DNA from: a virus
Taxonomy: Duplodnaviria; Caudoviricetes
DNA: 64,000 bases
Direction: 5' to 3' (one strand)
Virus record (IMG/VR): IMGVR_UViG_3300031992_000021
Span: 32,001 to 96,000 of that record
In this document: positions 1 to 64,000 of the stretch, in pieces
Layout of the letters: every line of letters starts with the position of its first letter
How positions within the stretch are numbered: position 1 is the stretch's first letter
Notes under the pieces: generated by a model
The model's input: the letters and a program-made list of their open reading frames with translations, nothing else
Database searches by the model: none
What the model was told of the DNA's origin: nothing
Made by a program: the position numbers and the translations under genes

Positions 1-818
1 TCTCCGTAGAATACGTCGTCCTTCAGCTTCTGGATATCGGCATCTGACATCCAGTTCGGCTCAACCCACTCGTAGTCCGCGAACCACTTCGCGATCCACT
101 GCCTTAGCCCGGACATCTTGGGCGCGTTGAGGGCCGATGAAAACTCGTCTATCGCATCCTGGACCGGATTCTTTCCGTCAGACCCAACGACAAAGCTGAC
201 GCCCTGCTCCCTCATGCGCCTCTTCACGGCTTTCGCCGCCATCGAGACAAGCCTCTCCTTGGATTTGCCTCCCATGTAGTATCCCAAGCCTCCGTTGCAC
301 GAGTGCTCTGCGACGACATTGACGGCCTCGGGGAATGTGGCGACGCTCCAGATCATTCCGGACTTGTGTTTTCTCACTGTACGGACCGTCACAGGATACT
401 TGGCAAGCCAGTCGACTTTAGGATTTTCCATCGACAGCATTTTCTCGCTTGTTCGAGGTATCGTGTCGTAGGTCCTCAGAGGATTGACATCGTATCCGTC
501 AATGGCGAGCAGCTTCGCGTCGACCTCCTCGCTCAGATCCGAACACTGGTTGCGAAGCCAGTTGCCGAGGATGTCGAACGGATAAACCATGGCTCCGTTG
601 TTGCCTGACCTTACACGTTCGATCGCTCTGTCTATAACGGACTTCATCTCGTCCTTGGAGAGAGACTTCGCAAACTCCTGCAGTTCCCTGATAGTTCCGG
701 GATAGCCATCCCGCAACTCCTTTCCCCTTGCGACTATCTCGTCTGCCGTTCTGGCGGCAAAGGCGCTGATACACATGGCTGACGACACGAGAGCCATTAT
801 GACTACCATCTTTTTCAT
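1..818 (-). CDS. Secreted hypothetical protein (partial, runs off the window start; absent from the ORF track)
   Basis: Manual translation from ATG at 818: MKKMVVIMALVSSAMCISAFAARTADEIVARGKELRDG..., open to position 1. Sec-type signal peptide ending in AFA. AAGGA SD and an extended -10 box at 852-860 lie upstream. Confidence 0.8.
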   Translation of the reverse strand, partial: MKKMVVIMALVSSAMCISAFAARTADEIVARGKELRDGYPGTIRELQEFAKSLSKDEMKSVIDRAIERVRSGNNGAMVYPFDILGNWLRNQCSDLSEEVDAKLLAIDGYDVNPLRTYDTIPRTSEKMLSMENPKVDWLAKYPVTVRTVRKHKSGMIWSVATFPEAVNVVAEHSCNGGLGYYMGGKSKERLVSMAAKAVKRRMREQGVSFVVGSDGKNPVQDAIDEFSSALNAPKMSGLRQWIAKWFADYEWVEPNWMSDADIQKLKDDVFYG

Positions 819-851
819 GATGTTCCTTTCCTTTGATTTTTCTGTCTCACC

Positions 852-860
852 ATTATACCA
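852..860 (-). promoter_or_regulatory. Extended -10 promoter (TGGTATAAT)
   Basis: Perfect TGnTATAAT on the minus strand in the intergenic gap upstream of the CDS starting at 818. Confidence 0.65.
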
Positions 861-865
861 TAAAA

Positions 866-1660
866 TCACTGCACAGCCCAATTCGGGAGTTCAGAGAACC
901 AGCGCACAGGAGCTATCGGGTGCCACAGGGTCTTCGTCGACCCATCCTCGTGCTCTGCATCGTTGTTCATGTTCCTCAGATAGCACCACATGAGGTCCTC
1001 GTTGTCCTCCCTGAGCCAGTCGCCTGGGTGTTTTACAATGCAGGATGAGTCGACGAGCACCACGACGTTCCTGAGCTCATACCCCCAGTCGATCGTGTTC
1101 CCTATCTTGGTATACGCACGGACGTCCCACGAGCTTCCGTATCCCGTTCCAACGTACATCTTCATCTTGTCCCAGTTGTTCCCGTCTTCGGACCCCTTGT
1201 CCGCCACTTCGCTCTGGGAGTAGAACTGGAGTCGGGTCTCCTCCGTGCCGGCGGAGTGCGAGAAGTTGTTCGTGGATGCCTTCAGCTCGAACCCCGCGAA
1301 ACTGGACGACATGGACCTCCAGTAGTTTGAATACCACGAGCTCGCCGTGTGTGCAGTAACGCATCGGTACGGAGAGCCATTGTACATCACGGCGTCTCCT
1401 CTGTAGTAGTACGTGCCGGTAGAGAACTCAGGATATCCCATCGGAGGTTCCCTGTTGACCGGTATGATGAACATGGCTATCCGCCTGACCGGCGCCCTGT
1501 CGTCAACCACCCTGTCTACGTAGTTGCTGACCGCCGAAACCTTGTTCGTCACGAACGTCTCGGTGGCCATCCTCGCCGTTGCCCCGATCGTCTGAAGCGG
1601 AAGCGCCGACATGGCTGAAACTGTAAATGCGCAAAGCGCAGCTGCCTTTGTTTTTTTCAT
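866..1660 (-). CDS. Exported protein with a CBM5/12-like carbohydrate-binding module
   Basis: Basic-hydrophobic N-terminus (MKKTKAAALCAFTVSAMSALP). FSTGTYYYRGDAVMYNGSPYRCVTAHT..W is a CBM5/12-type motif. ATGA overlap with the upstream gene. Confidence 0.65.
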   Translation of the reverse strand: MKKTKAAALCAFTVSAMSALPLQTIGATARMATETFVTNKVSAVSNYVDRVVDDRAPVRRIAMFIIPVNREPPMGYPEFSTGTYYYRGDAVMYNGSPYRCVTAHTASSWYSNYWRSMSSSFAGFELKASTNNFSHSAGTEETRLQFYSQSEVADKGSEDGNNWDKMKMYVGTGYGSSWDVRAYTKIGNTIDWGYELRNVVVLVDSSCIVKHPGDWLREDNEDLMWCYLRNMNNDAEHEDGSTKTLWHPIAPVRWFSELPNWAVQ

Positions 1661-2151
1661 CTTGTCACTCCGTTTTGTTCTACGGCTATGGTCTTTACCC
1701 CGTTGCCGTCCTCAACAGTTATCTTGTGGTACAGTCCGGTAGACTCGTCCTTTGCGTACGCGTCGTCCGAGGACACTCCAGAGATCCCGTTCTGGTCGAC
1801 CGCGATCGTCTTTATACCACCGGAATCCTCTATCGCAAGCTTGTAGAATAGTCCTGTCGAGGCTTCCCTGGCGTAGAGATCTTCAGGTATTCCGCCTCCG
1901 CCTCCTCCGCCGCCATCTCCTTTCATTGAAAGCGCTTCGTCGACCGTCGTTTCGGTGAAATGCGATGGATCCCACGCCCCTGAATGCACGACTGTGCATC
2001 TGTAGAGCGTGTCCCCGCGGTACACAAGGCGCCCTTCTGAATACGCTGCCGATTCGCTGAACGTCGGCGCAAGGGCCGACTTCTCGACCTTCTGCCCGAT
2101 CGCGCTCCGGAGCATTCCGAACGCCGCTATGACTTTCTGGTATAGTGTCAT
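1657..2151 (-). CDS. Small fibre-associated protein: CBM5/12-like module, poly-Gly linker and two copies of the shared C-terminal module
   Basis: FSESAAYSEGRLVYRGDTLYRCTVVHSGAWDPSHF, a G8 linker, then YAREASTGLFYKL...VDQNG and YAKDESTGLYHKI...VEQNG. Confidence 0.7.
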   Translation of the reverse strand: MTLYQKVIAAFGMLRSAIGQKVEKSALAPTFSESAAYSEGRLVYRGDTLYRCTVVHSGAWDPSHFTETTVDEALSMKGDGGGGGGGGIPEDLYAREASTGLFYKLAIEDSGGIKTIAVDQNGISGVSSDDAYAKDESTGLYHKITVEDGNGVKTIAVEQNGVTR

Positions 2152-2167
2152 GGCGCTTCGCCCCCGG

Positions 2168-2689
2168 TCACTCCTCCGCCGCCTTCAGTATGGCCGCAAC
2201 AGTTTCGTCGTCAACGCCAAGCGCATTCTTCGCAAGGCTTACCCATGAATTGAAAAGCTCGTTGTCAGCTGAAAGGTCCTGGGACAGCGAGAACGCCTCC
2301 CATGCGTTAAGTCCGTCGACCTCCTGCGTCTGAAGCCACTCCTTCAGCTGCTGCCACTTGCCTATCTTGGACAGGGCGACGTACAGCTTGAGCTTTGAAT
2401 ATCTTGGAGGCTTGACGAAACCGGTGGCGGAGAACAGCTTGTTCGTGACCGTCCATGACCTGCCGCTCTGGACGTACGTGCAGATCATCACGCCGTTAGT
2501 CACCGTCCTCGACTGGAGCCTGCGCTGCGACGATATCGCCTCAAGCCTCCTCACGGCAGCCTTTCCGATCGCCTTCTCAAGGGAGTTGGTCGATGAAGGC
2601 GATGCCGCAAGAGACGTCACGGCCGAGAATATCGCCAGAAAGGCGGTCGCCGCCACCGATATGAAAGATCTCGCTCTTGGTGTATTCAT
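2168..2689 (-). CDS. Exported hypothetical protein
   Basis: Signal peptide (...AATAFLAIFSAVTSLA-A), GGAG SD, compact helical C-terminal domain. Confidence 0.65.
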   Translation of the reverse strand: MNTPRARSFISVAATAFLAIFSAVTSLAASPSSTNSLEKAIGKAAVRRLEAISSQRRLQSRTVTNGVMICTYVQSGRSWTVTNKLFSATGFVKPPRYSKLKLYVALSKIGKWQQLKEWLQTQEVDGLNAWEAFSLSQDLSADNELFNSWVSLAKNALGVDDETVAAILKAAEE

Positions 2690-2706
2690 GGTATTCTCCT
2701 TTTGTC

Positions 2707-3573
2707 CTAGTTTTCGATGGGTACGAGCCCGAGAAACGCTCCGTTGTCGAACAGGGCGACCACACCGGTCTCGCTGTTTGTCACCGGTCCGGTGAAAGTC
2801 GGATATGTAGCGCCGCCATCCGTTACCGTAAGAAGGTAGCTTCCGAACGCAACACCGTCAGGGCCGCCCCATTTCCCGTGCGGATTGAGGTTGCAAGGTA
2901 TGTTCCTGAGCGCCTCAGGGCGCTTCACGTAGAGCTTGTGGCACGTGTAGTGGACGTCCGCGGAACTCGTCCTGTGCAGGACTATGTCGTATGTGTTCGT
3001 GAAGTGGTCGGTCGTGTTCTTCTTCGTCCAGCTTCCTGCAACGCGGTTTGTCGTGAATCCGGACTCCCATACGTACGGAACCGTCATCGTTGGAGAATTG
3101 GTGAAGCTCTGGCCGAAATAGATGTACAGCACGTCCTCGTTGGAGGCTGAATCGTAGCTGTTTGACGCGACATAGATGTCGAACCTCCTTGACGTAAGGG
3201 GAACCACGGGAAACTGAAGAGTCACGAACCTGCCTGTCTTCGGCACGTTCGAGAGCGAAGCCCTGAGCGACTCCACTCCGTTCGAGAATCCCTGCTGCCA
3301 GGCCTTTGCGACCCTTCCTATGTTCTTCGCCGTCTCCTCCTCCGCGGCCGCGTCGGCAATCGACGCAAGAACTCTGTTCTTGTCCCTCAGCTGCCCGTCT
3401 TCAGTCTCGGTTATGACGTTCTTCTGCCACGAGAAGTTCGTCACCACTCCGGACACCGACTCCGCCACGACAGACCTTTCAGCCCCAAGCCCCGTGCCAA
3501 GTCCCTCGCCAAGCTGCGCAGACGACGCAACTGCAACGAAGGCAGCCATTGATGCGATTGCGAACCTCATCAT
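2707..3573 (-). CDS. Exported hypothetical protein (paralogue of 4403..5179)
   Basis: Signal peptide MMRFAIASMAAFVAVASSA. DGQL...N.VLAS.AD.A motif and C-terminal ALFDNGAFLG. Confidence 0.7.
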   Translation of the reverse strand: MMRFAIASMAAFVAVASSAQLGEGLGTGLGAERSVVAESVSGVVTNFSWQKNVITETEDGQLRDKNRVLASIADAAAEEETAKNIGRVAKAWQQGFSNGVESLRASLSNVPKTGRFVTLQFPVVPLTSRRFDIYVASNSYDSASNEDVLYIYFGQSFTNSPTMTVPYVWESGFTTNRVAGSWTKKNTTDHFTNTYDIVLHRTSSADVHYTCHKLYVKRPEALRNIPCNLNPHGKWGGPDGVAFGSYLLTVTDGGATYPTFTGPVTNSETGVVALFDNGAFLGLVPIEN

Positions 3574-4406
3574 TCAGCCACCTCCACCTGAAGCCTGAGA
3601 CGCCACATCGACCGTCTGTCGACCATGAATCCTGGAATTATCATGACATGCTGACCGGCTTCTGCCTCTACAGTCATGACCGATTCCCAGTGCCCTCCCC
3701 TGAACATCCTCTCAAATATAACCTGTCCAGGACCCGTCAGAGCCTCAGCTTCCACGGTGTAGGTTATCGTGGCCTTGCTTGACGTCATGACGAGCGAGTC
3801 GAATGTGATTCCACCCTCTGTCTCTATGTATACCGGCGGAAGGTCGTCGCCGACATAAATCTGCTTGTGCTCCCAGGAGTTCGTCGGTCCGAACACGTAG
3901 TACACTGTGGTCGTGGCTCCGTTGATCGTCCACCCCGAATCCATCTCTACGCCAGAAGGGAGAGCTGCCGTGTTCGCGAAGTTTGTCCATGCGTTTCTGT
4001 TGTCCTCGCGCCACCATATCTTCTGCGCAAGCTCCGAAGGGGTAAACACGGCGTTCGTGACGGAGAATGCGTAGGCGGCTATGTTCGTGCCGTGTCCGAA
4101 GTCATCTATCAACGTATCCGGCACAAGATTCGTAACCGATCCGCCGTGGGCGTATTCGGCGGCGACAAGGCCAATCTCGGGGTCGTGCCCCGTCTTGGAC
4201 ATGATGTTCTTCGATCCTCCGTACATGACGGCCATGCAGACCGAAAGCGTCACGACGATCTTCCCTACGGCGCCAAGCTCCATGAATCTCCTGTGGATGT
4301 CGGACAGGGTCCCGGAGACCATAGGCCACAGGGCGATCGCCGCGCACATTGCCGAAAGAACGGCGGCCGCACAGACAAGTGCGTACATGGCGATTCCGTC
4401 TATCAT
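3570..4406 (-). CDS. Membrane-anchored protein (two N-terminal hydrophobic helices, then YGGSK) with an extracytoplasmic beta-rich domain
   Basis: Start moved from 4460 to ATG 4406, which overlaps the upstream stop (ATGA). Two hydrophobic segments. TN-rich C-terminal region. Confidence 0.65.
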   Translation of the reverse strand: MIDGIAMYALVCAAAVLSAMCAAIALWPMVSGTLSDIHRRFMELGAVGKIVVTLSVCMAVMYGGSKNIMSKTGHDPEIGLVAAEYAHGGSVTNLVPDTLIDDFGHGTNIAAYAFSVTNAVFTPSELAQKIWWREDNRNAWTNFANTAALPSGVEMDSGWTINGATTTVYYVFGPTNSWEHKQIYVGDDLPPVYIETEGGITFDSLVMTSSKATITYTVEAEALTGPGQVIFERMFRGGHWESVMTVEAEAGQHVMIIPGFMVDRRSMWRLRLQVEVAE

Positions 4407-5179
4407 TCCGCAACCCCCACAAGAAGCCCCTTCCTGAACGTAAGCGTCTTCCCTCCCCACGAAACGACGGTTGACACCCCGTCCTTAACTCCGTTCGGAA
4501 GGTCTATAGTCGCGCCGTCGGCTATCGCGGCGTCGTTCGGTATCTTCATGTATGTGAATCCGGAGTTCGCCCTCGGAAGCCACACGTCAACGTAGTACAG
4601 GTGCGAGTATTCGTTGCCGTCTTTGTCCTCATAGGTTCCGGACTCCGCAACCGGTGCGGACACGAAGTCCTCGGCAAGGAAATCCCATTCGCTCCTCGGA
4701 ACCCCGTCGATAACCTGCGCGTAACCGACAAGCGGCTGTACGGTCTGGATGTCTTCCGTGAAGGCGAACCTCATCCTCCACTTCCTCGATTCAACGCCTT
4801 GGATCGTTCCGTTCTCTCCTGTGTCCTTGATGTCTATGACCATGACCTTCGCCGTGGCTTCGTCGAACACGACGGCCGCGTCGAAGGACGACAGCTCTAC
4901 GGAATAGAACACTATCGGAGTGCCGGCGGCAACGTTCGTCGCCACCGCGGAAAGAAGATCGACAGCCTGGTTGAAGCCGTCCCTTGCCGCGTCCTGCTCA
5001 GCCATGGCGACCTGGTTAGACGCGGCCACCTTGGCAAGATCCGCCTGCGTGGCCACTGCGTTTGTGGAGTTGAGCTTTCCGTCGTCTCCTACCATCAGCT
5101 CACGCTGTGCAGGCGGAAGTTCTGCGAATGCCTCCGAAGCCAGAGCAAGAAACGCGAATACAGCAAGTACGGATTTCAC
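4403..5179 (-). CDS. Exported hypothetical protein (paralogue of 2707..3573)
   Basis: Signal peptide MKSVLAVFAFLALASEAFA. DGKL.STNAVATQADLA motif and C-terminal LTFRKGLLVG. Confidence 0.7.
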   Translation of the reverse strand: MKSVLAVFAFLALASEAFAELPPAQRELMVGDDGKLNSTNAVATQADLAKVAASNQVAMAEQDAARDGFNQAVDLLSAVATNVAAGTPIVFYSVELSSFDAAVVFDEATAKVMVIDIKDTGENGTIQGVESRKWRMRFAFTEDIQTVQPLVGYAQVIDGVPRSEWDFLAEDFVSAPVAESGTYEDKDGNEYSHLYYVDVWLPRANSGFTYMKIPNDAAIADGATIDLPNGVKDGVSTVVSWGGKTLTFRKGLLVGVAE

Positions 5180-5421
5180 TTCGCCCCTCCGTTTCCAAAG
5201 CGATTTGAACGCTTCACTCGGAACGGGGCGTTAGGAGGACCGTTGCGCTCGCTTTCCCTGCGCCTTCTGGCCGCCTCCATCCTGGCCTTGCGCTCTTCGC
5301 GCTCTACCCACAGGATCTGGACGCGGTTCGTGAGCTGAGTCCATGCATCGACAGTTGCGATCGGGACCGCATTTGTTGGATTTGCGGCTGCGAGAGCCAC
5401 CATGAAAAGCAGGTTAGTCAT
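5176..5421 (-). CDS. Small hypothetical protein with a short hydrophobic N-terminus and a basic C-terminus
   Basis: Overlaps both neighbours in the operon. MTNLLFMVALAAA N-terminus. Confidence 0.55.
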   Translation of the reverse strand: MTNLLFMVALAAANPTNAVPIATVDAWTQLTNRVQILWVEREERKARMEAARRRRESERNGPPNAPFRVKRSNRFGNGGAK

Positions 5422-7195
5422 TCTTGTGTTCCTCCAGGTAGTTCAGCACGGAGATGTTCTCCGGCAGAAGCGCGTTTACGTTCGTGACAGGTGTCCAGTA
5501 GAGGTAGCCGGCCTTCATTTCACGCCGATACAGGCACTCTTCCTGGGCGTCCCAGATGTAGCTTGAGGTGACGGACACGACAGATCTGACGGCGTTCGTC
5601 ATCGTATCCGGCGAGAGCGACTCGGATTTCTTGGCATAATCCATCGATATCGCCTCATCGAGGGTGTTCGTACCAATCCACACGTCGTGAAGACCGTTCG
5701 TCACTCCCAAGGTGATGGTCCCGTCGCCATGCGATCTCGTCTCGGGTCCGTTTACCGTGTTGAAACCTGCCGATATCACGACTGCACGGCTGTTCGTGTT
5801 CCACGCATACGTTCCGATCGATACGGAGTCTGTGACATTGGATGCGACATGTCCGCCAAGTGCGTATGTGCGGGTTCCAAATGCCTGCGATCCATAAATG
5901 CCGAAGATGCTCGTCGGACGCCGCCCCATGCCGAGCGCGACGGAACCCGGCCCTGCGTAGCTGTTGTATCCGATGGCCAATCCGTTCTCTTCGGCTTCGG
6001 CAAGCGTTCCGATGGCCGTTCCAAGATACGCCTTTGCCTTTGCTCCAGATCCTATGGCGATCGTGTTCGTCGCCTGCGCTTCCGCAAACGTTCCGATGCC
6101 TATCGAATTGAGATCCATTGCCTTCGCAGGGCCAAGTGCGAGAGCCTGAGGTCCTGTAGCCTCGGCGAAAGCGCCGAATGCGCTTGCATAGTTGTTGGAA
6201 GAGACGGCCTTGTATCCGACGGCAGACCCCCATGAGAAGAACGCCTGCGAGAACAGGCCGCCCGCGAACGCCTCGCTTGCAAGGGAGAGGTTGTTGAATC
6301 CGAGCGCTACCGCGTAGTCGGCCTTTGCCTCGGAAGTTCCGAACGCCATTGCGAAATCTCCGTTAGCTATGGCATATGGGCCTACAGCCATGGCATGTTC
6401 GCCTTCAACGGTGCTGTCATGTCCTACAAGAATGATTCCGTCGCTAGACTCGCTCCAGGTATTGTCTCTGCCTATTATGATATTGGAATTTGTCTGCCAC
6501 TCGTCGAAGTCTTCGATCAGGAGAAGCTTTGACAGATCAGGCTTGTCTGTAAGGTCGTAATACGCGCCAGATGTAGCCACTGCTGCGAACGACGGCTTAG
6601 ATCCTATCTCGGTCCACGTGTAGCTTGGCTTGGTCTGCGCCTTCGCCCACGGGTAGATCGTTGGATCGGATTCCGTGAACGAAGTGAGCCACGGAGGGTT
6701 GTATATCGCAGAAGGAGGTATTGCGTTCGTTGGGTATGGGAGCTTGTCCTGCTTCTTAGCAAGATGAGTGTATGCACCACCTGTCGTGAATTTAGTTGTT
6801 CCGCCCGATACAGGCGTAGCGCTGTCTCCGGTATTCGCAACGTTGCCAAGATCCACGTCAGACTTCCCGATCGTCACGGAGCCGGTCTTGCCGTTTACGC
6901 TTGTCACCGGAGCCGCAGGGACTCCGCTTATCGACGAGTATGGTATTGCGTTCGTCGGATACGGAAGTTTGTCCTGCTTTGCGCCAACCTTCTCGTCAGT
7001 CTCATCCTTGGTGTAGGTGTTATCCTCGATTGATTCTATTTTTCTCAGATTAGACGAGACCTCGTCCATTATCGAGTTGCTGACCGAAGTCACCTTCCGG
7101 TCGACATATTCCCTGGAGGCGGTGACGTTCACCGCTCCGTACGATTCGATTGCCGCGAACGCCAGAATCACAGCCGACATTCTGCAGAACCTCAT
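5414..7195 (-). CDS. Tail-fibre-like adhesin with a signal peptide and YadA-head-like repeats
   Basis: Signal peptide MRFCRMSAVILAFAAIESYG. Phage fibre motifs VTSVNGKTG.V...DVDLGNV.NT and ESDPT..WAK..KPSYT..EIG..FAAVATSG.Y.DL.DKP. Many ~14-aa A.A.G..A.A repeats. No autotransporter anchor. Confidence 0.75.
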   Translation of the reverse strand: MRFCRMSAVILAFAAIESYGAVNVTASREYVDRKVTSVSNSIMDEVSSNLRKIESIEDNTYTKDETDEKVGAKQDKLPYPTNAIPYSSISGVPAAPVTSVNGKTGSVTIGKSDVDLGNVANTGDSATPVSGGTTKFTTGGAYTHLAKKQDKLPYPTNAIPPSAIYNPPWLTSFTESDPTIYPWAKAQTKPSYTWTEIGSKPSFAAVATSGAYYDLTDKPDLSKLLLIEDFDEWQTNSNIIIGRDNTWSESSDGIILVGHDSTVEGEHAMAVGPYAIANGDFAMAFGTSEAKADYAVALGFNNLSLASEAFAGGLFSQAFFSWGSAVGYKAVSSNNYASAFGAFAEATGPQALALGPAKAMDLNSIGIGTFAEAQATNTIAIGSGAKAKAYLGTAIGTLAEAEENGLAIGYNSYAGPGSVALGMGRRPTSIFGIYGSQAFGTRTYALGGHVASNVTDSVSIGTYAWNTNSRAVVISAGFNTVNGPETRSHGDGTITLGVTNGLHDVWIGTNTLDEAISMDYAKKSESLSPDTMTNAVRSVVSVTSSYIWDAQEECLYRREMKAGYLYWTPVTNVNALLPENISVLNYLEEHKND

Positions 7196-8715
7196 TTCTC
7201 CACTCCTTCCTGATCAACTCCGATGTTTACCTCGCCAGTCTCCTCGTCGGTGACGGCAAGAATCCTGTAGAACTTGCCGTCTCCCTCGTTCGGGACGAAC
7301 ACTCCGGGAACGAACGGGACGACTCCGCCGTCGGCGAGTATCGCGTCGAGCGCCCTCTCGATCTCCATTACCTTCACATACGCAGGATCTGACACGCCGA
7401 AAACCGTGAACACTCGGCCTTCGGTTGCTGATTCTACAAACCTGTACGTGACGACCTGACCTGCCGGCGCGTAAAGGGTCACGTCTCCGCCGGCGTAGTC
7501 CTTGAGGCTCGCCGACGCAAGTACGACAGGAACATCTTCCTCGGAGGATATGTTCAGGACGACATAGAAGTCCCTCGCGTTTCCTGTTCCGACGGAAGCC
7601 GGAAGTCCGAGCCTGATCGTCTTGTTTTCCGAGATGGTAGCCGTGACGACGTTTACGGTCCTGTCCTTCAGGTTGAAGAGCATCACAGTGCTGTCGCCAG
7701 ATGCCGAAGAGAGGATGTTCTCGACCCTGTACCTGATGTTCGGCTTGTTCTTGATGAACGCAGGATCCTCCGGATCCTCCTCGTTCCAGTCCGGATGGGC
7801 CTGAATCGAAGCCGCTGCGACTATCTCGTCCAGGTCGGCCTCTCTCCAGTCTTCGGCATTCCACTCTGCTCCCTGTGAGACGGCAGAGGTGCAGATGTAC
7901 AACTTGCCGCCGCGGGAACACTTGTCGCCTGCGGCATATCCGCTTTCCGACGTGTCGTACGCCTTCAGGAGCGAACTTCCTGGAAGGTATCCTGAGTCGT
8001 TCTCGAACTCGCTCAGCTTGGTCGGAAGGTCGTCCTCCGTGATGAATCCGGAGTCGTTGGTAAGCTGGCTCGTCTTGGACGGAAGCGATCCGGCAAGCTG
8101 CGCTATCCTCGTGGCGATCGAAAGCTCCACCGAAGCGTTTGTAGAGAAGATCGCAGCCGGTCCTCTTCCTGCAGTTGTGCATATCTGTAGGACGACGTCT
8201 CCAGTCTCATCGTCCCTCTTCCTGGCAAGCATCCCGACCGTGTAGTACTTGCTTCCGCTGTATGCAGGGGCGAGGTTCAGGAGCGACGCAAGGCCCTCGT
8301 TCGAGTAGGCAGACAGCATCGCGAGGATGACGTTTGCGCCAGCTGCTGTGAGGACCAGATCCCACTTTGACGGATCGAACGAAGACGAAGACGTGTGGGC
8401 GGCCTTGCACCGGTAGCCGGCTCCACCATGCTTGCAGTAGCTTCCTACTGAATATGACGTAGAGGCAGACCACGCGGACGAGTTGAACGCAGCGATCGCG
8501 TAAACTCCGTTCACGGCGTCCCAGATCGATCCGGATGCCTCCTCGACGGCAGACTCTACATCCTCCTGCGTTATGAAATCGGATGGCTTCTTGCCGCTGT
8601 CGAGAAGTGCTCCGTTAGTGCCGAACAAGGCGATATTTCCAGAGACGGCGCCAGAGGGCACTGTTGCGGCACCCTCTACGTCGCTCAAATACGCTATGTT
8701 CTCCTTCTGGGCCAT
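7192..8715 (-). CDS. Tail fibre protein with 2-3 CBM5/12-like modules
   Basis: GNIALF...G.LLDSGKK..DF, PSKTSQLTNDSGF/PTKLSEFENDSGY and DWNE.DP.DPAFIKNKP fibre motifs. CBM-like W/Y..GY.C repeats. Shared C-terminal module. Confidence 0.75.
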   Translation of the reverse strand: MAQKENIAYLSDVEGAATVPSGAVSGNIALFGTNGALLDSGKKPSDFITQEDVESAVEEASGSIWDAVNGVYAIAAFNSSAWSASTSYSVGSYCKHGGAGYRCKAAHTSSSSFDPSKWDLVLTAAGANVILAMLSAYSNEGLASLLNLAPAYSGSKYYTVGMLARKRDDETGDVVLQICTTAGRGPAAIFSTNASVELSIATRIAQLAGSLPSKTSQLTNDSGFITEDDLPTKLSEFENDSGYLPGSSLLKAYDTSESGYAAGDKCSRGGKLYICTSAVSQGAEWNAEDWREADLDEIVAAASIQAHPDWNEEDPEDPAFIKNKPNIRYRVENILSSASGDSTVMLFNLKDRTVNVVTATISENKTIRLGLPASVGTGNARDFYVVLNISSEEDVPVVLASASLKDYAGGDVTLYAPAGQVVTYRFVESATEGRVFTVFGVSDPAYVKVMEIERALDAILADGGVVPFVPGVFVPNEGDGKFYRILAVTDEETGEVNIGVDQEGVEK

Positions 8716-8743
8716 TTAATTCCTCTTGAAAGTTCTTACCTTA

Positions 8744-8752
8744 ATTATATCA
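8744..8752 (-). promoter_or_regulatory. Extended -10 promoter (TGATATAAT) of the fibre operon
   Basis: Perfect TGnTATAAT in the intergenic gap upstream of 8715. Confidence 0.65.
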
Positions 8753-8790
8753 AAATGACCGGATCGGTTCGGGGACCGACGGCATGGTTT

Positions 8791-9390
8791 CTAAAGAAGG
8801 CCTTCCTGCTGAATCGCAAGGTCTACCACTCCAGTCTTCTTGTCCGTCACGGCCACAATGCGGTGCCTGAGCCCGGTCTCCGAGTTTCTCGCGTACGGAT
8901 CGTGCGAGTTCTTAATGTCCGCCGGATTCTCCTCTCCGGCCGGCGTGAACTTCTCGGACGTTCCGTCGCGATAGGGTATGGAGTGCTGATCAGACGTAGG
9001 CATGTACTCGACAAGGAAGTTTCCGGACAGCTGCGTGTCGTATGAATACCTCATCCTGTCGCTTACGCGAAGGCTGAACATGTACGATCCGCGGCGAAGG
9101 GCCTTAGTCACCTCCCTTGGAATCTTCACATGGACTAGTCCTGCGTGGTGGTCGTCAGGGTACACTCCAGACATCCACTCCCCGGTCCATATGGGAGGCG
9201 AGAACTGGTTTTCAGAGAGGACGAACTCCACATGGCTGTTCTTTGGCGAAGCCGGACCGCAGTCTGCTGCGACAAGCCTCGCGTCGACAATCCACGTGTC
9301 TCCCGACACCACCTTGAGTACAGGCATCCTGTCCTCGCTTCGGAGAGGATTGACACCTGGCGGAACGGGCTTCATTCCCTTGACGAACAT
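8791..9390 (-). CDS. Baseplate/fibre adaptor protein (BppU-N-like) with the shared C-terminal module
   Basis: Start moved to ATG 9390 (AAGGAG SD). V.SGDT...G.V.V.IP...T..L..G.Y.F.L pattern. C-terminal YARNSETGLRHRI...IQQEG. Confidence 0.55.
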   Translation of the reverse strand: MFVKGMKPVPPGVNPLRSEDRMPVLKVVSGDTWIVDARLVAADCGPASPKNSHVEFVLSENQFSPPIWTGEWMSGVYPDDHHAGLVHVKIPREVTKALRRGSYMFSLRVSDRMRYSYDTQLSGNFLVEYMPTSDQHSIPYRDGTSEKFTPAGEENPADIKNSHDPYARNSETGLRHRIVAVTDKKTGVVDLAIQQEGLL

Positions 9391-9557
9391 CTCTCGGTCT
9401 CCTTCTTGGTCTTGAAAAGGAAGAACTTGCAGCTTTCGGCAATTCTTCCTGCGCATATCACCTGTGCGGTGACGGGGCAATACCTGCGACTGAAGTCATA
9501 ATCGGATATCCTTCCGCAGTTTCTGCATATCCTTGGCGGCTGTTTTTCATTCTGCAT
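9372..9557 (-). CDS. Small Cys-rich (putative Zn-binding) protein
   Basis: CxxC plus further Cys residues. AAGGA SD. Fills the gap between 9570 and 9390. Confidence 0.45.
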   Translation of the reverse strand: MQNEKQPPRICRNCGRISDYDFSRRYCPVTAQVICAGRIAESCKFFLFKTKKETERCSSRE

Positions 9558-9569
9558 CTAAAATCCTTT

Positions 9570-10184
9570 CTACGATGCTGACGAGCTCGACGAAGAGCTA
9601 GACGAAGAGCCCGACAGGTTCCTTATGCGGTCCAGGAGCACGCGAAGCGTACCCTTTACATCCTCAAGCGTATCCCCGTCCTGCACCGAGAGATCCGCAG
9701 CAAGAGCCGCCACGTCGGATTTCTTGACAAGCGACATTATTCCTCCGAGCGCGGCATCTATCATTTCGAGCTTGCCGACTACGGACTGGTCTAGCGATAT
9801 CTGTATGTACCTGCGCTCCTCGCCTGACGAGCTGTCGGTTACGTACACTTCATCGACAGAGACCTCGCCTTGGGTACCTCTAAGCGAGTTCAGCAAGTCT
9901 GCAGACCTGGACGCCGCTATTTCGGCGATCGTCTTTCCGCCAACCTTGAGCTCCCCGTCCACGTTCACGGTGTCGGCCTTAAGGTTGATGGCCTTGCCTC
10001 TACCGCCTCCCTTTGAGACTGTGAGCGTATCCCCTCCGTTCCCTCCGTAGTCGAGAACGGGGTTTTTGTCCGTTGACAGGATCCGCTTGACGAACTTCTT
10101 GTAGCGTCCGCCCTCGCGGACGTTGCCTGCCACGTCTATGAGGGCTCCTGTTGCGGAATCGACGACCAGTACAACTCTTGCCAT
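9570..10184 (-). CDS. Putative structural protein with a C-terminal poly-Ser tail
   Basis: AAGGAG SD. Directly downstream of the portal. Ends SGSSSSSSSSSSAS. Confidence 0.7.
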   Translation of the reverse strand: MARVVLVVDSATGALIDVAGNVREGGRYKKFVKRILSTDKNPVLDYGGNGGDTLTVSKGGGRGKAINLKADTVNVDGELKVGGKTIAEIAASRSADLLNSLRGTQGEVSVDEVYVTDSSSGEERRYIQISLDQSVVGKLEMIDAALGGIMSLVKKSDVAALAADLSVQDGDTLEDVKGTLRVLLDRIRNLSGSSSSSSSSSSAS

Positions 10185-10199
10185 GGCTGCTTGGACTCC

Positions 10200-12008
10200 T
10201 TACATTTGACCCTTCATCTGCTCGAGCATCATGGCTCCGCCCTGGCTTCTCGCCTGCGAACGGATGTCGTTCATGATTCCCATGACCTGGTCGTGCAGCG
10301 TCGGGTTGGACTGCTTGATCTTGATCAGCATTCCGCGGCGCTGCGAATCCGGCATCGCGAGGAGCTGCTGGGCGTATGCCTCGGCCTGAGCCCTCACGTC
10401 TCCAGGCGTTGCGCCTACGCTGCCTCCAGGAACCCCTGCTGCGTCGGCATCCTCGTCCTGCGGGCCGCCGTTGAGCTGCTGGGCCTGCTGGGCCGCCATG
10501 GCACGCTGCTGGATGTTCTGTATCTGCTGCTGCTCCGTGACGACCTTCTTCTGCTCGTCCATGTAGTCGAGGTCCGCGACCGTCCTGTAGGCCGTGCCCT
10601 TCGAGATGTCGCCTGCAGCGGCGGCCTGAAGCATGAGAGCCTTGCGCTCGATGTCGTCGGCGAGGGTTGTGGTCTGAAGGCTTCCGGTGATGTCGTCCCA
10701 GTGCAGGTGTCGTGCGATCTTGCCGAGGGACCAGTCAACGACGTCGTTGAAACCGTCTACCATGAACTGGTACTGCTTCTCGAACACGCGAATAGCGACC
10801 GGGGCAGTCTGCATCGTCAGCTTGCCGGTGTACATGTCCTCCGGATATCCGATCGCGTTGATGAGGTCTGTCATCGCCTGCTGGAGATTCTCCTTGGGGG
10901 CAAGCTGCTTTCCTTCCCCACCGAGCATCTGGTAGTTGATCGGGTAGGGTGCAATCTGGACGTCTGTGATGTTCTTTCGCTTTCGCTGGACCATCGCCTC
11001 CATCGCCGCCACGAACCCCCTCATCGACGCCATGGTGAGCGCGTCCTGTCCGTCAACGTTGTTCTGCGGGCTTGGCGATATCACGCGGAACGGGGTTATG
11101 AAATCCATCGCGATCGCCTCGTCGTACCTTCGCATGAGCTGGACATAGTATGCGAGCTTTAGGTACGGCAGAAGAGGAGGCATTCCCCATCCGTACATCT
11201 CGATCCCGGCGAGGGCGGGCACTTTTATGTGAAGGATGCTGTCGTCCTTGAACTTGAAGAGCGGAGTGCCAAGCCCCATCCTCGTGCAGCATGCCTCGAT
11301 GAAGTCCCACGGGGCTTCGTCGACATAGAACCGGTCGACGATCTTTCCAGACGTGATGTGGGATACGAGCTTGTCTTCGTCGAGGCGGTAGTAGTATTCG
11401 GTCTTTCCGGAAACGGGATGCACCCTGAGCTCGAAGCGCTTGGGGTTCCACCTGCGGATGCAGATGCGCGACTGGTCCGGCGAAGGGTAGTCGAACCGGT
11501 TGAACGTGACCTTTTCGCCGCATCTGTAGCATTTGCCGGAGAAGGTCATCGTTCTGGGATCGAACCTGTAGTCTATCTTCTTCGCCATGTACCTCGTTCC
11601 GCATTTCGGGCACGTGAGCACGCGCTCGAACGGAAGGTAGACGCTCACAAACGAGTTCCCGTACACGAGGAGGTCGTTTCCGATCTCACCCAGGCGGTCG
11701 AGAAGATGCAGCTGCCGGCGTATGAACTTCTCGTACTTCTCCTTGTTGGCGCCGGACGCGCCTGTGATGCCTATGCTCGTCAGAAAGTACCTCACCACGC
11801 GGTTCGTCACGGACGCGAACGGAGGAGTCGTCGTCATCATGTACTCGCTGATGGTGAAAGCGTCGTATATGTTAGTCGGGAGAAGCGAGCCGAGCACGTC
11901 GTCGAAGATGTCGGGGAGGTTCTGGGCGTTCTCCCTCGATATCCCGGCCGCTCCGGTCGTCCCACCGAACACGCGTGCGAGCCCGTAGTTCTGCGTGAAT
12001 CCGGTCAT
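10200..12008 (-). CDS. Portal protein with a Zn-ribbon insertion
   Basis: 602 aa. IGNDLLVYGNSF, ILHIK.P...YGWGMP portal-like motifs. CPKC...CYRC insert. Q/A-rich C-terminus. Confidence 0.75.
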   Translation of the reverse strand: MTGFTQNYGLARVFGGTTGAAGISRENAQNLPDIFDDVLGSLLPTNIYDAFTISEYMMTTTPPFASVTNRVVRYFLTSIGITGASGANKEKYEKFIRRQLHLLDRLGEIGNDLLVYGNSFVSVYLPFERVLTCPKCGTRYMAKKIDYRFDPRTMTFSGKCYRCGEKVTFNRFDYPSPDQSRICIRRWNPKRFELRVHPVSGKTEYYYRLDEDKLVSHITSGKIVDRFYVDEAPWDFIEACCTRMGLGTPLFKFKDDSILHIKVPALAGIEMYGWGMPPLLPYLKLAYYVQLMRRYDEAIAMDFITPFRVISPSPQNNVDGQDALTMASMRGFVAAMEAMVQRKRKNITDVQIAPYPINYQMLGGEGKQLAPKENLQQAMTDLINAIGYPEDMYTGKLTMQTAPVAIRVFEKQYQFMVDGFNDVVDWSLGKIARHLHWDDITGSLQTTTLADDIERKALMLQAAAAGDISKGTAYRTVADLDYMDEQKKVVTEQQQIQNIQQRAMAAQQAQQLNGGPQDEDADAAGVPGGSVGATPGDVRAQAEAYAQQLLAMPDSQRRGMLIKIKQSNPTLHDQVMGIMNDIRSQARSQGGAMMLEQMKGQM

Positions 12009-12009
12009 G

Positions 12010-12207
12010 TCACACCATCCTGTCAGATTTCTCGTCCTCCGCCAAGGCCTTCTTCTCGAAAGAAGTCACGGAAGCGTCAGAAGCCTTCTTGACGCGTCCC
12101 TGGCCGAACGCCTTTGCGCCGGCGGCCAGGACGTCGTCGATGTCGGACGCACCCTCCATAGGCGTCCTCGAGCTTGTCACAAAATTTCTCTTCTCCATCA
12201 TGGTCAA
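12010..12207 (-). CDS. Small hypothetical protein (K-x-A motifs)
   Basis: AAGGAGG SD. Fits between neighbours. VKKAS, EKKAL. Confidence 0.6.
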   Translation of the reverse strand: MTMMEKRNFVTSSRTPMEGASDIDDVLAAGAKAFGQGRVKKASDASVTSFEKKALAEDEKSDRMV

Positions 12208-12217
12208 CCTCCTTCTT

Positions 12218-13546
12218 TTATGCAGACCTTATCACAAGCCTGCCATCTTCCACAGATACTGCATATTCAGTTCCAGAATCCGGATCGTACACGGTCATCA
12301 CGTCTACGGGATCCGAGGACGAGCTTTCGTCGTCGGCTCCGGCGATGTACATTCTGCCGTTCGACACTCCAAGCATGTAGAGCGCACCGTTCACCGTGTC
12401 ACGAAGAAGAACCACGCTGTCCGGAGGCCTTGGCGGAGTGGCGGATCCGTCGGACACCACGAGATATCCGTACGCGTCGATCTCTATCCTGTATCCTCCG
12501 AGAGCCAGAGAGTCCATCCGCAGCTCCTTCGTGCGAACGGAATCTGCGACAACCGTCTTCGCCGTGACCGAATCGGCAACGATGTTCTTGCCGCGGTCGA
12601 AAAGTCTCTTTATGCTCTCCACCAACACCCTGTCGCGCATCCTGAGGTCGAATACGCCGAAGCTGTCTCCGCTCGAAGAGGTCTCTGACACGTCGACGAA
12701 CGACGACGAGTCGATGTCTATCCCGGAGCTGTCAGCCGTTATCTTGGAGATCCTGACCTTGCGCCGGCCAAGACGTCCGACTGCATCTTTTACGGTATCG
12801 CCCTTGACTCCGGAGGTGTTTCCGATGCGCGAGTCCTCGGACAGGAATGCGACAGTGCCGGCGTTTGTCGAATCGACGCGGCAGTCCGAAGCGATCGACA
12901 CCTTTGACCCGGAACCGACGCTGAGCTGGTGGACGTAGGTCTTTCCGATGACGACGGCGTCGGCTCCGGTGGATACCGATATCTCGCCCGCCATGTATAC
13001 GTTCTGCAGGAACAGGACCGGGCGCCTTCCTCCAGAAGCGGAGGACATGCCGTGTATCGAGAACGTCGTTATGTTAGACGCGAAAATGCAGTTTCCTGTT
13101 CCGATGAGGTATACGCTCAGAGGAGAACGTCCTGACGGGAATCTCATCTCCGTGTCTTCGTACTTGCCCGGAGCCAGCACGAACGCGACGTATTTTCCAG
13201 ACTTCGCGTCTTCGGTAGGAGAGAAGTTGGCCGCGGCCTCATCTATGCTCTTGAACGGAGCCACGACCGATCCGACCCTAAGCCTTGTGCTTCCGTCCGC
13301 CGCATATTCCTCAACGTCCGTGTACGGGTCGACGTATGCGACGTTCGACAGCGTCGGAATCGATATCTGGGCCGCCTCTGGCGGAATGAAATTCGCGTTA
13401 AGCCTTCCATTGGCGTCGAGTACCGGCAGGAAACCTTCGTATTTCGACGCATCCTCGCCTGCCGGTATGAACGATATCGCGCCCTTCACCCCAAGAGAGG
13501 CTATGATGTTTGCGGCCGTGGGAGTCTTCTGTGTTGCTTCAGCCAT
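12218..13546 (-). CDS. Tail spike/fibre-like beta-helix protein
   Basis: LPVLDANGRL...IP fibre motif. YVDP...GS..APFKSI..A...LAPG.Y (pectin-lyase/DUF1565-like start). Two C-terminal D..(N/S)G..Y...V..GR hairpins. Ser tracts. Confidence 0.6.
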   Translation of the reverse strand: MAEATQKTPTAANIIASLGVKGAISFIPAGEDASKYEGFLPVLDANGRLNANFIPPEAAQISIPTLSNVAYVDPYTDVEEYAADGSTRLRVGSVVAPFKSIDEAAANFSPTEDAKSGKYVAFVLAPGKYEDTEMRFPSGRSPLSVYLIGTGNCIFASNITTFSIHGMSSASGGRRPVLFLQNVYMAGEISVSTGADAVVIGKTYVHQLSVGSGSKVSIASDCRVDSTNAGTVAFLSEDSRIGNTSGVKGDTVKDAVGRLGRRKVRISKITADSSGIDIDSSSFVDVSETSSSGDSFGVFDLRMRDRVLVESIKRLFDRGKNIVADSVTAKTVVADSVRTKELRMDSLALGGYRIEIDAYGYLVVSDGSATPPRPPDSVVLLRDTVNGALYMLGVSNGRMYIAGADDESSSSDPVDVMTVYDPDSGTEYAVSVEDGRLVIRSA

Positions 13547-14033
13547 TTTCCGGCTCCTTCCTCAGCTCCCTGGTGACAAGCTTGAATCCATCCTCGATTC
13601 CGTGCTTCTTGAAAAATCCCTTTTTGACTTCTACGGCCGACGCTGCGTTTTCATCGTATTCGTAGTGCTCCTTGCCGCCATCGGCCTCCATCGTGCATAT
13701 CTTGACGATGATCCCATCCTTGTCCATGAATGCTATGTCGAGAGGAATAAGGCATCCCTTCATCCAGAAATAGCCTCCTCCGGACAGCCCCTCGAACAGC
13801 ATTCCGCAGACAGACGGAAGATCCTTCCGTCCCATGAGTCCGTGCATTCTGGACTCTGGCGTGTCCGCAACCTCCAGAAGGATGCTCGTTATGGAGTCCT
13901 CTTCGTCCTTGAACGTCCCTACCCTGGAAATCCTTACAGGAGGGCGAGGGTTTATCTCCGGTGCGCCCTTGATCTTGGCGACGCCAGAGATGCGCTTCGT
14001 CATCGAAGCACCCTTATGGAAGAAGTCTATCAC
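13539..14033 (-). CDS. DUF192-family protein
   Basis: LEVADTPESR..GLM.R..L...GMLF...FWMK...IPLDIAF.D..G...AVEV..G is the DUF192 signature. Confidence 0.85.
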   Translation of the reverse strand: MIDFFHKGASMTKRISGVAKIKGAPEINPRPPVRISRVGTFKDEEDSITSILLEVADTPESRMHGLMGRKDLPSVCGMLFEGLSGGGYFWMKGCLIPLDIAFMDKDGIIVKICTMEADGGKEHYEYDENAASAVEVKKGFFKKHGIEDGFKLVTRELRKEPENG

Positions 14034-14743
14034 GACGCACCCTCTGTGTCTTCGTGCAACGCCCTCATGACCCCCTTTTCAAGCACCACGTCGTCCACAT
14101 TCGAGAGGCCCGGAAGGGAATCGAGCTGCTTCAGGCATATTACGATTCGACGCTTCAGAAGGTAGTCTATGTTGGCGATGTTGTTTTCAGCGGCGGTAGG
14201 AAGCTCGGACTCTGGACGTCCAATCAGGTCGGAGAGCTGGCTGCGCACTTTCACGTCCGACGGCTTGCGGTCGAACACGCATGAGAATATTGGCGGAAAC
14301 TGCTCGTCGTCGTAGCCGTCCTTGATGATCGACAGCCTCACGAGCTCCTGTACGGACGGAGCGAACGGAAGCATGTCCCGGTTCATTCCGACCGTCGCTA
14401 TCGCAACTGCCATCTCCTCCGCCTTGAGCGGAGTGAACGTCTGGAAGAACGGCTGTCCGTTGGCTATCGTGTTGACGATGTTCCTGAACGCGTCAACCCT
14501 CCTGAAGAAGTCGCCGGTGCCCATGACGATCTGCATGGCGCATATCTTGTCCATGACCTCGCTTGCCGGAGTGACGCCGAAGTCGTCCTGAATCTCCATC
14601 TGTATCGTGAGAGGATCCCAGTCGAGGGCCTCCTCTCCGTACTTTGAGAGCACCATGGCGTTTAGCACCGTGGCGTCGGCCTCGGGATTCTCCCACATTT
14701 CGCGCCATGCGGCCGAATCTACGGTTTCGTCGGGAAAAGGCAT
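14030..14743 (-). CDS. Hypothetical phage protein
   Basis: Long ORF translationally coupled to both neighbours. Confidence 0.7.
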   Translation of the reverse strand: MPFPDETVDSAAWREMWENPEADATVLNAMVLSKYGEEALDWDPLTIQMEIQDDFGVTPASEVMDKICAMQIVMGTGDFFRRVDAFRNIVNTIANGQPFFQTFTPLKAEEMAVAIATVGMNRDMLPFAPSVQELVRLSIIKDGYDDEQFPPIFSCVFDRKPSDVKVRSQLSDLIGRPESELPTAAENNIANIDYLLKRRIVICLKQLDSLPGLSNVDDVVLEKGVMRALHEDTEGAS

Positions 14744-15880
14744 TTAGTCCTCCTTTTCCCCGGAATCTCCTTTTCCGCCTTCGTCTTCGTCGTCTTCAAC
14801 GTCGGTCACTCCGTCGGTGAAATCCTTGATCGTCTTCTTGAGATGGGACGATTCGGGCGACTTGAGGCTGATGATCGTGACGGACAGCTTCTTGGGGCTT
14901 ATCTTGCCGTCTTCCATCATGCCGTCCACCATATCCTTAGGAAGCACCTTCTCGAAGAGCGACCTCGGAAGTCCGGCAAGTGCTTTTGCCGAGAACGTGT
15001 CGCCACCCATCGGGACGGCGTCGTCAACGACCTCCTTCATGGCGCTCAGCGGAATGTCGAACACAACCTCCTCCGGGGCGCAGAACTTGCGTCCATAGCA
15101 GTCGTCGATGCCGGTTATCTCGTCCATGCCGGCAATCGCGTCGAACAGACCTTCGCGGTTCCTGTCGAGATCCTCGTCAGAGCATACGCAAACCTCCTTG
15201 GCGAACTTGCACAGCTCCGAGGCCATCTTGTACGTCCCGCGGCGCATGAGTTCGTTTGCGCGGAAAAGCAGGTTCTCGGCAAGCGTCTCGCGGTTCGGAA
15301 AACCGTCGCCGGCGGAGAGGCGAACCTGCTCTGCGGCCTTGACGCCGTATTCGGCGCACTTCTTCAGGATGTTCTTCGCGATAGACATGCGGCGCTCGTG
15401 CCCGTACTTGTACGCGTTGCGGGAGAAGAACTCGCTGGCAAGCTCTGCGCCCTTCTTGTCGAAGACGGGATATCCCTTGTGGTCTGGATCGCAGTAGTTG
15501 CCTGGATCCTCGGCCTTTTTCTCGGTCTCATCAGATGCCGACGATGCAATCTTGGACATGAGATCGTCGACTTCCTTTCCGATTCCGTAGATGTCTGCCG
15601 CACGCTTGATGCGGGAAAGCACGAAGTCATGCTCGACCTTGGAGTATCCGCATTCGGACGCGGTCTTCGCGAAATAGCCGGCCGAGGCCCAGGTATTGGC
15701 CTTGTCCGTAAGAGGGAACCTCCTGTGGACGCGGTCTGCGAAAGACGTATCGGGAAGGGCTTCGGCCTCCTTGCAGTCCACAAGAGTGCCGTCGACCAGA
15801 TAGTCAGGCATGCCGGCTTCCCCTGCCGTCTTTACGATGCCCCACAAGGTGCGAAGCGAATTGTCGGTTGTAGAGTCCAT
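14744..15880 (-). CDS. Putative head/internal protein with two internal repeats (DUF6582-like) and K-x-A motifs
   Basis: LPDTSFA...RRFPL.D..N...SA.YF and a second YC.....YP.F......A..FF copy. IVKTA, FAKTA, MSKIA, EKKA, YKMA. Confidence 0.6.
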   Translation of the reverse strand: MDSTTDNSLRTLWGIVKTAGEAGMPDYLVDGTLVDCKEAEALPDTSFADRVHRRFPLTDKANTWASAGYFAKTASECGYSKVEHDFVLSRIKRAADIYGIGKEVDDLMSKIASSASDETEKKAEDPGNYCDPDHKGYPVFDKKGAELASEFFSRNAYKYGHERRMSIAKNILKKCAEYGVKAAEQVRLSAGDGFPNRETLAENLLFRANELMRRGTYKMASELCKFAKEVCVCSDEDLDRNREGLFDAIAGMDEITGIDDCYGRKFCAPEEVVFDIPLSAMKEVVDDAVPMGGDTFSAKALAGLPRSLFEKVLPKDMVDGMMEDGKISPKKLSVTIISLKSPESSHLKKTIKDFTDGVTDVEDDEDEGGKGDSGEKED

Positions 15881-15918
15881 AGGGTCCTGTTCTCCTTAGA
15901 TTCTTTTGAGTTGGTAAT

Positions 15919-15947
15919 ATAATATCATTTTAGAGTTGAGGCGGCAA
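15919..15947 (-). promoter_or_regulatory. Sigma70-type promoter TTGCCG-N17-TATTAT with TG extension
   Basis: In the AT-rich divergent intergenic region upstream of 15880. Confidence 0.6.
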
Positions 15948-15958
15948 TGTCGCCTTTG

Positions 15959-15987
15959 TTGATAAATGACTGTGCGTGTGGTAGAAT
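15959..15987 (+). promoter_or_regulatory. Sigma70-type promoter TTGATA-N17-TAGAAT with TG extension
   Basis: Drives the plus-strand unit. ATG 15994 lies 6 nt after the -10 box (leaderless geometry). Confidence 0.65.
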
Positions 15988-15993
15988 ATCTGC

Positions 15994-16206
15994 ATGAACA
16001 TCGTCTCAAAATCACCGCTACGCTACTTTCAGCGCCATGGCAGAGGACGCCACGACGCGATCGACTACGCAAGGGCTGGCAGGAAGGACCCGTTCCGAAA
16101 CGGGCAGGTATGCTTCCAGCCGCGGCTTGGGATGCACCTCAACACGATCGACCGCATGATATCCAAGCCGTGCGAGACGAAGAAAAAGCTCAGGAATATG
16201 TACTAA
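15994..16206 (+). CDS. Small basic hypothetical protein (probably leaderless)
   Basis: The ATG sits at the predicted transcription start. Co-oriented with 16225..16464. Confidence 0.45.
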   Translation: MNIVSKSPLRYFQRHGRGRHDAIDYARAGRKDPFRNGQVCFQPRLGMHLNTIDRMISKPCETKKKLRNMY

Positions 16207-16224
16207 ATTCTCAAGGAGCTCGAA

Positions 16225-16464
16225 ATGCCAGCAAAATCCAAGTCGCAGCAGAGGCTGTTCGGTATAGTCCATGCAATCCAGAAAGGCGAAGTACGCCCAG
16301 GACGGTTCTCCAAGAAGATCCGCGACATGGCGAAAAGGGTTGATCCAGGAGACGCAAAGGACTTTGCGTCAACCAAGACAAAGGGTCTCCCGGAGAAAAA
16401 GGCGTCGTATCTCGAAAGGGCTTTCGCCCTCGGCTTCCTCTCCGGGATGTCGGATTCCGTTTAG
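16225..16464 (+). CDS. Small basic phage protein (DUF3008-like)
   Basis: MPAKSKSQQRLFG...KDFASTKTKGLPEKK pattern. AAGGAG SD. Confidence 0.7.
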   Translation: MPAKSKSQQRLFGIVHAIQKGEVRPGRFSKKIRDMAKRVDPGDAKDFASTKTKGLPEKKASYLERAFALGFLSGMSDSV

Positions 16465-16742
16465 GACTTCCGGACTTTCCTGAAGGCATTGTTTTCCTTC
16501 AGGATGGCCGAGACGCGCCTGTCGTCCATGTGGATGGATCTGGCGATCTTCCGGATGTTGTATCCCTGCCTGCGGAGGTTGAGGATCGTTTCTTCCGTCA
16601 TGCAGTCGATAATGGTGTTCGCCGCACGGAAGATGTTGATGAAGTCCAGATTGTTCCTTTTCTCCATCGCCTTGAGAAGCTTCATGGACTTCTCGATCTG
16701 CTCAACGTCCTTCTTTGGATATCTGCCTTTGTTGGTGTACAT
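16461..16742 (-). CDS. Helix-turn-helix DNA-binding protein
   Basis: ILNLRRQGYNIRKIARSIHMDDRRVSAILKE is an HTH. AAGGAG SD. Confidence 0.65.
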   Translation of the reverse strand: MYTNKGRYPKKDVEQIEKSMKLLKAMEKRNNLDFINIFRAANTIIDCMTEETILNLRRQGYNIRKIARSIHMDDRRVSAILKENNAFRKVRKS

Positions 16743-16766
16743 GACTTGCTCCTTTTTTGTGATACA

Positions 16767-17135
16767 TCACTTCTCTTCGACTACAGCCTGCTCGTCCTGA
16801 GCCTCTGAAGACCTCTGCTTCTTAGACTGCCTGGCGTTCTTGTCTCGCTCCTTCTTGAGCGCGTCCTTGAGAGAGTCAACCTCTGCAGCGAACTCTCTCT
16901 TGATCCGGGCAATCTCGGCGTTGAGCCTGTCGATGTCCTTGTTCGCGGATTCGAGCGACGCCATGGCGGCAGAAAGATTGGCGTTGAGTTCGTTCACCTT
17001 TCGCCTGTATTCCATGATCTGCTCGTGCTGGCGCATTGCATCTCCGTGGAGATTGAGCGCCGCGATCCTCGGCTTGGTCGGAGACATAGGCGGCTTTTTC
17101 GAGCCTCCGATGTCTATTACTGCATCTATCACCAT
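16767..17135 (-). CDS. Coiled-coil protein
   Basis: Continuous heptad pattern across the central region. Confidence 0.6.
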   Translation of the reverse strand: MVIDAVIDIGGSKKPPMSPTKPRIAALNLHGDAMRQHEQIMEYRRKVNELNANLSAAMASLESANKDIDRLNAEIARIKREFAAEVDSLKDALKKERDKNARQSKKQRSSEAQDEQAVVEEK

Positions 17136-17159
17136 GTTCTCTTCCTCCTGTTTGGCATG

Positions 17160-19049
17160 TTAGTACGTGAAGTGTTCAGATTTGTTCTTCGAGAGGGGCT
17201 GTCCCCAGTCGCCGAACTCGACGCCCTTTGCGATGCCGGGGTATGGTTCGGTAGAGTGGAGATGCGACTTCGCTCCGCGGGCTACGTCCTCCTGAAGCCT
17301 GCTCTTGAGGTATGTCGTTCCGAGACGCGCCATCCAGTCCGGCTTCTCGGCGTTCGAGTCCTCGATTCGCTCCATGAACGGCGTCACGTCGGGCTGCGTG
17401 TCGTTCACCATCATGCGGTCGACCTTGAACTTCTTCATGGTCTTGATGACCGAAGGCGTGATGCGCGTGCCGATCGTGTAATGCAGGACCGGCTGCTCAA
17501 GGTATTTTCCGATGGAAGCTACAGTAGGCGCAACAATTGCCGAGTTGCTCCTCGGCTTGAACCCGTTGGACCAGCGCGTGTAGGTGACGACATCGCCAGG
17601 AAGCCCTTCGCCGGCTTCGTCCTCGTTGTTGAGCCGCACGGTATTCATGACCGTCCTGGCAAGCACCTCGGCGTTTCTGCGGTTCGCCGCCATGCCAGAG
17701 TCTCGGATCGCCTGCGTGAAGCGGTTTGCCCAGTAGCGCCGAGCCTCGCCGATTCCCTTGTACTTCACGAGCTCCGAGGGGTCGATGACGCCGTCTGAAA
17801 TCTGGTCGCCGGCCTCAAGCTCATCCCCAACCTTGACTTCGAGTTCGTAGCCAGGCGCGACGTAGTGGCGCTTCTCCTCGCCCTTCTGGTCGGTCACGAA
17901 AATGTAGGTTCCTCCCTGAGGGGCGTCTTCAATCTTGGACACCGTGCCGTCTACCGACGAAATCGTTGCGCGATCGGGAAATACCTTCGGCACCTTGGCA
18001 AGCGATGTGAACATGTTGAAGCCCTGATAAGTGCCTTTTCCGGTGGTTTTCTTTCCTGAATGTTTGACATTCAGTGCCCCTTGGGTTATTCTTTCGGCAA
18101 ATGCGGACGCTGCGTTAGTGCCCAGATTGTACCCAATCGGCGGGAATCCGCCGGTTTCGCGGATGCCTGCGCACTTTGAGCATACACCATCCTTGCAGCC
18201 ACACGTGACAGGCGATCTGACGACGATCTCGTCGTGCCTCTTGTCCTTGCGGAGGTCGGAAAGTACGTTTTTGGTGATGACCGTGCCGGCTTCGTATCCG
18301 CCGGCCGGCCTTGCGAGTACGGCTCCGATGTTGTCATCGTCGTCAACCTTGACCGGAAGGCCTCCATCGGTTTCGCAGTCGTCCTCCGTTACGACCTGAG
18401 CGATCGCAGATGCGCTGAGGAGCTTTCCAAACGCGCCGCCCTTTGCGGTAGCCGTCTTGGTCGATACGACGCCCGTTCTGGCGCCGAAGCTGCCGGCCCA
18501 GTATTCTGCCGGCGACAGACCCTCGGCGAACGAGTGGCGTATAAACATCGGAACCATCTTGCCTGACGGGTCGGAATACGTGCCTGGCGTGGAGATGAAC
18601 GCCGCGAGCTGGGTTTTGTTTCCCCTAGCCTTTGAGGCCACCTGGAGGGCGAGCTGGTTCTTGCGTGCGAGTTCGGAGTTGTACGTCTCCTCCATGATTC
18701 GGCTGTTGGCCTTCTCATAGAGTTTCTCGACCATCTCGGTCTTCTGCGCATCTGTAAGGTTCTTGTCGTTACGTATCTGGGCCTCTGCGATATCGAGGGC
18801 CTGAAGAATGGGACGCTTGTCGTACGATGGGCGGAGGTCGGAGAGGCGGATCGTGGTGCCGGTATCGTAGGCCGCGGCGTTCCCGATGTCCATGAGCCGC
18901 TTCGTGACGCCGGCGTAGGAATCCGGGTCTTCGCGGGCTATGGCTTCGAGAACCTCCTCGATGCCCTTCGAGTCCATCACCCTCCCGTAGTCGCGGAAGC
19001 GAGGCGGGAGGGCGTCGTTTACTAGCACCTGTCCGATCGTCGTGAGCAT
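17160..19049 (-). CDS. rpoC: DNA-directed RNA polymerase beta' subunit, C-terminal half (phage-encoded, split)
   Basis: TTIG, SKARGN..QL, SF.EGLS..EY...GAR.G..T..TA (bridge helix), VVTEDDC.T, VRSP.TC...GVC..C (Zn site), AA...ER.TQ..L..KH (trigger loop). Lacks NADFDGD. Confidence 0.92.
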   Translation of the reverse strand: MLTTIGQVLVNDALPPRFRDYGRVMDSKGIEEVLEAIAREDPDSYAGVTKRLMDIGNAAAYDTGTTIRLSDLRPSYDKRPILQALDIAEAQIRNDKNLTDAQKTEMVEKLYEKANSRIMEETYNSELARKNQLALQVASKARGNKTQLAAFISTPGTYSDPSGKMVPMFIRHSFAEGLSPAEYWAGSFGARTGVVSTKTATAKGGAFGKLLSASAIAQVVTEDDCETDGGLPVKVDDDDNIGAVLARPAGGYEAGTVITKNVLSDLRKDKRHDEIVVRSPVTCGCKDGVCSKCAGIRETGGFPPIGYNLGTNAASAFAERITQGALNVKHSGKKTTGKGTYQGFNMFTSLAKVPKVFPDRATISSVDGTVSKIEDAPQGGTYIFVTDQKGEEKRHYVAPGYELEVKVGDELEAGDQISDGVIDPSELVKYKGIGEARRYWANRFTQAIRDSGMAANRRNAEVLARTVMNTVRLNNEDEAGEGLPGDVVTYTRWSNGFKPRSNSAIVAPTVASIGKYLEQPVLHYTIGTRITPSVIKTMKKFKVDRMMVNDTQPDVTPFMERIEDSNAEKPDWMARLGTTYLKSRLQEDVARGAKSHLHSTEPYPGIAKGVEFGDWGQPLSKNKSEHFTY

Positions 19050-19059
19050 GCGAACTGCC

Positions 19060-19638
19060 TTATCGGGTAAGCCCCATGTCGCCTAGAGCCTCGACAACTG
19101 CCGCCTTGATGTCGGCAGAACCAGGTGCGGCAGCCTGAGCAGGTGCGGCAGCCTCCGGAGCCACGCCGGGGCCGAGCATCTTCGAGACGCCGGCAAGCTT
19201 CTTGATGAGATCGATGAGCTGGCCGATCGTGATCGTGATGGTAGGCTCGGTAGCCCCGCCTGCACCGGCCGCGGCGGCATCTGGAGCAGGGGCGGCCGCA
19301 GGGGCGCCAATCATCCCGGCAGTTGCCGGATCGACACCCATCGGAGCACCTCCGGCCATTGCCGCGAGCATGGCAGGATCCATTCCGGCCATTGCCGGAT
19401 CCACTGGAGCTCCGCCTGCGGCAGGATCTCCAGCAGGCGGCATTCCGCCGGCCATAGCAGGGTCTACAGGTGCGCCTCCGGCAGCCTGGTCGGCAGGTGC
19501 GCCTCCTGCGGCAGGGTCGCCGGCGGGCGCCCCTCCAGGCATCTGCACAAAAGACTGCTTAAGCGCCTCTGCGCGTTTAACGAGGTCCTTCTTGGCCTCT
19601 TCCAGCTGACTCCAGTCAAACTTTTCAGACTCTGCCAT
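19060..19638 (-). CDS. Pro/Ala/Gly-rich low-complexity protein (putative head cargo)
   Basis: GDPAAGGAP(V/A)D repeats. LVKRA near the N-terminus. AAGGAG SD. Confidence 0.65.
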   Translation of the reverse strand: MAESEKFDWSQLEEAKKDLVKRAEALKQSFVQMPGGAPAGDPAAGGAPADQAAGGAPVDPAMAGGMPPAGDPAAGGAPVDPAMAGMDPAMLAAMAGGAPMGVDPATAGMIGAPAAAPAPDAAAAGAGGATEPTITITIGQLIDLIKKLAGVSKMLGPGVAPEAAAPAQAAAPGSADIKAAVVEALGDMGLTR

Positions 19639-20587
19639 CTTTTTCTCCTTTGGTTTTGATCTGTTTGATCAATCTTTGCATTCCTCTTGCTATTGTATCA
19701 AAAAAACTGCCAGAGGGCATCCCTGCGTACGCCGGAAGACCGACAGTAGGGTCGTGATTCCGCCTTCTGCCGCATATTGCCCCGTATCCGGTATCTGAAT
19801 CCCATCCTGGAGATCCGACATCTCTCGATATCGTGCGAAGTGCGGCCATTACAGACTTCATGCTTGAATCAGGCCTGTCAAAACGTCCGTATTCGTCTTT
19901 TCGATCGATCTTGTCGGCAAGCAGCAATGCCGCCAGACCGGTTACGATGGCGGCAGAGAACGATGTCCCTTTCACCTCCTTGACCTTACCGGAAACACCT
20001 ATAACCGGAAGATCAACGCCAGGAGCCACGAAATCAACCTCGCCGACGCTCGAGAAAGACGTCTTCAGTCCGTCTTCTCTTGAAGATCCGACGCTGATAG
20101 TTGTCGGAAGGGCTGCAGGCCAGTTTACCGGCCCTGAATCGTTTCCTGCGGCGCATATGACAGTCTTTCCTGCGTCGAATGCCGCCTTGCAGGCAATTTC
20201 GAGCTCATACGGACATTTTTCCGTGCGAAGGAATCCAAGCGACAGGTTGATGATGTCGACGTCTTCCTCGATCGCCCTGTATATTCCGCGTGAAACAGAT
20301 TTTACACTTCCGCATCCTTTCGAGTCGAGAACTTTGATGAATACAGGGATCACATACTCGCAAAGTCCTACTATCCCTCCTCCTCCCAATAGGATGCTGG
20401 CTATCTCGGTGGCATGTCCGAACTCGTCAGGATTGTCACGGTATTCATCTGCAAGGCATTCGTTCCATCCTCCGCGAAGAACGCCTGGCCGAGGCACTCC
20501 AGAGTCAAGAACGGCGATTCTTATGCCATCTCCGAAATGCGACGACGCCGAGAGGCGACTCACACCCATGAAGTTGCCGTAATTCAC
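19625..20587 (-). CDS. Subtilisin-like serine protease (S8 family)
   Basis: Intact catalytic motifs IAVLDSG, GHAT, INLSLG, AAGN, GTSF. No signal peptide or long propeptide. Confidence 0.9.
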   Translation of the reverse strand: MNYGNFMGVSRLSASSHFGDGIRIAVLDSGVPRPGVLRGGWNECLADEYRDNPDEFGHATEIASILLGGGGIVGLCEYVIPVFIKVLDSKGCGSVKSVSRGIYRAIEEDVDIINLSLGFLRTEKCPYELEIACKAAFDAGKTVICAAGNDSGPVNWPAALPTTISVGSSREDGLKTSFSSVGEVDFVAPGVDLPVIGVSGKVKEVKGTSFSAAIVTGLAALLLADKIDRKDEYGRFDRPDSSMKSVMAALRTISRDVGSPGWDSDTGYGAICGRRRNHDPTVGLPAYAGMPSGSFFDTIARGMQRLIKQIKTKGEKDGRV

Positions 20588-20595
20588 GACGGACC

Positions 20596-20925
20596 TCAGA
20601 ACTGCTTCAGTATCAGCTGTCTCGTGGCTGGATTAACCGCCCTGATGTAAAAAGTCTGGTCTTCGCCGATTCCAAGGTACTTCTTGAGCACCTTTGCTCG
20701 ATCATCGGGAAGTCTCGACGCGATTGCCGCGAAATTTCCGTCGATGTTGGCATGAAGCCTGCGCTTGTTGCACGTATTGCACCCCTTCTTGGCCTTCACG
20801 TCGATGTGCATCGTGGCAATCTGCGCCCTTATGGACGCAAATTCCGGCATCAGCTGAAAGAATCCGCTGTCAGCCACGGCCTTTGATACGTGGCTGCCTC
20901 CAAGCATAACTCCTGGTTTTGACAT
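20596..20925 (-). CDS. Small CxxC protein
   Basis: Start moved to ATG 20925 (GGAGGAG SD): MSKPGVMLGG...KKGCNTC. Confidence 0.6.
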   Translation of the reverse strand: MSKPGVMLGGSHVSKAVADSGFFQLMPEFASIRAQIATMHIDVKAKKGCNTCNKRRLHANIDGNFAAIASRLPDDRAKVLKKYLGIGEDQTFYIRAVNPATRQLILKQF

Positions 20926-20945
20926 AGCTCCTCCCTGAAATGCAT

Positions 20946-21269
20946 CTACTTTTTGTTCCTGTAGGCCGACAGCGGCCAGTCTACCGGCAGGCACACGGTG
21001 TCTATCGCCGCCTCGCATGCAGTATCGACCCATCCGATCAGCCCAACGGGTATCGTGAACAGGTTCTCCCACATGAAGTGCTCGCCTCCCGTCGGAGACA
21101 TGATCTGCGGAAACGTCAGCACGTACGAGAAGCCGGCGGCGGTCTTTGTAGCCTGGTACACCTCGGTTATGTCCTCGTTGTCGAGAACCCTGTTCACGAA
21201 GTTCACGCATCCGCACATGAAAGACATCGATGCGCAGACGAGCATTGCGATAAGACGGAATGTTCTCAT
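20946..21269 (-). CDS. YceK/YidQ-like lipoprotein
   Basis: Lipoprotein signal ending FMCG-C. Y.AT...D...AIDT.CLP.D pattern typical of YceK/YidQ. Confidence 0.65.
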   Translation of the reverse strand: MRTFRLIAMLVCASMSFMCGCVNFVNRVLDNEDITEVYQATKTAAGFSYVLTFPQIMSPTGGEHFMWENLFTIPVGLIGWVDTACEAAIDTVCLPVDWPLSAYRNKK

Positions 21270-21685
21270 GACGCCTCCTGTTTAACGGATCCGTTACCGG
21301 TGAACTCAAGCGTCGTCTGGTCGGTGAAGTTGTCTTCACTCGTCAAAATGCTGAACGTGCGCTGAAGCCCGGATATGTCGTCCACGAAGAGCTGCTTTGC
21401 CGTAGCGAGGTCATCCAGAGACCTCACCCATACCGTGCACTTGTCCGTCCTGAACCACGGAACGGTCTCGGAGGCGGCGTCTTCCGGAATCTCATGCAGG
21501 TCCACGGGCGTTGCCACATGATCGAACTCGGCAAACGTATTTCCGTCAGCTCCAGCAGGCATCTGGTGGAACACGAAAATCTTTGTGGAGATTTTTGACG
21601 CAGAAACGACCTCAACGTGGAGGGCGTACTGAAAAACTCCGCGCCTTTCTGGAGACTGACTGAACCTTACCTTGAGTCCGCACAT
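21266..21685 (-). CDS. Hypothetical protein
   Basis: Translationally coupled ORF within the operon. Confidence 0.65.
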   Translation of the reverse strand: MCGLKVRFSQSPERRGVFQYALHVEVVSASKISTKIFVFHQMPAGADGNTFAEFDHVATPVDLHEIPEDAASETVPWFRTDKCTVWVRSLDDLATAKQLFVDDISGLQRTFSILTSEDNFTDQTTLEFTGNGSVKQEAS

Positions 21686-21694
21686 GGCATTTCC

Positions 21695-22252
21695 TCAGTT
21701 GGACACACCGCATATCTTCTCAAGAAACTCGAAGTGGCCTGAAATGAATACGAGAAGAATTACGAATATGAATGCGTTGAACGCTATGAGCGGATGCTCT
21801 GAAATGAACTTGGAGAACGTCTTTGGGCTGCTCGACTTTGATTTGGACGATGAGTTCGACGAACTGTCGCATCCTGAACTTTCGATTGTGGTCTTGATGC
21901 TGCTGAGGCCTGCGCGGAGCTCCTGCTGAAGTGCCTCGAAGTCCCTTGCGTTGATCTTCTTGATCTCGTCGCATTCGCGCTTGTATTCGTCCCTTGTGAG
22001 ACGCATTTCTCTCCGCAGCGCGTCATACGTCCTCTCCTGTGCGCATGTGAGCTCGAACAGATTCTCCGCAGTCTTCTGGACCTTCTCGTCCTGCGTAAGG
22101 CCATTGCACCCATCCATCGACGCCTCCACCCTGGCTATCCTATGCTCCAGCTCCTCGGAGTCGTCGATGTCATCGCCGTACTTTTCGTAAAATTTCTGCA
22201 TCCCGTCGATCGTTCGGCGGGCTTCAGCGCGGATTCTGTCCGATATTGCCAC
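21695..22252 (-). CDS. Coiled-coil protein with a Ser-rich linker and a C-terminal transmembrane helix (holin-like candidate)
   Basis: AAGGAGG SD. Coiled coil, then SSGCDSSSNSSSKSKSSS, then IAFNAFIFVILLVFISG. Confidence 0.6.
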   Translation of the reverse strand: MAISDRIRAEARRTIDGMQKFYEKYGDDIDDSEELEHRIARVEASMDGCNGLTQDEKVQKTAENLFELTCAQERTYDALRREMRLTRDEYKRECDEIKKINARDFEALQQELRAGLSSIKTTIESSGCDSSSNSSSKSKSSSPKTFSKFISEHPLIAFNAFIFVILLVFISGHFEFLEKICGVSN

Positions 22253-22299
22253 TTTCGCCTCCTTGTATGAGGTTGATGATAAATAGATGATGTGGCATT

Positions 22300-22329
22300 A
22301 TTATATCATTGTAAACGCCTTGTGCGCAA
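22300..22329 (-). promoter_or_regulatory. Promoter TTGCGC-N18-TATAAT with TG extension
   Basis: Upstream of 22252, overlapping the end of the glycosyltransferase gene. Confidence 0.6.
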
Positions 22330-24465
22330 GGACTGGAGCACCCTCTCCCTAAGCGTTTTTCTCGTTTCCGACGATGCTGGACTTGGCAGCTTCCTGACAG
22401 GAAATACAGGTTTCTCCGCATCCTGTACGGTCTGAGGCCCGAACCTTACCGAACGCATGGATTCAGGGTTCGACATGTATGCGCTCACAACCTTTGCCGA
22501 CTCCAGTGAACGACGGCTTTCAACAGGGACATAGTCTGTTCCGTTGCAGGTCGCCGACCTCCATCTCTCTATGATGTCCCGCCACACGGTGCGCCATCCG
22601 CGCACGCCGAACAGGCGGAGCTCCTCCGCCCTCGACACTTCACCAAGCATGCTGTGCCACATCGGGTTCTCGCGTATCCGCGCCGACACCGACAGTATGT
22701 CTGCAGTCTCGGCAGGACGTGCTGGCGAAGGGTCGTCGTCGACCAGCCTGTATTCTCTGTTTTCTGCTTCCGTCGGCTTCTTCCTGTCAGGAGGTGGAAG
22801 CTGTGGGCGACGGACTATTGCCTTGAAAGGTTTCGTTGTCTTCGAGGAATCAGACTGCACCTCAAAGCGGCACCTTTCCGGAAACAGCGACTTCATGACC
22901 TTGAGAGCCGCAGGAAACGAAGGGTCGTGATACGCCACATGGGTGGCATCTGGAATATCGCCTTCGTCTCCGGTAAGGAAAACGTGGTCGAAATCCGGTC
23001 GCCCTTCAGTCTCGGCAAAGTTGTAGTATCCTGATGCTATTATCGTATCCTGTCTGCGCTCGTATCCGCACCAGCGTGCGTATTCGATGAACTTGTCGCG
23101 GTCCATCGGCATCCAGATGTGCGGCTGGAAGTAGTAGACCTTCGACGCATCAAGTCCGATCGCCTTCCTGCGCCTCACCTCGCGCTCAAGCGTATCGCGC
23201 AGCCTGTCGTGCCACACACGCTTCTTGAGGGCGTACCAGTTGTCCTTAGACGAGTACCTGCGGAGGTATCGCGGCGCGAAGTCGTCCCATGTGCACTCCC
23301 TGGTCTGGAACTGGTCGTCTGAACAGAAGAGGATTCGCTTGGCGATTCCTGGCTGCTCGCAGGCGTGGCGGAGCTTGTCGATGATGTTTGCGTCCTTGGC
23401 GTGCCCGAAGCGGTCCGGCCACTGGAGGTGCTTCACAATGCTCTTGTCCACCCACGGGGGGCAGTATCCGCAGATGTACACGTCGCGGACGAACTTGCAG
23501 TTGTTTGCGAGGCTCCTGAGCGCATAGCGTAGCTCCTCGTTGTTGCTTACCGAGTCTGTTCCGATGACAAACACCGCGTCGACAGGCTCTTCCTTCTTTC
23601 CCTTCTTGGCGACTTTTGCCGACTTTGCCGACTTCTTCTGCATGGCTATCTCGAACGGCGCCTTTGGAAGACTTTCGGCCTTTGCGGCCCAGTGTTTCTT
23701 CACCTCTCCTCCGTTTCGCTGGGTCGTGTAGTGGAGAAGCTTTCCGAACCAGTTCCTCGGAATCTGCGAGAGCGTCTTGCAGTTGTCCTGCCAGTTCCTG
23801 ATGGAGAAGTCGCAGAATCCATCTCTCCACGCGGCGTTGTGCTGGTAGAGGTATCCGAACACGATCTCGTCATCTTCAACCGGGAAGTCCTTGCCAAGCT
23901 CCTCGGAAAGGCGCCTGTTGGCTTCGCCGTGGAAGAACACGAGGGAGTTCCAGCACACCTTGTCTCCGGTATCTATGTTCGACCGGTAGAAGCGTGCAGG
24001 GTGGCGGTTGTCGATGCTGTCCGGGTAGTAGAACTGGGTGAAGATGAAGCCTGGGGCCATTTCTGCGGCCTCAAAGCATTCGTCGATGTTGCCAGTCACT
24101 TCCGCGTCGTCGTCTATCCAGGCCCATGACTTTGGCGCGAGCCTTGTGGCCACGGCGTGCAAAATGCTCTTCTTCGAGTACCATCCCACGTTCTTTCGTA
24201 CTGCGCGTTCGGACAGACGTTCAGACGCCTTCCACTCCTTTGAGCAGTCGAATACGAGACCTCCGCTGAACTTCGCTGCGGACTTGCAGTATTCCATGTC
24301 GCCGTCCTTCCAGTCTCCTTCGGGGCCTGGCACGATGACGAGCGGCGTGGTGTTCCCTGTGGCGAAGTACGCCCTTATCCACGGCCTTATGAAGGCGTGG
24401 CGCGGCGATACGACGACGCACCGGTTCAATATATCGGTTTTTCTCTTTTTGGATCTGGTCTTCAT
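22306..24465 (-). CDS. Fusion of a GT-A-like glycosyltransferase and a Stealth-like sugar-1-phosphate transferase
   Basis: N-domain: W..KK...WAWIDDDAEV, WNS..FF, DDE. Middle domain: DAVFV...NEELRYALRSL...VR.VYI.G..PPW and FCSDDQF (Stealth CR2-like). Confidence 0.7.
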   Translation of the reverse strand: MKTRSKKRKTDILNRCVVVSPRHAFIRPWIRAYFATGNTTPLVIVPGPEGDWKDGDMEYCKSAAKFSGGLVFDCSKEWKASERLSERAVRKNVGWYSKKSILHAVATRLAPKSWAWIDDDAEVTGNIDECFEAAEMAPGFIFTQFYYPDSIDNRHPARFYRSNIDTGDKVCWNSLVFFHGEANRRLSEELGKDFPVEDDEIVFGYLYQHNAAWRDGFCDFSIRNWQDNCKTLSQIPRNWFGKLLHYTTQRNGGEVKKHWAAKAESLPKAPFEIAMQKKSAKSAKVAKKGKKEEPVDAVFVIGTDSVSNNEELRYALRSLANNCKFVRDVYICGYCPPWVDKSIVKHLQWPDRFGHAKDANIIDKLRHACEQPGIAKRILFCSDDQFQTRECTWDDFAPRYLRRYSSKDNWYALKKRVWHDRLRDTLEREVRRRKAIGLDASKVYYFQPHIWMPMDRDKFIEYARWCGYERRQDTIIASGYYNFAETEGRPDFDHVFLTGDEGDIPDATHVAYHDPSFPAALKVMKSLFPERCRFEVQSDSSKTTKPFKAIVRRPQLPPPDRKKPTEAENREYRLVDDDPSPARPAETADILSVSARIRENPMWHSMLGEVSRAEELRLFGVRGWRTVWRDIIERWRSATCNGTDYVPVESRRSLESAKVVSAYMSNPESMRSVRFGPQTVQDAEKPVFPVRKLPSPASSETRKTLRERVLQSLRTRRLQ

Positions 24466-24493
24466 TGTGCTCTTCCTTTCGTTGACAAAATTG

Positions 24494-25033
24494 TCATGCG
24501 GCCGTGATGGTATAGTCGCCGGTCTTGCTGTTGATAGTCACCCTAAAAGAAGCGCCTCCGCCGCATGTCCCCTGCTTGGATGCGCTGTGGGTTCCGCCAG
24601 AGCCGTTCTTTCCGCCACCCCAAAGTCTGTAGGTGCACTCAGCGCTTGCATCCCATTCGCAGTCCTTTCCGCTGCTCTTCAGCGCAAGCTTCACCGTCAC
24701 GCTTCCGCTGGTCTTTGTGATCTTGTAGGCGACAACGTGCGACGGACTGTGCTGAGAGCACACCTCTTTGCCGTTTAGGATGGCTTTGGGAAAAATGTTC
24801 TTTTCACCCATCGAAAACGACCACTGAGCCCAGAGTATGAGATTCGACGAATAGATCAGTCTTCCTCCGCTGCTGTGAAGCAGCTCATCAGGCACGACCT
24901 CATATCCAGAGTCGCCATTCTCGTCGTAATCGTCGTATCCTGGAAGTATCGGCGGAGGCTCCGGAATGGGGTCTTCGTTATAGCCAGACCCTGATCCGTT
25001 AGCTATGTCTCTGTATATGAGCTGGTTCAGCAT
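24494..25033 (-). CDS. Small Cys-containing beta-rich protein (fibre-tip candidate)
   Basis: GAGG SD. Directly downstream of the Cys-repeat fibre. Weak similarity to 57730..58266. Confidence 0.6.
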   Translation of the reverse strand: MLNQLIYRDIANGSGSGYNEDPIPEPPPILPGYDDYDENGDSGYEVVPDELLHSSGGRLIYSSNLILWAQWSFSMGEKNIFPKAILNGKEVCSQHSPSHVVAYKITKTSGSVTVKLALKSSGKDCEWDASAECTYRLWGGGKNGSGGTHSASKQGTCGGGASFRVTINSKTGDYTITAA

Positions 25034-25041
25034 GGCATACC

Positions 25042-27159
25042 TCAGACATCGTTGCAGCAGGCGTGATCAGACATGTGCGACACTGCCGTGAACACGTCTG
25101 TCCAGCTGAGCTCGTCTATAGTCTTGTCGCCGTCCTTCTTCGGATTGTACTTCTTGACCTGAAGGGCATGCTTCGACTGGTTGTACCTGATCCCGACGAG
25201 AAAATCCATGTCAAGATTCAGCTTGCTGCTCTTCGGGAACGTTACCTTCAGCGTAATGTGCCTGCCGCATGCTTCTCCTCCAGCAGACGAATCCTTCTTG
25301 ACCTCGAATTTGCCAACGGAGTCGCTTGTCATTGACATCGAAGTGTCGATAGACAAAAGCGACTTTTTGGTAGGGCAAGGCACATTGAGCGTGACGGTCA
25401 CATCCTGAGGATTGATTGTGCAGTCCTGCTTGTTGACCTGCCAAAAGTTCGTGGACTGTTGTATTCCAGCCGTCACATTCTTGAACTGAGGCTTGATCTT
25501 GAGCTTCTTCCACCCTGACTCCGCATTGATAGGACATGGTATGTCAAGCCTGATGTCAGGCTGATAGTGCTCGACGGTGCAATTCTTCCTATCCACGATC
25601 ATCCAGCTTGCCGACTGCGTGGATGTATATCTTGCCGCATGCTGGTATTTATACTTCAGCTTGAAGCGAAGCCTGTACCTGTCATTGCCGATCGAGACCC
25701 ATGGAGGCGTTGAAACGGTGAACGGACATTTAAGATTAAGCCTAAACTGCTTATCAACGACCTGAAGTCTGCACGACTGTGAATCCGCCGTAAGGAAACT
25801 AGACGATACGCTGCTTCCAGAAGATCCCCATCCTATTTTAGCCCTGAACTTCGGGAAGCTCTCGCCAGGCTTCCTTCTCACCGGGCAAGGAAGGTTAAGC
25901 CTGATGTCTATCGGCAACGGCTCTATAGTGCAAGATGAAGAGTTCATCTTGATGTAGCTCACCGATGCAGAACCTGACGAACTCCCGTATTTGATCTTCA
26001 GCTTCATGTGAGGAGGCTTCTTTGCCCCCCCTGCACCCTCTTCCTTATGCACCTTTATCGGGCAAGGAATCTGAAGGTTCAGCTGGACATCGCTTCCCTT
26101 TATGAGACATGACTGCGAGTCGGCCTTTAAGAAGCTGATAGATGCGCTTCGATTGGAAGATCCCCAGTCTAGCCTTGCTCTAAGCTTCGGGAAGCTCTCG
26201 CCAGGCTTCCTTCTCACCGGGCAAGGAAGGTTAAGCCTGATGTCTATCGGCAACGGCTGTATGGTACACGATGACGGGTCTGTCTTTATGTAGCTTACAG
26301 ATGCAGAGCTGCCCGACATCCCGTACTTCAACTTTATCTTGAGGTGCGGGTCTTTGTTCTCCGGCTTCTTTATCGGGCAGGGAACTTCAAGATTGAGCGT
26401 CGGGGACAGCGGCTCTATTGTGCATTCCTTTACGTCGCGTCTGACATAGCTTACCGATACGCTATTGCCAGACTTTGCAAAACGAGCCTTTGCCCTTATC
26501 TTGGGAACATTGTCGTTTCTGCCGATTACTGGGCAGGGAAGGTTGAGGTGCAGAGTTGGAGACAGCGGCTCGATCTCGCATTTCTGCGTATCGGTCTTGA
26601 TGAAGCTTGCTGACGCAACCTTGTCTCCTTCTCCGTACGAAATGCCTATCTTGATCTTCTTTCCACTGGCGTCATTCACCGGGCAGGGGATGTTCAGGTT
26701 GATGTCTATGTCCTTCGCCTCGACCGTGCAGCTGTCGGTGTTGGTCTTTATGTACGATTCGTCCGCAGACGCCTTGCCGGTCCCGTACCCGATCTTCATC
26801 TTTATCTTCTTGGATCCTCCTTCGAGGATAGGGCACGGGATCTGAAGGTTGAAGTTCGATACGTAGTTTCCCTCGCAGCAGTCGCCGCTTGCGGTGAAAT
26901 CAGCGCTCGCGCCGAACTTCCTGTCCTTGCTGTACTTGAAGTTGAGGGCGTACTTGATGTTGACGCACGCGCACGATGGCGGAACCGGAATAAGAATCGG
27001 AGTGTCCACTATCTCCGGAGGTATGTCCGGCATCGTGGGGTCTATTGTCTCGCAGTACGGAAAGTCGTCGAACTGGTTTATGTCTACATTGCCACGATCG
27101 CACCCATCACCTGAAAGGAATGGGCGTCTGTTGCAAGACTTCTGACCGCTTTTTGACAT
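25042..27159 (-). CDS. Cys-repeat fibre-like protein (about ten 52-60 aa repeats)
   Basis: Ten L-x-(I/L/V)-(P/K)-C-P motifs, each preceded by a second Cys about 13-14 residues upstream. Confidence 0.7.
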   Translation of the reverse strand: MSKSGQKSCNRRPFLSGDGCDRGNVDINQFDDFPYCETIDPTMPDIPPEIVDTPILIPVPPSCACVNIKYALNFKYSKDRKFGASADFTASGDCCEGNYVSNFNLQIPCPILEGGSKKIKMKIGYGTGKASADESYIKTNTDSCTVEAKDIDINLNIPCPVNDASGKKIKIGISYGEGDKVASASFIKTDTQKCEIEPLSPTLHLNLPCPVIGRNDNVPKIRAKARFAKSGNSVSVSYVRRDVKECTIEPLSPTLNLEVPCPIKKPENKDPHLKIKLKYGMSGSSASVSYIKTDPSSCTIQPLPIDIRLNLPCPVRRKPGESFPKLRARLDWGSSNRSASISFLKADSQSCLIKGSDVQLNLQIPCPIKVHKEEGAGGAKKPPHMKLKIKYGSSSGSASVSYIKMNSSSCTIEPLPIDIRLNLPCPVRRKPGESFPKFRAKIGWGSSGSSVSSSFLTADSQSCRLQVVDKQFRLNLKCPFTVSTPPWVSIGNDRYRLRFKLKYKYQHAARYTSTQSASWMIVDRKNCTVEHYQPDIRLDIPCPINAESGWKKLKIKPQFKNVTAGIQQSTNFWQVNKQDCTINPQDVTVTLNVPCPTKKSLLSIDTSMSMTSDSVGKFEVKKDSSAGGEACGRHITLKVTFPKSSKLNLDMDFLVGIRYNQSKHALQVKKYNPKKDGDKTIDELSWTDVFTAVSHMSDHACCNDV
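25849..26258. repeat. 74-bp exact direct repeat (25849-25922 and 26185-26258)
   Basis: Identical CTTCGGGAAGCT...CAACGGCT copies 336 bp apart, in frame (both encode PLPIDIRLNLPCPVRRKPGESFPK). Confidence 0.9.
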
Positions 27160-27166
27160 ATTGGAT

Positions 27167-27195
27167 ATTATACCATTTGGAAGGCCTGAATTGAA
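27167..27195 (-). promoter_or_regulatory. Promoter TTCAAT-N17-TATAAT with TG extension; leaderless start at 27159
   Basis: The ATG lies 7 nt after the -10 hexamer, with no SD. Confidence 0.7.
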
Positions 27196-27198
27196 GCG

Positions 27199-28077
27199 TC
27201 ATCCTTCTGTCTGTTCCGATTCCGAATCCGCCACTGGATTGCAGATATCGACGAGCTCCCTGCCGGCGACTATCTCTATGCACGGTATGGTCATTCCGTT
27301 GCACTTGGATTTCGCATCCATTACGGTGTAGCTTCTTCCCTGTGAAACGCCGACGCCCTTTCCGCCGCGCAAAACGATGTTTCCATTGTTCACGGCGTTC
27401 TGTCCGCAGAAGAAGAAAAGCGGGCGCCTGCAATCCCTCGATCCTGCATCCCCGAAGTCGAACTTGCACGGATCGTATCCGTATCTACGTCCTACACGCA
27501 CGAACACCTTGCCGCCGTATATGATCGGACTTGTGCGGTATCCATCCTCAAGAACGACATCACCCGAAGCATTAGACGCGGAGTCGTGTCCCGAGACGCC
27601 CTCGCTTCCGTTCACCGATATGCCGTCAACGCCCATCCCGTCCGACACCCTGACAACCCTCGAATCGAGCACCGGCGAATCAAGCTTCCATTCTCCGTCA
27701 CCGACGACGGACCGTATGTACGCATGGCTTGAGAAAACGAGGGACACCGAGGCTCCCCTGATTCCGGATCCCTCCACTACTCCCCTGACGCGCTCGAACG
27801 ATCCATCTCCGATTTCTTCACCGCCTGACAATACGACGCCAAACATCCTTCCGCCGTATACGAAGGCTATTCTCGTGGCGTTTTCGGCAACCTCCACCCT
27901 TGAAACCATAAGACTTTCGTCTCCTCTCGCGTCCGGATCGAACAGCGTAGCGTCAAGGAGAATGCAGTCCAGCCCAGACGTCGGAGACGCCTTCTCGCGC
28001 CATTCTTCGCGCTTCATCGGATATGAGCGGTGACGGTTGTGGTTCAGCCACTCCATCGTCTTCGAGGTAAGTGTCAT
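27199..28077 (-). CDS. Baseplate-associated Cys-rich protein, NxxRxYP paralogue 5
   Basis: WLNHNRHRSYPM N-terminus. Cys-rich C-terminus. Confidence 0.7.
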   Translation of the reverse strand: MTLTSKTMEWLNHNRHRSYPMKREEWREKASPTSGLDCILLDATLFDPDARGDESLMVSRVEVAENATRIAFVYGGRMFGVVLSGGEEIGDGSFERVRGVVEGSGIRGASVSLVFSSHAYIRSVVGDGEWKLDSPVLDSRVVRVSDGMGVDGISVNGSEGVSGHDSASNASGDVVLEDGYRTSPIIYGGKVFVRVGRRYGYDPCKFDFGDAGSRDCRRPLFFFCGQNAVNNGNIVLRGGKGVGVSQGRSYTVMDAKSKCNGMTIPCIEIVAGRELVDICNPVADSESEQTEG

Positions 28078-29150
28078 TCGCTGCCTCCGTTTCCTCCGGA
28101 CAGTCCCGGAACCTGAATAACGACGCCCTTCGAGGTCATTTCGTCGAGCATTTCCCCTTCTGCAAGATCCGCGGAATCGCCCTGTACCACGACCTTAAGA
28201 TCCTCGGTTCTCGGCGACACCGCTCCGTCTTCAAGAGTGATCGAAAGCGGATTCCTTCCCTCTCCCATCACATTCGGAACCACGATGTAGAACGCATTGT
28301 CTGCGCCTTCGGGGATTCCTCCCTCCGGCCGTCCATCCTCCTCGTCAGGAGGTATGAACACCTCCTCGAGATGGTAGTGTTCCGGAAGCGACTCCTCGTC
28401 TGGCAGCGGATCCTTCTCGCATTTGCACGTGTCGGCCATCTCAAAGTGGTTCTCGCGGCGAACCGATGCGCACACTCCGTCCCTGTCCATGTTGAGAAGG
28501 TACAGACGGATCGTATTGTACGAAATCCTGTCGATCCTGAAAGGAGTCTGCCCGTCGACCACGCATATTATCCTCCTGATGGACCCGGAATCCTTGGATC
28601 CCGGCCTCGGCAGCACGTCGAACCTCAGCGTCTTCAGCCCGTCCTTTGTCGTGCTCGACACCCTTATGTCGTCCGACTTCGAGTTCGAGAATGCGACTAC
28701 GCCGGCCGTCTTCACGGATTCCATTACCGACATTGAAGTCACGCCGTCTATCACCACCGGAAACACGCATCCGGCCGCGAAGGCAGCATTCTCCTGCGAA
28801 TACTCCCTGCGAGAACCCCTGCCTGCGAACTCAGACAGCGCCTCTGCGGACGACGCGACGAGCGTTCCTACATGCCTGCCAAGCCCCGAAAGATCGTGGA
28901 ACTCCACGTTCCTTCCGTTCGCCGTCCCCTCCATTATCACGCCAGTGCCGTCCGATATGCTGAACACGCCTGTCTCGGATATCCCTGAAAGGTACACCAC
29001 CCCGGACGGGTTCACAGGGTAGATTGCCGCATCAACGAACACGCCTGACGGTATCTCAGAGTATTCATCTCCGGTCGGAACGCATCCTTCCGCGAAAGGG
29101 TAGCTCCTCAAAGCGTTCTCGTTCTCGAACTCCGCAAATATTCCATCCAT
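28074..29150 (-). CDS. Baseplate-associated protein, NxxRxYP paralogue 4
   Basis: FENENALRSYPF N-terminus. Confidence 0.7.
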   Translation of the reverse strand: MDGIFAEFENENALRSYPFAEGCVPTGDEYSEIPSGVFVDAAIYPVNPSGVVYLSGISETGVFSISDGTGVIMEGTANGRNVEFHDLSGLGRHVGTLVASSAEALSEFAGRGSRREYSQENAAFAAGCVFPVVIDGVTSMSVMESVKTAGVVAFSNSKSDDIRVSSTTKDGLKTLRFDVLPRPGSKDSGSIRRIICVVDGQTPFRIDRISYNTIRLYLLNMDRDGVCASVRRENHFEMADTCKCEKDPLPDEESLPEHYHLEEVFIPPDEEDGRPEGGIPEGADNAFYIVVPNVMGEGRNPLSITLEDGAVSPRTEDLKVVVQGDSADLAEGEMLDEMTSKGVVIQVPGLSGGNGGSE

Positions 29151-29159
29151 AAGACCCTC

Positions 29160-29900
29160 CTAGTGGAACCAGAGCACGATGTTGCCGTTCTCATCCGGAT
29201 TCACGCCATTTATCGAAACTATCGGCGTGGCCCCGCATGCGTCGACGCCAGACGCCTTTGCGCATTCAGACGCAAGCTCAACATCGGCGCCGTCTTCAAG
29301 CGACAGCCTGAACGACTTTCCGGACTTCTCCGACTTCACGTATCCAGAGAAGTCTATCTCCACATCTCCAGACAGGCGCTCTCCGCTTCTCTTGTCTACG
29401 AAGCTCCTGAGAGACGCAGGCCTTGCGACGGCGACGCAGCACTGATGCACTACTACTCCAACGTCACCGTCGAACCTGTCCCTGAAGAAGTACGTCTCAG
29501 GAAACCCAGGAAAGTCGATGTCTCCAAAAGTTACCACGCCGCCGGCGTCCTCGGAGCCGGCGAGCTTTTCGAGCATATACGGGAAATATGGCCTGAACGA
29601 ATCCCTGGACACCGTGACAGAAAGCGATGCGGATCCGCACCTGAAGCATGCCGACACCATGTGGCTCGACACGTGGAAGCTCGACAGAGAAACGCGTGGA
29701 AGCGCATCTGAGTCCGCATGTATCATCTCGGAATGGTCTCCAAGAGCGGCGGGGACGAACAGATGGAGGTCTACTATCGCGTCACGAGACAGCTCCTTTC
29801 CGTCTTTGTCCACCAGAGAGCTTCCGCTCTCGAACGGATACATCCTAAGCGCGTTCTCGTTCTCGAACTGCGCAGACGCCATGTCGACGTAAACACCCAT
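29160..29900 (-). CDS. Baseplate-associated protein, NxxRxYP paralogue 3
   Basis: Start moved to ATG 29900 (GGAGG SD). FENENALRMYPF. C-terminal IVSINGVNPDENGNI fibre motif. Confidence 0.7.
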   Translation of the reverse strand: MGVYVDMASAQFENENALRMYPFESGSSLVDKDGKELSRDAIVDLHLFVPAALGDHSEMIHADSDALPRVSLSSFHVSSHMVSACFRCGSASLSVTVSRDSFRPYFPYMLEKLAGSEDAGGVVTFGDIDFPGFPETYFFRDRFDGDVGVVVHQCCVAVARPASLRSFVDKRSGERLSGDVEIDFSGYVKSEKSGKSFRLSLEDGADVELASECAKASGVDACGATPIVSINGVNPDENGNIVLWFH

Positions 29901-29901
29901 G

Positions 29902-31326
29902 TCACACCTCCACCGTTTTGCGCAGGATGCCAAGGCTTCCGGAACGTCCGCCTTCAGATGAATACGAAAGGCCGACGGATATCGATCCCGAGTATCCTCC
30001 AGTCGAAGCAGCTCCGACCATGTCGTTCTTCACTGACACGAACGCAATGACAAGGGACATGCCAGGCATGACCGTGAACGACTGCCCGACCAAGTCGGAA
30101 GCCGAATTTCCGGACTTCGACTTCGGGACGCCGTTCTCGTCAGACCACGACGCAGAGACCTCCGCCACTACGTCCGAACCTGCGAGCGAATACACAGTCG
30201 CCGTGACAACAGAATACGACGAGTTGCGTAGCGTTGCCGTGAACGCGCACCGCCCCATTCTGCCCTTAACTCCGGTCTCGGCAAGCTTGGGGCTAAGATT
30301 CGCGCCGACAGGCATTCCTGAAAGCGACAGCCTCACGTCAGACAGAGTTGGCCTAGAGAGTCTCTGATTGAAGCGTTTTACCGCTGCTTCGTAGTCTGAA
30401 AGATGCCTGGCAATGTCAGACCTGGCCTGCCTTACGGCGTTAGACAGCGGAACAAGCCTGTCGTTGACGATCGATTCGTACATCGCGCATGTGCAGCACG
30501 CCGTGCACTTGGCGTGAAGCTGGATATGTCCTATCCTCTTGACTACGGCGCCGTTCTCGATCACGGACTCGATCCATGGCTCTATGTCGTAGCACGTGTC
30601 GTTGAAGATCCGGGTATGTCCGTCCGGGCTCATTATGGGAGACTTCACGGACGCCACGTCTTCGCATGAGCACGGTACGGTCCCCATGCCGGCCCCAGGA
30701 ACCGCGCCGATCTGCATCCCGTTCTCATCCGGATCGGATATCAGCATGTTGTTTCCGGGAATTACGGATATGTTCCCCTTGAGGACGAAATGGGGTCCGC
30801 TAGACTTCGGGTTCACTCCGTCGAAGACCCTGATTGACGTAAGTCCTGACGGAGACTTTGCGGCGCATCTTGCGCACAGCCTCAAAAAGGCCCCGTCCCG
30901 CACCGAGGGGGAAGAGCTGCCTGGAGCGGGAGGGGAAATCGACTTTTCGGAGCAGAACGAGAGAAAGTCCCTCAATCCCTCCGACGACATTATGACGACG
31001 TACGATCCGAACGGAGCCCTTCCGCTCAGGATCGGGAATCTCGACGCTGAATCGGATATCGTGACGGACGCAGACATTCCGCCGGCGCATATCGAGAACG
31101 ACATGCGTGAATCTCCGGCCGAGAATCCGCCAATGGAAGGCCATCCGTCCTCGATGTCGGCTCCATACGCATTGACGAAGGCGTCGGCGAAGCATCTTTC
31201 CAGCAGACGCTGCGCCTCGGCGTCCAGGTCAGGGCTTCCGGAGCTCCACGCAAGCGTCTGCCCGTCCTCGAACGGGAACGGCACGAGCATGTTCCCAGAG
31301 AGATATCCGTTTCCCGCGCAGCTCAC
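29902..31326 (-). CDS. Baseplate-associated Cys-rich protein, NxxRxYP paralogue 2 (diverged)
   Basis: Start moved to GTG 31326 (GTGA overlap). YLSGNMLVPFPF. KCTACCTC followed by a coiled coil. Confidence 0.65.
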   Translation of the reverse strand: MSCAGNGYLSGNMLVPFPFEDGQTLAWSSGSPDLDAEAQRLLERCFADAFVNAYGADIEDGWPSIGGFSAGDSRMSFSICAGGMSASVTISDSASRFPILSGRAPFGSYVVIMSSEGLRDFLSFCSEKSISPPAPGSSSPSVRDGAFLRLCARCAAKSPSGLTSIRVFDGVNPKSSGPHFVLKGNISVIPGNNMLISDPDENGMQIGAVPGAGMGTVPCSCEDVASVKSPIMSPDGHTRIFNDTCYDIEPWIESVIENGAVVKRIGHIQLHAKCTACCTCAMYESIVNDRLVPLSNAVRQARSDIARHLSDYEAAVKRFNQRLSRPTLSDVRLSLSGMPVGANLSPKLAETGVKGRMGRCAFTATLRNSSYSVVTATVYSLAGSDVVAEVSASWSDENGVPKSKSGNSASDLVGQSFTVMPGMSLVIAFVSVKNDMVGAASTGGYSGSISVGLSYSSEGGRSGSLGILRKTVEV

Positions 31327-32252
31327 TGCATGGTCTTTCTCGACAGGACGTAGCTCGTTATGAACGCAGTCAGCCTGTCGCCTAGCGACGACACGTTGCC
31401 CGCGAGAGTGTTCACCGAAGTCTGCAGGTCGTTTATCGTCTGGTTTATGAAGGCGGTTTCGGCGCATCCGCAGCATGGCTTTGCGCACTCGTCGGTCATC
31501 CTGATGATGCCGCTGTCGGTGGAGACCTGGATGCAGTCGTCGCCGTCTATGACGACTTCCTCCACCGCTATGCCGTTTATCGACCTTACGAACGACTGCT
31601 CCGACACCTTGCAGTCGCATTCGTCCGTGTATCCGGAGTTCGGATCCGCGCTGACGACGAGCGCGTTTTCGTCCGGCTTGTAGTCGAACCTGATGTTTTC
31701 GCCGGCCACGAGGCTGACATCTCCGGTGAGACGGAGCGAGACGTATCCCGACGAATCCACCGCACGAAGAGACCTCACACCCGAAAGAGACGGCCTGATG
31801 CATGTCGGCTCGATCATGGCCTCGTCAGGGGAGAAGCTGTACAGTCCGTCTGGAGTGCGCTCGAAGAACTCGTCGAGGTCCCCGAGGCACACCACGCCTC
31901 TTGCGTCCACGAACGAACCGGTTCCCGATACGTGGTAGGCGCCGTTCTTCTCGTGTCCGGCCGATGTCGCATAGACCGACATCACCCTGTCGCCGTTCCT
32001 GTCGCAGAACACGAGCGTGACGCTCCCGGAAACCACAGACATCTGTCCGAGGTACAGGAACGGATCCATGTTCGACCCGTCTACAGCCACGGACATGTCC
32101 ACCAGAAGGCAGTTCGGAAGCGTCCATCCGCCATCGACAACCGTGCCGGCGTAGTCGTTCGGCCTCAATCCGCAGCCCTCGTGGAACGGGTACTCGCGGA
32201 GCGAGTTCTCGTTCAGCCATCCAGTGGCTATTGGATTTGAAGATGCAGACAT
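31323..32252 (-). CDS. Baseplate-associated Cys-rich protein, NxxRxYP paralogue 1
   Basis: WLNENSLREYPF. VRSING. ECAKPCCGC followed by a coiled coil. Confidence 0.7.
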   Translation of the reverse strand: MSASSNPIATGWLNENSLREYPFHEGCGLRPNDYAGTVVDGGWTLPNCLLVDMSVAVDGSNMDPFLYLGQMSVVSGSVTLVFCDRNGDRVMSVYATSAGHEKNGAYHVSGTGSFVDARGVVCLGDLDEFFERTPDGLYSFSPDEAMIEPTCIRPSLSGVRSLRAVDSSGYVSLRLTGDVSLVAGENIRFDYKPDENALVVSADPNSGYTDECDCKVSEQSFVRSINGIAVEEVVIDGDDCIQVSTDSGIIRMTDECAKPCCGCAETAFINQTINDLQTSVNTLAGNVSSLGDRLTAFITSYVLSRKTMQ

Positions 32253-35200
32253 TACCTTACGACGCCTTCCTGGTCGACCTCGAGACTGGTCTGACCGTCA
32301 ACTGTGCTGGCAGTCACCTCGTGGTATAGTCCGGTATCCTTGTCTCTCGCATAGAGGTCTGACGGAATCCTCGGAACCGCACCATAGTCGTCGAGAGACA
32401 CGAGAGACCACGAAAGGTTGATAAACCCTATCCCATGCGTGTAAGGCTCCTCATCCTCGGCCTGCATGACGGCTCTCGATATGCGAACCCCGACAAGGTA
32501 TCCGGGCCTCAGCTCCGGTGATATCTCCTGGACGGCGAAATCTGCCGCCGAAGGCAGGCTCTTTCCGAGCACCTTGGCTATCACGTCGTCCTTATCGACG
32601 AGGCTCTTGTCGTCCGTAGTTATGAACACCGGGTCGAAGCCGTTGTACTCTATTCCTCCGTCGGCAGGATGCCCGAACGGGATGAGAACCGTGCGTTCGC
32701 TGTCCGGCTTGAGAAGCGACGTCTTGAGGTTCCTGTACATCATGCCCTCGCCCGCGGAGAAGTCCGGAAGTATGTTGTAGGCGAACTTGATGCACGCGGA
32801 GCGCTTCGACTGTCCTGTGAATCCAGTCTCTCCGAACACGGAAGCAGACACCATGAGCGCGTACTTTCCGTCCGGAAGGTTCGTCGGGACGCGCATCGTG
32901 GCCGTGAATGCGGACGGCGATGCGATCGTGCTGCCGGAGTATCCTCTGAGCCTGATGTACGGAAACATTCCGATCTTCGCCTGCTCGGAGTTCTCGAGCG
33001 CGATGTCCGTGAACTGGTTCCTGTAGGCTCCGTTGTCGAGCGCGATGACAACCGTACCCTGTCCGTCAGGGCAGCCGGCTCTCGATATGACGCTCACGCC
33101 GGCGCCGCCGACAATCCTCTCGACGACTGGGCCGGCTATCAGCACTCCGTCACGGGTGCGCTTGGGCACGTTGAAGCCAGGCGCACCGCCGTTCTCAAGC
33201 CTGAAGTCGAACTCGGCGGCCAGCTCAAGGTCTCCGGTATTTGCGTCGCCGTCAGTTCCGTATCCGTACACCTTCAGAGGAGATCCGGCACGGACCTGGA
33301 GCGACGTCACAGGGCCTGTCGCACCCTGGAATCCGCGAACCCAGTGCATGACCTGCGTCTTGTCGTATGCGGGATCGATCTTGGCGCCCCTCCTGACAAA
33401 GCCCTCCGGCCACGGCTTCTTGCCTCTTTCGGAAGAAAACCAGTGTATGGTGTCCCTGCAGAACGAAACGGTCGGGCTGTCCTTGAGGATGGCCTTGTTG
33501 TCCATCTCTACGCCGTTCACGATGAGCGCGGCGGATTTCGGAGGAACCGGCGGCCAGTAGTTGGCGATCTTCGGATCCATTCCGATCACGTAGTCAAACA
33601 GCGACTCCGGCTCGTAGTCGGTGACGACTCCGGAAACAACCGTTCCCGATCCGACAGACACGCTTCCTTCGCTGTGCTGATGCACGAGCAGGTTGAGGCG
33701 TCCGTCTTCCCTTGCGCTTTTCCACACATAGGAAGAGATGTCTTCGACGATCGGTCCGTCGCTGAGAACCCTCCCGTTTCCGTCGTGCACGACAGACTTT
33801 ATGCCTGTCGCTCCTTTTACCGTGAAATCGCTTCCTTCGACGATTTCAGGATCGGACGTTATGATCGTTCCGTCTACCGAAACCCTTTCGGTGTCGTCGT
33901 ATCCGATGACGAGCAGCTTCGCCGAATTTCCGGAGTTGCTTTCATGTACGGCGAACGAAACGACATCGTCGTTCGGATTGTCCTTTGAAAGAGCCTCAAC
34001 GAGGAACAGGACCGAGTCTGCAAGGCATGTGCCTATTGCAACCGGGGTATTCTCTCCTGAGTACGCGGATGTGTCAGCCGTAAATTCATACGTCTTGCCG
34101 CCGAACGAGAACTCGTCTCCGTCTGAAATCGACGCTATGGAACAGATCTGAAGCACATCGGGGAACACGACCTTCACAGAGGTGCGTATGGAATCGAACC
34201 TGCCTCTGATGGATACCGTCACGCCGCTGCCGTCTCCGGCAATTCCTCTTGCCTCGTGGTCAAGCCATCCCCTGCCGGCCTCTGGAAACACGAGGTCCTC
34301 CCAGGTCCTCTGGTTTGCCGACAGATTGGAGTATGCGTTTGACGGGCCCGAAGCCGGCAGAGAGAGCCTTGCGGTGAGCCCGTTTGAAATCTTGACCTCC
34401 TCGTCAGGAGCGTGGATCTGCACCTTGAAGCTTTCCGACTCCTTGCCGTTCTCCCTCCAGCGAAGGACGACACCTGTAGGCCAGTCTGCGGAACTCTGGT
34501 CTAGGTAGAAGGAATATGAAACTTCCTTGTCTGAAGTCCATGTTCCGCCGAACCTAAGCGCCAGAGGGCCTACCTGCGCGTCTGAGAAAGTCTCGTCTAT
34601 CGGCAGATAGCCGGCTGTCGACTTTGTGCCTGCCGGGCGTGCGGTCAGCACCGCGGTCCTGTGGATGTGGGACGTGCCGATGTCGAGGAACTGAGGTGAC
34701 ACGATCGCCATTCCGTCGAATCCTCCAGAAACGACACCTCCCGATATCGTGCAGACGTAGATGAGCGGACCGTTCGGGTCTGCCGTCAGCCTTCCGGCCT
34801 CGTTTGCGGAAAGATAGTACCTTCCAGGACGGTACTTCTCTCCGGATTCCAGCATGTTCGACACCATGAACGGCGAACCGCCCGGATTGAGGTTCAGGCT
34901 TCCGTACACGATCACATTGCCGGTACTTCCGCTCTTGGACTGAAGAATCCCCACCGTAAATGCAGAATCGGCGGCCTTGAAGTCGTCGTACAGGCTCATC
35001 GTTGCCTTGGCCGCGGCAAACCTCTGGGTCTCGCTGTCGAGATAGACCACGTTGCCGACATCGGGTTCCTTGCCGGTGTCAGTCGACAGATTGACTCCGG
35101 TAAGAATGACAGACGACATCTTTCCGCTCGCCAGAAGCTCCTTCAGCCTTGCGTACAGGTACGAAGTCCTGTCGCCAAGCTGTCCTATTGGCACGTTGAG

Positions 35201-35266
35201 CGTGTCTGCGTCAAGACTGTCCCCGTTCGAGAACTTCTTAAGCTGCGACCACATCTCCTTAGACAT
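32252..35266 (-). CDS. Large baseplate/proximal tail-fibre protein with the shared C-terminal module
   Basis: NGD..DA..LN.PI.QL..RT.YL fibre-attachment N-terminus. PG.YYLS...AG.LT..P. Ends YARDKDTGLYHEV...VDQEGVVR. Confidence 0.7.
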   Translation of the reverse strand: MSKEMWSQLKKFSNGDSLDADTLNVPIGQLGDRTSYLYARLKELLASGKMSSVILTGVNLSTDTGKEPDVGNVVYLDSETQRFAAAKATMSLYDDFKAADSAFTVGILQSKSGSTGNVIVYGSLNLNPGGSPFMVSNMLESGEKYRPGRYYLSANEAGRLTADPNGPLIYVCTISGGVVSGGFDGMAIVSPQFLDIGTSHIHRTAVLTARPAGTKSTAGYLPIDETFSDAQVGPLALRFGGTWTSDKEVSYSFYLDQSSADWPTGVVLRWRENGKESESFKVQIHAPDEEVKISNGLTARLSLPASGPSNAYSNLSANQRTWEDLVFPEAGRGWLDHEARGIAGDGSGVTVSIRGRFDSIRTSVKVVFPDVLQICSIASISDGDEFSFGGKTYEFTADTSAYSGENTPVAIGTCLADSVLFLVEALSKDNPNDDVVSFAVHESNSGNSAKLLVIGYDDTERVSVDGTIITSDPEIVEGSDFTVKGATGIKSVVHDGNGRVLSDGPIVEDISSYVWKSAREDGRLNLLVHQHSEGSVSVGSGTVVSGVVTDYEPESLFDYVIGMDPKIANYWPPVPPKSAALIVNGVEMDNKAILKDSPTVSFCRDTIHWFSSERGKKPWPEGFVRRGAKIDPAYDKTQVMHWVRGFQGATGPVTSLQVRAGSPLKVYGYGTDGDANTGDLELAAEFDFRLENGGAPGFNVPKRTRDGVLIAGPVVERIVGGAGVSVISRAGCPDGQGTVVIALDNGAYRNQFTDIALENSEQAKIGMFPYIRLRGYSGSTIASPSAFTATMRVPTNLPDGKYALMVSASVFGETGFTGQSKRSACIKFAYNILPDFSAGEGMMYRNLKTSLLKPDSERTVLIPFGHPADGGIEYNGFDPVFITTDDKSLVDKDDVIAKVLGKSLPSAADFAVQEISPELRPGYLVGVRISRAVMQAEDEEPYTHGIGFINLSWSLVSLDDYGAVPRIPSDLYARDKDTGLYHEVTASTVDGQTSLEVDQEGVVR

Positions 35267-35282
35267 GAATGCCTCCTTAGAC

Positions 35283-35957
35283 TTACTTGAAAACGACCGT
35301 CCAGTCGAGAGCTATCTCGAATCCGCTCGGCTTCTGGAGATATGCTCCGCCTTCCTTCAGGGAAACCCTTGAAAGAACATGGTACTTCCCTTCGTGGAAC
35401 GCAAGAAGCACGGCCTGATAGATGTAGCTTCCTCCCTCGAACGCACGCGACCTTATGAGCCCGGCGTCCTGCGAGTTCGACACGGCATGGAACGTGATCG
35501 CGTTTGAACCTGTCGACAGGATGTGGCTGTAGTCTCCGTCAGGAGAATCGGAACCGGACGAATCGGATCCCGACGAACTGGAGGATCCCGAATCTCCGGA
35601 CGGAGCGGGCGCCGGCTTTTCCGACCCGAGAGTCGGATGGAACGAGAATCCGACGACCTGTATGTCGACGTCGTCGCGGCTTGAACTTGACGAAAGCTCC
35701 TCAAGCAGCGAATCCCAGTCCTGGCTCCTCGTGATGACGGATTCCGTCGGCATTGCCGACTGGTTTCCGTATATGAAGCCGATCTTGGCCGGTATGAACG
35801 ATGGGTCTCCTCCGAACGCCGCCGCCATCGCTTCCGCAGACATGAAGCTCAGCGTGTTGTGGCGCATGTCGAACGGAATCTTCCTTCCGGTTGAAACGTC
35901 GACGAACGAGGGGTTCACGAAACCTCTCGCCAGGCACGCAATGTCATCAATCCTCAT
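35283..35957 (-). CDS. Baseplate/tail-collar-type protein with Ser-rich inserts
   Basis: HN.L.....A.A..GG N-terminal pattern and K......W.V.F C-terminus. Position after the wedge genes. Confidence 0.6.
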   Translation of the reverse strand: MRIDDIACLARGFVNPSFVDVSTGRKIPFDMRHNTLSFMSAEAMAAAFGGDPSFIPAKIGFIYGNQSAMPTESVITRSQDWDSLLEELSSSSSRDDVDIQVVGFSFHPTLGSEKPAPAPSGDSGSSSSSGSDSSGSDSPDGDYSHILSTGSNAITFHAVSNSQDAGLIRSRAFEGGSYIYQAVLLAFHEGKYHVLSRVSLKEGGAYLQKPSGFEIALDWTVVFK

Positions 35958-37623
35958 TCTCTTCCTCCTTGTGTCCCCGCGTCTTTGCGGGAGACGGTCT
36001 TACAAATCTCATCGAAACACGCTCACCGAACGACGCAGGCCTACCCGACAGTCCGGGAAGAGGTCCTCCGATAACGCATTCCACAGCTCTCGGCAGGGCG
36101 GCAGCCATCGAGCCAAGCTCATTCGCCTCGCCCATGTCCATCCTGTCGCCATCGACGGCGCTGTGCTCCACCAGGAAGAGCCTCATCGCCGACGGAACGG
36201 CATCAGATAGCATATCAAAAAACATGGGGTTCCGCATCATCGAAGCGTCGTCTATCTGCGACTTGTCGACTACTACGAAGATGGTGTTCGCGCCTACGAG
36301 ATGCCTCAGGAAGAACCATGCGGGGGAAACCACAGACCCCTCCGGACCTATGAGAGACTCCATCTTGACGCCCTTCTCGTCCGCAGACTTCCAGATGTCC
36401 TCCCAGAATGATTCGACGTCGGATTCGGTTCCTCCTACGTCGAAGTATAGGCGGTCTGGGCGTCCTTTTCTGCTCTTTACGACCGAATGCCCCCACATGG
36501 CGTACACCCCGTACTCCGTCTTCGCCCTCAGAAGAGCCGGCGGAAGAGACACGGACGGTATGTCCTGTTCAAGAGGGACGGAGAACGGGCTTTCATGAGG
36601 CGTATTGAGGTTCTGGTATATCCTCACCGATTCGTCAAGGAAGTCTCCGCGCTTCATGACGGATCCGATGTGCAACCCCTTTACAAGCCTCGCCTTCGGC
36701 GATATCCTGTATTCGCCATGATCCGTGATCACGGACGTGAAACCTTCCCCTGAAGTAATGTCGACAACCGTCTCGCGCTCTGTCTGTATCACAGGTACGT
36801 TCAGCATTGCAGCCACCAGGGTTCGCACGAGTTCAGGCGTAAGTCCGCATGCGACAGAGTCCCATGCCGCGTTCAATATGCGCTTGACCGCCGCCGAAGA
36901 AGGCGCATTGGCGCCAAGGGCGTACGAGATGTGGTCTGCCATGTAGTTCTTGTCGATAAGCACGTCGGAAGCCCATAGAACCGCCTCCATGTCCGCGGAC
37001 TGACGTCCGTCCTCGTCTATCATGTCCGGAACGTCGTACCGACCGAACGCCGAACCGTCTCCAAGAGGGTCGTTCGCTACGTGGAATATGATGGATCCGT
37101 TTCTGATGACGAAATCCACGTCCCTCTGCATGAACACCTTCGGGTTCACGATGTTGTCGACGATCGTCATCGCGCCACCGGCTATCTCTGCGTCTATCGG
37201 GTATGTGACGTAGTTCTTGTACGCGCCGATCCTGCCAATCTCGAGAACGGTTCCGATTCCGTATGGCTCCTCCGACGTCTGAGGTCCTATCGTACCCTCT
37301 CCTCCCACGACGAGCAGATTCTCCTGCGACTTGTTCCTCGTGGAACGTTTTACGACGATCGGATGCCATAGCTCACGGTGGAACACCGGCGCTCCCCTGC
37401 GGTCCTGAAGCTTCGCCGCCTCCAGGATGTCGAGATAGAGCTGTGCGAGGCGTATGCCACGAGCAGCCTGAAGCCCCCTGACCATTCCGTCACCCTCGTG
37501 GAGTCCGCGCCACAGGCTTCCGAGCCACGAATAGAGCGTGTTTCCTGAAGACTCGGCGAAACCGTCCGGCAGCTGCACCGACGAGTTCATCTCCTGCTCT
37601 GTCTGTCCGTAGATGTTCTCCAT
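35947..37623 (-). CDS. Baseplate wedge subunit
   Basis: Synteny: directly after the baseplate J-like gene. Confidence 0.55.
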   Translation of the reverse strand: MENIYGQTEQEMNSSVQLPDGFAESSGNTLYSWLGSLWRGLHEGDGMVRGLQAARGIRLAQLYLDILEAAKLQDRRGAPVFHRELWHPIVVKRSTRNKSQENLLVVGGEGTIGPQTSEEPYGIGTVLEIGRIGAYKNYVTYPIDAEIAGGAMTIVDNIVNPKVFMQRDVDFVIRNGSIIFHVANDPLGDGSAFGRYDVPDMIDEDGRQSADMEAVLWASDVLIDKNYMADHISYALGANAPSSAAVKRILNAAWDSVACGLTPELVRTLVAAMLNVPVIQTERETVVDITSGEGFTSVITDHGEYRISPKARLVKGLHIGSVMKRGDFLDESVRIYQNLNTPHESPFSVPLEQDIPSVSLPPALLRAKTEYGVYAMWGHSVVKSRKGRPDRLYFDVGGTESDVESFWEDIWKSADEKGVKMESLIGPEGSVVSPAWFFLRHLVGANTIFVVVDKSQIDDASMMRNPMFFDMLSDAVPSAMRLFLVEHSAVDGDRMDMGEANELGSMAAALPRAVECVIGGPLPGLSGRPASFGERVSMRFVRPSPAKTRGHKEEENED

Positions 37624-37638
37624 GCCCTTCTTCCTTTC

Positions 37639-39300
37639 TCACGATACGGGCGTGAGCTTTATCTGGACGTTCCTCTCCTCGGCGCAGAACACCACGGTGT
37701 CTTTCGTGAGCATCGCAGCGCCGTCCTCTATCGAAGATATGTCGAGCGCGTCGCCGGACAGCACGTGCCTTTCGCCGGCCGCGTCGTGAAGCTCTCCGAA
37801 CAGCATGTCCTGGTTCGGCATCTCAACGGACACCGCTCCGAGGTTCTTCAGTATCTGGACCACCTCGGACCTAGTGAGGCGCCCAACGAATCCAAGGTTG
37901 TTTATGTACGTCCTTATCCTCGACTTTGCGAGCGACTCGTCCAACGGGTTCTTCGGGTCGTAGCTCGCAACTGCGTTCACAGATACGCTGCACACGATCG
38001 GGCAGCGCACGACCACGTCGGTCGATACGCTCCTCACATCGTCTCGGTCAACGAAATCCTGGACCTCCTTCGCGAGAGGCATGCAGTATGCCGTGACCTT
38101 GAACTTCCTGACGTCGGACCATCCGTCCTCAAGGTCTGCAGGGACTTCCTCAAGGAACACCCTGAACCCCTGCCATACCGTGTTGAAGGCCTCTATCGCC
38201 GCCTTCGCCGGAACGGATCCGTCGATGTCGTGCCAGGTACCAGAGATATCGGCACTCCTCTCCGCGGAGAACGCGAGCGTCGAAAGGACGTCCTCCGTGC
38301 CCTCGGAGCTGAACGGATCGGAGACGGACTTTATCCAGCACGAACCTGGAAACGCCCCCGGAGGAACCTCTATGAGATACTTTCCGTCCTGTATCTTCGT
38401 GCCGTTCATCGTGAGAGTGGACGTGAACGGATCCGTGAAGTTCCTGACGTACACGTCTATCCTTCCGCCCACACCGACTCCGAACAGGTTGTGCTTGTCC
38501 CTTCTCTGCGCCGGATTGCCGTATCCAACTGCCGAAACTGCGACGATTGGATGCTCGCCTTCGTCGAACTCTCCGCGCAGCATACCCTCGACTGCGGTCT
38601 TGCTGACGAATCCCCGGATGGACAGTCCGGACGGTATGCTCTTGATGACGTCTCCGATCGGCTCCACGTCCGAACCTCCGCAGAAGTCCTTGTAGGCCTC
38701 CGCCATGACGAACGACGGAACCCTTGACTCAGGCGTGAGCGAAGTGCCCTGGGATACGTTTCCGCCGGCTCCCACCTCAGACGCAGTGACCGGGACGAGA
38801 AAGAACCATCCGGCCGCGCCTTGATACAGAGTCGTGGTCGGCGTGACGCTAGGATTCGACACGTCGGCCAACGATGCTACCACCTGGGAATCGGCCGTGT
38901 ATGCGCGTCCGTCTGCGGTAGAGAACACCGCTCCTTCGGGCACCGAGTATGCAACCGTTCCGTCTGCGACGACGATCTTGACAAGGCCTTTGGCCGGCGT
39001 TCCTGAATGAGGCTTGATGTTGAAGTTCGACAGGATCGCGTCGACATCCTCCTGGTCTATGCTCTCGCCTGCGTCCTGCGCCTCCTTGAGTCGCTTGAGC
39101 GACGAGGATTTCCTCGCCTCGGCAATCTGCCCCGACGTTACGGCCTCTATGGCGGCCTCCGGGTTCACAAGAAGGTCGCGCAGGACGGTTCCGTCCCTCG
39201 TGTCGAGCCTTCCGTTGAACGCCTTGATGCCCGACACCACCGTCTCCGCGGCGGAGTCGAAATCTTCCTGCGATATGTCAGCAAGGGTTATCTTCTTCAT
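37639..39300 (-). CDS. Baseplate J-like (T4 gp6-type) wedge protein
   Basis: LDTR.GTVLRDLLV.P, A.G.V.I....VP.G..F.T.DG..Y, VPVTA..G..GN, GG.D.E, GG.IDVYV. Confidence 0.85.
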   Translation of the reverse strand: MKKITLADISQEDFDSAAETVVSGIKAFNGRLDTRDGTVLRDLLVNPEAAIEAVTSGQIAEARKSSSLKRLKEAQDAGESIDQEDVDAILSNFNIKPHSGTPAKGLVKIVVADGTVAYSVPEGAVFSTADGRAYTADSQVVASLADVSNPSVTPTTTLYQGAAGWFFLVPVTASEVGAGGNVSQGTSLTPESRVPSFVMAEAYKDFCGGSDVEPIGDVIKSIPSGLSIRGFVSKTAVEGMLRGEFDEGEHPIVAVSAVGYGNPAQRRDKHNLFGVGVGGRIDVYVRNFTDPFTSTLTMNGTKIQDGKYLIEVPPGAFPGSCWIKSVSDPFSSEGTEDVLSTLAFSAERSADISGTWHDIDGSVPAKAAIEAFNTVWQGFRVFLEEVPADLEDGWSDVRKFKVTAYCMPLAKEVQDFVDRDDVRSVSTDVVVRCPIVCSVSVNAVASYDPKNPLDESLAKSRIRTYINNLGFVGRLTRSEVVQILKNLGAVSVEMPNQDMLFGELHDAAGERHVLSGDALDISSIEDGAAMLTKDTVVFCAEERNVQIKLTPVS

Positions 39301-39794
39301 CAGTGCACTCCTACCCCTACAGGGATTATGTAGACATACGAATCGCCGGCGGCTGTCGTAAGCCTTACGGAAATCTTGACCATCGACCTCTCCCTGGAGA
39401 ACTCAAGATCGGTCACGTCTGACGCGACCAGCCTCTCGTCGTCGGGAGTGTCCTCGCCCTCGTCTGCAAGCATTATCTGCCGTCCGGCCATAAGGTTCGC
39501 CTCGGCTGCCGACGATTCGAGCGTTGCCATGCTGTACACCATTCCGGCCGCGACCCTTGGAACGATTTCAGTCCCGTGGCCCTGCCTGAACCTGGTGCTT
39601 CCGATGGCGTTTATGAACGCTATGGCGTATCGCTGCGCCATCTTCTCCACCCCTGAAACGATCATCGGCTCGTCCACGACGTTCGACACGTCGAGGTCGA
39701 CCCTTTTGTTGACAGCCGGGACTGCAAGAACCGTCTTCAGGAGAAGCAGGTCCACCGTCCTTCCGGAATAGTCTATTTTCTGCCTGCTATTCAT
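39300..39794 (-). CDS. gp25-like baseplate wedge / sheath initiator
   Basis: G.EKM.Q......IGS..F...GT and PDDERL motifs. Directly precedes baseplate J. Confidence 0.7.
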   Translation of the reverse strand: MNSRQKIDYSGRTVDLLLLKTVLAVPAVNKRVDLDVSNVVDEPMIVSGVEKMAQRYAIAFINAIGSTRFRQGHGTEIVPRVAAGMVYSMATLESSAAEANLMAGRQIMLADEGEDTPDDERLVASDVTDLEFSRERSMVKISVRLTTAAGDSYVYIIPVGVGVH

Positions 39795-40164
39795 CGAACT
39801 CGTCCTTTGCTGCCTTTAGCGGAGATCTTGACGTAACGAGAGGCGTTCTTATGTCGATGAGACATGAAACATCGCACCTTCCGAAGTCATCGTTGAACTC
39901 TCTCCATCCGCCGATGCAGAAGCTGACCATCCTCCTGTATCGGATCAGCTTCTCCATGTCCTGCTTTGGCTTGTTGTACTCCTGGACCCACTTGTCGCAG
40001 TCGTCCTTCCAGTCGAACAGCTTCAGCACATCGTCCAGAGTCTTTCCGTTCCTCTGGAGGATCGACTTGTAGGGTTTGTCCTTCGCGAAGACATCGCGGA
40101 ACCCCTTTCCGACGTCGCCATGGTCCTCGATGAGGAAATCTACCGCTTCCTTTGCGCCCATCAC
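39787..40164 (-). CDS. Hypothetical protein
   Basis: Coupled ORF between the sigma-like and gp25-like genes. Confidence 0.6.
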   Translation of the reverse strand: MMGAKEAVDFLIEDHGDVGKGFRDVFAKDKPYKSILQRNGKTLDDVLKLFDWKDDCDKWVQEYNKPKQDMEKLIRYRRMVSFCIGGWREFNDDFGRCDVSCLIDIRTPLVTSRSPLKAAKDEFDE

Positions 40165-40883
40165 AGCCTCCTTGCCGCATCTGCGATGTCGCGTCCGATC
40201 GCCGCAGACCGCTGCGAAACCGCAGCCGGCGAAATCTTAAGCATGTCCGCAAGGCTTGATCCAGACGACTGGGTCTTGCCGTGCATTCCGGTCTTTCCGT
40301 CGAATATGGCCTTGTCCTTGTCGTCCAGGCCCATGTATACCGCTTCCGCGGCATACGGGACCTTGCTCGGCCTGACAAGTCCAGGCTCTGCCGCGGATCC
40401 CTCTCCCTCGTCGTCCTCTCCGAACGAGCTTCCGCTTATGGAAGCGACTGCGGACTTTCTGATTTCCCCTATCGTCTTTGCGCTCCAGCCGGTCTCGTCG
40501 ACAAGCTCCTCGTCTGTCGGCTTCCGTCCGAGATCGTCCTCCATGCGCTTTTCGATCGCGGAAAGCTCGGCAGCGTTCCTGAGCATCACCTCTGAAGCCC
40601 TGACCGGCCTGAGGCGCTTGCCATATCTCGAAAGCTGCTTCAGGTTCGTCACCACCCATGAGTTAAGTCTGGTTCCTCCCATGGGATCGAAGGACTTTAT
40701 AGCCTGCGTCACGAGGAACCTGCCTCTCGACCTGAGCAGCTCCTTCGGGCCTGAATACTGCATGATCTCCGCGTTCACGGTCGGCATGAACGCATCCACA
40801 AGCCCGGCCATGTTTTCCGGAGTGCGGTTCACAACCCATGCGTTATACGCTCTCGAATAGCTGTCGTTTCCCTTTGGGTCCAT
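40161..40883 (-). CDS. Sigma-70-family (FliA/group 3-like) RNA polymerase sigma factor
   Basis: Region 2 AIKSFDP..G....SW. Region 3 LGRKPTDEEL...TG. Region 4 LDDKDK.IF......LA.ML.IS..AVSQ. Confidence 0.8.
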   Translation of the reverse strand: MDPKGNDSYSRAYNAWVVNRTPENMAGLVDAFMPTVNAEIMQYSGPKELLRSRGRFLVTQAIKSFDPMGGTRLNSWVVTNLKQLSRYGKRLRPVRASEVMLRNAAELSAIEKRMEDDLGRKPTDEELVDETGWSAKTIGEIRKSAVASISGSSFGEDDEGEGSAAEPGLVRPSKVPYAAEAVYMGLDDKDKAIFDGKTGMHGKTQSSGSSLADMLKISPAAVSQRSAAIGRDIADAARRL

Positions 40884-40892
40884 GGTTTCTCC

Positions 40893-42377
40893 TTATTCGT
40901 ATGCCGCGTTCTTTGAACCGGCGGCGATGGCGACCGCGCCTCCGATCTTGAAGCTCTCCTCCGGTCTTACGTACGACATTTCGACCGTCGTCGAACACCC
41001 TCCGCTTGTCGTCATGTGATGTACGATCTGCCTTGCGTATCCGTAGTAGATGTCCTTCCCTTCCGACACGAAACGGCACGTGTTTCCGGGGAGGATGAGG
41101 TTTCCGTCCATGTCTGTGAACCACATGGCCATCTGCGCCTTTGCGTGTATCATGGACGCCGCGGTTATCTCGTACACGGCCTTGCAGTACTTTTCTATGA
41201 CAGCGTTGTAGTTGTCCGCCGCCTCCTTCTGCATGTCTACGTTTCCGAGCGATATCGCCGCGCCGTACGTTGCGTCCCTCCTGAACGCCGAGTCGAGAAC
41301 GGCCGGCGCGGACGTCTTCATTATCCTTCCGTCGGCCTTCGTGGTGTCGACCCCCGGCGGAACGTACAAAACCTCGCCTACGGGATCCTTCTGGTTGTCG
41401 TTCCCGTTCCTCAGCAGTCCGAGGTTTATGTTGTTGTTGTAGGGTCCGAGCTTACGGCACATCACGCCTGTTATGCGGAACGGATCCATTCCGGGAATCT
41501 CGGTCCAGAAGCACTCCTCGTCGTACAGGCTGATGCTTGCGGTCTTCCACGGCTGCGTCGGCTCTATTACGAGCTTGTCCTTCGTGTAGTTGTTCGATTC
41601 GTTCTGCGTGACGCTAAGAAGCAGGGTTCCGGAAGCGCCAACTATCATGTCCCATGTCGAGGAACCGCCGTTTCCAGGAAGTGCCAGCCTTCCGATCGCC
41701 TGGGCGAGACGCTGCTTTGCGTCGCCGCTGTCGCCTCCGCCTAGGAATATGCCGTTCCCTCCGGAGAACTCAAGGTACTTGTCCGGATCGAACTCCCCTA
41801 CGCCTAGCTGCTCCCTGAACTTCGGAGGATAGTCGTTCGGCGAAGGCCAGAACTCAACGTCCTCGCGGACGCACTTGTACGTGGCCTTTATGACTTCCAG
41901 GAAATTGCCGGCGTCCTTGGTGTCCTCGTTCAGCTTGATGTCAATCATGGACTTCGGAGTCTCGTAAATCGACCCGACCTTCGTGAGCTTGCAGATTGGA
42001 TGCTGGAGTATCACGGATAGGTACGGCGCCGCGGAAGCGCTTACGCTTGAAAGTCCGACCCCTGCAAGTATCCATCCCTTCAGGCTGACGCTGTCGGTGT
42101 TGCCGAGGTCGTCCTTCAGGTTGATGGAAACCTGACCGGTCTGGTTCAGACCCTCTGCCTTTACGGCAAGGTCCCGGTACAGGTCCGAGAAATCAGATAT
42201 CCTCGGCCGCTTGACATTCGGCTTGAGAGGAGTCTTGTCGCCGGCCTTTGAAGGTGCGCACTGGAGCTCTATGCTGGGAATGGCATTAACACCAAGCGTG
42301 ATCGTGAATCCGTTCACGTCAAGCCTCTGTCCTGCAACGCTCGCGTCCACCGAAGCTGTTATGACCCTCGTCTTCAT
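40893..42377 (-). CDS. Baseplate hub protein (gp27/gpD-like)
   Basis: Start moved to ATG 42377 (ATGA overlap). C-terminal PG....F.....YGY...I.H.......T.V...YVR. Synteny after the tape measure. Confidence 0.55.
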   Translation of the reverse strand: MKTRVITASVDASVAGQRLDVNGFTITLGVNAIPSIELQCAPSKAGDKTPLKPNVKRPRISDFSDLYRDLAVKAEGLNQTGQVSINLKDDLGNTDSVSLKGWILAGVGLSSVSASAAPYLSVILQHPICKLTKVGSIYETPKSMIDIKLNEDTKDAGNFLEVIKATYKCVREDVEFWPSPNDYPPKFREQLGVGEFDPDKYLEFSGGNGIFLGGGDSGDAKQRLAQAIGRLALPGNGGSSTWDMIVGASGTLLLSVTQNESNNYTKDKLVIEPTQPWKTASISLYDEECFWTEIPGMDPFRITGVMCRKLGPYNNNINLGLLRNGNDNQKDPVGEVLYVPPGVDTTKADGRIMKTSAPAVLDSAFRRDATYGAAISLGNVDMQKEAADNYNAVIEKYCKAVYEITAASMIHAKAQMAMWFTDMDGNLILPGNTCRFVSEGKDIYYGYARQIVHHMTTSGGCSTTVEMSYVRPEESFKIGGAVAIAAGSKNAAYE

Positions 42378-42838
42378 GATTTCTTCAGCTCCATGATGAA
42401 GTGCGCGGTGCCGTAGCAGATTCCCTTGGCGGCGTCGAGGTTCCCGATGTCGATTCCGGTGAGCCACCCCATCCTCGAGAAGTTTCCGATGGTGACTGCG
42501 GAAGGGGATGTCTTCTTGGATATCCTGCTGTTTACGTACTCCGACAGCCCGCTTTCGATCGCCGACGTGTTGTTGGATCCCTTGCAGCCCTTCTTTCCGA
42601 TGAGTATTGCGAACGTAAGCGACATGGCGCACTGCGCCTGGTTGTTGCCGAGGGCGTAGATGTACGAAACGTCGTCGAAGCACTGGCGTATGTCGGTGAT
42701 CTCTCTCGCCCCTATCGAGAAGTTGACGAGAACCCAGGTGTTGTCCACTACGTCTCCGAGAGCGGAAGCCTTGACGTCCACGGTTGCCGTAGGCCCCCAT
42801 GCCTCTATCGTTCCTGTGTTTGACGAGAATATCTTCAT
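42374..42838 (-). CDS. Tube-like baseplate protein (tail tube initiator candidate)
   Basis: Start moved to ATG 42838. Size and beta pattern are similar to the tube. Directly after the tape measure. Confidence 0.5.
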   Translation of the reverse strand: MKIFSSNTGTIEAWGPTATVDVKASALGDVVDNTWVLVNFSIGAREITDIRQCFDDVSYIYALGNNQAQCAMSLTFAILIGKKGCKGSNNTSAIESGLSEYVNSRISKKTSPSAVTIGNFSRMGWLTGIDIGNLDAAKGICYGTAHFIMELKKS

Positions 42839-42842
42839 GTTG

Positions 42843-45800
42843 TCAAAGCACCCCGCTTGCAACCGTGACCGGTATGGGTTTGTTTGCGAAAGTAGAGAAC
42901 TTCTCTACCATGTCTCCTATGGCCTTGAGTATCTCGTATGATCCCGAGTCTTTCTTGCCGGCAGACTTTGTGACGTTGACGAGATCCTCCTCGAGCTTGT
43001 CGGCGCCACCGGACTTCCTCGCCTTCTCAAGACCCTTCTCGCCCTCAAGCAGGACCTTCGATCCGCTGACGCCTCCAAGTGTAGTTTCCGACATGCTGCG
43101 TATGAGAGCCATGTCGTAACCGGAATCGGTCCTTCCCTTGAGGGCCTTCTCCCTTATGATCTTCTCTGCCGCTTCGGACTTTTTCTTGTCTCCGCTTGAA
43201 AGGTCGGACAGGACATCCTCCTTGATTCCGGCCTTTGAAAGCCTTTTCCCAAGTTCCTCGATCTGCTTCCTGGTGTGCGCGACGGCCTCTCTCGTGAAGC
43301 TTGCGCCTCCGGCCTGTATCGCATTTGGAATGCGGTTCAGCGTAGCATCGGCGCTGATGTCGTCCTGCGCAGACACGGCAGCCGTCGCATTGGCTCCGAT
43401 GTTCACCTGGCGCATGTCTACGCCGGACTTGCTTGCGGCCATGGTCACAAGCGCCTGATCCTTGCTTCCTGCCGCATACATGGCATTGAACGTATTGTCT
43501 CTCGTCCCGCCATTGTATATCTTTCCGAACATGCTGTTCACCATCGAAGAGGAGACGTTGTCCCGCTTCTCGATGTCGTCGGCAGCCTTTTCAAGCCGTT
43601 CTTTCGTGGCCTTGTCTACGCCTTTTGCCCCAGCCCGCTCCCTGAGGGATTCCACCATGGCCCTCTTCGCATCCCCGCCATTCTTTGACGAGAACCGCCT
43701 CATGGCATTTTCGGAAATCCCCGAAATGTCATCGGACGAGACTCCCGCATCCTTGAGAATGTCCTCCATTCCAGAACGCCGGAGGTCGTTCAGGTCGAGA
43801 TCCTTTCCGTCCGCTCCCTTTCCGAGACCGATCGACTTGGCGAGCTCCAGGAATCTTCCGGTTGCCTGAGCGTCAGAACCGCCGAATTTGCCTTCGGTTA
43901 TGTCCTTCATCTCCTTGACCGCATTGCTTCTGAACGCCTCGGTGGTTTCGCCTATGGCGCTTTTTGCGGCGGAGAAGAACGCGGTTTTGTTCAGGTCCTT
44001 CTTCCTGAGACTTGAGTTCTTGTCCTGAGCCTGTTCCTTCAGCTGCTGTATGCGCTGCAGGCCTCCGCCCTTCTCAAGCTTCTTCTTCTGGTCTTCGGTA
44101 AGGCTGTCAAGCGCATTTACGAACGACTTGTCGAACGATCCGAACTCGTGAAGGCCCTGAAGCATGTTCTTGGCCACGCTCTCCTCAAGGGCTTTCTGGT
44201 CTTCGTCGCTCAGATCTCCTACGTTGCCGTCGAATATCTTGGCGACCATCCTCTTTGCCGCCTCCCTGTACGTCCCGGAGAGGTTTTCGTCGTCTCCCGT
44301 GAACACGACGTCCCTGCCCTCAAGCTCCTTTGCCTTTCTCGCAAACTCGTCCATTGCGGCATTGTCGGACTGGTTGTCAAAATCCTTTCCGGATATGAGC
44401 CCCTCAAGCTCCCCGGTACTCTCGACCCTTGAGCGCTTCACATCCCTTTCGAGCGATGTCATGCGCTCCTTGGTCGAATACTCCGGACGCTGCGACTCCT
44501 CGATCCTGTCCAGCCTCTTTTTCTCGAGCTCCGCCTGCCTCTTGGTGAACTTTCCTCCAAGCACGTTCTTTTTCAGCTCTTTTGCGTCCTTGGACTTCAT
44601 CCCTGCGGAAGAGAAATCCTTCAGGACCGAACCTACATCCTCTCCGCTGTTCAGCCGGTCTATGAACTCTTCCTTCTTGCTGTCGTTCCACGCCGTCGAA
44701 GACTTTACGGCATCGATCATCCTTCCCCGTGCCGCATCCTCCTCGTCCGAAGTCATGGTCGCATCATCTATCTGTTTCTTTGCCGCATCGATAATGGCGG
44801 TGTTCTCTATCCTCTGAAGTTTCGCACCGTCTATCCCCGGCCTTCCTGCAAGGAATTTGCGAAGGTCTGACAGCCCCATGGACTCCGCGCCCTCTTTCGT
44901 CAAGCCCTGCTCTACCGCAAGTTCGGAAAGCCTGCTCTTGACGGCGGCATCGCGCTCCTTGGAGTATCCGCTTCCGCCGGTTGTTCCGGAAATGTCGGAA
45001 TCGATGTCCCTTATCGCCTTTCCGAGAAGACGCTTTGCGCCAAACGCCTCCGCCTGGGCGAGATTTCCCTCCATTCCGGCCTGGTCGTATCGCTCCACGG
45101 CGCTCCCGGCCCTTACGCGAGCTGCCGCCTGAAGGGCTGGGTCGTTCATGTATTCCGAGAACATGTTCGCCCCTATCCGCTCCTTTATCATCCCGACCAT
45201 CCTGTTTGGATCGCCCTCCCTGAAAGACTGCTCGAACTGATTCCTCTCTTCCTCGGTGAAAAGATGCTCGTTGTCCGCGAACATCGCGGCAAGCGTCGCC
45301 CCGTTCGACGTGGCGTATGCCTGTGTCCTTCCATTTGCGGCAAGAAGGGCCTGGGCTTTCTGCTGTTCCGTCGCTCCTGGATTGGTCGCAGCCCACATGT
45401 TGTAAGCCATCGTGCCGTTGTACGCCATGTTGGTCATCAGACCTGAAAAACCGGACGCCTCTCCAACATAGGAGTTGATGCCCATGCCTTCAACCATTCC
45501 GCTCTGCATCTTGGTCATGTTCGCATACGCCTCCTGTGGCGATATGCCGGCCATGGCTGACGTTATCCTTATTGCAGTGGCCATCCTCTTGGCCTTCTCG
45601 GCCACCGCGGTGGCCTGCTCGGCCGTTCCGCCGAGGAAGTTCCCTCCTGCAAGCCTGTCCATAAGTCCTATCGCGTCCTTGACGCTTCCCGTGATCTTTG
45701 AAAGCATGGATGCCGCTTCATTGAACTTCGATCCAAGCTTCTCGAGGTTGTTCTTGAACTCGCCGGCGTCTTTTTCAGGGTCAAGCGTCCTTCCTGTAGG

Positions 45801-46424
45801 GCTTGACGTGTCTATACCTCCGAACGGGTCGCTCCTTTTGTATTCCCTGTACGGAATTTCAGAGGACAGGAGTCTCTGGGCCATCATGCCCATCTCGTCC
45901 ATGTTCAGTCCATGGCTGAAGTCTATGTTGTACCCTCCATTCTCCCTTGTGCCAAGGCTGTACATTGTCCTGCCCATGCTCATGGCCCTTCTGTGCGAAG
46001 CCATTACGCTGTACGGATTGAACATCTCGGTCGGCCCAAAACCTGCGGCTTCCCCTATGCCAGAAGCACCGCCGGCTATCTGACTGAAGAACCTTTCTCC
46101 GTTCGGCACGCCAAGAACGGCCCCGAACGTATCTGGCGCCAGATGGTACATGGAGCCGAACATTGACGAAAGCCCCTGTCCAAGTCCGGAAAGAGGGTTT
46201 ACGCCAATCCTGTCCACAAACATCTCGGCAGCCCGGCTTATCGTCTCTTGACTCTGTCTTAGGGGGACGGCCTTTGTGGCGTTCGACATCTGGGCATTCA
46301 TCATCGCCGACAGTCCGTCGATTCCGGCGGCGCCCTGTCCGGCGCCTCCAAGGGCGCGGACGATGCTGCCGATGTCCGAACCGGACATCAGCATGGGAAG
46401 GAGTATGCCTAGAAGATCGTTCAT
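42843..46424 (-). CDS. Tail tape measure protein
   Basis: 1193 aa, Ala/Gly/Met/charged helical composition. Immediately downstream of the frameshifted chaperone pair. Confidence 0.85.
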   Translation of the reverse strand: MNDLLGILLPMLMSGSDIGSIVRALGGAGQGAAGIDGLSAMMNAQMSNATKAVPLRQSQETISRAAEMFVDRIGVNPLSGLGQGLSSMFGSMYHLAPDTFGAVLGVPNGERFFSQIAGGASGIGEAAGFGPTEMFNPYSVMASHRRAMSMGRTMYSLGTRENGGYNIDFSHGLNMDEMGMMAQRLLSSEIPYREYKRSDPFGGIDTSSPTGRTLDPEKDAGEFKNNLEKLGSKFNEAASMLSKITGSVKDAIGLMDRLAGGNFLGGTAEQATAVAEKAKRMATAIRITSAMAGISPQEAYANMTKMQSGMVEGMGINSYVGEASGFSGLMTNMAYNGTMAYNMWAATNPGATEQQKAQALLAANGRTQAYATSNGATLAAMFADNEHLFTEEERNQFEQSFREGDPNRMVGMIKERIGANMFSEYMNDPALQAAARVRAGSAVERYDQAGMEGNLAQAEAFGAKRLLGKAIRDIDSDISGTTGGSGYSKERDAAVKSRLSELAVEQGLTKEGAESMGLSDLRKFLAGRPGIDGAKLQRIENTAIIDAAKKQIDDATMTSDEEDAARGRMIDAVKSSTAWNDSKKEEFIDRLNSGEDVGSVLKDFSSAGMKSKDAKELKKNVLGGKFTKRQAELEKKRLDRIEESQRPEYSTKERMTSLERDVKRSRVESTGELEGLISGKDFDNQSDNAAMDEFARKAKELEGRDVVFTGDDENLSGTYREAAKRMVAKIFDGNVGDLSDEDQKALEESVAKNMLQGLHEFGSFDKSFVNALDSLTEDQKKKLEKGGGLQRIQQLKEQAQDKNSSLRKKDLNKTAFFSAAKSAIGETTEAFRSNAVKEMKDITEGKFGGSDAQATGRFLELAKSIGLGKGADGKDLDLNDLRRSGMEDILKDAGVSSDDISGISENAMRRFSSKNGGDAKRAMVESLRERAGAKGVDKATKERLEKAADDIEKRDNVSSSMVNSMFGKIYNGGTRDNTFNAMYAAGSKDQALVTMAASKSGVDMRQVNIGANATAAVSAQDDISADATLNRIPNAIQAGGASFTREAVAHTRKQIEELGKRLSKAGIKEDVLSDLSSGDKKKSEAAEKIIREKALKGRTDSGYDMALIRSMSETTLGGVSGSKVLLEGEKGLEKARKSGGADKLEEDLVNVTKSAGKKDSGSYEILKAIGDMVEKFSTFANKPIPVTVASGVL

Positions 46425-46430
46425 TTTCCG

Positions 46431-46464
46431 ATTATATTATACCATTTAGGGGTCTGTCGGTAAA
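46431..46464 (-). promoter_or_regulatory. Promoter TTTACC-N17-TATAAT with TG extension (overlapping tandem TATAAT); leaderless or short-leader tape measure mRNA
   Basis: TGGTATAATATAAT ends 6 nt before ATG 46424. Confidence 0.65.
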
Positions 46465-46856
46465 CCGTCAGACGCTTCTGCCGAGTGTGCCGCGGAGGCT
46501 TTTTTCGATGCCTCTATTTCGTCAAGTTCGTCGAAATATCGGTCGTAATCAACGTCTTTTCCTGCGTCTCCGTCGAACCTTACGTACGGAAATGCAATCC
46601 TGAGCATGAATCTACGCCTTTCGTCTATCGACTCTATTGCCGAATCGACGTCTATCTTGCCGTGCGACAGTATGGAAGCCGACGACATGATGCCGCATTG
46701 CATGACGGATATGAGATCCCTCCTCTCAAGGATATCCCTTCGGCATCGCCTGTGGATCCAGGTATGCCAGAAAACAGCCTTCCGTCCGTCTTCAAGCAGC
46801 CTGCAATCGTACCCGATAGCGCCCTCGAACTCCCTCAGGGCGTATCGGGACTCCAA
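46446..46856 (-). CDS. Tail assembly chaperone, frameshift extension (gpGT-like C-terminal part)
   Basis: Frame is entered by a -1 shift at the A-AAT-TTT heptamer. The annotated TTG start is the codon immediately after it. Confidence 0.8.
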   Translation of the reverse strand: MESRYALREFEGAIGYDCRLLEDGRKAVFWHTWIHRRCRRDILERRDLISVMQCGIMSSASILSHGKIDVDSAIESIDERRRFMLRIAFPYVRFDGDAGKDVDYDRYFDELDEIEASKKASAAHSAEASDGLPTDP

Positions 46857-46862
46857 AAATTT
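46812..46862 (-). promoter_or_regulatory. Programmed -1 ribosomal frameshift signal
   Basis: In-frame heptamer A AAT TTT (46862-46856), 6-nt spacer, then a 13-bp stem-loop CCCGATA-CGCCCT/AGGGCG-C-TATCGGG (46849-46812). Confidence 0.85.
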
Positions 46863-47533
46863 TCATTCTCGGCCTCTTTGCACAGCGTGGAGTATATCAG
46901 GTCGAAGTCCGATATGCACTTTATCACGGCGGAGAACACGCCATATCCTAGACCATCCCAAAATGCCGACCTTTCCACCCACCCAGGCTGCTTGACGGTC
47001 TTTCCGTCGCTTTCAAGCGTCTCGAAGAGCGGCTCCTCAAGAGCCGGCATTTCAGTTCCGTTGTATCTTGCGATCTGAGCGGCGGCAAGGTATTTCCTGT
47101 ATCTGCCGGAAGTAAGCCCGGCCGGATCCTTCGCTCCGCTTTTCACAGTCCATGCCGCAAGCGCGTTCGTCTCGTCGGCCGTAAGCGAACGCACCGTAAG
47201 CTTGATCTTCCCTCCGAAAAGAGAATAGTCCTTTGTGTACCTCGTGTTTCCGACAACCGCGTCGATGAACGCAATCTTGTCCTCAGGGGACACCACTACG
47301 CTCTTTTTGCCGTTTCCGAGGTCTATTTCAGATGACGAGCTTAGATTCTCTTCAGAGAACGCACCGTCCTTCTTTTCGTTTTCGGATGACTGCGCGGCTT
47401 CAGGCTTCTCAACCTCTGCGGCATCGCTGACAGCCACGTTTGGTTCTTTGGCCTTTTCAGGCGTTTCGGGATTTCCCGAATCGTTTCCCATTATTGTCAT
47501 TGCTCTTCCCTTCTTTTGTTTACTTTCTGACAA
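46835..47533 (-). CDS. Tail assembly chaperone (gpG-like)
   Basis: LTVRSLT..E motif. Lies upstream of the tape measure and ends just after the slippery site. Confidence 0.8.
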   Translation of the reverse strand: MSESKQKKGRAMTIMGNDSGNPETPEKAKEPNVAVSDAAEVEKPEAAQSSENEKKDGAFSEENLSSSSEIDLGNGKKSVVVSPEDKIAFIDAVVGNTRYTKDYSLFGGKIKLTVRSLTADETNALAAWTVKSGAKDPAGLTSGRYRKYLAAAQIARYNGTEMPALEEPLFETLESDGKTVKQPGWVERSAFWDGLGYGVFSAVIKCISDFDLIYSTLCKEAENENFWSPDTP

Positions 47534-49979
47534 GATATCCGCCCTTGAGCTTCACCGGGCTTATCTGAGACTTCTCCTTCACGGTCTTGCGGCTCACGTT
47601 GAATCCGTCAGACGTGAGGTTCTTGGGCTGAAGACCGTCGAGCTGGGCGTATTCGGCCGAATCCTCGGCCTCCTTGCCGGGAAACGGCTTTCCGTTCTCC
47701 CACTCCGGCTTTTCCTCGTAGGCCTTGGAGTCGACGCCTCCGTTTTTGAGCGTCTCGTAGATCTTCATCACCTGCACCCACGCAGGCTCGTACATCCTGA
47801 AATTTCCTCCGGATCCGCCTATCGACCACGGCTTGTCCGTTCCGCATTCCTGGGAAGTCCTGAATCCGAACACCATCTTTTCAAGAGCTTCCGCGCTGAA
47901 TCCCTCCGAAGCCTGCTTTTCGTCCGCGAGGTCTTTCGTCGCCTCGACGAACATAGGCAGATATTCGGCCGCGATATTGCCGACGTCCTCCCATGTCATC
48001 GGTATCGGAGTCTTGGACCCCCTTGTTAGCGTGAGTCCGTTTGCCGCATAGATTCCTATTGACCTGGCTATCGCACTGAACGAGTTCCTGTTCACCGCCA
48101 TGGCGGCGCCTTCGGAAGCGATGTATGTGGTCTTGGTCCTCGCCCTTAACATCTTGGCGCCTATGTCCACACGCCCGTCGATGCTCTTGTCTCCGGAAAC
48201 GATCTTCGTGACTTTCCTCGACCTCACGACCACCTTCTGCCCGTCTACAACGACACCCTGGTTTTTCGTGCGAATCGTTATGCCGGCAACGCGAGCCTGC
48301 TCGCCCTTGTCCTTGCCGTCCCACGGAGACACGCCCTTGCCCCTGGATTCGATTATGACGCCTCCGGAATACTGGCTTTCGTCTCCTCCGCCAAGGATCT
48401 CCATGTTCCTGGCGGCGCTCAGACGTACATCGTGCTCCGACGCATGGATGTCTACCGAGTTCTGCGCCTTGTGGACGATGTCGTCTCCGGCTATCGTGAG
48501 AGCCGTCTTTCCGGGGAGCAGCATTACGTTTCCGGCGCACGAGATCGATACATTTCCTCCAAGCATGACGATCTCGCTGCCCCAGGCATCACGGATGATG
48601 ATGCTGCCGTCCTCTCCGATGTACGCGCCGGCACGCCTCTTGTCGTACTTTTTGAGCTTTACGGTCTCGTTGCCGTCGAACTTCTCGTCGTACTTGTCCG
48701 AAAGCGGCTTCAGGTCCTCCTCCTGCGGAACGTGGTAGTCAGGTTCCTTGAGACCAAGCCCGTCAACCCTTGCATACTGAGTCTTTAGGTCGTACGCCTG
48801 ACGGTCGAACAGTTCAAGCTGCCTGTAGCATGGGTCGGATTCGTCATGCTCGAAAGGCTTGAGCACCTCTGGATCCTCGTGATCGTGATCCTTGTCTGTA
48901 GGATAGCACTTGCGCACAGGAACCGGAATGCGGCCGGTGCGCTCTATCGCAATCATTCCGGCCGCGGACAGGCGATACTGCCCGGAAGGGTCGATCGTCT
49001 CGCGGCTAACGCCCTCCTCGTTCGGCTCGTCTCCCTGCTTGCGCACTCCAGAACCTGCAGGATCTGGACGCAGGCAGAAGTTTGAGCGCAGATGCCCGAA
49101 GAATCCTGCAAGATCCTTGATTCTCGGACGCATCGTCTGGTTATTCCCCTCTACCGGCTCTTTAGAGTCTTCTTTCCATACCCTTGCCTGTTTGGTGGCT
49201 CCTCCAAGACGTTCCTCCTGATAAAGGGCGAAGTTTCTTTCGGAAGAAAGGAAGCGTGCGTTGTGGAACTCATGCACTCCACCAAATATCGAGAACCGCT
49301 GGTACGTGTCGCATGCGAGTCTGGCGAGGTTCGATAGGGCAGACATCCTTAGCGACGCTCCGCCGCCGAGAAGCGTGGCCGAGAAAAGCCCACCCTTTAT
49401 GCCGCAGTTGTGCTGGTTTACGTGGGAGAACTCTCCAGGATACACGTCTGTCGGCCGGAAGTGAGTAGAGACATGCGTGGAATCGTCGTCCTTGTTCTCC
49501 ATCGGCGTCACAAAGCAGGGGATGTTCCTGTCCCATGTGCTCTTCTTCTCTTCGTCCCATGTGAACGAACGCCTGTGGTACTGGTCCGGATCGTTGTACT
49601 TGTCACCTCCGTTTCCGGAGAAGTTGAGATGGTACGGGATTCTGCCGATGATCACGCCCGCATTTGCGAACGCCGCCACCTCAAGAACGAGAACAAACTC
49701 TCCCTCACGAGCCGGATGCGTCTCGGAGAATCCGAACGAATACGACAGGAGTTCGTCTGCGAACACGCACGACCAGATGCTCGAATCCTCCTGCATCAGC
49801 ACGGCGGCGCTGTGCGCCTGCGGATGGTATGCGATTACAAGTCCCTGGCGGAACACGTTCTGCTTTCCATACACCGAATTGAAGAAGTTCGACACGCCAA
49901 GCGGGTCGTCGTTGCCGAAAACGGGAGCCGAACCCCTTCCAAGCTGTATCGTGGAGAATTTTGCCAGTCTGTCCTTCAT
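47520..49979 (-). CDS. Baseplate central spike (T4 gp5/VgrG-like)
   Basis: N-terminal OB-like G.V...P.EG..VLV...IIG.IP. Beta-helix run DGSIIIRD..GS.I.M.GGNV.IS..GNV...AGDD...A..SVDI.A. Confidence 0.7.
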   Translation of the reverse strand: MKDRLAKFSTIQLGRGSAPVFGNDDPLGVSNFFNSVYGKQNVFRQGLVIAYHPQAHSAAVLMQEDSSIWSCVFADELLSYSFGFSETHPAREGEFVLVLEVAAFANAGVIIGRIPYHLNFSGNGGDKYNDPDQYHRRSFTWDEEKKSTWDRNIPCFVTPMENKDDDSTHVSTHFRPTDVYPGEFSHVNQHNCGIKGGLFSATLLGGGASLRMSALSNLARLACDTYQRFSIFGGVHEFHNARFLSSERNFALYQEERLGGATKQARVWKEDSKEPVEGNNQTMRPRIKDLAGFFGHLRSNFCLRPDPAGSGVRKQGDEPNEEGVSRETIDPSGQYRLSAAGMIAIERTGRIPVPVRKCYPTDKDHDHEDPEVLKPFEHDESDPCYRQLELFDRQAYDLKTQYARVDGLGLKEPDYHVPQEEDLKPLSDKYDEKFDGNETVKLKKYDKRRAGAYIGEDGSIIIRDAWGSEIVMLGGNVSISCAGNVMLLPGKTALTIAGDDIVHKAQNSVDIHASEHDVRLSAARNMEILGGGDESQYSGGVIIESRGKGVSPWDGKDKGEQARVAGITIRTKNQGVVVDGQKVVVRSRKVTKIVSGDKSIDGRVDIGAKMLRARTKTTYIASEGAAMAVNRNSFSAIARSIGIYAANGLTLTRGSKTPIPMTWEDVGNIAAEYLPMFVEATKDLADEKQASEGFSAEALEKMVFGFRTSQECGTDKPWSIGGSGGNFRMYEPAWVQVMKIYETLKNGGVDSKAYEEKPEWENGKPFPGKEAEDSAEYAQLDGLQPKNLTSDGFNVSRKTVKEKSQISPVKLKGGYLVRK

Positions 49980-49988
49980 CGGAATTGT

Positions 49989-49997
49989 ATTATATCA
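49989..49997 (-). promoter_or_regulatory. Extended -10 promoter (TGATATAAT); near-leaderless start at 49979
   Basis: 9 nt from the -10 box to the ATG. Located just after the tube terminator. Confidence 0.65.
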
Positions 49998-50009
49998 AAA
50001 TATTGACCG

Positions 50010-50047
50010 AAAATAAACGAGGGCCCCGGATGTCTCCGGGACCCCCG
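50010..50047 (-). terminator. Intrinsic terminator after the tail tube gene
   Basis: GGGGGTCCCGGA-GACA-TCCGGGGCCCTC stem followed by GTTTATTTT. Confidence 0.75.
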
Positions 50048-50072
50048 CTCATGCCTACAGCGCTTGTGCAGG

Positions 50073-50507
50073 TCAGGACATTTCGAGAGCCGTGAACGTG
50101 ACTTGGACGCCCTGTGCGACGTATCCACGTCCGCCCTGCGCGTCCACGGACACGTTGGAGGCGAAGCAGTTCTTTGCCGTGACCGTCTTGCCGGCCATGT
50201 CGCAAGCGTCATTGCCGTCGAACTTGATCGTCATGTCGAACGGCGTGCAGTCGTCTCCAGAGAGCTTGAACGCCTTGAAGGCGTCAACGCCCTTGGCGAG
50301 TATCGTGTTCGCCGTGAACTGGCCCTGGGGCTCGCCGAGGCTTACAACGCGCTTCTTGCTGAGCGCAGGGACGATCTCGACCTGACGGCCGAACTGCACC
50401 TGCACTCCGAGAGCGAGGAGCGTGGATCCGCCTACTGTGACGATGGCCTTTCCGGCCTTGATTACAATAGGCTTGTCGGTAGAACCGCCGAATACGGAGT
50501 TTGCCAT
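50073..50507 (-). CDS. Tail tube protein
   Basis: 144 aa, beta-rich, directly after the sheath, followed by a terminator, high-expression codon usage. Confidence 0.75.
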   Translation of the reverse strand: MANSVFGGSTDKPIVIKAGKAIVTVGGSTLLALGVQVQFGRQVEIVPALSKKRVVSLGEPQGQFTANTILAKGVDAFKAFKLSGDDCTPFDMTIKFDGNDACDMAGKTVTAKNCFASNVSVDAQGGRGYVAQGVQVTFTALEMS

Positions 50508-50526
50508 GTTCTATTCCTCTCTTTCC

Positions 50527-52761
50527 TTAGACTGTGAGAACGATGTCGATGTTGTTGCACGGATACGGGACGCCGAGCGAGATCGCCACGTCCACGTGAT
50601 CCTTCATGAGCTCGTTCTGGCGTATGTACTTGATCTCCGTCTCATCGGTGATGAGCTGTGGACCGTATACGCTCGTGCTGCCGCCGAACTGGCTGATGAG
50701 CTGCTTTGCGAGATTCTCGAGGATTGCCACGAGCTCTGGCGTGATGTTGTACTTGCCGTAGTACGGGCGGAACACCTGCGCGAACGCATACGAGATGCTG
50801 TCCACGTTCTTCGTGATCGAGAGCTCGGCAGTGTTGAGGTTGCCATCCGGATACGCCGTGGTGATCTGGTGGCGGACGTACACGAGGTCGTTCGGAAGAT
50901 CCTGGGCGACGATGAACGTGCCGCCGGCGGCGATCGTGTCGAGCTGCGTCTTGTTGTACGTCTGGTACACAAGCGGGATGTCGTCGATGCCACGCACCGT
51001 CACGTTCGTGATGGGCTGCTGCGGCTCGGTCGCGGAGATGAGTCCGGCCACCGCGCACGCGGCGAACTCGCCGGTCATCGTCACGCCGTCGTTCTTGAAC
51101 ACCGACGGGAAGACGTTGAGCATGCGGCGGGAAGCCATCGCCTTGGAAACCGAAGCGATGACCTCTGCGGACTCCGCTGCGGTGTAGGTGTGATAGATCT
51201 CTACCTTCTCAGGAACGTAGTTGCCTGTACCGGCCGTGAGATTCGTGACGTCGATGTCCTCCGTGACCTCAACCGTGTAGTTGTTGATCACGCGCTTCAC
51301 GACGTAGGTGGCGTACTTGGCATCGCCCCAGGCGTCGTTGCGGAAGCAGAACCTGACCCTGTCGCCGGGAACGACTGTCGAGCGGAACGCCGTGTCGGTG
51401 TTGCCGTTCACGTTGTCGGTAGCCTTGACCACGCGGAACTTGTTGTAGTCCGTGAGTCCGGTCTGGATGCCGCTGTCGGACACGGGGATTGCGAGGAACT
51501 CGTCTCCCTGGGGATCCATCGCCGCGCTGAGCTTCGCGACTTCATCAGGAACCTCGGCAGACGCGGCGGCTATACGCCACATCTTCACGGTCTTCGTCGA
51601 CATCTCAAGGACGTGGCTGCGGACGAGTTCGAGAACCGCCTCGTCGCGTGTCGTCGGAGCGAACACGTAGGCGCGGTCGGTGAGGGTCGCCCTGTTGAGC
51701 ACCGCGTCGTAGCCGTCCTTGTCGTCGGACGGAACCGACATGAAGAACACCGGAGGAGCCTCGTCGCCGTCGTCCGTGGCCGAGTTGAGGGCGGCCATGT
51801 AGACGCCCATCGCGAGCGGGTTGTCGGGGTCGACCTTGCCGAGCATGTTCGCGACTTCAGAAGCCCCTGTGACGGAATGGAAGGTGTCTGCATAGGACAC
51901 GATCAGCTCGCGGAACGTGACGAACAGGTCTGCGAAAAGGACCGGACAGTATTCGGGATCGGCGAAGAAGCCGGACACGAGGACGTTGAGCGCAGTGACC
52001 TTTACGCCCTTGAACGTCTCGCCGTCGACGGTGTACTTGCCCTGTTCCCACTGATATCCGGAGCCGGCCGAAATGTTCTTCCTGGTGAACTCGACACCGT
52101 TCATCACTCCGACGAGCTTGACCTTTACGGAATCCGTGTCGGCGGTCTCGGGTATCGCGTCCTCGATCGTCACAAGCGTTCCTGCGACGCCTTCGGTTGA
52201 GGAGTCGCTGTCGATGTTCCACGCCTCGGAGCTGTACTTGACGTCGACGATCTTGGTCTTGATCGTGCTCGTCGGCGCTCCGGTTCCGCTCTCCTTGTAC
52301 GAAACGAGAAGGATGTCTCCGGCCGCAAGGTTGCGCGGAAGAGAAGCGTCACGCGTCGCGGGGCTGCCGGATATGTCGCGATCCACAAAAATCTTCCCTG
52401 CGAAGAGGAGCTTCGTGAAGCCTCCGTTCTCCGCACGGACAGATGCAGAAACGCCGGTCTCAGGCAGGGTGGCCTTCGCCGTATTAGGCGTAAGGTTGGC
52501 GAGCTCGACGACCACGTTGTCGCCATGAAGCTTCGTGTACTTTGCGTCAACCGCATCCTCGTCGATAGCCCCAGGATACTTGAAGGACTTCTCTGAGCCG
52601 TCGAAAGTGCCGACCGCAGTTCCGGACTTCTCATCGTCGTTCGAGTACCGATGGAGCTCGTAGTTCGGCCCGAATATGAATGCGGGCTGGTCGCGCTCGA
52701 TCGAAGTCGGTGCGATCGTCATGTTCTGGTCGACTGTGACCATTGGTCTCTGGTATGCCAT
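50527..52761 (-). CDS. Tail sheath protein
   Basis: MAYQRP.V.V.Q N-terminus. DNPLA.G..A. AVAGL.S...PQQPITN. QLD.I.AGG...VRHQITT...ELSITKNVD. YPCNNI.I C-terminus. Confidence 0.9.
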   Translation of the reverse strand: MAYQRPMVTVDQNMTIAPTSIERDQPAFIFGPNYELHRYSNDDEKSGTAVGTFDGSEKSFKYPGAIDEDAVDAKYTKLHGDNVVVELANLTPNTAKATLPETGVSASVRAENGGFTKLLFAGKIFVDRDISGSPATRDASLPRNLAAGDILLVSYKESGTGAPTSTIKTKIVDVKYSSEAWNIDSDSSTEGVAGTLVTIEDAIPETADTDSVKVKLVGVMNGVEFTRKNISAGSGYQWEQGKYTVDGETFKGVKVTALNVLVSGFFADPEYCPVLFADLFVTFRELIVSYADTFHSVTGASEVANMLGKVDPDNPLAMGVYMAALNSATDDGDEAPPVFFMSVPSDDKDGYDAVLNRATLTDRAYVFAPTTRDEAVLELVRSHVLEMSTKTVKMWRIAAASAEVPDEVAKLSAAMDPQGDEFLAIPVSDSGIQTGLTDYNKFRVVKATDNVNGNTDTAFRSTVVPGDRVRFCFRNDAWGDAKYATYVVKRVINNYTVEVTEDIDVTNLTAGTGNYVPEKVEIYHTYTAAESAEVIASVSKAMASRRMLNVFPSVFKNDGVTMTGEFAACAVAGLISATEPQQPITNVTVRGIDDIPLVYQTYNKTQLDTIAAGGTFIVAQDLPNDLVYVRHQITTAYPDGNLNTAELSITKNVDSISYAFAQVFRPYYGKYNITPELVAILENLAKQLISQFGGSTSVYGPQLITDETEIKYIRQNELMKDHVDVAISLGVPYPCNNIDIVLTV

Positions 52762-52824
52762 CTTTTTCTCCTTTTAGGCTTGTTTGTGTTTGCCCAAATC
52801 GTTTAGTGCTCCGTTCATGCTGAT

Positions 52825-52853
52825 ATGATAGCAAATAATTTTTCAACTGTCTA
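52825..52853 (-). promoter_or_regulatory. Promoter TAGACA-N17-TATCAT with TG extension (sheath/tube operon)
   Basis: Both hexamers match sigma70 consensus at 5/6 with a 17-nt spacer. Confidence 0.65.
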
Positions 52854-53622
52854 AAGGCGTATTGGTCGCGGCGGAAACGTCTCCAAACTCTATCTCCACC
52901 ATGCCGTTTCTTACGTCCACGCTCGACCCCGTGACATTCACGGCCGATCTCCCATCCTCTATCATGTTTACGGCCTTCAGGATCGGAGACTCGATCTTGA
53001 CCACCCACGAATCGGTGAAGTCGAACTGGACGTTGACGACTGAAACGTACTTGCCCTTGCCTACCGTCTGAGCCTGCTCCTTCTGCTGCCTCGGAACCCT
53101 TCCCGACACTATGAAATGATCGAAGCAGTACTCCTGGCAGAGCTGGTCCTGGAGCATCGAGAGGTAATTCTCCGTGTTGTCCGCCAAAGCGCATGCGGCG
53201 CCAGCCTTGTCGCTCACGTGCACTATGGACGCCATTCCCTTGGCATACCTTTCGTACGACCTCTCGCCGTCGTGGCTCAAGAACGTGCGCCCCTCCATGT
53301 CAAGGGTTGGATTGACGCCATACTGTATCTCGCCCAGGCACACGAATATGGCAGGAGTGAAGTCCGGCCTCTGATCCTCCCACCTCAGCTCCGTGTCTAT
53401 CCAGAGCTCGGTCTTCTGGGGATCCTTTTTCCAGACGACGTCCGGGCACCCGAACGAACGGCCATTCTTGCCGGAATACATCACCCTGAGTATCGTGACG
53501 AATATGGAATACAGGACCTGCGAGCTTTTCCTCAGTTCGCAGATGTGCTCGATCCCGCCAAGCCTGTGCCACGGCTGGACTTCGCTGTTCGACACCGAAT
53601 CGATCTTTGGGTCACTCGCCAT
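52843..53622 (-). CDS. Tail terminator/neck protein candidate
   Basis: Start moved to ATG 53622 (GGAG SD). PAIFV..G motif. Directly upstream of the sheath. Confidence 0.55.
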   Translation of the reverse strand: MASDPKIDSVSNSEVQPWHRLGGIEHICELRKSSQVLYSIFVTILRVMYSGKNGRSFGCPDVVWKKDPQKTELWIDTELRWEDQRPDFTPAIFVCLGEIQYGVNPTLDMEGRTFLSHDGERSYERYAKGMASIVHVSDKAGAACALADNTENYLSMLQDQLCQEYCFDHFIVSGRVPRQQKEQAQTVGKGKYVSVVNVQFDFTDSWVVKIESPILKAVNMIEDGRSAVNVTGSSVDVRNGMVEIEFGDVSAATNTPLDS

Positions 53623-54409
53623 CGTCTGCTCCAATCCTGTATACCGGGTCGCTGAGCGGCGCCTCCTCGAATCCAAGCCTCTGCAGGCACGGGACCCTCC
53701 TCACCTCGGACACTATGCTCGATATCCCGACAACGTACCTTTTGTCCTGCGCAACGTCGACGATCACGTCTCCCTTCTTGACGACCGGATTCCCGATCGC
53801 AAGAGCCTCAAGCATCTTCGATTCATGGGTTCCGTCGTTTGAGTTGTGCATGCTGTGCGAAGAATCGGTCCCGAACGATATCATCATCCTGTGAGGACCG
53901 AAATACGCAGGATACCTGCCGGTTCCGAAGCACTTCTTGCAGTGCGAATCCCTTACGTCGCCAGTGACCGGATCTATGCAGAAAGTACATTTCGGGCCGA
54001 ACGTGGACCGTATGTACAAATCGCACTCCGTCCCGGACAGGACTCTCGCCCTCAACGCCTCCCTTCGCATGATCTCCCTCGCAAGAAGATATTCCCTGCG
54101 CGGAAGATCTCCATACGGCTGCATGGGATGCGAAAAGTACGTTCCGAGTGGGGTTCTGAGCACAATCCTGAAGAACAGCGTGTTCGACTTTCCGACGAGA
54201 TGCTTCCCGCCCTCGTCGCGCCAGGCTATCACGTTCTCGAGGACTGGCGACAGGTCTTCCCATGGCCCTTCGGCCGTATGCCCCTTCTGGACGACGAAAC
54301 GCCACGGAGCCGGGTCGTCGAATCCGCCGGACATCTCCCAGCTATACAGGAATCCCCCAACATAGCTCGGGGAGATCCTGAAGGCGTAGAATGGAGATTC
54401 GGCGGACAT
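53612..54409 (-). CDS. Head closure/neck protein with a Zn finger
   Basis: C..C.D...G...DS.C..CFGTG and P.V..GD.IV.....RY.V motifs. Neck-module synteny. Confidence 0.6.
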   Translation of the reverse strand: MSAESPFYAFRISPSYVGGFLYSWEMSGGFDDPAPWRFVVQKGHTAEGPWEDLSPVLENVIAWRDEGGKHLVGKSNTLFFRIVLRTPLGTYFSHPMQPYGDLPRREYLLAREIMRREALRARVLSGTECDLYIRSTFGPKCTFCIDPVTGDVRDSHCKKCFGTGRYPAYFGPHRMMISFGTDSSHSMHNSNDGTHESKMLEALAIGNPVVKKGDVIVDVAQDKRYVVGISSIVSEVRRVPCLQRLGFEEAPLSDPVYRIGADDGE

Positions 54410-54411
54410 GA

Positions 54412-54954
54412 CTACCGCTTGACAGACTTGTATCCTGCCTGACGGATGGATTCAAGCTGCTCCGGAGTGAGCTGTATCTTTGGCTTGTTTGCCTTGCTGA
54501 ACACTTCGACAAGAGGATTTGCGGCCGCGCCGCCAAGCCCTCCTATGAGAGCCCCTGTGGCGAATCCCTTGCCGCCGCCAAAGATGCTCCCGAGAGTTCC
54601 GCCGAGAAGCGCTCCTCCGCCAGCTCCGACAAGGGCCTTTGTGCCCGCATCCTGCTTGCCATACCAATTCTTTGCCTGGTCAAGCCATGTCTTCAGCTTG
54701 CCCCAGATATCAGTGTCGGCGGCCTCTTTCGAGAGGATGAAACGCGCAAGAGCCTGTGGGTCAACGCCATGAGCCTCTGCGCACTTCCTGAATCCGCGCT
54801 CATAGGCCTCGTTCACGGACGCCTTCTTCTCTCCGCATTTCTTTCCATCGTCTGGTTTTACCACAACCGGAAGGCTGAATGCCGGCTTTTTCTTGGCAGC
54901 CATGTACGCTTTCATGGCAAGAGCCTTTATCTCGTCTTTTGTCATCTTGGACAT
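54412..54954 (-). CDS. Glycine-zipper protein with K-x-A motifs (putative head cargo)
   Basis: EKKAS, FRKCA, LSKEA, then ALVGAGGGALLGGTLG...GALIGGLGG. Confidence 0.7.
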   Translation of the reverse strand: MSKMTKDEIKALAMKAYMAAKKKPAFSLPVVVKPDDGKKCGEKKASVNEAYERGFRKCAEAHGVDPQALARFILSKEAADTDIWGKLKTWLDQAKNWYGKQDAGTKALVGAGGGALLGGTLGSIFGGGKGFATGALIGGLGGAAANPLVEVFSKANKPKIQLTPEQLESIRQAGYKSVKR

Positions 54955-54958
54955 TGCA

Positions 54959-57685
54959 CTAATCCTTTCTTACTGCTTTTTCCTTGAGATTGAGTGTCAG
55001 CTCGCCGAGCTGCTTGAAGACGTTGCGGAGGCGGTCCTCCATCTGGACTACGTCGTCGCTGCCGTATCGCTGGTTGAAGTCCTCGTGCTTCCAGTAGAAG
55101 AGGAAGAGGATTCTTCCAAGACGGTCGATCGTGTCCATGAAGTCGGGGATGTACGAATCGACGACATTTGCCGTGTCGTACACCTTCACCAGTCCGCCGA
55201 TCGCCGCCTGGTCGAACACATGGCGCTGTCCGGCCTTTGCGGCATCCTCGGCGAGCCGGCGAGCCTCTTCGTCGATCGGAAGGGCTCCTTCTCCCATGGC
55301 TTCGTTGTGCTCGTCAGGATACTCGCCGCCGCCCATGCTGCGTTCCATCTCTCCGCCGACGTTTATCCCGCGGGTCATCCCTCCTTCGGGAGGAAGACCG
55401 GGAACGCCGGTGAACTGCCCCTGGGTCATATCGACGTAAGGCGACGAGTAGACTGGGACTCCGGAATACGGATCGATCGAAGGGAGCTGCTCCATTGGAG
55501 CCGGCATCGAGACGTTCACCAGCCCGTCCTGCGCCTTCTTCTCGACCTTTTTGAGCGAAGGAACCTGAACGAGAAGCATCACGCTCTTTGCGGAAGCCGC
55601 CTTTGCCAGAACGGAGAAAGCCCTCCGCGGACGGAACCCGAACCTCGTGACGAGATCTATCGCCGCGGACTTGTAGTTCATCGGTCCGTGTCGGCGCTTG
55701 GCGCCATCGACGATGACGCTGTAGTCAACGCCGTCGGAAGCGACCTTGATGCGCTGGATGCCGTCGCTGCGCATGGTCTCAAGGATGTCCATCGCGCTTG
55801 CGAATGTGTACTTGGACTCGATCTCGGCGCGTTCCTTCGCGAACTTGGCCTCGCGCTCGGCGCGGTCTTCCGGCTTCTCGTTCTCGACGTACGGCGCATA
55901 GCGGCGGACGACACGGATCTTGAGAGCCTTCCAGTCGTGCGGGATTATGACGCCGGCCGAGGTCTTCTTCGGGAGGCCAGAGAAGGATCCGATGCTGATG
56001 AAGTCGCTGGAGCCGCAGCACTCGCAGGGGCAGCAATCGCAGCTATGGTCGCCCTTCGAGCCATCTTCGTTGTGGAAGCGGTCGCGCAGGTTCCAGTCCA
56101 TGAAGCCATAGCTCTCGGAGAGCCCGTCCTTCGCGTCAGTCACGATCTTGGCGTCAGAGCCGTAGCCGGTTCCGAAGCGGACGTGCTCGCCGTCCTCTAT
56201 GGTGAACTTGATGAAGAACGGTCCGGCCGCGTTGCCCTTGTCGTCGATGAACAGATACGGAATCCCGTCGTCTCGCCTCGGATCGCTTGAACCTATCTCG
56301 ATGTCGGATATCGGCGTGGCCTTGTTGAAGAGCTCCTTCAGGGCATCCTTGTCTCCAACGCCTTCGCCTGCGGATTCCTCGCTGAACTCCGTCGCTACGA
56401 TTGCCCGAGGGCACGCCTCAGTGAGGATGTTGCCATCGTCTTCAAAGCAGATTAGGGTGTTCGTGTCTCTGCATGATGGCGAGAGTACCGTATTGAGCAT
56501 TACGCCCTCGCGGGAAACTCCGTCGGACATCATGAAATTGTACTTTCCGGGACCATCCGGAGGCTGGAACCGGTGCTCGAAATCGACGAGCGCCTCGTCG
56601 TCCGTAACCTTGGCAACCTCGTCCTCGCCGCGCCTATCCTCGATCGTGAAGTCGTGCTCGATGATCTGGCGGGCGTTCTCCTCCAGCGAGAGAGCCTTGT
56701 CCTCCTCGCCGATGTCGGACGCCGGCGCATCCTGTGAAGCCTTGACAAGACCCTCTGTGGAGCCGACTACAAGCACCTTCGGCTTGGCGGCAGCCACCTT
56801 GCGCATGCGGTCGACATGGATCGATGCCTCCTTGAGGTTTTCGGTCCAGAGCGCCTCTGCATCCTTGTACAGAGACAGTGCCGCGTTGGCAAAATCAACG
56901 TCGTGCATCGCCTTGAGGAAGCGCGTCATGCACTCGGGTCCGCCGACCTTCTCCATGAAGTCCTTGAAGTACTTCGACTCTGCCGCCTTCTCGACCTCGC
57001 CCTTGCAGACAGCGCCGGCGAACATCTCGCGAAACGTGGCGTCCTCGGTCATGAGCCTTGCCGTAGCCTCCTTGACATGCTCCCAGGCCTCCTTCGGAGA
57101 CCACGGGACGTTCTCGGCCATCTTTCCGAGAGCTGCCTGCGGGCGCTGAACGAACGTGAGGTCGGGGTTGCGCATCGTGTCGCGAACCTCGCTGCTCGCC
57201 GGAGATCCGATGCGGATCGAATGCTTGTTGACGATGAAGTCGATCCACTTTTCCGTCAGCGGTACGAACTGGTTCGTCTTCTTGTTGAGAATGAGGTCGA
57301 CTCCGCGCACCTGGTTGTTAAGGAAGAACGCCGGGATGTAGTAGAAGTCGTCGTCGACCTTGTATCCGAAGATCCCGACGGCCTTGGAACCGTCTTCGTT
57401 TCTGTCGACCACCTCGAAACCGAGCATGTACGGCACGAGCGCCGGCGCCCGGTCGTTCACGAACTGGTATGCGAGCGAGCCAAAATCATCCTCGAACTGG
57501 CGCTGGTTTGCGGATTCAGGGGCCTGCATCTCGTCGGGGTTGCCGACTACAGGTGACTGACCGACGTCAGGCGGAATGCCTCCGGGGCCTCCTGCCGGCA
57601 TTCCGGCCTGGGCTTCCTTGAACAGAATTGTATCACGCCCGACATGCGGGCGTATCTTTAGCGAATCGAAAGTCGGACGTGACAT
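54959..57685 (-). CDS. Large putative internal head/ejection protein
   Basis: Start moved to ATG 57685 (AAAGGAG SD). Several K-x-A motifs, P/G-rich linkers and a CDCCPCECC cluster. Confidence 0.6.
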   Translation of the reverse strand: MSRPTFDSLKIRPHVGRDTILFKEAQAGMPAGGPGGIPPDVGQSPVVGNPDEMQAPESANQRQFEDDFGSLAYQFVNDRAPALVPYMLGFEVVDRNEDGSKAVGIFGYKVDDDFYYIPAFFLNNQVRGVDLILNKKTNQFVPLTEKWIDFIVNKHSIRIGSPASSEVRDTMRNPDLTFVQRPQAALGKMAENVPWSPKEAWEHVKEATARLMTEDATFREMFAGAVCKGEVEKAAESKYFKDFMEKVGGPECMTRFLKAMHDVDFANAALSLYKDAEALWTENLKEASIHVDRMRKVAAAKPKVLVVGSTEGLVKASQDAPASDIGEEDKALSLEENARQIIEHDFTIEDRRGEDEVAKVTDDEALVDFEHRFQPPDGPGKYNFMMSDGVSREGVMLNTVLSPSCRDTNTLICFEDDGNILTEACPRAIVATEFSEESAGEGVGDKDALKELFNKATPISDIEIGSSDPRRDDGIPYLFIDDKGNAAGPFFIKFTIEDGEHVRFGTGYGSDAKIVTDAKDGLSESYGFMDWNLRDRFHNEDGSKGDHSCDCCPCECCGSSDFISIGSFSGLPKKTSAGVIIPHDWKALKIRVVRRYAPYVENEKPEDRAEREAKFAKERAEIESKYTFASAMDILETMRSDGIQRIKVASDGVDYSVIVDGAKRRHGPMNYKSAAIDLVTRFGFRPRRAFSVLAKAASAKSVMLLVQVPSLKKVEKKAQDGLVNVSMPAPMEQLPSIDPYSGVPVYSSPYVDMTQGQFTGVPGLPPEGGMTRGINVGGEMERSMGGGEYPDEHNEAMGEGALPIDEEARRLAEDAAKAGQRHVFDQAAIGGLVKVYDTANVVDSYIPDFMDTIDRLGRILFLFYWKHEDFNQRYGSDDVVQMEDRLRNVFKQLGELTLNLKEKAVRKD

Positions 57686-57710
57686 GGGTTCTCCTTTGGT
57701 CATTACAATG

Positions 57711-57719
57711 ATTATATCA
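57711..57719 (-). promoter_or_regulatory. Extended -10 promoter (TGATATAAT)
   Basis: Perfect TGnTATAAT in the AT-rich gap upstream of the large head protein. Confidence 0.65.
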
Positions 57720-57729
57720 TATTTTACCG

Positions 57730-58266
57730 TTATCGCTCCGCCGTCTTTGACGTAACGGAAACCTTTCCTGCGGTATCAACCGTAATTACAAAAATTCCGG
57801 CTCTAACGTTCCCTAGATGACTGCTAATGTCTGAGTTGGACATTGGCTCGAACGAATACGAATCCGAATCCGAAGAGTCCTTTCGTCTGGCTTCCAGGGA
57901 TACTGAAACATCGGGATTGGATCCATCCCATGTAGGGAACGTTTTAGCATCCTCGTCGCTTCCATGCCATCCGAACGTAGGAGAGTTCACACTAATCTCG
58001 ATACGAGCATTGGCACTGCCGCTTTTGTTGCATTTATCGCCATCAGACGGCACGTTTATTCCGAAAACGTATGTATCAGACCCGTCTTTGTGCTTGCTGG
58101 ATATCCGCGAACAGTTTTTCGTCGATGTTATCGACGGGCTTATACGGCTGCTATGATCTACGCTATACTGTTCGCATGTTATTTTGATTATAGAAGGATA
58201 CGACACTCTTACGACCAGCGGATGGCATTGAACACCGCCCGAAAGATATGTTTCAGGGCATGACAT
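57730..58266 (-). CDS. Cys/Ser-rich beta protein, visibly more AT-rich than its neighbours
   Basis: AGGAG SD. Weak similarity to 24494..25033. Confidence 0.55.
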   Translation of the reverse strand: MSCPETYLSGGVQCHPLVVRVSYPSIIKITCEQYSVDHSSRISPSITSTKNCSRISSKHKDGSDTYVFGINVPSDGDKCNKSGSANARIEISVNSPTFGWHGSDEDAKTFPTWDGSNPDVSVSLEARRKDSSDSDSYSFEPMSNSDISSHLGNVRAGIFVITVDTAGKVSVTSKTAER

Positions 58267-58329
58267 TGTGCGACTCCTACACCGTACCGCATACGGTACG
58301 GATGATCGAGAACTTTACGGCTGACTTCG

Positions 58330-58794
58330 TCACGCAAACCCCCATCCAAGTCCGACGTTGAGCTCGCGCTTCTTCTTGCGTATGGCCTGAAGGTACTCGT
58401 CCCTGAGGCGCATTGCCGCCTGGTCGTACTCCCTCGCCTTGTCCTGGTCGTTCACGGACGTTCCGCCGGCGTTGATCGCAAGGCTGTTGCGCCTGTACCT
58501 GTGGGCCGCCATCGAGAGAAGGTTTGAAGCAACCCCCATGAGAAGGATTGATCGGTACGGAAACTCGTCGTAGTCCATGCGGTAGATGTCAGGAGGCTCG
58601 TCGTTCCACCTGTCCACCGTTATGTTCATCGCCGTGCGTATTTCCTCTGGCGAGAACTCGAAATCGTCGAGAAGGATGTTCGCCGCGGGATCTTTGTCTC
58701 GAAGGAAGATGCGGACCTCCATGTCCGTCATCGGGCAGTCGTTCCCTACCGGAGAAATTGGTTTTCCTTCCCTGTCTTCTATGGTTGACGCCAT
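58330..58794 (-). CDS. Head-tail adaptor (neck 1)
   Basis: Start moved to ATG 58794. EVR.FLRD.....N.LLDD.EFS.EEI...WN..PP pattern. Shortly downstream of the capsid gene. Confidence 0.65.
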   Translation of the reverse strand: MASTIEDREGKPISPVGNDCPMTDMEVRIFLRDKDPAANILLDDFEFSPEEIRTAMNITVDRWNDEPPDIYRMDYDEFPYRSILLMGVASNLLSMAAHRYRRNSLAINAGGTSVNDQDKAREYDQAAMRLRDEYLQAIRKKKRELNVGLGWGFA

Positions 58795-58795
58795 A

Positions 58796-59170
58796 TCATT
58801 TAACCCCTTTGTATTCCGAAGTATTGGCATCCCAAAGCCTGTTGTCAGGAATCCCAACAAGAGCCTTTACCCTCTCCCAGAGAAGCGAACCTGCGTTTGA
58901 GAAGTAGTTTCGGTCAGGACGGCCGTTTCTGCCGGCATCCCCTCCAATGACAAACGCTCCCGTGGCAAGTGCTGCAGGTATGACCCAGCTTTTGTTCCTG
59001 TTCCACCAGGTGTCGTTCTGGTCGTCGAAATCCATGCGACCGACAGCAGCCTCCTTGCACACGTTCGCGACGAACTCGTCTGCGTCCTTGGCGCCCATTC
59101 CGCATCCGTCCAGTGCGCTGTACGCGCCTGCCGAGAACATCGTCGCGATGATGTCGTCTCCAAGTTTCAT
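58796..59170 (-). CDS. Small protein with a K-x-A motif and a hydrophobic segment
   Basis: VCKEAA, then WVIPAALATGAFVIGG. GGAG SD. Confidence 0.6.
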   Translation of the reverse strand: MKLGDDIIATMFSAGAYSALDGCGMGAKDADEFVANVCKEAAVGRMDFDDQNDTWWNRNKSWVIPAALATGAFVIGGDAGRNGRPDRNYFSNAGSLLWERVKALVGIPDNRLWDANTSEYKGVK

Positions 59171-59197
59171 CTGAATCTCCGTTGTGCTTGAGTCGCT

Positions 59198-59242
59198 TAA
59201 AATGATTCAGGCGGGGTCGGGACAACAGCCCGGCCCCGCCTG
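59198..59242 (-). terminator. Terminator hairpin after the major capsid gene
   Basis: Near-perfect 14-bp GC-rich stem (59208-59221/59229-59242, one mismatch) with a 7-nt loop, followed by AATCATTTT. Confidence 0.65.
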
Positions 59243-59266
59243 GACTAGCCATTCAGGCCTGTCTTA

Positions 59267-60274
59267 TCAAGCGCCAGCGGGGCTGGAGCTCGACTCGAAG
59301 GGTTCCTGCTTGGCCGCCTCGCCGAAGCGGGCGAGGGCCATGCCGGCAATGTTGCCGAAGGAGAAGCCGCCCAGCCAGTAGCTGAACCACTTGATGAAGA
59401 ACGCCTCCTTGTTGAGATACATCGTCCAGTCGGTCAACGTGTAGTTGTGGCCGAGGAACGACGGCTCCGCGAAGAAGTAGACATACCCCTCCGGGACAAG
59501 GTGGTTCTTGATCGTGGAGATCGCCTTGATCCCCATGATGGTCGTGCTGGTGAGACCGTTCTTCCAGTGCTCCTCAGCGAGATCGCCACCGATCTGGATG
59601 CGGTCGAGCTTGAGGATGTCACGCAGCGTGTTCTCGTGCGCGAGCAGGAGATAGTTGCGTGCGACGAACTTGCCGTACTTGTTGCCGCGGGGGAGCATCT
59701 TCGTGGCCTCGGTGAAGGTCACGCGGTCGAGACCCTCCTCGAAGTCCATGAACTGCACCTTGCCCGTGACGGGGTGCGGCGTGTTCGGGCCCTTGCCGGT
59801 CGTGTTCATGACGATCGAGTTGACCGTCTCGATGAACTTGCGGTCGTGCGTGGCCATGCCGTCCTTGATGCTGTTGTCGGTCAGCACCTTGCGGATCGGA
59901 TAGTCGTACGTGCGCAGCTGGTCGATGTCCTTCGTGAACATCGGCGTGACGATGCGGGCCATCGGGGTGATGTACCGCGAACCGGTGATGATCTCGCCCT
60001 CAGGCACCGTCTCGAACGGCACGTACTTCGCGCCGGGGGAATCGGGCTCGAGGTCGTCGATGACGATGAGATCCTCGGTCATGGTCTTCGCGAGACGCTC
60101 GTTGCCGATCTGCTCCGGAGGGAGGATCTTGTTGGCGAACGAGCCCTCACGGATCTGCGTGCGGGTCACGTCGGAGGCGGTCTGCGCGACCTTCTCCAGG
60201 TTGGCCTTGCTGCCGTCCGCGATCATGTCGCGGAGCTGCGCGTCAATCATCTGCTCTTTGGCTTCCTTGAACAT
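59267..60274 (-). CDS. Major capsid protein (HK97 fold)
   Basis: 335 aa, strongest codon bias in the window. IRE.SFA.KILPP and FFAEP.FLG motifs. Order scaffold-decoration-capsid-terminator-neck. Confidence 0.8.
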   Translation of the reverse strand: MFKEAKEQMIDAQLRDMIADGSKANLEKVAQTASDVTRTQIREGSFANKILPPEQIGNERLAKTMTEDLIVIDDLEPDSPGAKYVPFETVPEGEIITGSRYITPMARIVTPMFTKDIDQLRTYDYPIRKVLTDNSIKDGMATHDRKFIETVNSIVMNTTGKGPNTPHPVTGKVQFMDFEEGLDRVTFTEATKMLPRGNKYGKFVARNYLLLAHENTLRDILKLDRIQIGGDLAEEHWKNGLTSTTIMGIKAISTIKNHLVPEGYVYFFAEPSFLGHNYTLTDWTMYLNKEAFFIKWFSYWLGGFSFGNIAGMALARFGEAAKQEPFESSSSPAGA

Positions 60275-60295
60275 ATTCGTGTCTCCTTTCTTTCC

Positions 60296-60829
60296 TTACT
60301 TGGTCCTGAAGCGGAGGACGAACTTGTTCGCGCCGGTGCGGATCGCAAGGCGCTGGTCGGTGCCATTCGCAGGAACCGCGATCGCGTTGTTGATCCAACG
60401 CTCGGCGGGAGCCACCGTGACGTAGCCGACGACGGTCGCGCTGGAGCCGGGGTCGGTAGCCTGGAGCTTGCCGTTGACCACGTAGAGCGCAGCGCCGACG
60501 GCGTACGTGTCGTCGGTCTTGAACTCCGTGGTCTCGAACTCGCCCTCCTGGTCGAGGGAGAGAGCGTTGATGCGAGGAACGCCGCCCTTCGGATCGAACG
60601 CCGAGCCGGCGAAACCGGCAGTCGGATCCGTGTAATCCTGGAGTGCGACGTAGAGGAGCTTGTCGGAGCCGCTTGCAACGTCCCAGACACCCTCCGCCGA
60701 ATCACTGTCCGCCTCAAGGGCGACAATGGTGCCTCGTGCGATCGCCGTGACGCCGGCTTTCACCGGAAGCGTCTTGTCGACCTGACCGAGGCTGGGGTAA
60801 TGACCCTTAACGGGGCTGAACCATCCCAT
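60296..60829 (-). CDS. Capsid decoration/cement protein
   Basis: I..G.IV..., EFET.EF....YAVG..L.V.NGKL.......VVG.V beta-tulip-like pattern. Directly before the capsid gene. Confidence 0.7.
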   Translation of the reverse strand: MGWFSPVKGHYPSLGQVDKTLPVKAGVTAIARGTIVALEADSDSAEGVWDVASGSDKLLYVALQDYTDPTAGFAGSAFDPKGGVPRINALSLDQEGEFETTEFKTDDTYAVGAALYVVNGKLQATDPGSSATVVGYVTVAPAERWINNAIAVPANGTDQRLAIRTGANKFVLRFRTK

Positions 60830-60882
60830 TTTCTTTTACCTTTCGTTTTGGCTTTGGTCTTGTTTTTGGGCTGACCCGTGCA

Positions 60883-61323
60883 TCAGTCCACGTATCCATT
60901 TGATCCTTGGCGCCCGCCAAAGACCAATCGAGACCACGGATCATCGACGCTTCGGGAGGAGAAGGATTCGGAAGCTCCGCCGAGTGTGGGCGCGGAGAAA
61001 TTCTCCGCCATCTTCTCGACGAGGTCCCAAACCCCGCTTGGGTCCTCCGCGACCTTGTTGACGAACTCGTCAACCTTGTCGTTTTCGATCGCGCCGCATC
61101 CGGCCAAAACCTTAGCGGCGTGCGCGGCCTTTTTGTTGAAGCACTCACGGGCCTCAACGAAATTGTCAAGTTTCTTCTTCGTCTCGCCTATCTCGACCTC
61201 GGCGGCAGCAAGCTTTTCCGTGGTGCGCTTCGCGAGATCGCATAGGTCGAGTATGCGGGCCTCCTTCTGAAGCTTTGCAACCTCAGAAGGAAGTCCTGCG
61301 TCAACTGTCGTGTTTGCGCTCAT
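60883..61323 (-). CDS. Helical scaffold-like protein with K-x-A motifs
   Basis: Start moved to ATG 61323 (GAGG SD). LQKEA, TEKLA, FNKKA, VNKVA, VEKMA. Confidence 0.6.
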   Translation of the reverse strand: MSANTTVDAGLPSEVAKLQKEARILDLCDLAKRTTEKLAAAEVEIGETKKKLDNFVEARECFNKKAAHAAKVLAGCGAIENDKVDEFVNKVAEDPSGVWDLVEKMAENFSAPTLGGASESFSSRSVDDPWSRLVFGGRQGSNGYVD

Positions 61324-61339
61324 CGGAACACACCTCGCT

Positions 61340-62932
61340 TCACTTGGCCTGATTCTGACGCTCAACGACGTACTTGGCGAGAACCGACGGATCGACGCCC
61401 AGCTCTTCGGCTTTCTTCTTGAAGCCTGCGATGTACGCCTCGTCGCCAGTCGCAGAAGCGGCCTTTTCAGCCTCCTTCGCCTTGAGGATGGAAGCAACCT
61501 TTGCGAGTATCTTCGCACCGGGCTTGCCGGACTCAGACTCGGCCTTGGCGGCAGCAGCCTTCTCCTGACGCTTTGCGTTGATTGCGGCGGCGACCTTGGC
61601 AAGCGTATTGGCGCGAACCTGTGCGGCGGCAGCCTTCATCGCGGACTCCGCGTCAGCTGCTCCCTGGGCCTCATCCTTGGCGGCCTGGACGGCTGCCTCG
61701 GCATCAGCGGCTCCCTGAGCCTCTGCGGAAGCGCCTTCACCAGAACCGGCAGCGGCGCCATCACCGGCACCACCCTCGATCGCGGCGGCGATCTCCTGAG
61801 CCTGCTCCTGCGTGATCTCTCCGTTTTCGATTCCCTGCGCAATGATGGCGGCAGCGTCATCCTCGGAAGGAGCGCCGGCTTCTTCGCCTGTGATTTCCTC
61901 GACGAGCGCCTTTGCGGTGTCGACGTCAATATCGCCAGAACTGACGAGGTCGACGAGGGCCGTGGCAAGCTCCTCTTCGGTCACATCCTCAGGGATTGCC
62001 GCTTCCCCAGCGCCTTCGGCCGCAGCGGCACCTTCTCCGGCGCCTGCGTCAGCACCGGCATTGGCACCAGCATCGGCACCAGCTGCCGCGCCGGCATCTG
62101 CGCCAGCTGCAGCACCGGCATCGGCACCCTCTGCGGCGGCGGCTTCGGCCGGAATGCCGGCATCAGCCATTGCGTTTTCTGCCGCAAGAGCAGCAGCGGC
62201 AGGATCGAGACCCTGCTCCTGAGCAGCCTTGATGCAGGCGGCCTTGATGATGTTGCGGGCCGCGGCGAACTTCTTCGCCTCCTCGGCCTTCTTCTCGGAA
62301 GCCTGCTTCATGACCTTTTCGGCGGCTTCACGGCCAAGCATGAACGTGGCCTGAGCTGCCGCAATCTTTGAAATCGTCTCGTCGTCGAGCTTGATGGCCT
62401 TCGCGCCCTCGACGCCAGCCTGCTTCTGAGCCTCGTCAGGCTTTGCGGCCTCTGCCGGCTTGGCTGCCTGAGCTGCCTGGGCAGCGGCCTGCTTCTGCTC
62501 CGCAGGCTTTGCCGCTTCCGCAGGCTTTGCCGGCTTGGCTGCCGCCTGCTTCTGCGAACCAATGTCGGCGAGAAGGTCCTTGACCAGGCTCGTGAGATGA
62601 TCGTTGGCAACCTTGGCCGTAAGGGCGTCATCGGTCACGAGAGGTTTCTTCTCCGGATTGGCGAGCGCCTGATCCATCTCAAGCTTACCCTCGTTGAGGG
62701 GCTTTGCATCGCCACCTGCGACGGCTCCGGATGTGGACGTGGCTCCAGCGGGCTGACCCTGGGTCACTTCCTCGTTCGGCTTCTTGGCTTCTTCCGGGAC
62801 CTTGGCGTCATGCTCGGAACCGGGAAGCGAATCAACACCGACAAGCGCCGCAGGATTGGCCGCGAGCGTTTCGTTCGCGATCTTCTCCATCGCCTTGAAC
62901 CTGTCGATGAACTGTTTCATCACAACTCCCAT
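61340..62932 (-). CDS. Prohead scaffold/core protein
   Basis: Extremely Ala/Glu/Gly-rich, more than 12 K-x-A motifs, AGADAGAA repeats. First gene of the capsid operon. Confidence 0.65.
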   Translation of the reverse strand: MGVVMKQFIDRFKAMEKIANETLAANPAALVGVDSLPGSEHDAKVPEEAKKPNEEVTQGQPAGATSTSGAVAGGDAKPLNEGKLEMDQALANPEKKPLVTDDALTAKVANDHLTSLVKDLLADIGSQKQAAAKPAKPAEAAKPAEQKQAAAQAAQAAKPAEAAKPDEAQKQAGVEGAKAIKLDDETISKIAAAQATFMLGREAAEKVMKQASEKKAEEAKKFAAARNIIKAACIKAAQEQGLDPAAAALAAENAMADAGIPAEAAAAEGADAGAAAGADAGAAAGADAGANAGADAGAGEGAAAAEGAGEAAIPEDVTEEELATALVDLVSSGDIDVDTAKALVEEITGEEAGAPSEDDAAAIIAQGIENGEITQEQAQEIAAAIEGGAGDGAAAGSGEGASAEAQGAADAEAAVQAAKDEAQGAADAESAMKAAAAQVRANTLAKVAAAINAKRQEKAAAAKAESESGKPGAKILAKVASILKAKEAEKAASATGDEAYIAGFKKKAEELGVDPSVLAKYVVERQNQAK

Positions 62933-63038
62933 TTTGACTCCTTTGTTTGTTAGTCGATTTTTCCGTTTTTCTTGCCTGCGCCTTCGGTCGCCGGCTTGTA
63001 CATCGCGTACTTTTCGGCTAACTTGGCTGACACAGGTA

Positions 63039-63067
63039 ATAATACAATATTCTTCATTTCATGTCAA
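63039..63067 (-). promoter_or_regulatory. Near-consensus sigma70 promoter TTGACA-N17-TATTAT (capsid operon)
   Basis: Perfect -35, 17-nt spacer, 5/6 -10, about 100 nt upstream of 62932. Confidence 0.8.
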
Positions 63068-63074
63068 AGCCCCG

Positions 63075-63614
63075 TCAGTGCAGCTGAGCTTTGATCTGCT
63101 CAAGGCTCTTCGTGTGCTCGTTCGCCTTGTTGCGGTTCGAGCTGGCCATTCCATGAAGCGCGGCAGAAAGCCCAAGGCTTCCAAGTCCGAGAATCCCGCC
63201 CTTCAACGCAAGTCTTTTTCCCTGGAGCTTAGGGGCGACTTTGGGACGAGGAACGATCGCAGAGAAACGAGGTTCGGTAGCGGTCAAGGCACCAGTAGGC
63301 TCCATCTTCACAAGACTACGAGTTGGAAGTCCTGCGTACGGCTTTCCCGGAGCGTAGACATGTTTCACGCCGGCAGGAGCGATTGACGGCCCCTTGTCGA
63401 GCATCTGCTTGACGCCTTTCAGCGTCATGGCGCCGCCTGCTGCTCCTCCTCCGACACCGACCATCTTGCCCCAGCCGGACAGGCTGTCGGCAGATTCGGC
63501 ACGGCTCTTGGCGTAGTCGCCATGAGCCTTGGCCTGTCCTTCTAGGAAGGCCTTCTGCTCCTCGCTGGACTGGGCAATCTTTTCGAGCGCCCTGATCCTG
63601 TCTTCGTTTGTCAT
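63075..63614 (-). CDS. Glycine-zipper protein with an N-terminal K-x-A motif
   Basis: LEKIA. Two Gly-rich hydrophobic segments. Confidence 0.7.
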   Translation of the reverse strand: MTNEDRIRALEKIAQSSEEQKAFLEGQAKAHGDYAKSRAESADSLSGWGKMVGVGGGAAGGAMTLKGVKQMLDKGPSIAPAGVKHVYAPGKPYAGLPTRSLVKMEPTGALTATEPRFSAIVPRPKVAPKLQGKRLALKGGILGLGSLGLSAALHGMASSNRNKANEHTKSLEQIKAQLH

Positions 63615-63616
63615 TC

Positions 63617-64000
63617 TTACCTCAACTTTCCTTTTATTCCGTTGAAATAGTTCACCCAGTTCTCGGTGGCCTTTGCCTTTTCTCCGACCTGGGCCGCCTC
63701 GGCGCTTGTGGCATGATGCTTGTCATACATCTTCTTGCCTCCGTACATAAGTCCTGCGCCAACAAGTCCTGCAATCCCGGCCTTGCCGGCTATCCTCATC
63801 CTGCCAACCCCGGCAGGAGGCCGCGCAAGACCGACCAGGCCCTTCGCGGCATATCCACCACCGGCCGCGCCAAGGCCCATGCCTGCGATGCCGATTGTCT
63901 TCTGCTGGTTTGCCTTGTCCTGCAAGGCCTTCTGCTGGCCACGCAAAGCCTGGCTATGAGCGGCAACCACGTCCGACGCCTCGTCGTTCGTGATTCGCTC
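63617..64000 (-). CDS. Glycine-zipper protein (partial; frame is open to the window end)
   Basis: IGIAGMGLGAAGGG and AGIAGLVGAGLMYGG. Architecture similar to 63075..63614. Confidence 0.65.
   Translation of the reverse strand, partial: ERITNDEASDVVAAHSQALRGQQKALQDKANQQKTIGIAGMGLGAAGGGYAAKGLVGLARPPAGVGRMRIAGKAGIAGLVGAGLMYGGKKMYDKHHATSAEAAQVGEKAKATENWVNYFNGIKGKLR

Follow-up and report, generated by a model that had tools for sequence, protein, structure and literature searches.

Results

The analysed stretch (hereafter the window) comprises 64,000 nucleotides, positions 32,001 to 96,000 of the 162,950-bp genome of an uncultured phage (IMGVR_UViG_3300031992_000021), probably of rumen or gut bacteria. 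At its beginning a signal-less fibre gene is followed by thirteen consecutive minus-strand genes, reaching from window position 7195 to 2,693 bases before the window start (genome position 29307). Loci recovered in our searches are designated L002, L003 and so on. The features are as follows.

8744..8752 (-), extended -10-like motif TGATATAAT, 28 nt upstream of the 507-aa fibre gene
7192..8715 (-), 507-aa fibre without a signal peptide, head of the coupled gene run, with two CBM5/12-like motifs and a C-terminal motif of about 30 aa shared with three other signal-less proteins; the L003 orthologue is 79% identical
5414..7195 (-), 593-aa fibre with a signal peptide (residues 1-20), phage-fibre shaft motifs, a YadA-like head (about 244-484) and a conserved C-terminal domain; its start overlaps the stop of the 507-aa gene by 4 nt
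5417..5605 (-), the C-terminal domain (residues 531-593) of this fibre
5176..5421 (-), 81-aa protein with a weakly hydrophobic N-terminus and an Arg-rich C-terminus, export doubtful; a 60-70-aa orthologue is present in L003, L013 and the GCA_016648615.1 contigs
4403..5179 (-), 258-aa predicted exported protein: signal peptide, long helix, beta-rich C-terminal half
3570..4406 (-), 278-aa predicted inner-membrane protein: two TM helices with a basic loop between them, an invariant YGGSK-type motif at the end of TM2, a predicted periplasmic beta domain and an FN3-like C-terminal domain
2707..3573 (-), 288-aa predicted exported protein: signal peptide, long helix, beta-rich domain with a conserved Cys pair (C211, C227)
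2168..2689 (-), 173-aa predicted exported protein, the last member of the conserved cassette; orthologues in L002, L003, L007 and L013 all have signal peptides of different sequence
1657..2151 (-), 164-aa protein without a credible signal peptide, with a CBM5/12-like motif and two copies of the C-terminal motif shared with the 507-, 229- and 1004-aa proteins
866..1660 (-), 264-aa fibre-like predicted exported protein: a signal peptide directly followed by a fibre shaft motif, and CBM5/12; its start overlaps the upstream stop by 4 nt, and the L003 orthologue keeps the leader
852..860 (-), second copy of the extended -10-like motif (TGGTATAAT), ahead of the paralogue block
1..818 (-), first 272 residues of a 305-aa predicted exported protein, the first of three fast-evolving paralogues (33-38% identical to each other)

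The other two paralogues and a 256-aa signal-bearing protein lie before the window start (L006:15307-18818). The L003 orthologues of the paralogues are only 35-44% identical, although the portal is 94% identical.

Signal peptides were identified with a rule-based test (n-region charge, 8-16 uncharged hydrophobic residues, small residues at -3/-1), which was applied to all 137 minus-strand ORFs of the genome. It flagged 23 ORFs, of which 13 are the thirteen consecutive genes, against 10 of the other 124. One of the 13 (1657..2151) is flagged only through an 8-residue stretch that we discount, and the probability of 12 or more flagged genes among 13 is 2.9e-10 (hypergeometric). Eleven or twelve of the thirteen genes begin with Sec-type signal peptides or membrane anchors. 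The signal peptides are clear in the products of 5414..7195, 4403..5179, 2707..3573, 2168..2689, 866..1660 and <1..818, while 5176..5421 has no positive n-region and one orthologue has only 9 hydrophobic residues. No lipobox was found in the window's cassette proteins, and no exported protein of the block has a C-terminal hydrophobic segment. Every signal-encoding start has a Shine-Dalgarno-like sequence and no internal start backed by such a sequence would skip a signal, for which reason signal-less isoforms from internal starts were rejected.

The observation made in an earlier note, from the window sequence alone, is confirmed, and the block is larger than was seen there. The note had described a coupled operon behind one promoter, headed by a cytoplasmic fibre and followed by five genes with signal peptides or membrane anchors, two with probable ones and the separately promoted <1..818, and all ORFs are where it placed them. 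The motif TGATATAAT is real: with one mismatch allowed it occurs 14 times in the window against 3.6 expected (0 of 100 shuffles reach 14), mostly just upstream of minus-strand genes, including virion genes, although it remains a putative promoter only. The note's description of the 593-aa protein also holds. Its head matches YadA_head (PF05658, E 2.6e-15) and PDB 1p9h (E 1.4e-5), with partial NCBIfam hits to Ata and YadA, and PHROG tail and minor-tail families match residues 70-212. Neither Pfam nor NCBIfam reports an anchor domain, the whole-protein scores being far below the family cut-offs.

The note had also asked whether homologues keep the signal peptides. In the rule-based test 31 of 31 homologues of the 258-aa protein and 23 of 23 homologues of the 288-aa protein are positive. 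The leader sequences drift while the mature N-terminus stays fixed, conservation in the 258-aa family beginning right after the AxA site, and leaders are kept in relatives at 25-30% identity. Such drift in sequence with constancy in properties marks functional cleaved leaders. Among the 19 proteins sharing the C-terminal fibre domain the leader is kept in 15.

Six of the genes form a mobile cassette: the signal-bearing fibre, the small basic protein and the 258-, 278-, 288- and 173-aa proteins. Starts and stops overlap. The same gene order recurs in nine independent contexts, down to 25-30% identity; it occurs in the window, L003/L004, L002, L005, L007, L012/L013, two contigs of GCA_016648615.1, L014, L015 and L016. 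The fibre body is variable. Three otherwise unrelated fibre classes share only the C-terminal 63 residues (19 proteins at 70-100% identity over this domain; remote versions occur in L014 and L015), and this domain always lies upstream of the cassette and travels with the 258/278/288/173 genes. The shaft motif follows the leader directly; only fibre class 3 has a 245-aa N-terminal domain, and there the single hydrophobic segment is internal, behind that domain. PHROG tail-fibre families also match the exported fibre of L015. The cassette sits at the tail-fibre position, between tail genes and lysis genes. In the smaller relatives it lies directly upstream of lysis-type genes (a C-terminally anchored protein, a 36-aa lipoprotein and a papain-like peptidase), and lipoprotein genes sit inside or next to it in L005, L015 and L016. 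In this phage, however, the lysozyme gene lies about 17 kb away, behind a 2,998-aa gene. In L005 the genes just upstream of the cassette matched no Pfam family, and no structural gene is recognisable there.

The 258-, 278- and 288-aa proteins define new families in fixed order, with no Pfam or PDB match. The 278-aa family has 95 representatives at E<=1e-3 among 1.84 billion proteins, and the FN3 consensus matches at E 0.003. The N-terminal architecture of the 288-aa family resembles that of the 258-aa family (hhalign 93.8%). Profile searches of the 258- and 288-aa families and phmmer searches of the 305-aa paralogue and the 256-aa protein found no credible PDB match, and no enzyme domain was found in any cassette protein. 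AlphaFold2 models built on the alignments of the 258- and 288-aa families were poor (pLDDT 52 and 49). An ESM Atlas search gave only TM-scores below 0.45 for the 278-aa protein and nothing for the 305-aa paralogue. Megablast of window positions 1-12000 against GenBank phages, and tblastn of the 288- and 278-aa proteins against 50,697 phage records, found no match, and scans of IMG/VR found only one other contig with the cassette. The likely hosts encode exosortases, which go with exopolysaccharide production; RUG10619 is listed only as 'Bacteria' (PMC6785717), and no paper mentioning GCA_016648615 was found.

Discussion

Our analysis provides strong support for the export of these proteins, which very probably fold outside the cytoplasm where phage particles are built. 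The interpretation offered in the earlier note is therefore supported in part: its first step, export, is well supported, while its second step, a choice between docking onto virions at lysis and a cell-surface adhesin or receptor-blocking complex anchored by 3570..4406, is not decided by our data. A cell-surface location has no support, since no outer-membrane translocator was found, and the evidence on anchoring is indirect. The coinheritance of the C-terminal fibre domain with the cassette fits docking to a cassette-encoded complex, but such binding is inferred from gene order alone.

We favour, at a probability of about 0.4, a Sec-exported fibre kit that matures in the periplasm on a membrane-anchored platform and is handed over to virions at lysis. 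What the sequence itself shows is that the late structural operon runs without a break from a normal cytoplasmic fibre gene into genes whose products carry cleavable-type signal peptides, and that a six-gene core travels as one cassette between unrelated phages. The remainder, including actual translocation, cleavage, location and presence in particles, is inference. In this view the fibre chains would cross the inner membrane unfolded and trimerise in the periplasm, and their C-terminal domain would engage the co-inherited 258/288/173 proteins, while the 278-aa protein, fixed in the inner membrane with its FN3-like domain outside, would hold or organise the assembly. Fibres of 600-900 residues are too long to work inside an intact periplasm and no outer-membrane translocator is encoded, so that we infer use of the kit only when holin lesions and lysis merge the compartments, most likely by joining the finished particles as accessory host-recognition fibres. 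Export would give domains borrowed from bacterial surface proteins (YadA head, CBM5/12, FN3, a disulfide pair) the compartment in which they normally fold. The tail-fibre position, the PHROG matches, the promoter-like motif shared with virion genes and a cultured analogue (see below) speak for a link to the virion. On the other hand, no mechanism is known by which periplasmic fibres would find particles at lysis, and our literature searches found no account of Sec-exported tail-fibre modules in tailed phages. The exported proteins lack the C-terminal motif of the four signal-less fibre or baseplate proteins and therefore do not use that candidate docking route, and no N-terminal virion-attachment domain is recognisable in the exported fibres. 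Also, a two-TM protein cannot itself be a virion part of a tailed phage, and the internal hydrophobic segment of one fibre class fits a membrane-anchored product as well as an exported one. The boldest form of this reading, in which a group of tailed phages builds part of its host-recognition apparatus on a dedicated inner-membrane platform (the YGGSK/FN3 two-TM protein) as a second, extracytoplasmic assembly line, loaded onto cytoplasmically built particles only in the moments when holin lesions join the compartments, is not excluded but remains doubtful.

The main rival, which we consider less likely, is a complex that stays in the envelope of the infected cell, anchored by the 278-aa protein, and never joins the particle. 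It could occupy or mask the receptor late in infection so that superinfecting phage and released progeny are not lost on the cell and its debris, following the logic of T5 Llp or Cor, or it could remodel the surface. Exported proteins encoded next to receptor-binding genes are an established phage theme (PMC9586334), the cassette includes a membrane anchor, and co-inheritance of a fibre tip with the exported genes is what a receptor-specific blocker would show. The cassette also evolves faster than core genes, and the paralogues much faster; the missing C-terminal motif and the lack of a recognisable structural gene upstream of the cassette in L005 point the same way. In contrast, known blockers are single small lipoproteins, whereas here about 10 kb encodes fibres of 600-900 residues with adhesin heads, which is excessive for masking and too long for an intact periplasm. 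In addition, the genes are coupled to a fibre gene and, judging from the motif, expressed with late virion genes, although exclusion is usually needed early, and free or debris-bound fibres with the virion's specificity would compete with progeny for new hosts.

A role in exit, by a periplasm-spanning or envelope-attacking complex that helps breach the outer membrane, capsule or slime as spanins or secreted depolymerases do, appears improbable. It would agree with the neighbouring lysis-type and lipoprotein genes in relatives, the long helices of the 258- and 288-aa proteins and the exosortases of the likely hosts, but the distant lysozyme gene, the absence of any detected enzyme domain and the fibres' matches to adhesin and tail-fibre families rather than to lyases or hydrolases stand against it. 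The least likely scenario is that the hydrophobic N-termini are buried anchoring helices or membrane-insertion segments of ordinary, cytoplasmically assembled virion proteins. The internal segment of one fibre class and the non-canonical N-terminus of the 81-aa protein could be read this way, and our calls rest on rules and not on a predictor trained on real signals. However, more than 70 sequences in at least five unrelated families show the full n-h-c layout with small -3/-1 residues, a two-TM protein and conserved Cys pairs accompany them, and a structural helix would be conserved in sequence, whereas the leaders diverge freely while the residue after the predicted cut is conserved.

Textbook assembly of tailed phages is wholly cytoplasmic. 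If fibres with secretion signals end up on particles, there is an unrecognised assembly step, which would allow disulfide-bonded, surface-protein-derived or periplasmically modified domains on virions and would change how host range is predicted and engineered. If they do not, phages invest about 10 kb of late genes in an envelope complex of unknown purpose, tied to the fibre tip. Either way, the predicted cleavage sites, the conserved C-terminal fibre domain and the cultured analogue are concrete test objects.

This analogue is Cellulophaga phage phi10:1 (KC821618), in which gp091-gp094 are consecutive late genes between the tail genes and the holin-like genes. All four begin with canonical signal peptides, and the GenBank record calls them structural proteins on the basis of MS/MS proteomics, without stating whether the leaders are cleaved; virion preparations can carry membrane debris. 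There is no sequence similarity by tblastn of the 288- and 278-aa proteins, none of the translated genes gp087-gp099 looks by eye like the two-TM partner, and the host phylum differs (Bacteroidota). Trimeric autotransporter adhesins (YadA, Ata, EmaA) share the N-terminal Sec signal, the YadA-type head repeats and the layout of a variable passenger with a conserved C-terminus. The 593-aa protein is nevertheless not a trimeric autotransporter, because it has no C-terminal beta-barrel anchor: its last 63 residues are an unrelated domain without a terminal aromatic residue, phage-fibre shaft motifs precede the head, and the gene lies in a phage late operon. The exported proteins are not PEP-CTERM substrates of the phage's own mini-exosortase either, since C-terminal anchors are absent. 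Two-component spanins combine a type II membrane protein bearing a periplasmic coiled coil with an outer-membrane lipoprotein, whereas the 278-aa protein has two TM helices and beta/FN3-like domains, and no lipoprotein occurs in the window's cassette. T5 Llp and Cor-type receptor-blocking lipoproteins (PMC9586334) are likewise exported and encoded beside the receptor-binding gene, but they are single small lipoproteins, while the proteins described here are 173-593 aa long, lack a lipobox and include long fibres and a two-TM protein. In the fibre-tip modules of tailed phages (T2 gp37/gp38; Mu and P2 fibre/Tfa) the distal end of the fibre gene and the downstream adhesin or chaperone genes are inherited and exchanged as one unit while the rest of the fibre differs, as here; those proteins are cytoplasmic and lack signal peptides, whereas the cassette has four to five partners, all predicted to be exported or membrane-anchored. 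Finally, the mosaic adhesive trimer (MAT) fibres of Bdellovibrio (PMC10769870) are phage-tail-fibre-like trimeric proteins that carry signal peptides and work outside the cytoplasm. MATs are cellular proteins of a predator with a conserved domain of about 130 aa right after the signal and variable C-terminal tips, while in the cassette the conserved part is C-terminal and the genes are phage late genes with dedicated partners.

Genome context and export signals

The 162,950-bp IMG/VR record, of which the window covers bases 32001-96000, is estimated to be 92% complete, and nearly all genes of the window lie on the minus strand. The record encodes a split RNA-polymerase subunit, a subtilase, baseplate-like proteins and many fibre-like proteins. 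A megablast search of window positions 1-12000 against GenBank phages returned no match. Three genes were found in the same long minus-strand gene run as the virion genes:

17160-19049, minus strand: RNA polymerase beta'-like fragment (Rpb1 domain 5)
19625-20587, minus strand: subtilase S8
22306-24465, minus strand: protein with a Stealth CR2-like region

The ORFs lie where the earlier note had placed them. ORFs were called over the whole genome, every N-terminus was inspected, and an explicit rule was then applied to all 137 minus-strand ORFs (net non-negative n-region, 8-16 uncharged residues with a mean Kyte-Doolittle value of at least 1.7, and small residues at -3/-1). The rule flags 23 ORFs, and thirteen of these are the 13 consecutive genes from window position 7195 down to genome position 29307. 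The hit in 1657..2151 rests on an 8-residue stretch and was discounted; the chance of 12 or more in a run of 13 is 2.9e-10. Outside the block the credible cases are three lipoproteins, one exported protein beside the lysozyme gene, and a few membrane proteins. The block of genes with export signals that the earlier note observed is therefore real, and it is larger than had been described. Before the window start lie two more paralogues of the gene <1..818 (33-38% identical to each other) and a 256-aa signal-bearing protein, and beyond these come a sigma-70-family gene, a 2,998-aa gene and the lysis region. Two features of this flanking region (locus L006, an extract of the same genome) are listed here:

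L006:13636-15237 (genome 27636-29237), minus strand: 533-aa sigma-70-family protein (regions 1.2, 2, 3 and 4) between the exported-protein block and the 2,998-aa ORF, which has no family match; the orthologue in the related contig L003 is 81% identical
L006:3195-3545 (genome 17195-17545, about 14.5 kb before the window start), minus strand: 116-aa, four-TM protein that matches the exosortase/archaeosortase signature domain (TIGR04178 E 1e-13, above its cut-off; Pfam Exosortase_EpsH E 2.9e-15)

The exosortase-like protein aligns with a full-length exosortase of the rumen genome RUG10619, with the Cys, Arg and His positions kept, and it lies beside an exported Cys-rich 206-aa protein and the phage lysozyme. 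No PEP-CTERM-type substrate was found in the phage genome, so the protein may act on host proteins or serve as a holin.

Every signal-encoding start in the block has a Shine-Dalgarno-like sequence, most starts overlap the previous stop, and no internal start backed by a Shine-Dalgarno sequence would give a signal-less isoform. The motif at 8744-8752 matches an extended -10 consensus, TG[AG]TATAAT. With up to one mismatch allowed this -10-like motif occurs 14 times in the window against 3.6 expected, and it recurs just upstream of minus-strand late genes at:

852-860, minus strand: ahead of <1..818
8744-8752, minus strand
22300-22308, minus strand
27167-27175, minus strand
46436-46444, minus strand
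49989-49997, minus strand
57711-57719, minus strand

The same motif precedes the fibre-cassette operon in the unrelated 65%-GC phage represented by locus L013. A terminator scan found nothing beyond chance.

The 593-aa protein has YadA head repeats (Pfam E 2.6e-15; PDB 1p9h E 1.4e-5) and phage tail-fibre segments (PHROGs), but no autotransporter anchor was found. Four signal-less fibre or baseplate proteins of this phage share a C-terminal motif of about 30-50 aa (BLAST E 2e-6 to 7e-4), which none of the exported proteins has:

1657-2151, minus strand: the 164-aa protein, with two copies of the motif
7192-8715, minus strand
8791-9480, minus strand
32252-35266, minus strand

Conservation of the leaders

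Conservation in homologues had been proposed beforehand as a test of whether the leaders are functional, and the leaders proved to be kept. The 258-aa and 288-aa proteins have 31 and 23 relatives, respectively, among 5.8 billion proteins, all from metagenomes, and all 54 pass the rule. The leaders differ freely in sequence and length, yet the alignment becomes conserved exactly after the predicted AxA site, which is the pattern expected of leaders that are cut off. The 189-kb contig L003 is syntenic over the whole block, with a portal 94% identical, and keeps a leader on every orthologue. Relatives at only 25-30% identity (loci L014, L015 and L016) again have leaders on the 258-like and 288-like proteins and two TM helices on the protein between them. 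The 288-aa family also has a conserved cysteine pair, as expected outside the cytoplasm. Judged from the rule and from sequence conservation alone, we regard export as well supported and likely.

A cassette that moves between phages

Our comparisons show a unit that moves between phages, with the order exported fibre, small basic protein, 258-aa protein, 278-aa protein (two TM helices), 288-aa protein and 173-aa protein. It occurs in this phage and in the loci L003/L004 (GC 57-58%), in a 77.6-kb IMG/VR contig of 67% GC (L002), where lysis-like genes follow, and in a 96-kb contig (L012/L013), where the cassette opens a rightward gene block divergent from the upstream genes and is followed by a lipoprotein, a papain-like peptidase and further large genes. 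It was also found in two contigs of one NCBI metagenome-assembled genome, in a 12,086-bp contig of RUG10619 (L007), and in the loci L005, L014, L015 and L016. In the RUG10619 contig (L007) and L011 the cassette lies at the end of phage-like genes, next to a 1,024-aa glucuronyl-esterase (CE15) gene on the other strand, and so is probably a prophage edge. This suggests a prophage in a 6.1-Mb unclassified rumen bacterium that has two exosortase genes; a related genome (G005) also carries a cassette fragment.

The two-TM protein belongs to a wider family, with 95 cluster representatives at E<=1e-3 in 1.84 billion proteins. The short members (about 240-310 aa) have two hydrophobic helices in most cases, a near-invariant YGG[SA]K-type motif at the end of the second helix, and an FN3-like C-terminal domain. 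No Pfam, NCBIfam or PHROG family covers the 258-, 278-, 288- or 173-aa proteins, and two AlphaFold2 models were poor.

The conserved end of the exported fibre

A search with residues 525-593 of the 593-aa protein returned 19 proteins in three classes whose bodies are unrelated. Class 1 has YadA heads and class 2 has another body, and both start with different signal peptides. Class 3 (proteins P0068-P0070 and P0072; L013:10001-12649) starts with a 245-aa domain and carries its only strongly hydrophobic 12-residue stretch internally, at about residue 252, just before the shaft. This N-terminal domain may correspond to the separate 157-aa gene that precedes the exported fibre in L015, although the similarity is weak (E 0.04) and the correspondence is tentative; it looks like a gene fusion that turns a cleavable leader into an internal signal or anchor. 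In every class, then, a leader-like segment directly precedes the fibre body, only the C-terminal 63 residues are shared, and all classes lie upstream of the cassette. In ordinary fibres the conserved end is the N-terminal attachment domain, whereas the layout here is that of a fibre tip travelling with its partners, or of an adhesin with a conserved C-terminal dock.

Discussion

Our analysis demonstrates the signals, the cassette and the linkage; how the system works, including actual translocation, cleavage and presence in particles, is inferred. In this view, trimeric fibres of 600-900 residues cannot be used inside an intact periplasm, and we found no outer-membrane translocator, that is, no autotransporter anchor and, among the proteins in or around the block that were scanned, no match to a secretin or usher family. 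The simplest way for such fibres to reach open space would be lysis, after which they would be either on particles or on membrane debris, and only the first has an obvious benefit. The cassette also sits exactly where tail-fibre and accessory genes sit, is coupled to a normal fibre gene and matches tail-fibre families. In cultured Cellulophaga phage phi10:1 (KC821618; L022), gp091-gp094 lie between the tail genes and the holin-like genes and are labelled as structural proteins from MS/MS proteomics. All four, and the adjacent pectate lyase (gp091-gp095 together), begin with canonical signal peptides, and the record's annotation makes no mention of these leaders. We therefore tentatively favour periplasmic maturation on a membrane-anchored platform with hand-over to particles at lysis (probability about 0.4). 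On the other hand, no docking route is known, the exported proteins lack the C-terminal motif shared by the four signal-less fibre or baseplate proteins and have no recognisable N-terminal attachment domain, and the Cellulophaga case is only an analogue. The interpretation in the earlier note, namely export followed either by docking onto virions at lysis or by formation of a cell-surface adhesin or receptor-blocking complex, is thus partly supported: export is well supported, while hand-over to particles is favoured only tentatively.

An envelope complex that never joins the particle, for example one that masks the receptor in the manner of T5 Llp, is possible but less likely. It would explain the membrane anchor, the tip linkage and the fast evolution, yet it does not explain the size of the investment, the fibre architecture or the late coupled expression inferred from the gene arrangement. 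A role in exit through the envelope fits the neighbouring lysis genes in the smaller phages, but no enzyme domain was found and in this phage the lysozyme gene is about 17 kb away; we consider this role unlikely. That the hydrophobic N-termini are not exported at all is contradicted by the pattern of conservation and is the least likely scenario.

Full-text literature searches found no paper describing exported tail-fibre modules of tailed phages. Our data add a defined, widely conserved cassette with a dedicated two-TM partner and the linkage through the C-terminal domain, in a large phage of a probable rumen or gut, exosortase-bearing host. The 593-aa protein resembles a trimeric autotransporter in its signal and head, but it fails the defining anchor test and is therefore not a member. 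Bdellovibrio MAT fibres show that phage-like fibres can be Sec substrates, but their conserved part is N-terminal and they are cellular proteins (PMC10769870).

Follow-up and report, generated by a model that had tools for sequence, protein, structure and literature searches.

The general O-glycosylation system of Bacteroidota recognises the motif D-(S/T)-(A/I/L/V/M/T), by which much of the secretome is marked, and Asn-centred acceptor sites are D/E-x-N-x-S/T for PglB and N-x-S/T for cytoplasmic N-glycosyltransferases. Ser/Thr and Asn/Asp residues also recur in ST-turns, Asx-turns and helix N-caps, in which S, T, D and N are nearly interchangeable and which are found in all proteins. On the phage side, lambdoid prophages carry Eib and YadA-like adhesins after their tail-fibre genes. 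To our knowledge, no bacterial sequon corresponds to Thr-Asn (TN), and literature searches on TN as a sequon and on tail-fibre cassettes that are exported returned nothing relevant.

The window analysed here is a 64,000-nucleotide stretch of the genome of an uncultured 163-kb rumen phage. It contains seven ORFs for exported proteins, which form a cassette adjoining tail-fibre genes, all on the minus strand. They are listed below together with two control genes (expected TN numbers in brackets):

866..1660, minus strand, 264-aa signal-peptide protein carrying a CBM_5_12 module (Pfam 5e-6); 2 TN (expected 1.1)
1657..2151, minus strand, 164-aa protein without export signal, inside the cassette (internal control); 0 TN
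2168..2689, minus strand, 173-aa signal-peptide protein; 3 TN (expected 0.6), with VTNGV and TTNxL in 5/5 orthologs
2707..3573, minus strand, 288-aa signal-peptide protein; 5 TN (expected 1.7)
3570..4406, minus strand, 278-aa membrane-anchored protein; 5 TN (expected 0.8), each within the first ectodomain
4403..5179, minus strand, 258-aa signal-peptide protein; 2 TN (expected 0.6), with NSTNAV identical in 5/5 orthologs
5176..5421, minus strand, 81-aa protein with a hydrophobic N-terminus; 3 TN (expected 0.5), with QLTNR in 5/5 orthologs
5414..7195, minus strand, 593-aa exported fibre-like protein that combines a signal peptide with tail-fibre and YadA-head-like repeats; 9 TN (expected 3.1)
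3..881, minus strand, signal-peptide control protein, the first of four further such proteins; no TN excess

Export was called heuristically, from a positive n-region, a hydrophobic h-region and small residues at -3/-1, or from a membrane anchor. In a hydrophobicity scan, signal-peptide-like N-termini were found in six of the seven cassette proteins, the remaining one (3570..4406) starting with a two-helix membrane hairpin. The signal of the 81-aa protein is weak, K/R and a charged n-region being absent, and one of its TN lies at residue 2, inside the signal peptide. The cassette proteins are predicted to be exported by Sec, and their N-terminal character is retained in orthologs despite sequence divergence. 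Besides, the genes overlap, which suggests translational coupling, and their synteny is held in all relatives.

The 593-aa protein contains YadA head repeats (Pfam YadA_head PF05658, 2.6e-15), its PHROG matches are minor tail and tail fibre families, and EibE is the deposited phage protein that it matches best (30% identity, 223 aa); no C-terminal YadA beta-barrel anchor was present among its Pfam matches with E up to 0.1. The 278-aa protein, whose start codon was positioned from orthologs, carries behind the hairpin a YGGSK motif and two beta-sandwich domains, the C-terminal one being FN3-like (Z 7.8) in an AF2 model with a pLDDT of 81. Structure searches with Foldseek and VIA-align returned generic Ig/FN3 folds only, matches to deposited phages were at the domain level only, no close relative of the 278-aa protein was found in viral_contigs and an ESM Atlas search gave no usable matches. 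For the 288-aa protein, AF2 gave a model of too low a quality for use (pLDDT 49.5). Among the other products of the phage is a lipoprotein that is exported and has a caspase (Peptidase_C14) domain.

An exact recount gave 29 TN in 1,935 aa (2, 3, 5, 5, 2, 3 and 9 from 866..1660 to 5414..7195), in agreement with the original prediction of about 29 in about 1,935 aa. From the T and N content, 8.4 were expected, an excess of about 3.5-fold (z 7.5; Poisson 2e-8), and none of 5,000 shuffles per protein, with composition kept, attained 29. The excess persisted through composition correction, a check named with the original prediction as able to refute it. It was weakest in the 264-aa protein. TN ranked first among all 400 dipeptides of the seven ORFs, the second-placed having a z of 3.5, and Asn came next after 18.8% of Thr in the cassette, compared with 3.0% over the remainder of the 163 kb (Fisher 1.6e-13). 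Both T and N are slightly more abundant in the seven proteins. SN, also described as frequent in the original prediction, lost its apparent excess upon correction (13 vs 9.0 expected, z 1.5), and TD, SD and NT were not enriched in the seven ORFs either.

Elsewhere in the phage, TN remained at expectation. Outside the seven ORFs, 67 TN were counted vs 74.9 expected, and the low content earlier attributed to control proteins was confirmed, e.g., two in the sheath, one in RNAP beta and two in a 914-aa protein. The signal-less 164-aa control had no TN here or in either of its two orthologs (1.0 expected in total over the three genomes). The four further signal-bearing phage proteins, three of which are paralogs and of which those other than 3..881 precede the window start, together had one TN vs 1.4 expected. 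Established acceptor motifs were not in excess in the seven proteins: D/E-x-N-x-S/T was absent (1.6 expected), N-x-S/T was if anything depleted (10 vs 16.7 expected), and D-(S/T)-(A/I/L/V/M/T) occurred 7 times vs 6.5 expected (z 0.2), a motif that the TN sites do not match.

The excess recurred in the syntenic cassettes of four related loci (L001, L003, L002 and L005), with TN ratios of 3.1-5.2, other genes of these loci being at expectation, and the observed/expected ratio was at least 2.0 in each of the seven families when orthologs were included. In the 278-aa family, comprising 66 representatives, 196 TN were found vs 46.5 expected (54 representatives), and six columns contain about 147 of 201 TN. 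TN was the best-conserved dipeptide, retained in orthologs at 82% vs 45% for other dipeptides (permutation p 5e-5). T was conserved at 87% inside TN vs 56% elsewhere, and N at 85% vs 58%. Some sites were invariant in orthologs down to 32% identity; this is illustrated by T45N46 and T265N266 of the 288-aa protein (23 homologs) and by T92N93, T107N108 and T175N176 of the 278-aa protein (10 sequences), and TN sites of the 593-aa protein were retained in the L001 and L003 orthologs. The motif extends beyond the dipeptide, T-N-x-[VILA] being seen 20 times vs 2.6 expected (hydrophobic residue at +2 in 20/29 sites) and V-T-N 9 times vs 0.7 expected. At some recurrent sites S substitutes T, and at some sites Asn is exchanged for Asp or Gln. 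No homology was detected among the seven families (hhalign probability <10%, BLAST all-against-all and profile-profile comparison), and hidden paralogy was ruled out by the BLAST and hhalign comparisons.

A related cassette was found in the rumen MAG RUG10619 and in 4/30 of its GTDB relatives. In the tree given in PMC6785717, RUG10619 is placed in a clade sister to Planctomycetes. Host assignment is indirect, via metagenomic binning; the candidate-host MAG contains no 16S gene, and the DUF1559 count did not discriminate the host phylum. The earlier guess of a Kiritimatiellota/Verrucomicrobiota host is compatible with this evidence, not proven by it. In 1.56 Mb of the candidate-host MAG (G001), the TN observed/expected ratio was 1.25 for signal-bearing proteins vs 0.94 for others, and about 1.1 for signal-bearing proteins once four outliers were removed, about 97% of them having no TN excess. 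A TN excess as a general property of signal-bearing proteins was hence ruled out in the phage and in the 1.56 Mb of G001. The candidate host clade also has a family of secreted C10 peptidases with no relation to the cassette proteins of the phage; it contains 12-24 TN vs 4-7 expected, its most conserved dipeptide is TN (68% vs 41%), and 14/19 of its TN sites are T-N-x-hydrophobic. STT3/PglB (PF02516) gave no match in five host-clade MAGs (G001, G005, G007, G008 and G017), which are incomplete and indirectly assigned, while controls responded. No multi-span GT-C-like enzyme was found in the phage, and the PMT-family matches in 3/5 host-clade genomes were non-specific, E. coli responding too.

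The survival of the enrichment, its conservation and its T-N specificity fit a motif recognised by something, and something in the cell envelope probably reads it. We tentatively favour T-N-x-hydrophobic as a short linear motif under purifying selection and as the recognition site of one shared envelope partner, because it occurs in non-homologous proteins, is specific for T then N and follows export, not genome position. The varied structural contexts predicted for TN in the AF2 model (helix end, loop before a strand, strand end) would also fit a linear motif. Such a motif would be confined to a small set, made up of the seven-gene cassette found in this phage family plus a few proteins secreted by the probable host clade. 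The reading factor would act in trans and would be encoded by the host, and the outcome of the reading may be a covalent modification; the leading candidate would be a host enzyme modifying Thr or Asn of selected surface proteins, on a sequon of glycosylation type that is selective as opposed to secretome-wide. A general (T/S)N sequon is weakened by the lack of SN enrichment, by the four other signal-bearing phage proteins at expectation, by the signal-bearing MAG proteins near expectation without the outliers, and by the lack of any enriched known bacterial sequon or STT3/PglB match. The conserved T-N-x-hydrophobic excess of the C10-peptidase family favours a host extracytoplasmic sequon. It is conceivable, if rather unlikely, that T-N-x-hydrophobic is the acceptor of an undescribed selective envelope modification system in a rumen clade, used by its phages too; this system would decorate a few large host surface proteins, and the fibre-like exported set of the phage would use it as well. 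The S-for-T swaps were counted in favour of a recognised motif, and the Asn to Asp or Gln swaps and the residue-2 TN of the 81-aa signal peptide against it.

A possible but somewhat unlikely alternative is that TN is an unmodified, intrinsic element of structure or assembly, the Thr hydroxyl and Asn amide pair capping the start of strands or helices. The pair could also bind Ca2+ or make contacts among co-evolving cassette proteins of one envelope structure. The TN sites rank as the most conserved positions of these proteins, and the concentration of most of the excess in a few highly conserved columns of each family (six in the 278-aa family) is also expected of fold-critical or interface residues. 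The hydrophobic residue at +2 is as found where a buried element begins, the AF2 model places sites at loop/strand boundaries, S-for-T and D-for-N exchanges are seen, and overlapping, syntenic genes are as for subunits of one complex. However, generic polar capping predicts an excess of SN, TD and SD, none of which is enriched, and is ruled out on that account. Moreover, beta-rich cytoplasmic fibre proteins of the phage and nearly all signal-bearing MAG proteins show no excess, whereas the motif is met in helices, coil and strands across the seven non-homologous families, and again in a host protease family that is not related to them.

It is improbable that TN is read non-covalently, as a handling or sorting signal for a chaperone, surface-localisation machinery or protease of host or phage, during or after Sec export. 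A linear motif that is limited to exported proteins and common to phage and host-clade proteins would suit such a signal, and the phage-encoded Peptidase_C14 lipoprotein was counted in its favour. Several sites per protein within folded domains are unusual for a sorting signal, however, and no candidate machinery was found. C14 enzymes are known to cleave after Arg/Lys or Asp, not Asn; the lipoprotein, not being of legumain type, gives no support as an Asn-specific enzyme.

It is very improbable that the excess is artefactual, arising from composition, from internal repeats or from a hidden common origin of the seven proteins. T and N are indeed somewhat raised, DKLPYPTNAIP is present twice in the 593-aa protein, and one TN of this repeat adjoins a TTN of a homologous minor tail protein from a mycobacteriophage. 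Yet the per-protein shuffles rule out composition, 28 TN are still counted when one repeat copy is dropped, and the excess holds in all seven families, between which profile-profile comparison found no similarity. Finally, ACGAAC (GTTCGT on the plus strand) is dense in 866-7195 (2.8 per kb vs 0.25 per kb elsewhere in the window) and encodes 18/29 TN vs about 40% expected from codon usage, but the idea that it is a binding, methylation or restriction-related site encoding Thr-Asn incidentally is scarcely credible, since the 18 copies all share frame 0 (frames 1 and 2 have none, the opposite strand two), the other 11 TN use different codons and 22/29 sites change codons synonymously among orthologs with T-N retained, so that a DNA-level motif is ruled out and selection acts at the protein level.

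In seven exported phage proteins that are unrelated to one another, a two-residue motif is the strongest feature both statistically and by conservation. Its recurrence in unrelated secreted host-clade proteins points to an undescribed envelope process in a bacterial group that has hardly been studied by experiment. If it is a modification site, TN would define a new sequon and would explain why the phage routes fibre-like proteins via the export and decoration pathway of its host. If it serves structure or assembly instead, parts of a new class of envelope structures could be recognised in metagenomes by a simple marker in their sequence. Either way, the motif is cheap to search.

Compared with known systems, the motif resembles that of Bacteroidota O-glycosylation in being a linear motif of 3-4 residues, in which a hydrophobic residue stands close to a hydroxyl residue, used only on proteins past the inner membrane. 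It differs in its sequence and in the few families marked, and a modification at TN would be putative. With the PglB and N-x-S/T systems it shares an Asn-centred site on exported or surface proteins, whereas the phage cassette contains no PglB sequon and N-x-S/T is not enriched. As in ST-turns, Asx-turns and N-caps, a Ser/Thr and Asn/Asp pair precedes a secondary-structure element and tolerates S-for-T and D-for-N swaps; unlike in these, T-N alone is enriched, in particular exported families only. Lastly, the 593-aa protein shares with the prophage Eib and YadA-like adhesins its location, its signal peptide and its YadA-head repeats, but it has no Pfam match to the YadA membrane anchor, carries tail-fibre repeats and heads a conserved cassette of seven exported proteins.

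The seven exported proteins counted in the original prediction lie, together with one further ORF, in a cassette of eight closely packed ORFs on the minus strand, some of them overlapping, directly downstream of a fibre gene. The window corresponds to positions 32001-96000 of a phage genome that forms one contig of 162,950 bp (56% GC, most genes on the minus strand); among its products are a tail sheath protein and a protein resembling RNA-polymerase beta.

Fibre gene and cassette ORFs
7192-8715, minus strand, fibre protein with CBM_5_12, immediately upstream of the cassette
5414-7195, minus strand, 593-aa protein with tail-fibre repeats and YadA-head repeats (Pfam, PHROGs)
5176-5421, minus strand, 81-aa protein
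4403-5179, minus strand, 258-aa protein
3570-4406, minus strand, 278-aa protein
2707-3573, minus strand, 288-aa protein
2168-2689, minus strand, 173-aa protein
1657-2151, minus strand, 164-aa protein without export signal
866-1660, minus strand, 264-aa protein with a CBM_5_12 module (Pfam, PHROGs)

The remaining five of the seven counted proteins matched no family in Pfam or PHROGs. Signal-peptide-like N-termini were found in six of the seven, and the 3570-4406 product, whose start at 4406 was set by orthologs, carries two hydrophobic helices at its N-terminus. Besides, otherwise unrelated fibre or baseplate proteins of the minus strand share a short C-terminal module (about 30-50 residues) of the form ...YHKITVEDGNGVKTIAVEQNGV...: BLAST connects 1657-2151 with the C-termini of 32252-35266 and 8791-9480, and 7192-8715 ends in a similar sequence, judged by eye.

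The seven proteins contain 29 Thr-Asn (TN) dipeptides in 1,935 aa, in agreement with the original count of about 29. In 5,000 shuffles of each protein, 8.4 ± 2.7 TN were obtained and 29 was never attained; TN has a z of 7.5, followed among dipeptides by RR with 3.5. The enrichment thus holds after composition correction and is stronger than first stated, a composition artefact being rejected by these per-protein shuffles. SN, which had also been called frequent, was not enriched (13 vs 9.0 expected) and neither were NT, NS, TD and SD; hence, the signal is specific to the order Thr-Asn. Thr is followed by Asn more often than by any other residue (29/154), and Asn is preceded most often by Thr (29/105). 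The longer motif T-N-x-[VILA] occurred 20 times vs 2.6 expected (z 11), and Val frequently precedes the Thr (9 vs 0.7). Outside the seven proteins, the genome contains 67 TN vs 74.9 expected. The codons of 18 of the 29 sites read ACGAAC, a hexamer whose density at 866-7195 is about eleven times that of the remaining window; every one of the 18 copies lies in frame 0, and at 22 of the 29 sites codons differ among orthologs with T-N kept. Selection acts at the protein level, not at the DNA level.

No mutual relationship among the seven families was detected by BLAST or profile-profile comparison. Through relatives of the 278-aa protein, syntenic cassettes with the same gene order and sizes were reached on four metagenomic contigs (L001, L002, L003 and L005), with TN counts of 32 vs 8.9, 21 vs 6.1, 34 vs 11.1 and 17 vs 3.3 expected, the non-cassette genes at these loci being at expectation. 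A full sigma-70 family gene (r2, r3, r4) lies shortly after the exported cassette in L002 (8936-10447) and L003 (11493-13028). Across the ortholog alignments of all seven families, TN was the best-conserved dipeptide, kept in 82% of comparisons, the figure for the remaining dipeptides being 45% (permutation p 5e-5). Thr was conserved at 87% inside TN vs 56% elsewhere and Asn at 85% vs 58%, and flanking residues vary while T-N persists. Three TN pairs are invariant in 10 sequences of the 278-aa family, down to 32% identity, and two in 23 sequences of the 288-aa family. A profile search of 1.84 billion representatives yielded 66 members of the 278-aa family, 54 of which contain 196 TN vs 46.5 expected, again the top dipeptide, with a z value inflated by shared descent. 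About 147 of 201 TN fall in about six alignment columns, some of which show Ser for Thr or Asp for Asn, and some lineages carry TN at positions without it in the query.

Within the cassette block, the TN excess follows the export signal: the 164-aa signal-less protein has no TN in three genomes, and the 507-aa signal-less fibre family upstream has 6 vs 3.4 expected. Export as such does not bring the excess: four further signal-bearing proteins just downstream have 1 vs 1.4, and no excess is seen in their L003 relatives either. This downstream group (window 3-881; genome 29307-31871, which precedes the first base of the window, L064) comprises three paralogs of about 290 aa with signal peptides (33-38% mutual identity) and one further signal-peptide protein of 256 aa, none with a Pfam family; in L003 the cassette is likewise followed by related copies. 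Outside the cassette, the phage has a single strong TN outlier, a 146-aa lipoprotein-like protein without Pfam family (MKTMIVVACAFMLSGC...; genome 155502-155942, L063:203-643, minus strand), with 3 vs 0.1 expected. The phage also encodes a lipoprotein with a caspase domain (Peptidase_C14, 2.3e-13; genome 121152-122084, L062:653-1585, minus strand), for which no link to the TN motif was found.

A more distant cassette was found on a 12-kb contig (L007) of the rumen MAG RUG10619 (6.1 Mb, classified only as 'Bacteria'), and in 4 of 30 GTDB relatives of this MAG, again with TN excess. RUG10619 was placed in a clade without name, sister to Planctomycetes, in a published tree (PMC6785717, supplementary files 5 and 7). 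This position agrees with, but does not prove, the PVC-type host guessed originally; the binning could be wrong. TN was then counted in 1.56 Mb of this candidate-host MAG (G001), with genes called for this analysis and export signals assigned heuristically.

TN in the MAG sample, observed vs expected
Signal-bearing proteins (n=199): 474 vs 378, ratio 1.25, 5 proteins at Poisson p < 0.01
Other proteins (n=550): 373 vs 395, ratio 0.94, 0 proteins at Poisson p < 0.01
Outlier, secreted Peptidase_C10 protein: 19 vs 5.4, 14/19 sites T-N-x-hydrophobic
Outlier, 8,777-aa surface protein, neighbour of the C10 protein: 82 vs 44.7
Outlier, CotH protein: 9 vs 3.3
Outlier, 350-aa protein: 5 vs 0.7

Without four outliers the signal-bearing ratio falls to about 1.1, and without three T-N-x-hydrophobic is at expectation. 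Homologs of the C10 protein (n=14, 34-100% identity) contain 12-24 TN vs 4-7 expected, and TN is their most conserved dipeptide (68% vs 41%, p 5e-5), several sites being invariant. Profile HMMs of the seven cassette families detected no relative among proteins of the first 800 kb sampled, C10 protein included. The C10 peptidase (1,257 aa) belongs to an operon-like row of secreted giants (G001 contig C3 23856-62899; L041, L070, L071), whose other members have 2,742 aa, 169 aa (a lipoprotein) and 8,777 aa (the neighbour listed above, with TSP3, LamG and DUF2141 modules); TN is abundant in the peptidase and in the 8,777-aa member.

That a T-N-specific motif is conserved both in seven unrelated exported proteins of one operon and in unrelated secreted proteins of the candidate host clade calls for a common cause, one that depends on where the proteins reside or on what they do together. 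None of the cytoplasmic proteins examined and only a minority of the exported ones show the excess, which points to something recognising the motif. Because of the T-N specificity, the variety of contexts and the sharing between phage and host, we rank first, tentatively, recognition of T-N by an envelope partner common to the TN proteins, for which selective covalent modification would be the leading single candidate. AF2 models the 278-aa protein (pLDDT 81) with two helices at the N-terminus, a beta-rich domain and, C-terminally, an FN3-like domain. All five TN are in the beta-rich domain: one at the end of a helix, one in a loop two residues ahead of a strand, one at the end of a strand, one in a short bridge and one in a loop that follows a strand; as modelled, no structural context is common to them. 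The 288-aa model was of unusable quality. The extreme positional conservation of TN sites, the hydrophobic +2 position and the exchange of Ser for Thr or Asp for Asn at some sites would instead favour an intrinsic motif (structural, Ca2+-binding or for inter-subunit assembly), a possible but doubtful explanation that comes a close second. A non-covalent handling or sorting signal, third, appears improbable.

The original prediction is partly supported as a whole, modification of TN sites being a candidate only. Its (T/S)N as a general secretome sequon does not fit the absence of SN enrichment, nor the lack of excess in other signal-bearing phage proteins and most of the MAG secretome, and glycosylation as the phage's reason for exporting these proteins is speculation. 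Any known glycosylation route is disfavoured, since no known sequon is enriched in the seven proteins, five host-clade genomes, which are incomplete MAGs, gave no match to STT3, and the phage has no multi-span transferase. As a separate observation, the signal peptide of the 288-aa protein ends in A-x-A-Q (residues 17-20) in 23/23 homologs, with A-Q invariant, so that Gln would be residue 1 of the mature protein. This recalls the pyroglutamate 'Q-rule' of Bacteroidota signal-peptidase substrates.

Follow-up and report, generated by a model that had tools for sequence, protein, structure and literature searches.

A C-terminal beta module of about 37 residues belongs to a set of exchangeable terminal cassettes carried by fibre and baseplate-periphery proteins in uncultured gut or rumen phages

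The window analysed here is a stretch of 64,000 nucleotides (positions 32,001 to 96,000 of IMG/VR record IMGVR_UViG_3300031992_000021) from the 162,950-bp genome of an uncultured gut phage (G000), the six-frame translation of which comprises 262,889 aa. Four unrelated tail or fibre proteins of the window, designated A, C, D and F, end in the same small module, of which five core copies (A1, A2, C, D and F) were located, all on the minus strand. Almost nothing in the surrounding gene block could be named with PHROGs or NCBIfam. The features are listed below in window coordinates, with bit scores against the family HMM and domain E values from leave-one-out HMMs run against the six-frame genome.

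1657..2151, minus strand: carrier A, 164 aa, with an N-terminal helix, a CBM5/12-like motif (Pfam CBM_5_12 E 0.066), a Gly8 linker and two tandem modules
1660-1773, minus strand: module copy A2, residues 127-164 at the protein end, short subtype, 64 bits, leave-one-out E 4e-14
1780-1890, minus strand: module copy A1, residues 88-124 of A, short subtype, 54 bits, leave-one-out E 3e-11
7192..8715, minus strand: carrier C, 507 aa, fibre-like, Pfam CBM_5_12 E 3.6e-6, PHROG tail-fibre match
7195-7311, minus strand: module copy C, residues 469-507, long subtype, 54 bits, leave-one-out E 4e-4
8791..9390, minus strand: carrier D, 199 aa, with an Ig-like N-terminal core of ~145 aa, an acidic linker and one module
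8797-8907, minus strand: module copy D, residues 162-198, long subtype, 55 bits, leave-one-out E 1e-8
12218..13546, minus strand: protein E, 442 aa, with a C-terminal core carrying two E-type hairpins (12320-12427 and 12221-12310)
21266..21685, minus strand: 139-aa protein, tailless in this genome, with a helical tail (tail c) in its orthologue in the relative G001
32252..35266, minus strand: carrier F, 1004 aa, the core of which ends ...GFINLSWSLVS, with the module added after it
32255-32368, minus strand: module copy F, residues 967-1004, short subtype, 56 bits, leave-one-out E 2e-6
37639..39300, minus strand: Baseplate_J-like wedge gene (Pfam PF04865 E 9e-11)

The five copies had been placed on these proteins by a sequence-only reading, and each was recovered by an HMM built from the other four. 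Scores against the family HMM (183 unique module instances) were 54-64 bits, compared with 8.6 bits for the best of 20 residue-shuffled proteomes, the control that reading had named. No sixth copy was found with the leave-one-out HMMs in the six-frame translation of the whole genome. The module follows the consensus Y-x-R-[DN]-x-x-T-G-L-Y-H-K-[IL]-x-A...D-x-x-G-E-x-x-[IL]-G-V-[ED]-Q-E-G-V-x-[KR], and after its final G three, three, two and three residues (VTR, VEK, LL and VVR) are left before the stop, close to it as described. The carriers are indeed otherwise dissimilar: once the modules were removed, only a weak CBM5/12-like motif was common to A, C and the 866..1660 protein. The modules of G000 are 8-51% identical to one another and mostly track the orthologues of their own carrier, and the identity comparison gave no sign of homogenisation within the genome. 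The F module belongs to the short subtype, like both A modules, to which it is 41-42% identical.

Looser variants had also been suggested at the end of 12218..13546 (two) and, as a possibility, at the end of 5414..7195; these sites gave no score against either HMM, even at E<=10. The E-type hairpins, having no HMM score, were rejected as module copies; profile-profile comparison (hhalign) aligned only the first hairpin of the module with the E-type hairpin, over 17 columns at a probability of 49%. The E orthologue in G001 has a true module C-terminal of the E core.

The module is joined to its carriers in several ways. In C, a short helix (IERALDAILADGG) lies directly N-terminal of the terminal module, and the same helix-plus-module ending follows collagen G-x-y tracts in the carrier P0205. 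In D, the module is attached through a low-complexity linker, not a shaft. The F gene is located three genes downstream of the Baseplate_J-like gene, which places F in the baseplate and fibre gene block. The 1004-aa F protein is conserved among phages of 150-210 kb; no relative was found in the phage collection, and neither a PDB profile search with the F family nor a phmmer search of PDB with P0156 gave a match.

Beyond this genome, the module is a real family, so far unannotated. A profile search of 1.84 billion cluster representatives gave 78 matches, of which about 60 are true carriers, and the family had no match in Pfam, NCBIfam or PDB. True carriers are 68-645 aa long and have one to three tandem copies; the module lies almost always at the extreme C-terminus, in most cases with 0-5 residues after it. 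Near-invariant G, H and G positions are present, and the motif is strongly conserved across about 60 clusters at 50% identity. CBM_5_12 was found alongside the module in 15 of 50 carriers. The carriers belong to phages of one uncultured clade from gut or rumen. A search for related loci with the A-family alignment returned CBM-type matches only and no module, and when viral contigs were scanned with back-translated D-x-x-TGLYHK, all five matches were due to chance and none was a true module.

Comparison of relatives shows that the module alternates with other end cassettes on fibre and baseplate-periphery proteins of the virion. It has been gained and lost, occurs in 0-3 copies through duplication, has decayed in some relatives and has been swapped from one carrier to another. 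Among 120 relatives of F, 56 have no tail, 32 have the helical tail c, 15 have the module, 12 have tail d and five have internally deleted, decayed remnants. In the D family the Ig-like N-terminal core is conserved ahead of varying tail choices, with one module copy in 58 members, three in nine and no HMM-detected copy in 53; the last group is made up of members that are tailless or have a short stub, members ending in tail c or in E-type hairpins, a few in which the remnants are degenerate or truncated, and members with whole fibres, and in some D orthologues the module slot is taken by a leucine-rich-repeat domain (precomputed Pfam PF13306). The three-copy state of D-type orthologues is stably kept at about 65% overall protein identity. 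In all the carrier families compared (D, F, C and E) a conserved N-terminal part is followed by a variable C-terminus, which corresponds to the usual fibre layout of an N-terminal anchor and a distal C-terminus. In G001, the module is present on the E and D orthologues and not on those of F or C; tail c is present there on the F orthologue and on the orthologue of 21266..21685 (52% identical over 50 aa, E 1e-15).

The AlphaFold2 monomer model of a three-copy D orthologue contained three clear strands and a one-residue bridge per module, in agreement with the small beta-meander that had been proposed. The oligomerisation role proposed with it is in keeping with the C-terminal position on fibre-like proteins, one of which has collagen G-x-y tracts; oligomerisation as such is probable. 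The module region of this three-copy orthologue was modelled at pLDDT 82-95 and the two-copy A monomer at pLDDT 30-45, a difference confounded by alignment depth (43 versus 14 sequences). Repeat proteins contained three units (P0185), 2x3 units (P0184) or 3x3 units with a 117-aa super-repeat (P0160), counts that fit three units per domain; the expectation for a trefoil subdomain is four strands per ~40 residues. Going by these pLDDT values and this repeat arithmetic, three modules would pack into one compact domain. When the three-copy model was searched with Foldseek and VIA-align, the matches were taken up by the Ig-like core and the module domain was barely covered. The PDB profile search gave a summed E of 5e-4 for 4ow4 (designed Phifoil), composed of three ~7-bit matches to one hairpin, and CDtoxinA matched the module at E 0.027, below that family's cut-off. 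The first-hairpin motif is generic and by chance also matches unrelated, propeller-like repeats of ~58 aa, and the beta-trefoil lead was downgraded for this reason.

The reading we favour, to which we give about an even chance, is that the module is an optional, swappable end-cap that closes trimeric fibres in the manner of a foldon, three modules forming one small end domain. Each chain of a trimeric fibre would contribute one module, or a single chain would contribute three in tandem; the assembled domain would close and register the distal fibre end, as the foldon of T4 fibritin does, and, being exposed at the tip, may also touch the host surface. The closest known parallel is T4 fibritin (gpWac), in which the foldon acts as a trimer nucleation domain (PMC3741392). 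Like the module, the foldon is a small beta unit (~30-40 residues) at the extreme fibre C-terminus, after a helical or coiled segment; the position is matched by most carriers, which end within a few residues of the module, and by P0205, in which collagen and a helix precede it. Both carriers also keep their N-terminus and have a C-terminal domain that is swapped among relatives: in fibritin the N-terminus and shaft are kept and the C-terminal domain has eight swapped versions, among them one with two foldons and others with one or three Ig domains (PMC3797505). The tandem duplication (JS98 two-foldon form) and the one versus three end-domain copies (RB43 type) have their likeness in the module as well. 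The module differs in having three strands, where the foldon has one hairpin, in occurring on four unrelated proteins of one phage, and in the many orthologues without an end domain; a trimer of the module is a proposal, to which the units in threes and the confident three-copy model lend indirect support. No match to Pfam PF07921 (Fibritin_C) was found in six frames of the whole genome at E<=10, and no fibritin chain was returned at E<=10 by the PDB profile search.

P22-like tail needles provide a second parallel, with one conserved trimeric carrier that has wholly different C-terminal tips in related phages (gp26 tip versus Sf6/HS1 knob), replacement of the tip by foldon giving partial function (PMC3741392). 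These tips differ from the module in their size (90-140 residues), their single carrier and their known folds.

Many F and D orthologues are tailless, so these carriers need no end-cap to fold, which speaks against the end-cap, as does the attachment of the D module to a linker and not to a shaft. Two-copy proteins are common, and they fit the end-cap only if their carriers are trimers.

A narrower structural account, which we consider rather unlikely, holds that the D family builds one pseudo-threefold beta domain from three one-copy chains or from one three-copy chain, the module being one third of the domain. Since four different proteins of one virion would have compatible thirds, mixed trimers could then tie proteins together, which would revive a form of docking.

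An autonomous surface-binding function, adhesin- or lectin-like, with weak glycan binding to host or mucus, of the kind known from Ig-like domains and carbohydrate-binding modules of phages, and an avidity tuned by copy number, is likewise a minority possibility. It would suit the sporadic occurrence among orthologues, the distal C-terminal position, the variable copy number, the co-occurrence with CBM_5_12 and the filling of the D-family slot by whole fibres or by leucine-rich repeats, and it can draw on the weak, sub-threshold similarity to lectin-type beta-trefoils (4ow4 and CDtoxinA). However, a binding domain that works independently would need more than 37 residues, the trefoil hints depend on the generic hairpin motif, and the helical cassette replaces the module at the same position on two carriers; this interchange suggests a structural rather than a ligand-specific role. 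The adhesin function is compatible with the end-cap provided that binding is done by the assembled trimer. Accessory domains that occur promiscuously on virion proteins of phages were reportedly first surveyed by Fraser et al. 2006. Such accessory domains (Ig-like, CBM; T4 Hoc, PMC10385173) resemble the module in their sporadic presence among orthologues, their occurrence on unrelated structural proteins within one virion, their frequent C-terminal position and their variable copy number. In size the module amounts to a third of an Ig domain, with probably three copies needed per domain, and binding is a candidate role for it.

The sequence-only reading had regarded the module as a docking tag that couples fibres to the baseplate protein, with the two-copy 164-aa protein as a branching adaptor. 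Branched receptor-binding-protein systems have conserved N-terminal anchors on their tailspikes and fibres, which are required for attachment. The module resembles such docking domains as a short sequence that recurs within one phage on several receptor-binding proteins with no other relationship, but it is C-terminal and optional, and does not co-vary with its proposed partner. Hetero-association through a cassette, for example in mixed trimers or in links that connect the fibres with one another or with the 1004-aa protein of the baseplate block, agrees with the occurrence of a cassette on at least two proteins of a genome in three of three cases (the beta module on four G000 proteins and on two G001 proteins, tail c on two G001 proteins), with the short subtype shared by the F and A modules, and with the attachment of long tail fibres that is also mediated by the C-terminal region of T4 fibritin (PMC3797505). 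Orthologue comparison told against it: only 15 of 120 F relatives have the module, and F is without it in the other 105 (the five decayed remnants included), although it persists on other proteins. The relative G001 has it on E and D and a different tail on F, and in one phage F has no tail and D three modules (F-D pairing inferred). F and D tail types agreed in three of nine paired genomes, with 2.3 expected by chance, seven of the nine pairings relying on equal lengths of the longest contig, from which a shared contig is inferred. Tail d was a singleton in all four genomes examined for its sharing between proteins (G003, G004, G005 and G008), and the G000 modules, 8-51% identical, track their own carriers with no homogenisation. 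The branching adaptor is weakened by the A orthologues, which have one or two copies. The location of F in the baseplate and fibre block holds, coupling through the module is not supported, and we judge a docking tag to be quite improbable.

That the module has no function of its own and is a hitch-hiker of recombination or what is left of a linker, spread as fibre genes recombine in mosaic fashion, would account for the frequent loss and the internally deleted remnants, but is very improbable given the strong motif conservation across clusters, the stability of three-copy D-type orthologues and the confident three-copy model. Two annotated C-terminal domains were also considered and rejected: the Peptidase_S74 intramolecular chaperone (~150 residues versus ~37 for the module) had no Pfam match on the window carriers (E<=0.1) or on 50 carriers, and nothing in the genome matched PF24243 (Phage_tail_C) at E<=1, its protein-atlas score of 0.79 being at chance level.

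For work on other phages, the present case indicates that a terminal peptide common to several fibre proteins does not permit a docking network to be deduced without an orthologue check. If the module proves to be a compact unit that closes trimers and differs from the foldon, it would offer an alternative trimerisation tag for protein engineering; if it is one third of a domain, it would be a natural snapshot of symmetric repeat folds arising from oligomers. Pairs of orthologues with one and three copies would serve as a natural test of repeat-fold evolution. The module flags the termini of fibre and baseplate-periphery proteins in a clade of large uncultured phages from gut or rumen with almost no nameable structural gene, and is thereby a handle for finding the receptor-binding proteins of these phages.

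Translation of the source phage genome, a single virus contig of 162,950 bp whose bases 32001-96000 make up the window, with all genes discussed on the minus strand, placed the ~37-residue C-terminal beta unit (the module) in four proteins, listed here with the Baseplate_J-like gene:

1657..2151, minus strand, carrier A, 164 aa, two module copies (A1 and A2)
7192..8715, minus strand, carrier C, 507 aa, one terminal module
8791..9390, minus strand, carrier D, 199 aa, one terminal module
32252..35266, minus strand, carrier F, 1004 aa, third gene downstream of the Baseplate_J-like gene, one module copy at its end
37639..39300, minus strand, Baseplate_J-like gene (Pfam E 9e-11)

The five copies were where the sequence-only reading had placed them, as judged by translation and by leave-one-out HMMs, in which each omitted copy was recovered (domain E 4e-4 to 4e-14 against 262,889 residues); the five-copy HMM gave no further copy in the six-frame window and genome. 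With a family HMM built from 183 unique module instances, the window copies scored 54–64 bits, compared with 8.6 bits for the best of 20 shuffled proteomes. By pairwise comparison they fell into a short subtype (A1, A2 and F; 41–51% identity) and a long subtype (C and D; 39%), with 8–29% identity between the two. The nearest neighbours of a module mostly belonged to its own carrier's orthologues, but cross-carrier cases occurred: the module on the E orthologue of the related genome G001 shared 69% identity with copies from the F and D families. The description of the carriers as otherwise dissimilar held with the modules cut off, except for a weak CBM5/12-like motif that A and C have in common with the protein at 866..1660. 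F was labelled a baseplate-block protein because it lies three genes downstream of the Baseplate_J-like gene, a reasonable assignment from gene context; F itself gave no match in Pfam, PHROG, NCBIfam or PDB, and the phage collection searched contained no relatives of it. Looser variants suggested at the ends of proteins E (12218..13546) and B (5414..7195) gave no score in HMM scans. E has its own hairpin motif, l-x-D-x-x-tG-x-x-Y-x-l-x-V-x-nG-r-L-v-i, present twice and conserved in the G001 orthologue; in profile–profile comparison this motif aligned to the module's first hairpin only (17 columns, probability 49%).

Other genes in and around the block were also recorded. Five fibre-operon proteins (866-1660, 2168-2689, 2707-3573, 4403-5179 and 5414-7195) have signal-peptide-like hydrophobic N-termini, which are absent from the four module carriers; the last of the five (593 aa) resembles trimeric autotransporter adhesins in containing YadA-head repeats (Pfam E 2.6e-15). 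Three adjacent paralogues of 287–326 aa occupy genome positions 30091-32881 (the last being window 3-881), and their C-terminal 65–69 residues are 48–51% identical. A 204-aa protein ending in a ten-serine run (9570-10184) adjoins a 602-aa gene (10200-12008), for which this genome and G001 share 85% identity. An RNA-polymerase-beta-like protein (17160-19049; phrog_3015, E 5e-16) lies within the structural block; its G001 orthologue (172628-175687, 1019 aa) has a ~385-residue insertion, and the halves on either side of it each share about 84% identity with the window protein. A Stealth_CR2-like protein (22306-24465; Pfam E 8.6e-7, below cut-off) is tandemly duplicated in G001 (2161-5082 and 5116-7548) with longer N-termini. 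Just downstream of F, two long minus-strand ORFs with provisional starts, at 29902-31803 and 31323-32252, overlap by ~480 bases in different frames.

The five-copy profile was searched against 1.84 billion cluster representatives at a cut-off of E<=1e-3, yielding 78 proteins, about 60 of them true carriers, with lengths of 68 to about 650 residues and, in a few, more. The module (consensus EIPKDLYVRDESTGLYHKLVAVTDEDGEVTLGVEQEGVSR) is usually the end of a true carrier, with 0–5 residues after it, and is present in one, two or three copies with a period of 39–47 residues. Among 50 carriers no Pfam family covered the module, and CBM_5_12 was the only recurrent family (15/50). NCBIfam gave nothing, Pfam Fibritin_C gave no match in this genome, and the PDB profile search gave only a weak composite match to a designed beta-trefoil (4ow4). 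Only one of ten related IMG/VR contigs contained the module. The sequence family is new, of a kind already known. Two features are unusual: a single virion has one cassette on four unrelated proteins, and the copy number among orthologues can be zero, one, two or three. The original survey of phage Ig-like domains reportedly described sporadic attachment to unrelated virion proteins. The module resembles those domains in this respect (PMC10385173). Of known systems, fibritin and its foldon come closest: eight swapped C-terminal forms of fibritin are described, among them one with two foldons and others with either one Ig domain or three (PMC3797505). A second parallel is offered by P22-like phages with their alternative needle tips (PMC3741392).

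Among relatives the module is both optional and mobile, and it belongs to a set of several cassettes. The 120 F relatives listed share a core ending ...GFINLSW-x-LVS, after which 56 stop within 12 residues, 32 have a helical tail c (...KVDKDALAG...GIR-x-AV...LGA-x-V), 15 the module, 12 a different tail d and 5 internally deleted module remnants. In 120 D relatives, a conserved ~145-residue N-terminal core is followed by a low-complexity linker and one of several endings: one module in 58 and three in 9. Where the HMM detected no module (53 relatives), either nothing follows or the protein ends in an acidic stub, tail c, an E-type hairpin or an entire fibre several hundred residues long; a few keep degenerate or truncated remnants of the module. 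A orthologues have one or two copies. Tail c is a second mobile end cassette of ~50 residues (consensus ...KVDKDALAG...GIREAV...LGAKVVK) that takes the place of the beta module, seen in G001 (L015-L024) at 14796-17915 and 930-1547 and on D-family proteins P0284, P0321, P0327, P0337 and P0349. The core of D (8791-9390; homologues P0298, P0319, P0325, P0330 and P0350) is an Ig-like N-terminal chassis, which in some relatives bears not a small cassette but a whole fibre (200–340 residues) or a domain with the Pfam listing PF13306. In the three-copy D orthologues P0233-P0239, a cysteine at the same position in copies 1 and 2 (GEVCLGIYQ), not copy 3, may form an inter-module disulfide or metal site.

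Structures were predicted using AlphaFold2. Two-copy A as a monomer (14 sequences) gave pLDDT 30–45 in the modules. The D orthologue P0156, whose three copies are in tandem (43-sequence alignment), gave a confident beta-sandwich core (pLDDT >90) and pLDDT 82–95 throughout the module region, 170–294, each unit having three strands of roughly 5, 8–9 and 5–10 residues. Repeat counts support a domain made of three units: there are exactly three in P0185, two sets of three in P0184 and nine in P0160, where an a-b-c super-repeat of about 117 residues is clear. The other multi-stretch matches of the profile search were ~58-residue repeats aligning to the first hairpin only (2–9 bits), so the hairpin motif is generic and the beta-trefoil lead (4ow4, CDtoxinA) is weakened. 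Collagen G-x-y tracts form an obligate triple helix. In P0205 such tracts lead into a short helix (IEEALDDILAGQG) and then the module, which therefore ends three-chain fibres in at least some carriers; this helix also precedes the module in window protein C. We consider it an even chance that three modules pack into one small beta domain that closes trimeric virion fibres at their distal, C-terminal end, where it would act like foldon with no sequence relation to it. On this reading the phage lineage uses the module as an end cassette that can be exchanged for several others. An autonomous adhesin-like accessory module is a rather improbable alternative, and would be compatible with such an end cap if the trimer were the binding unit.

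A docking or hetero-association tag, the sequence-only reading's proposal that the module couples fibres to F, is somewhat less probable still. Most F relatives are without the module and in some it is decaying. In G001, the closest complete relative (181,382 bp; F orthologue 54% identical), the module is on the D orthologue and on the E orthologue, where the E core and a Ser-rich linker precede it, whereas the C and F orthologues are without it and F has tail c. These observations argue against an obligatory role in coupling to F. The window's 139-aa protein (21266..21685) has a G001 orthologue that also bears tail c, and the two G001 copies of this tail are 52% identical over 50 residues (E 1e-15); a twin of tail d was sought in related genomes G003, G004, G005 and G008 and none was found. 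F and D homologues were paired where their longest contigs were equally long, a shared contig being presumed, and this genome and G001 were added. The nine (F, D) tail pairs, with b for the module, were (b,b), (c,b), (none,b x3), (c,b x3), (c,none), (b,b), (c,fibre), (b,other) and (c,c); with pairing presumed in this way, tails matched in three, against 2.3 expected if independent. The tag idea is kept alive by the three whole-genome cases (the module here, the module in G001 and tail c in G001), in all of which two or more proteins of the genome bore the cassette. The precedent from T4 points both ways: fibritin uses its C-terminal part to nucleate trimerisation and also to attach the long tail fibres (PMC3797505). 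A functionless hitch-hiker is very improbable.
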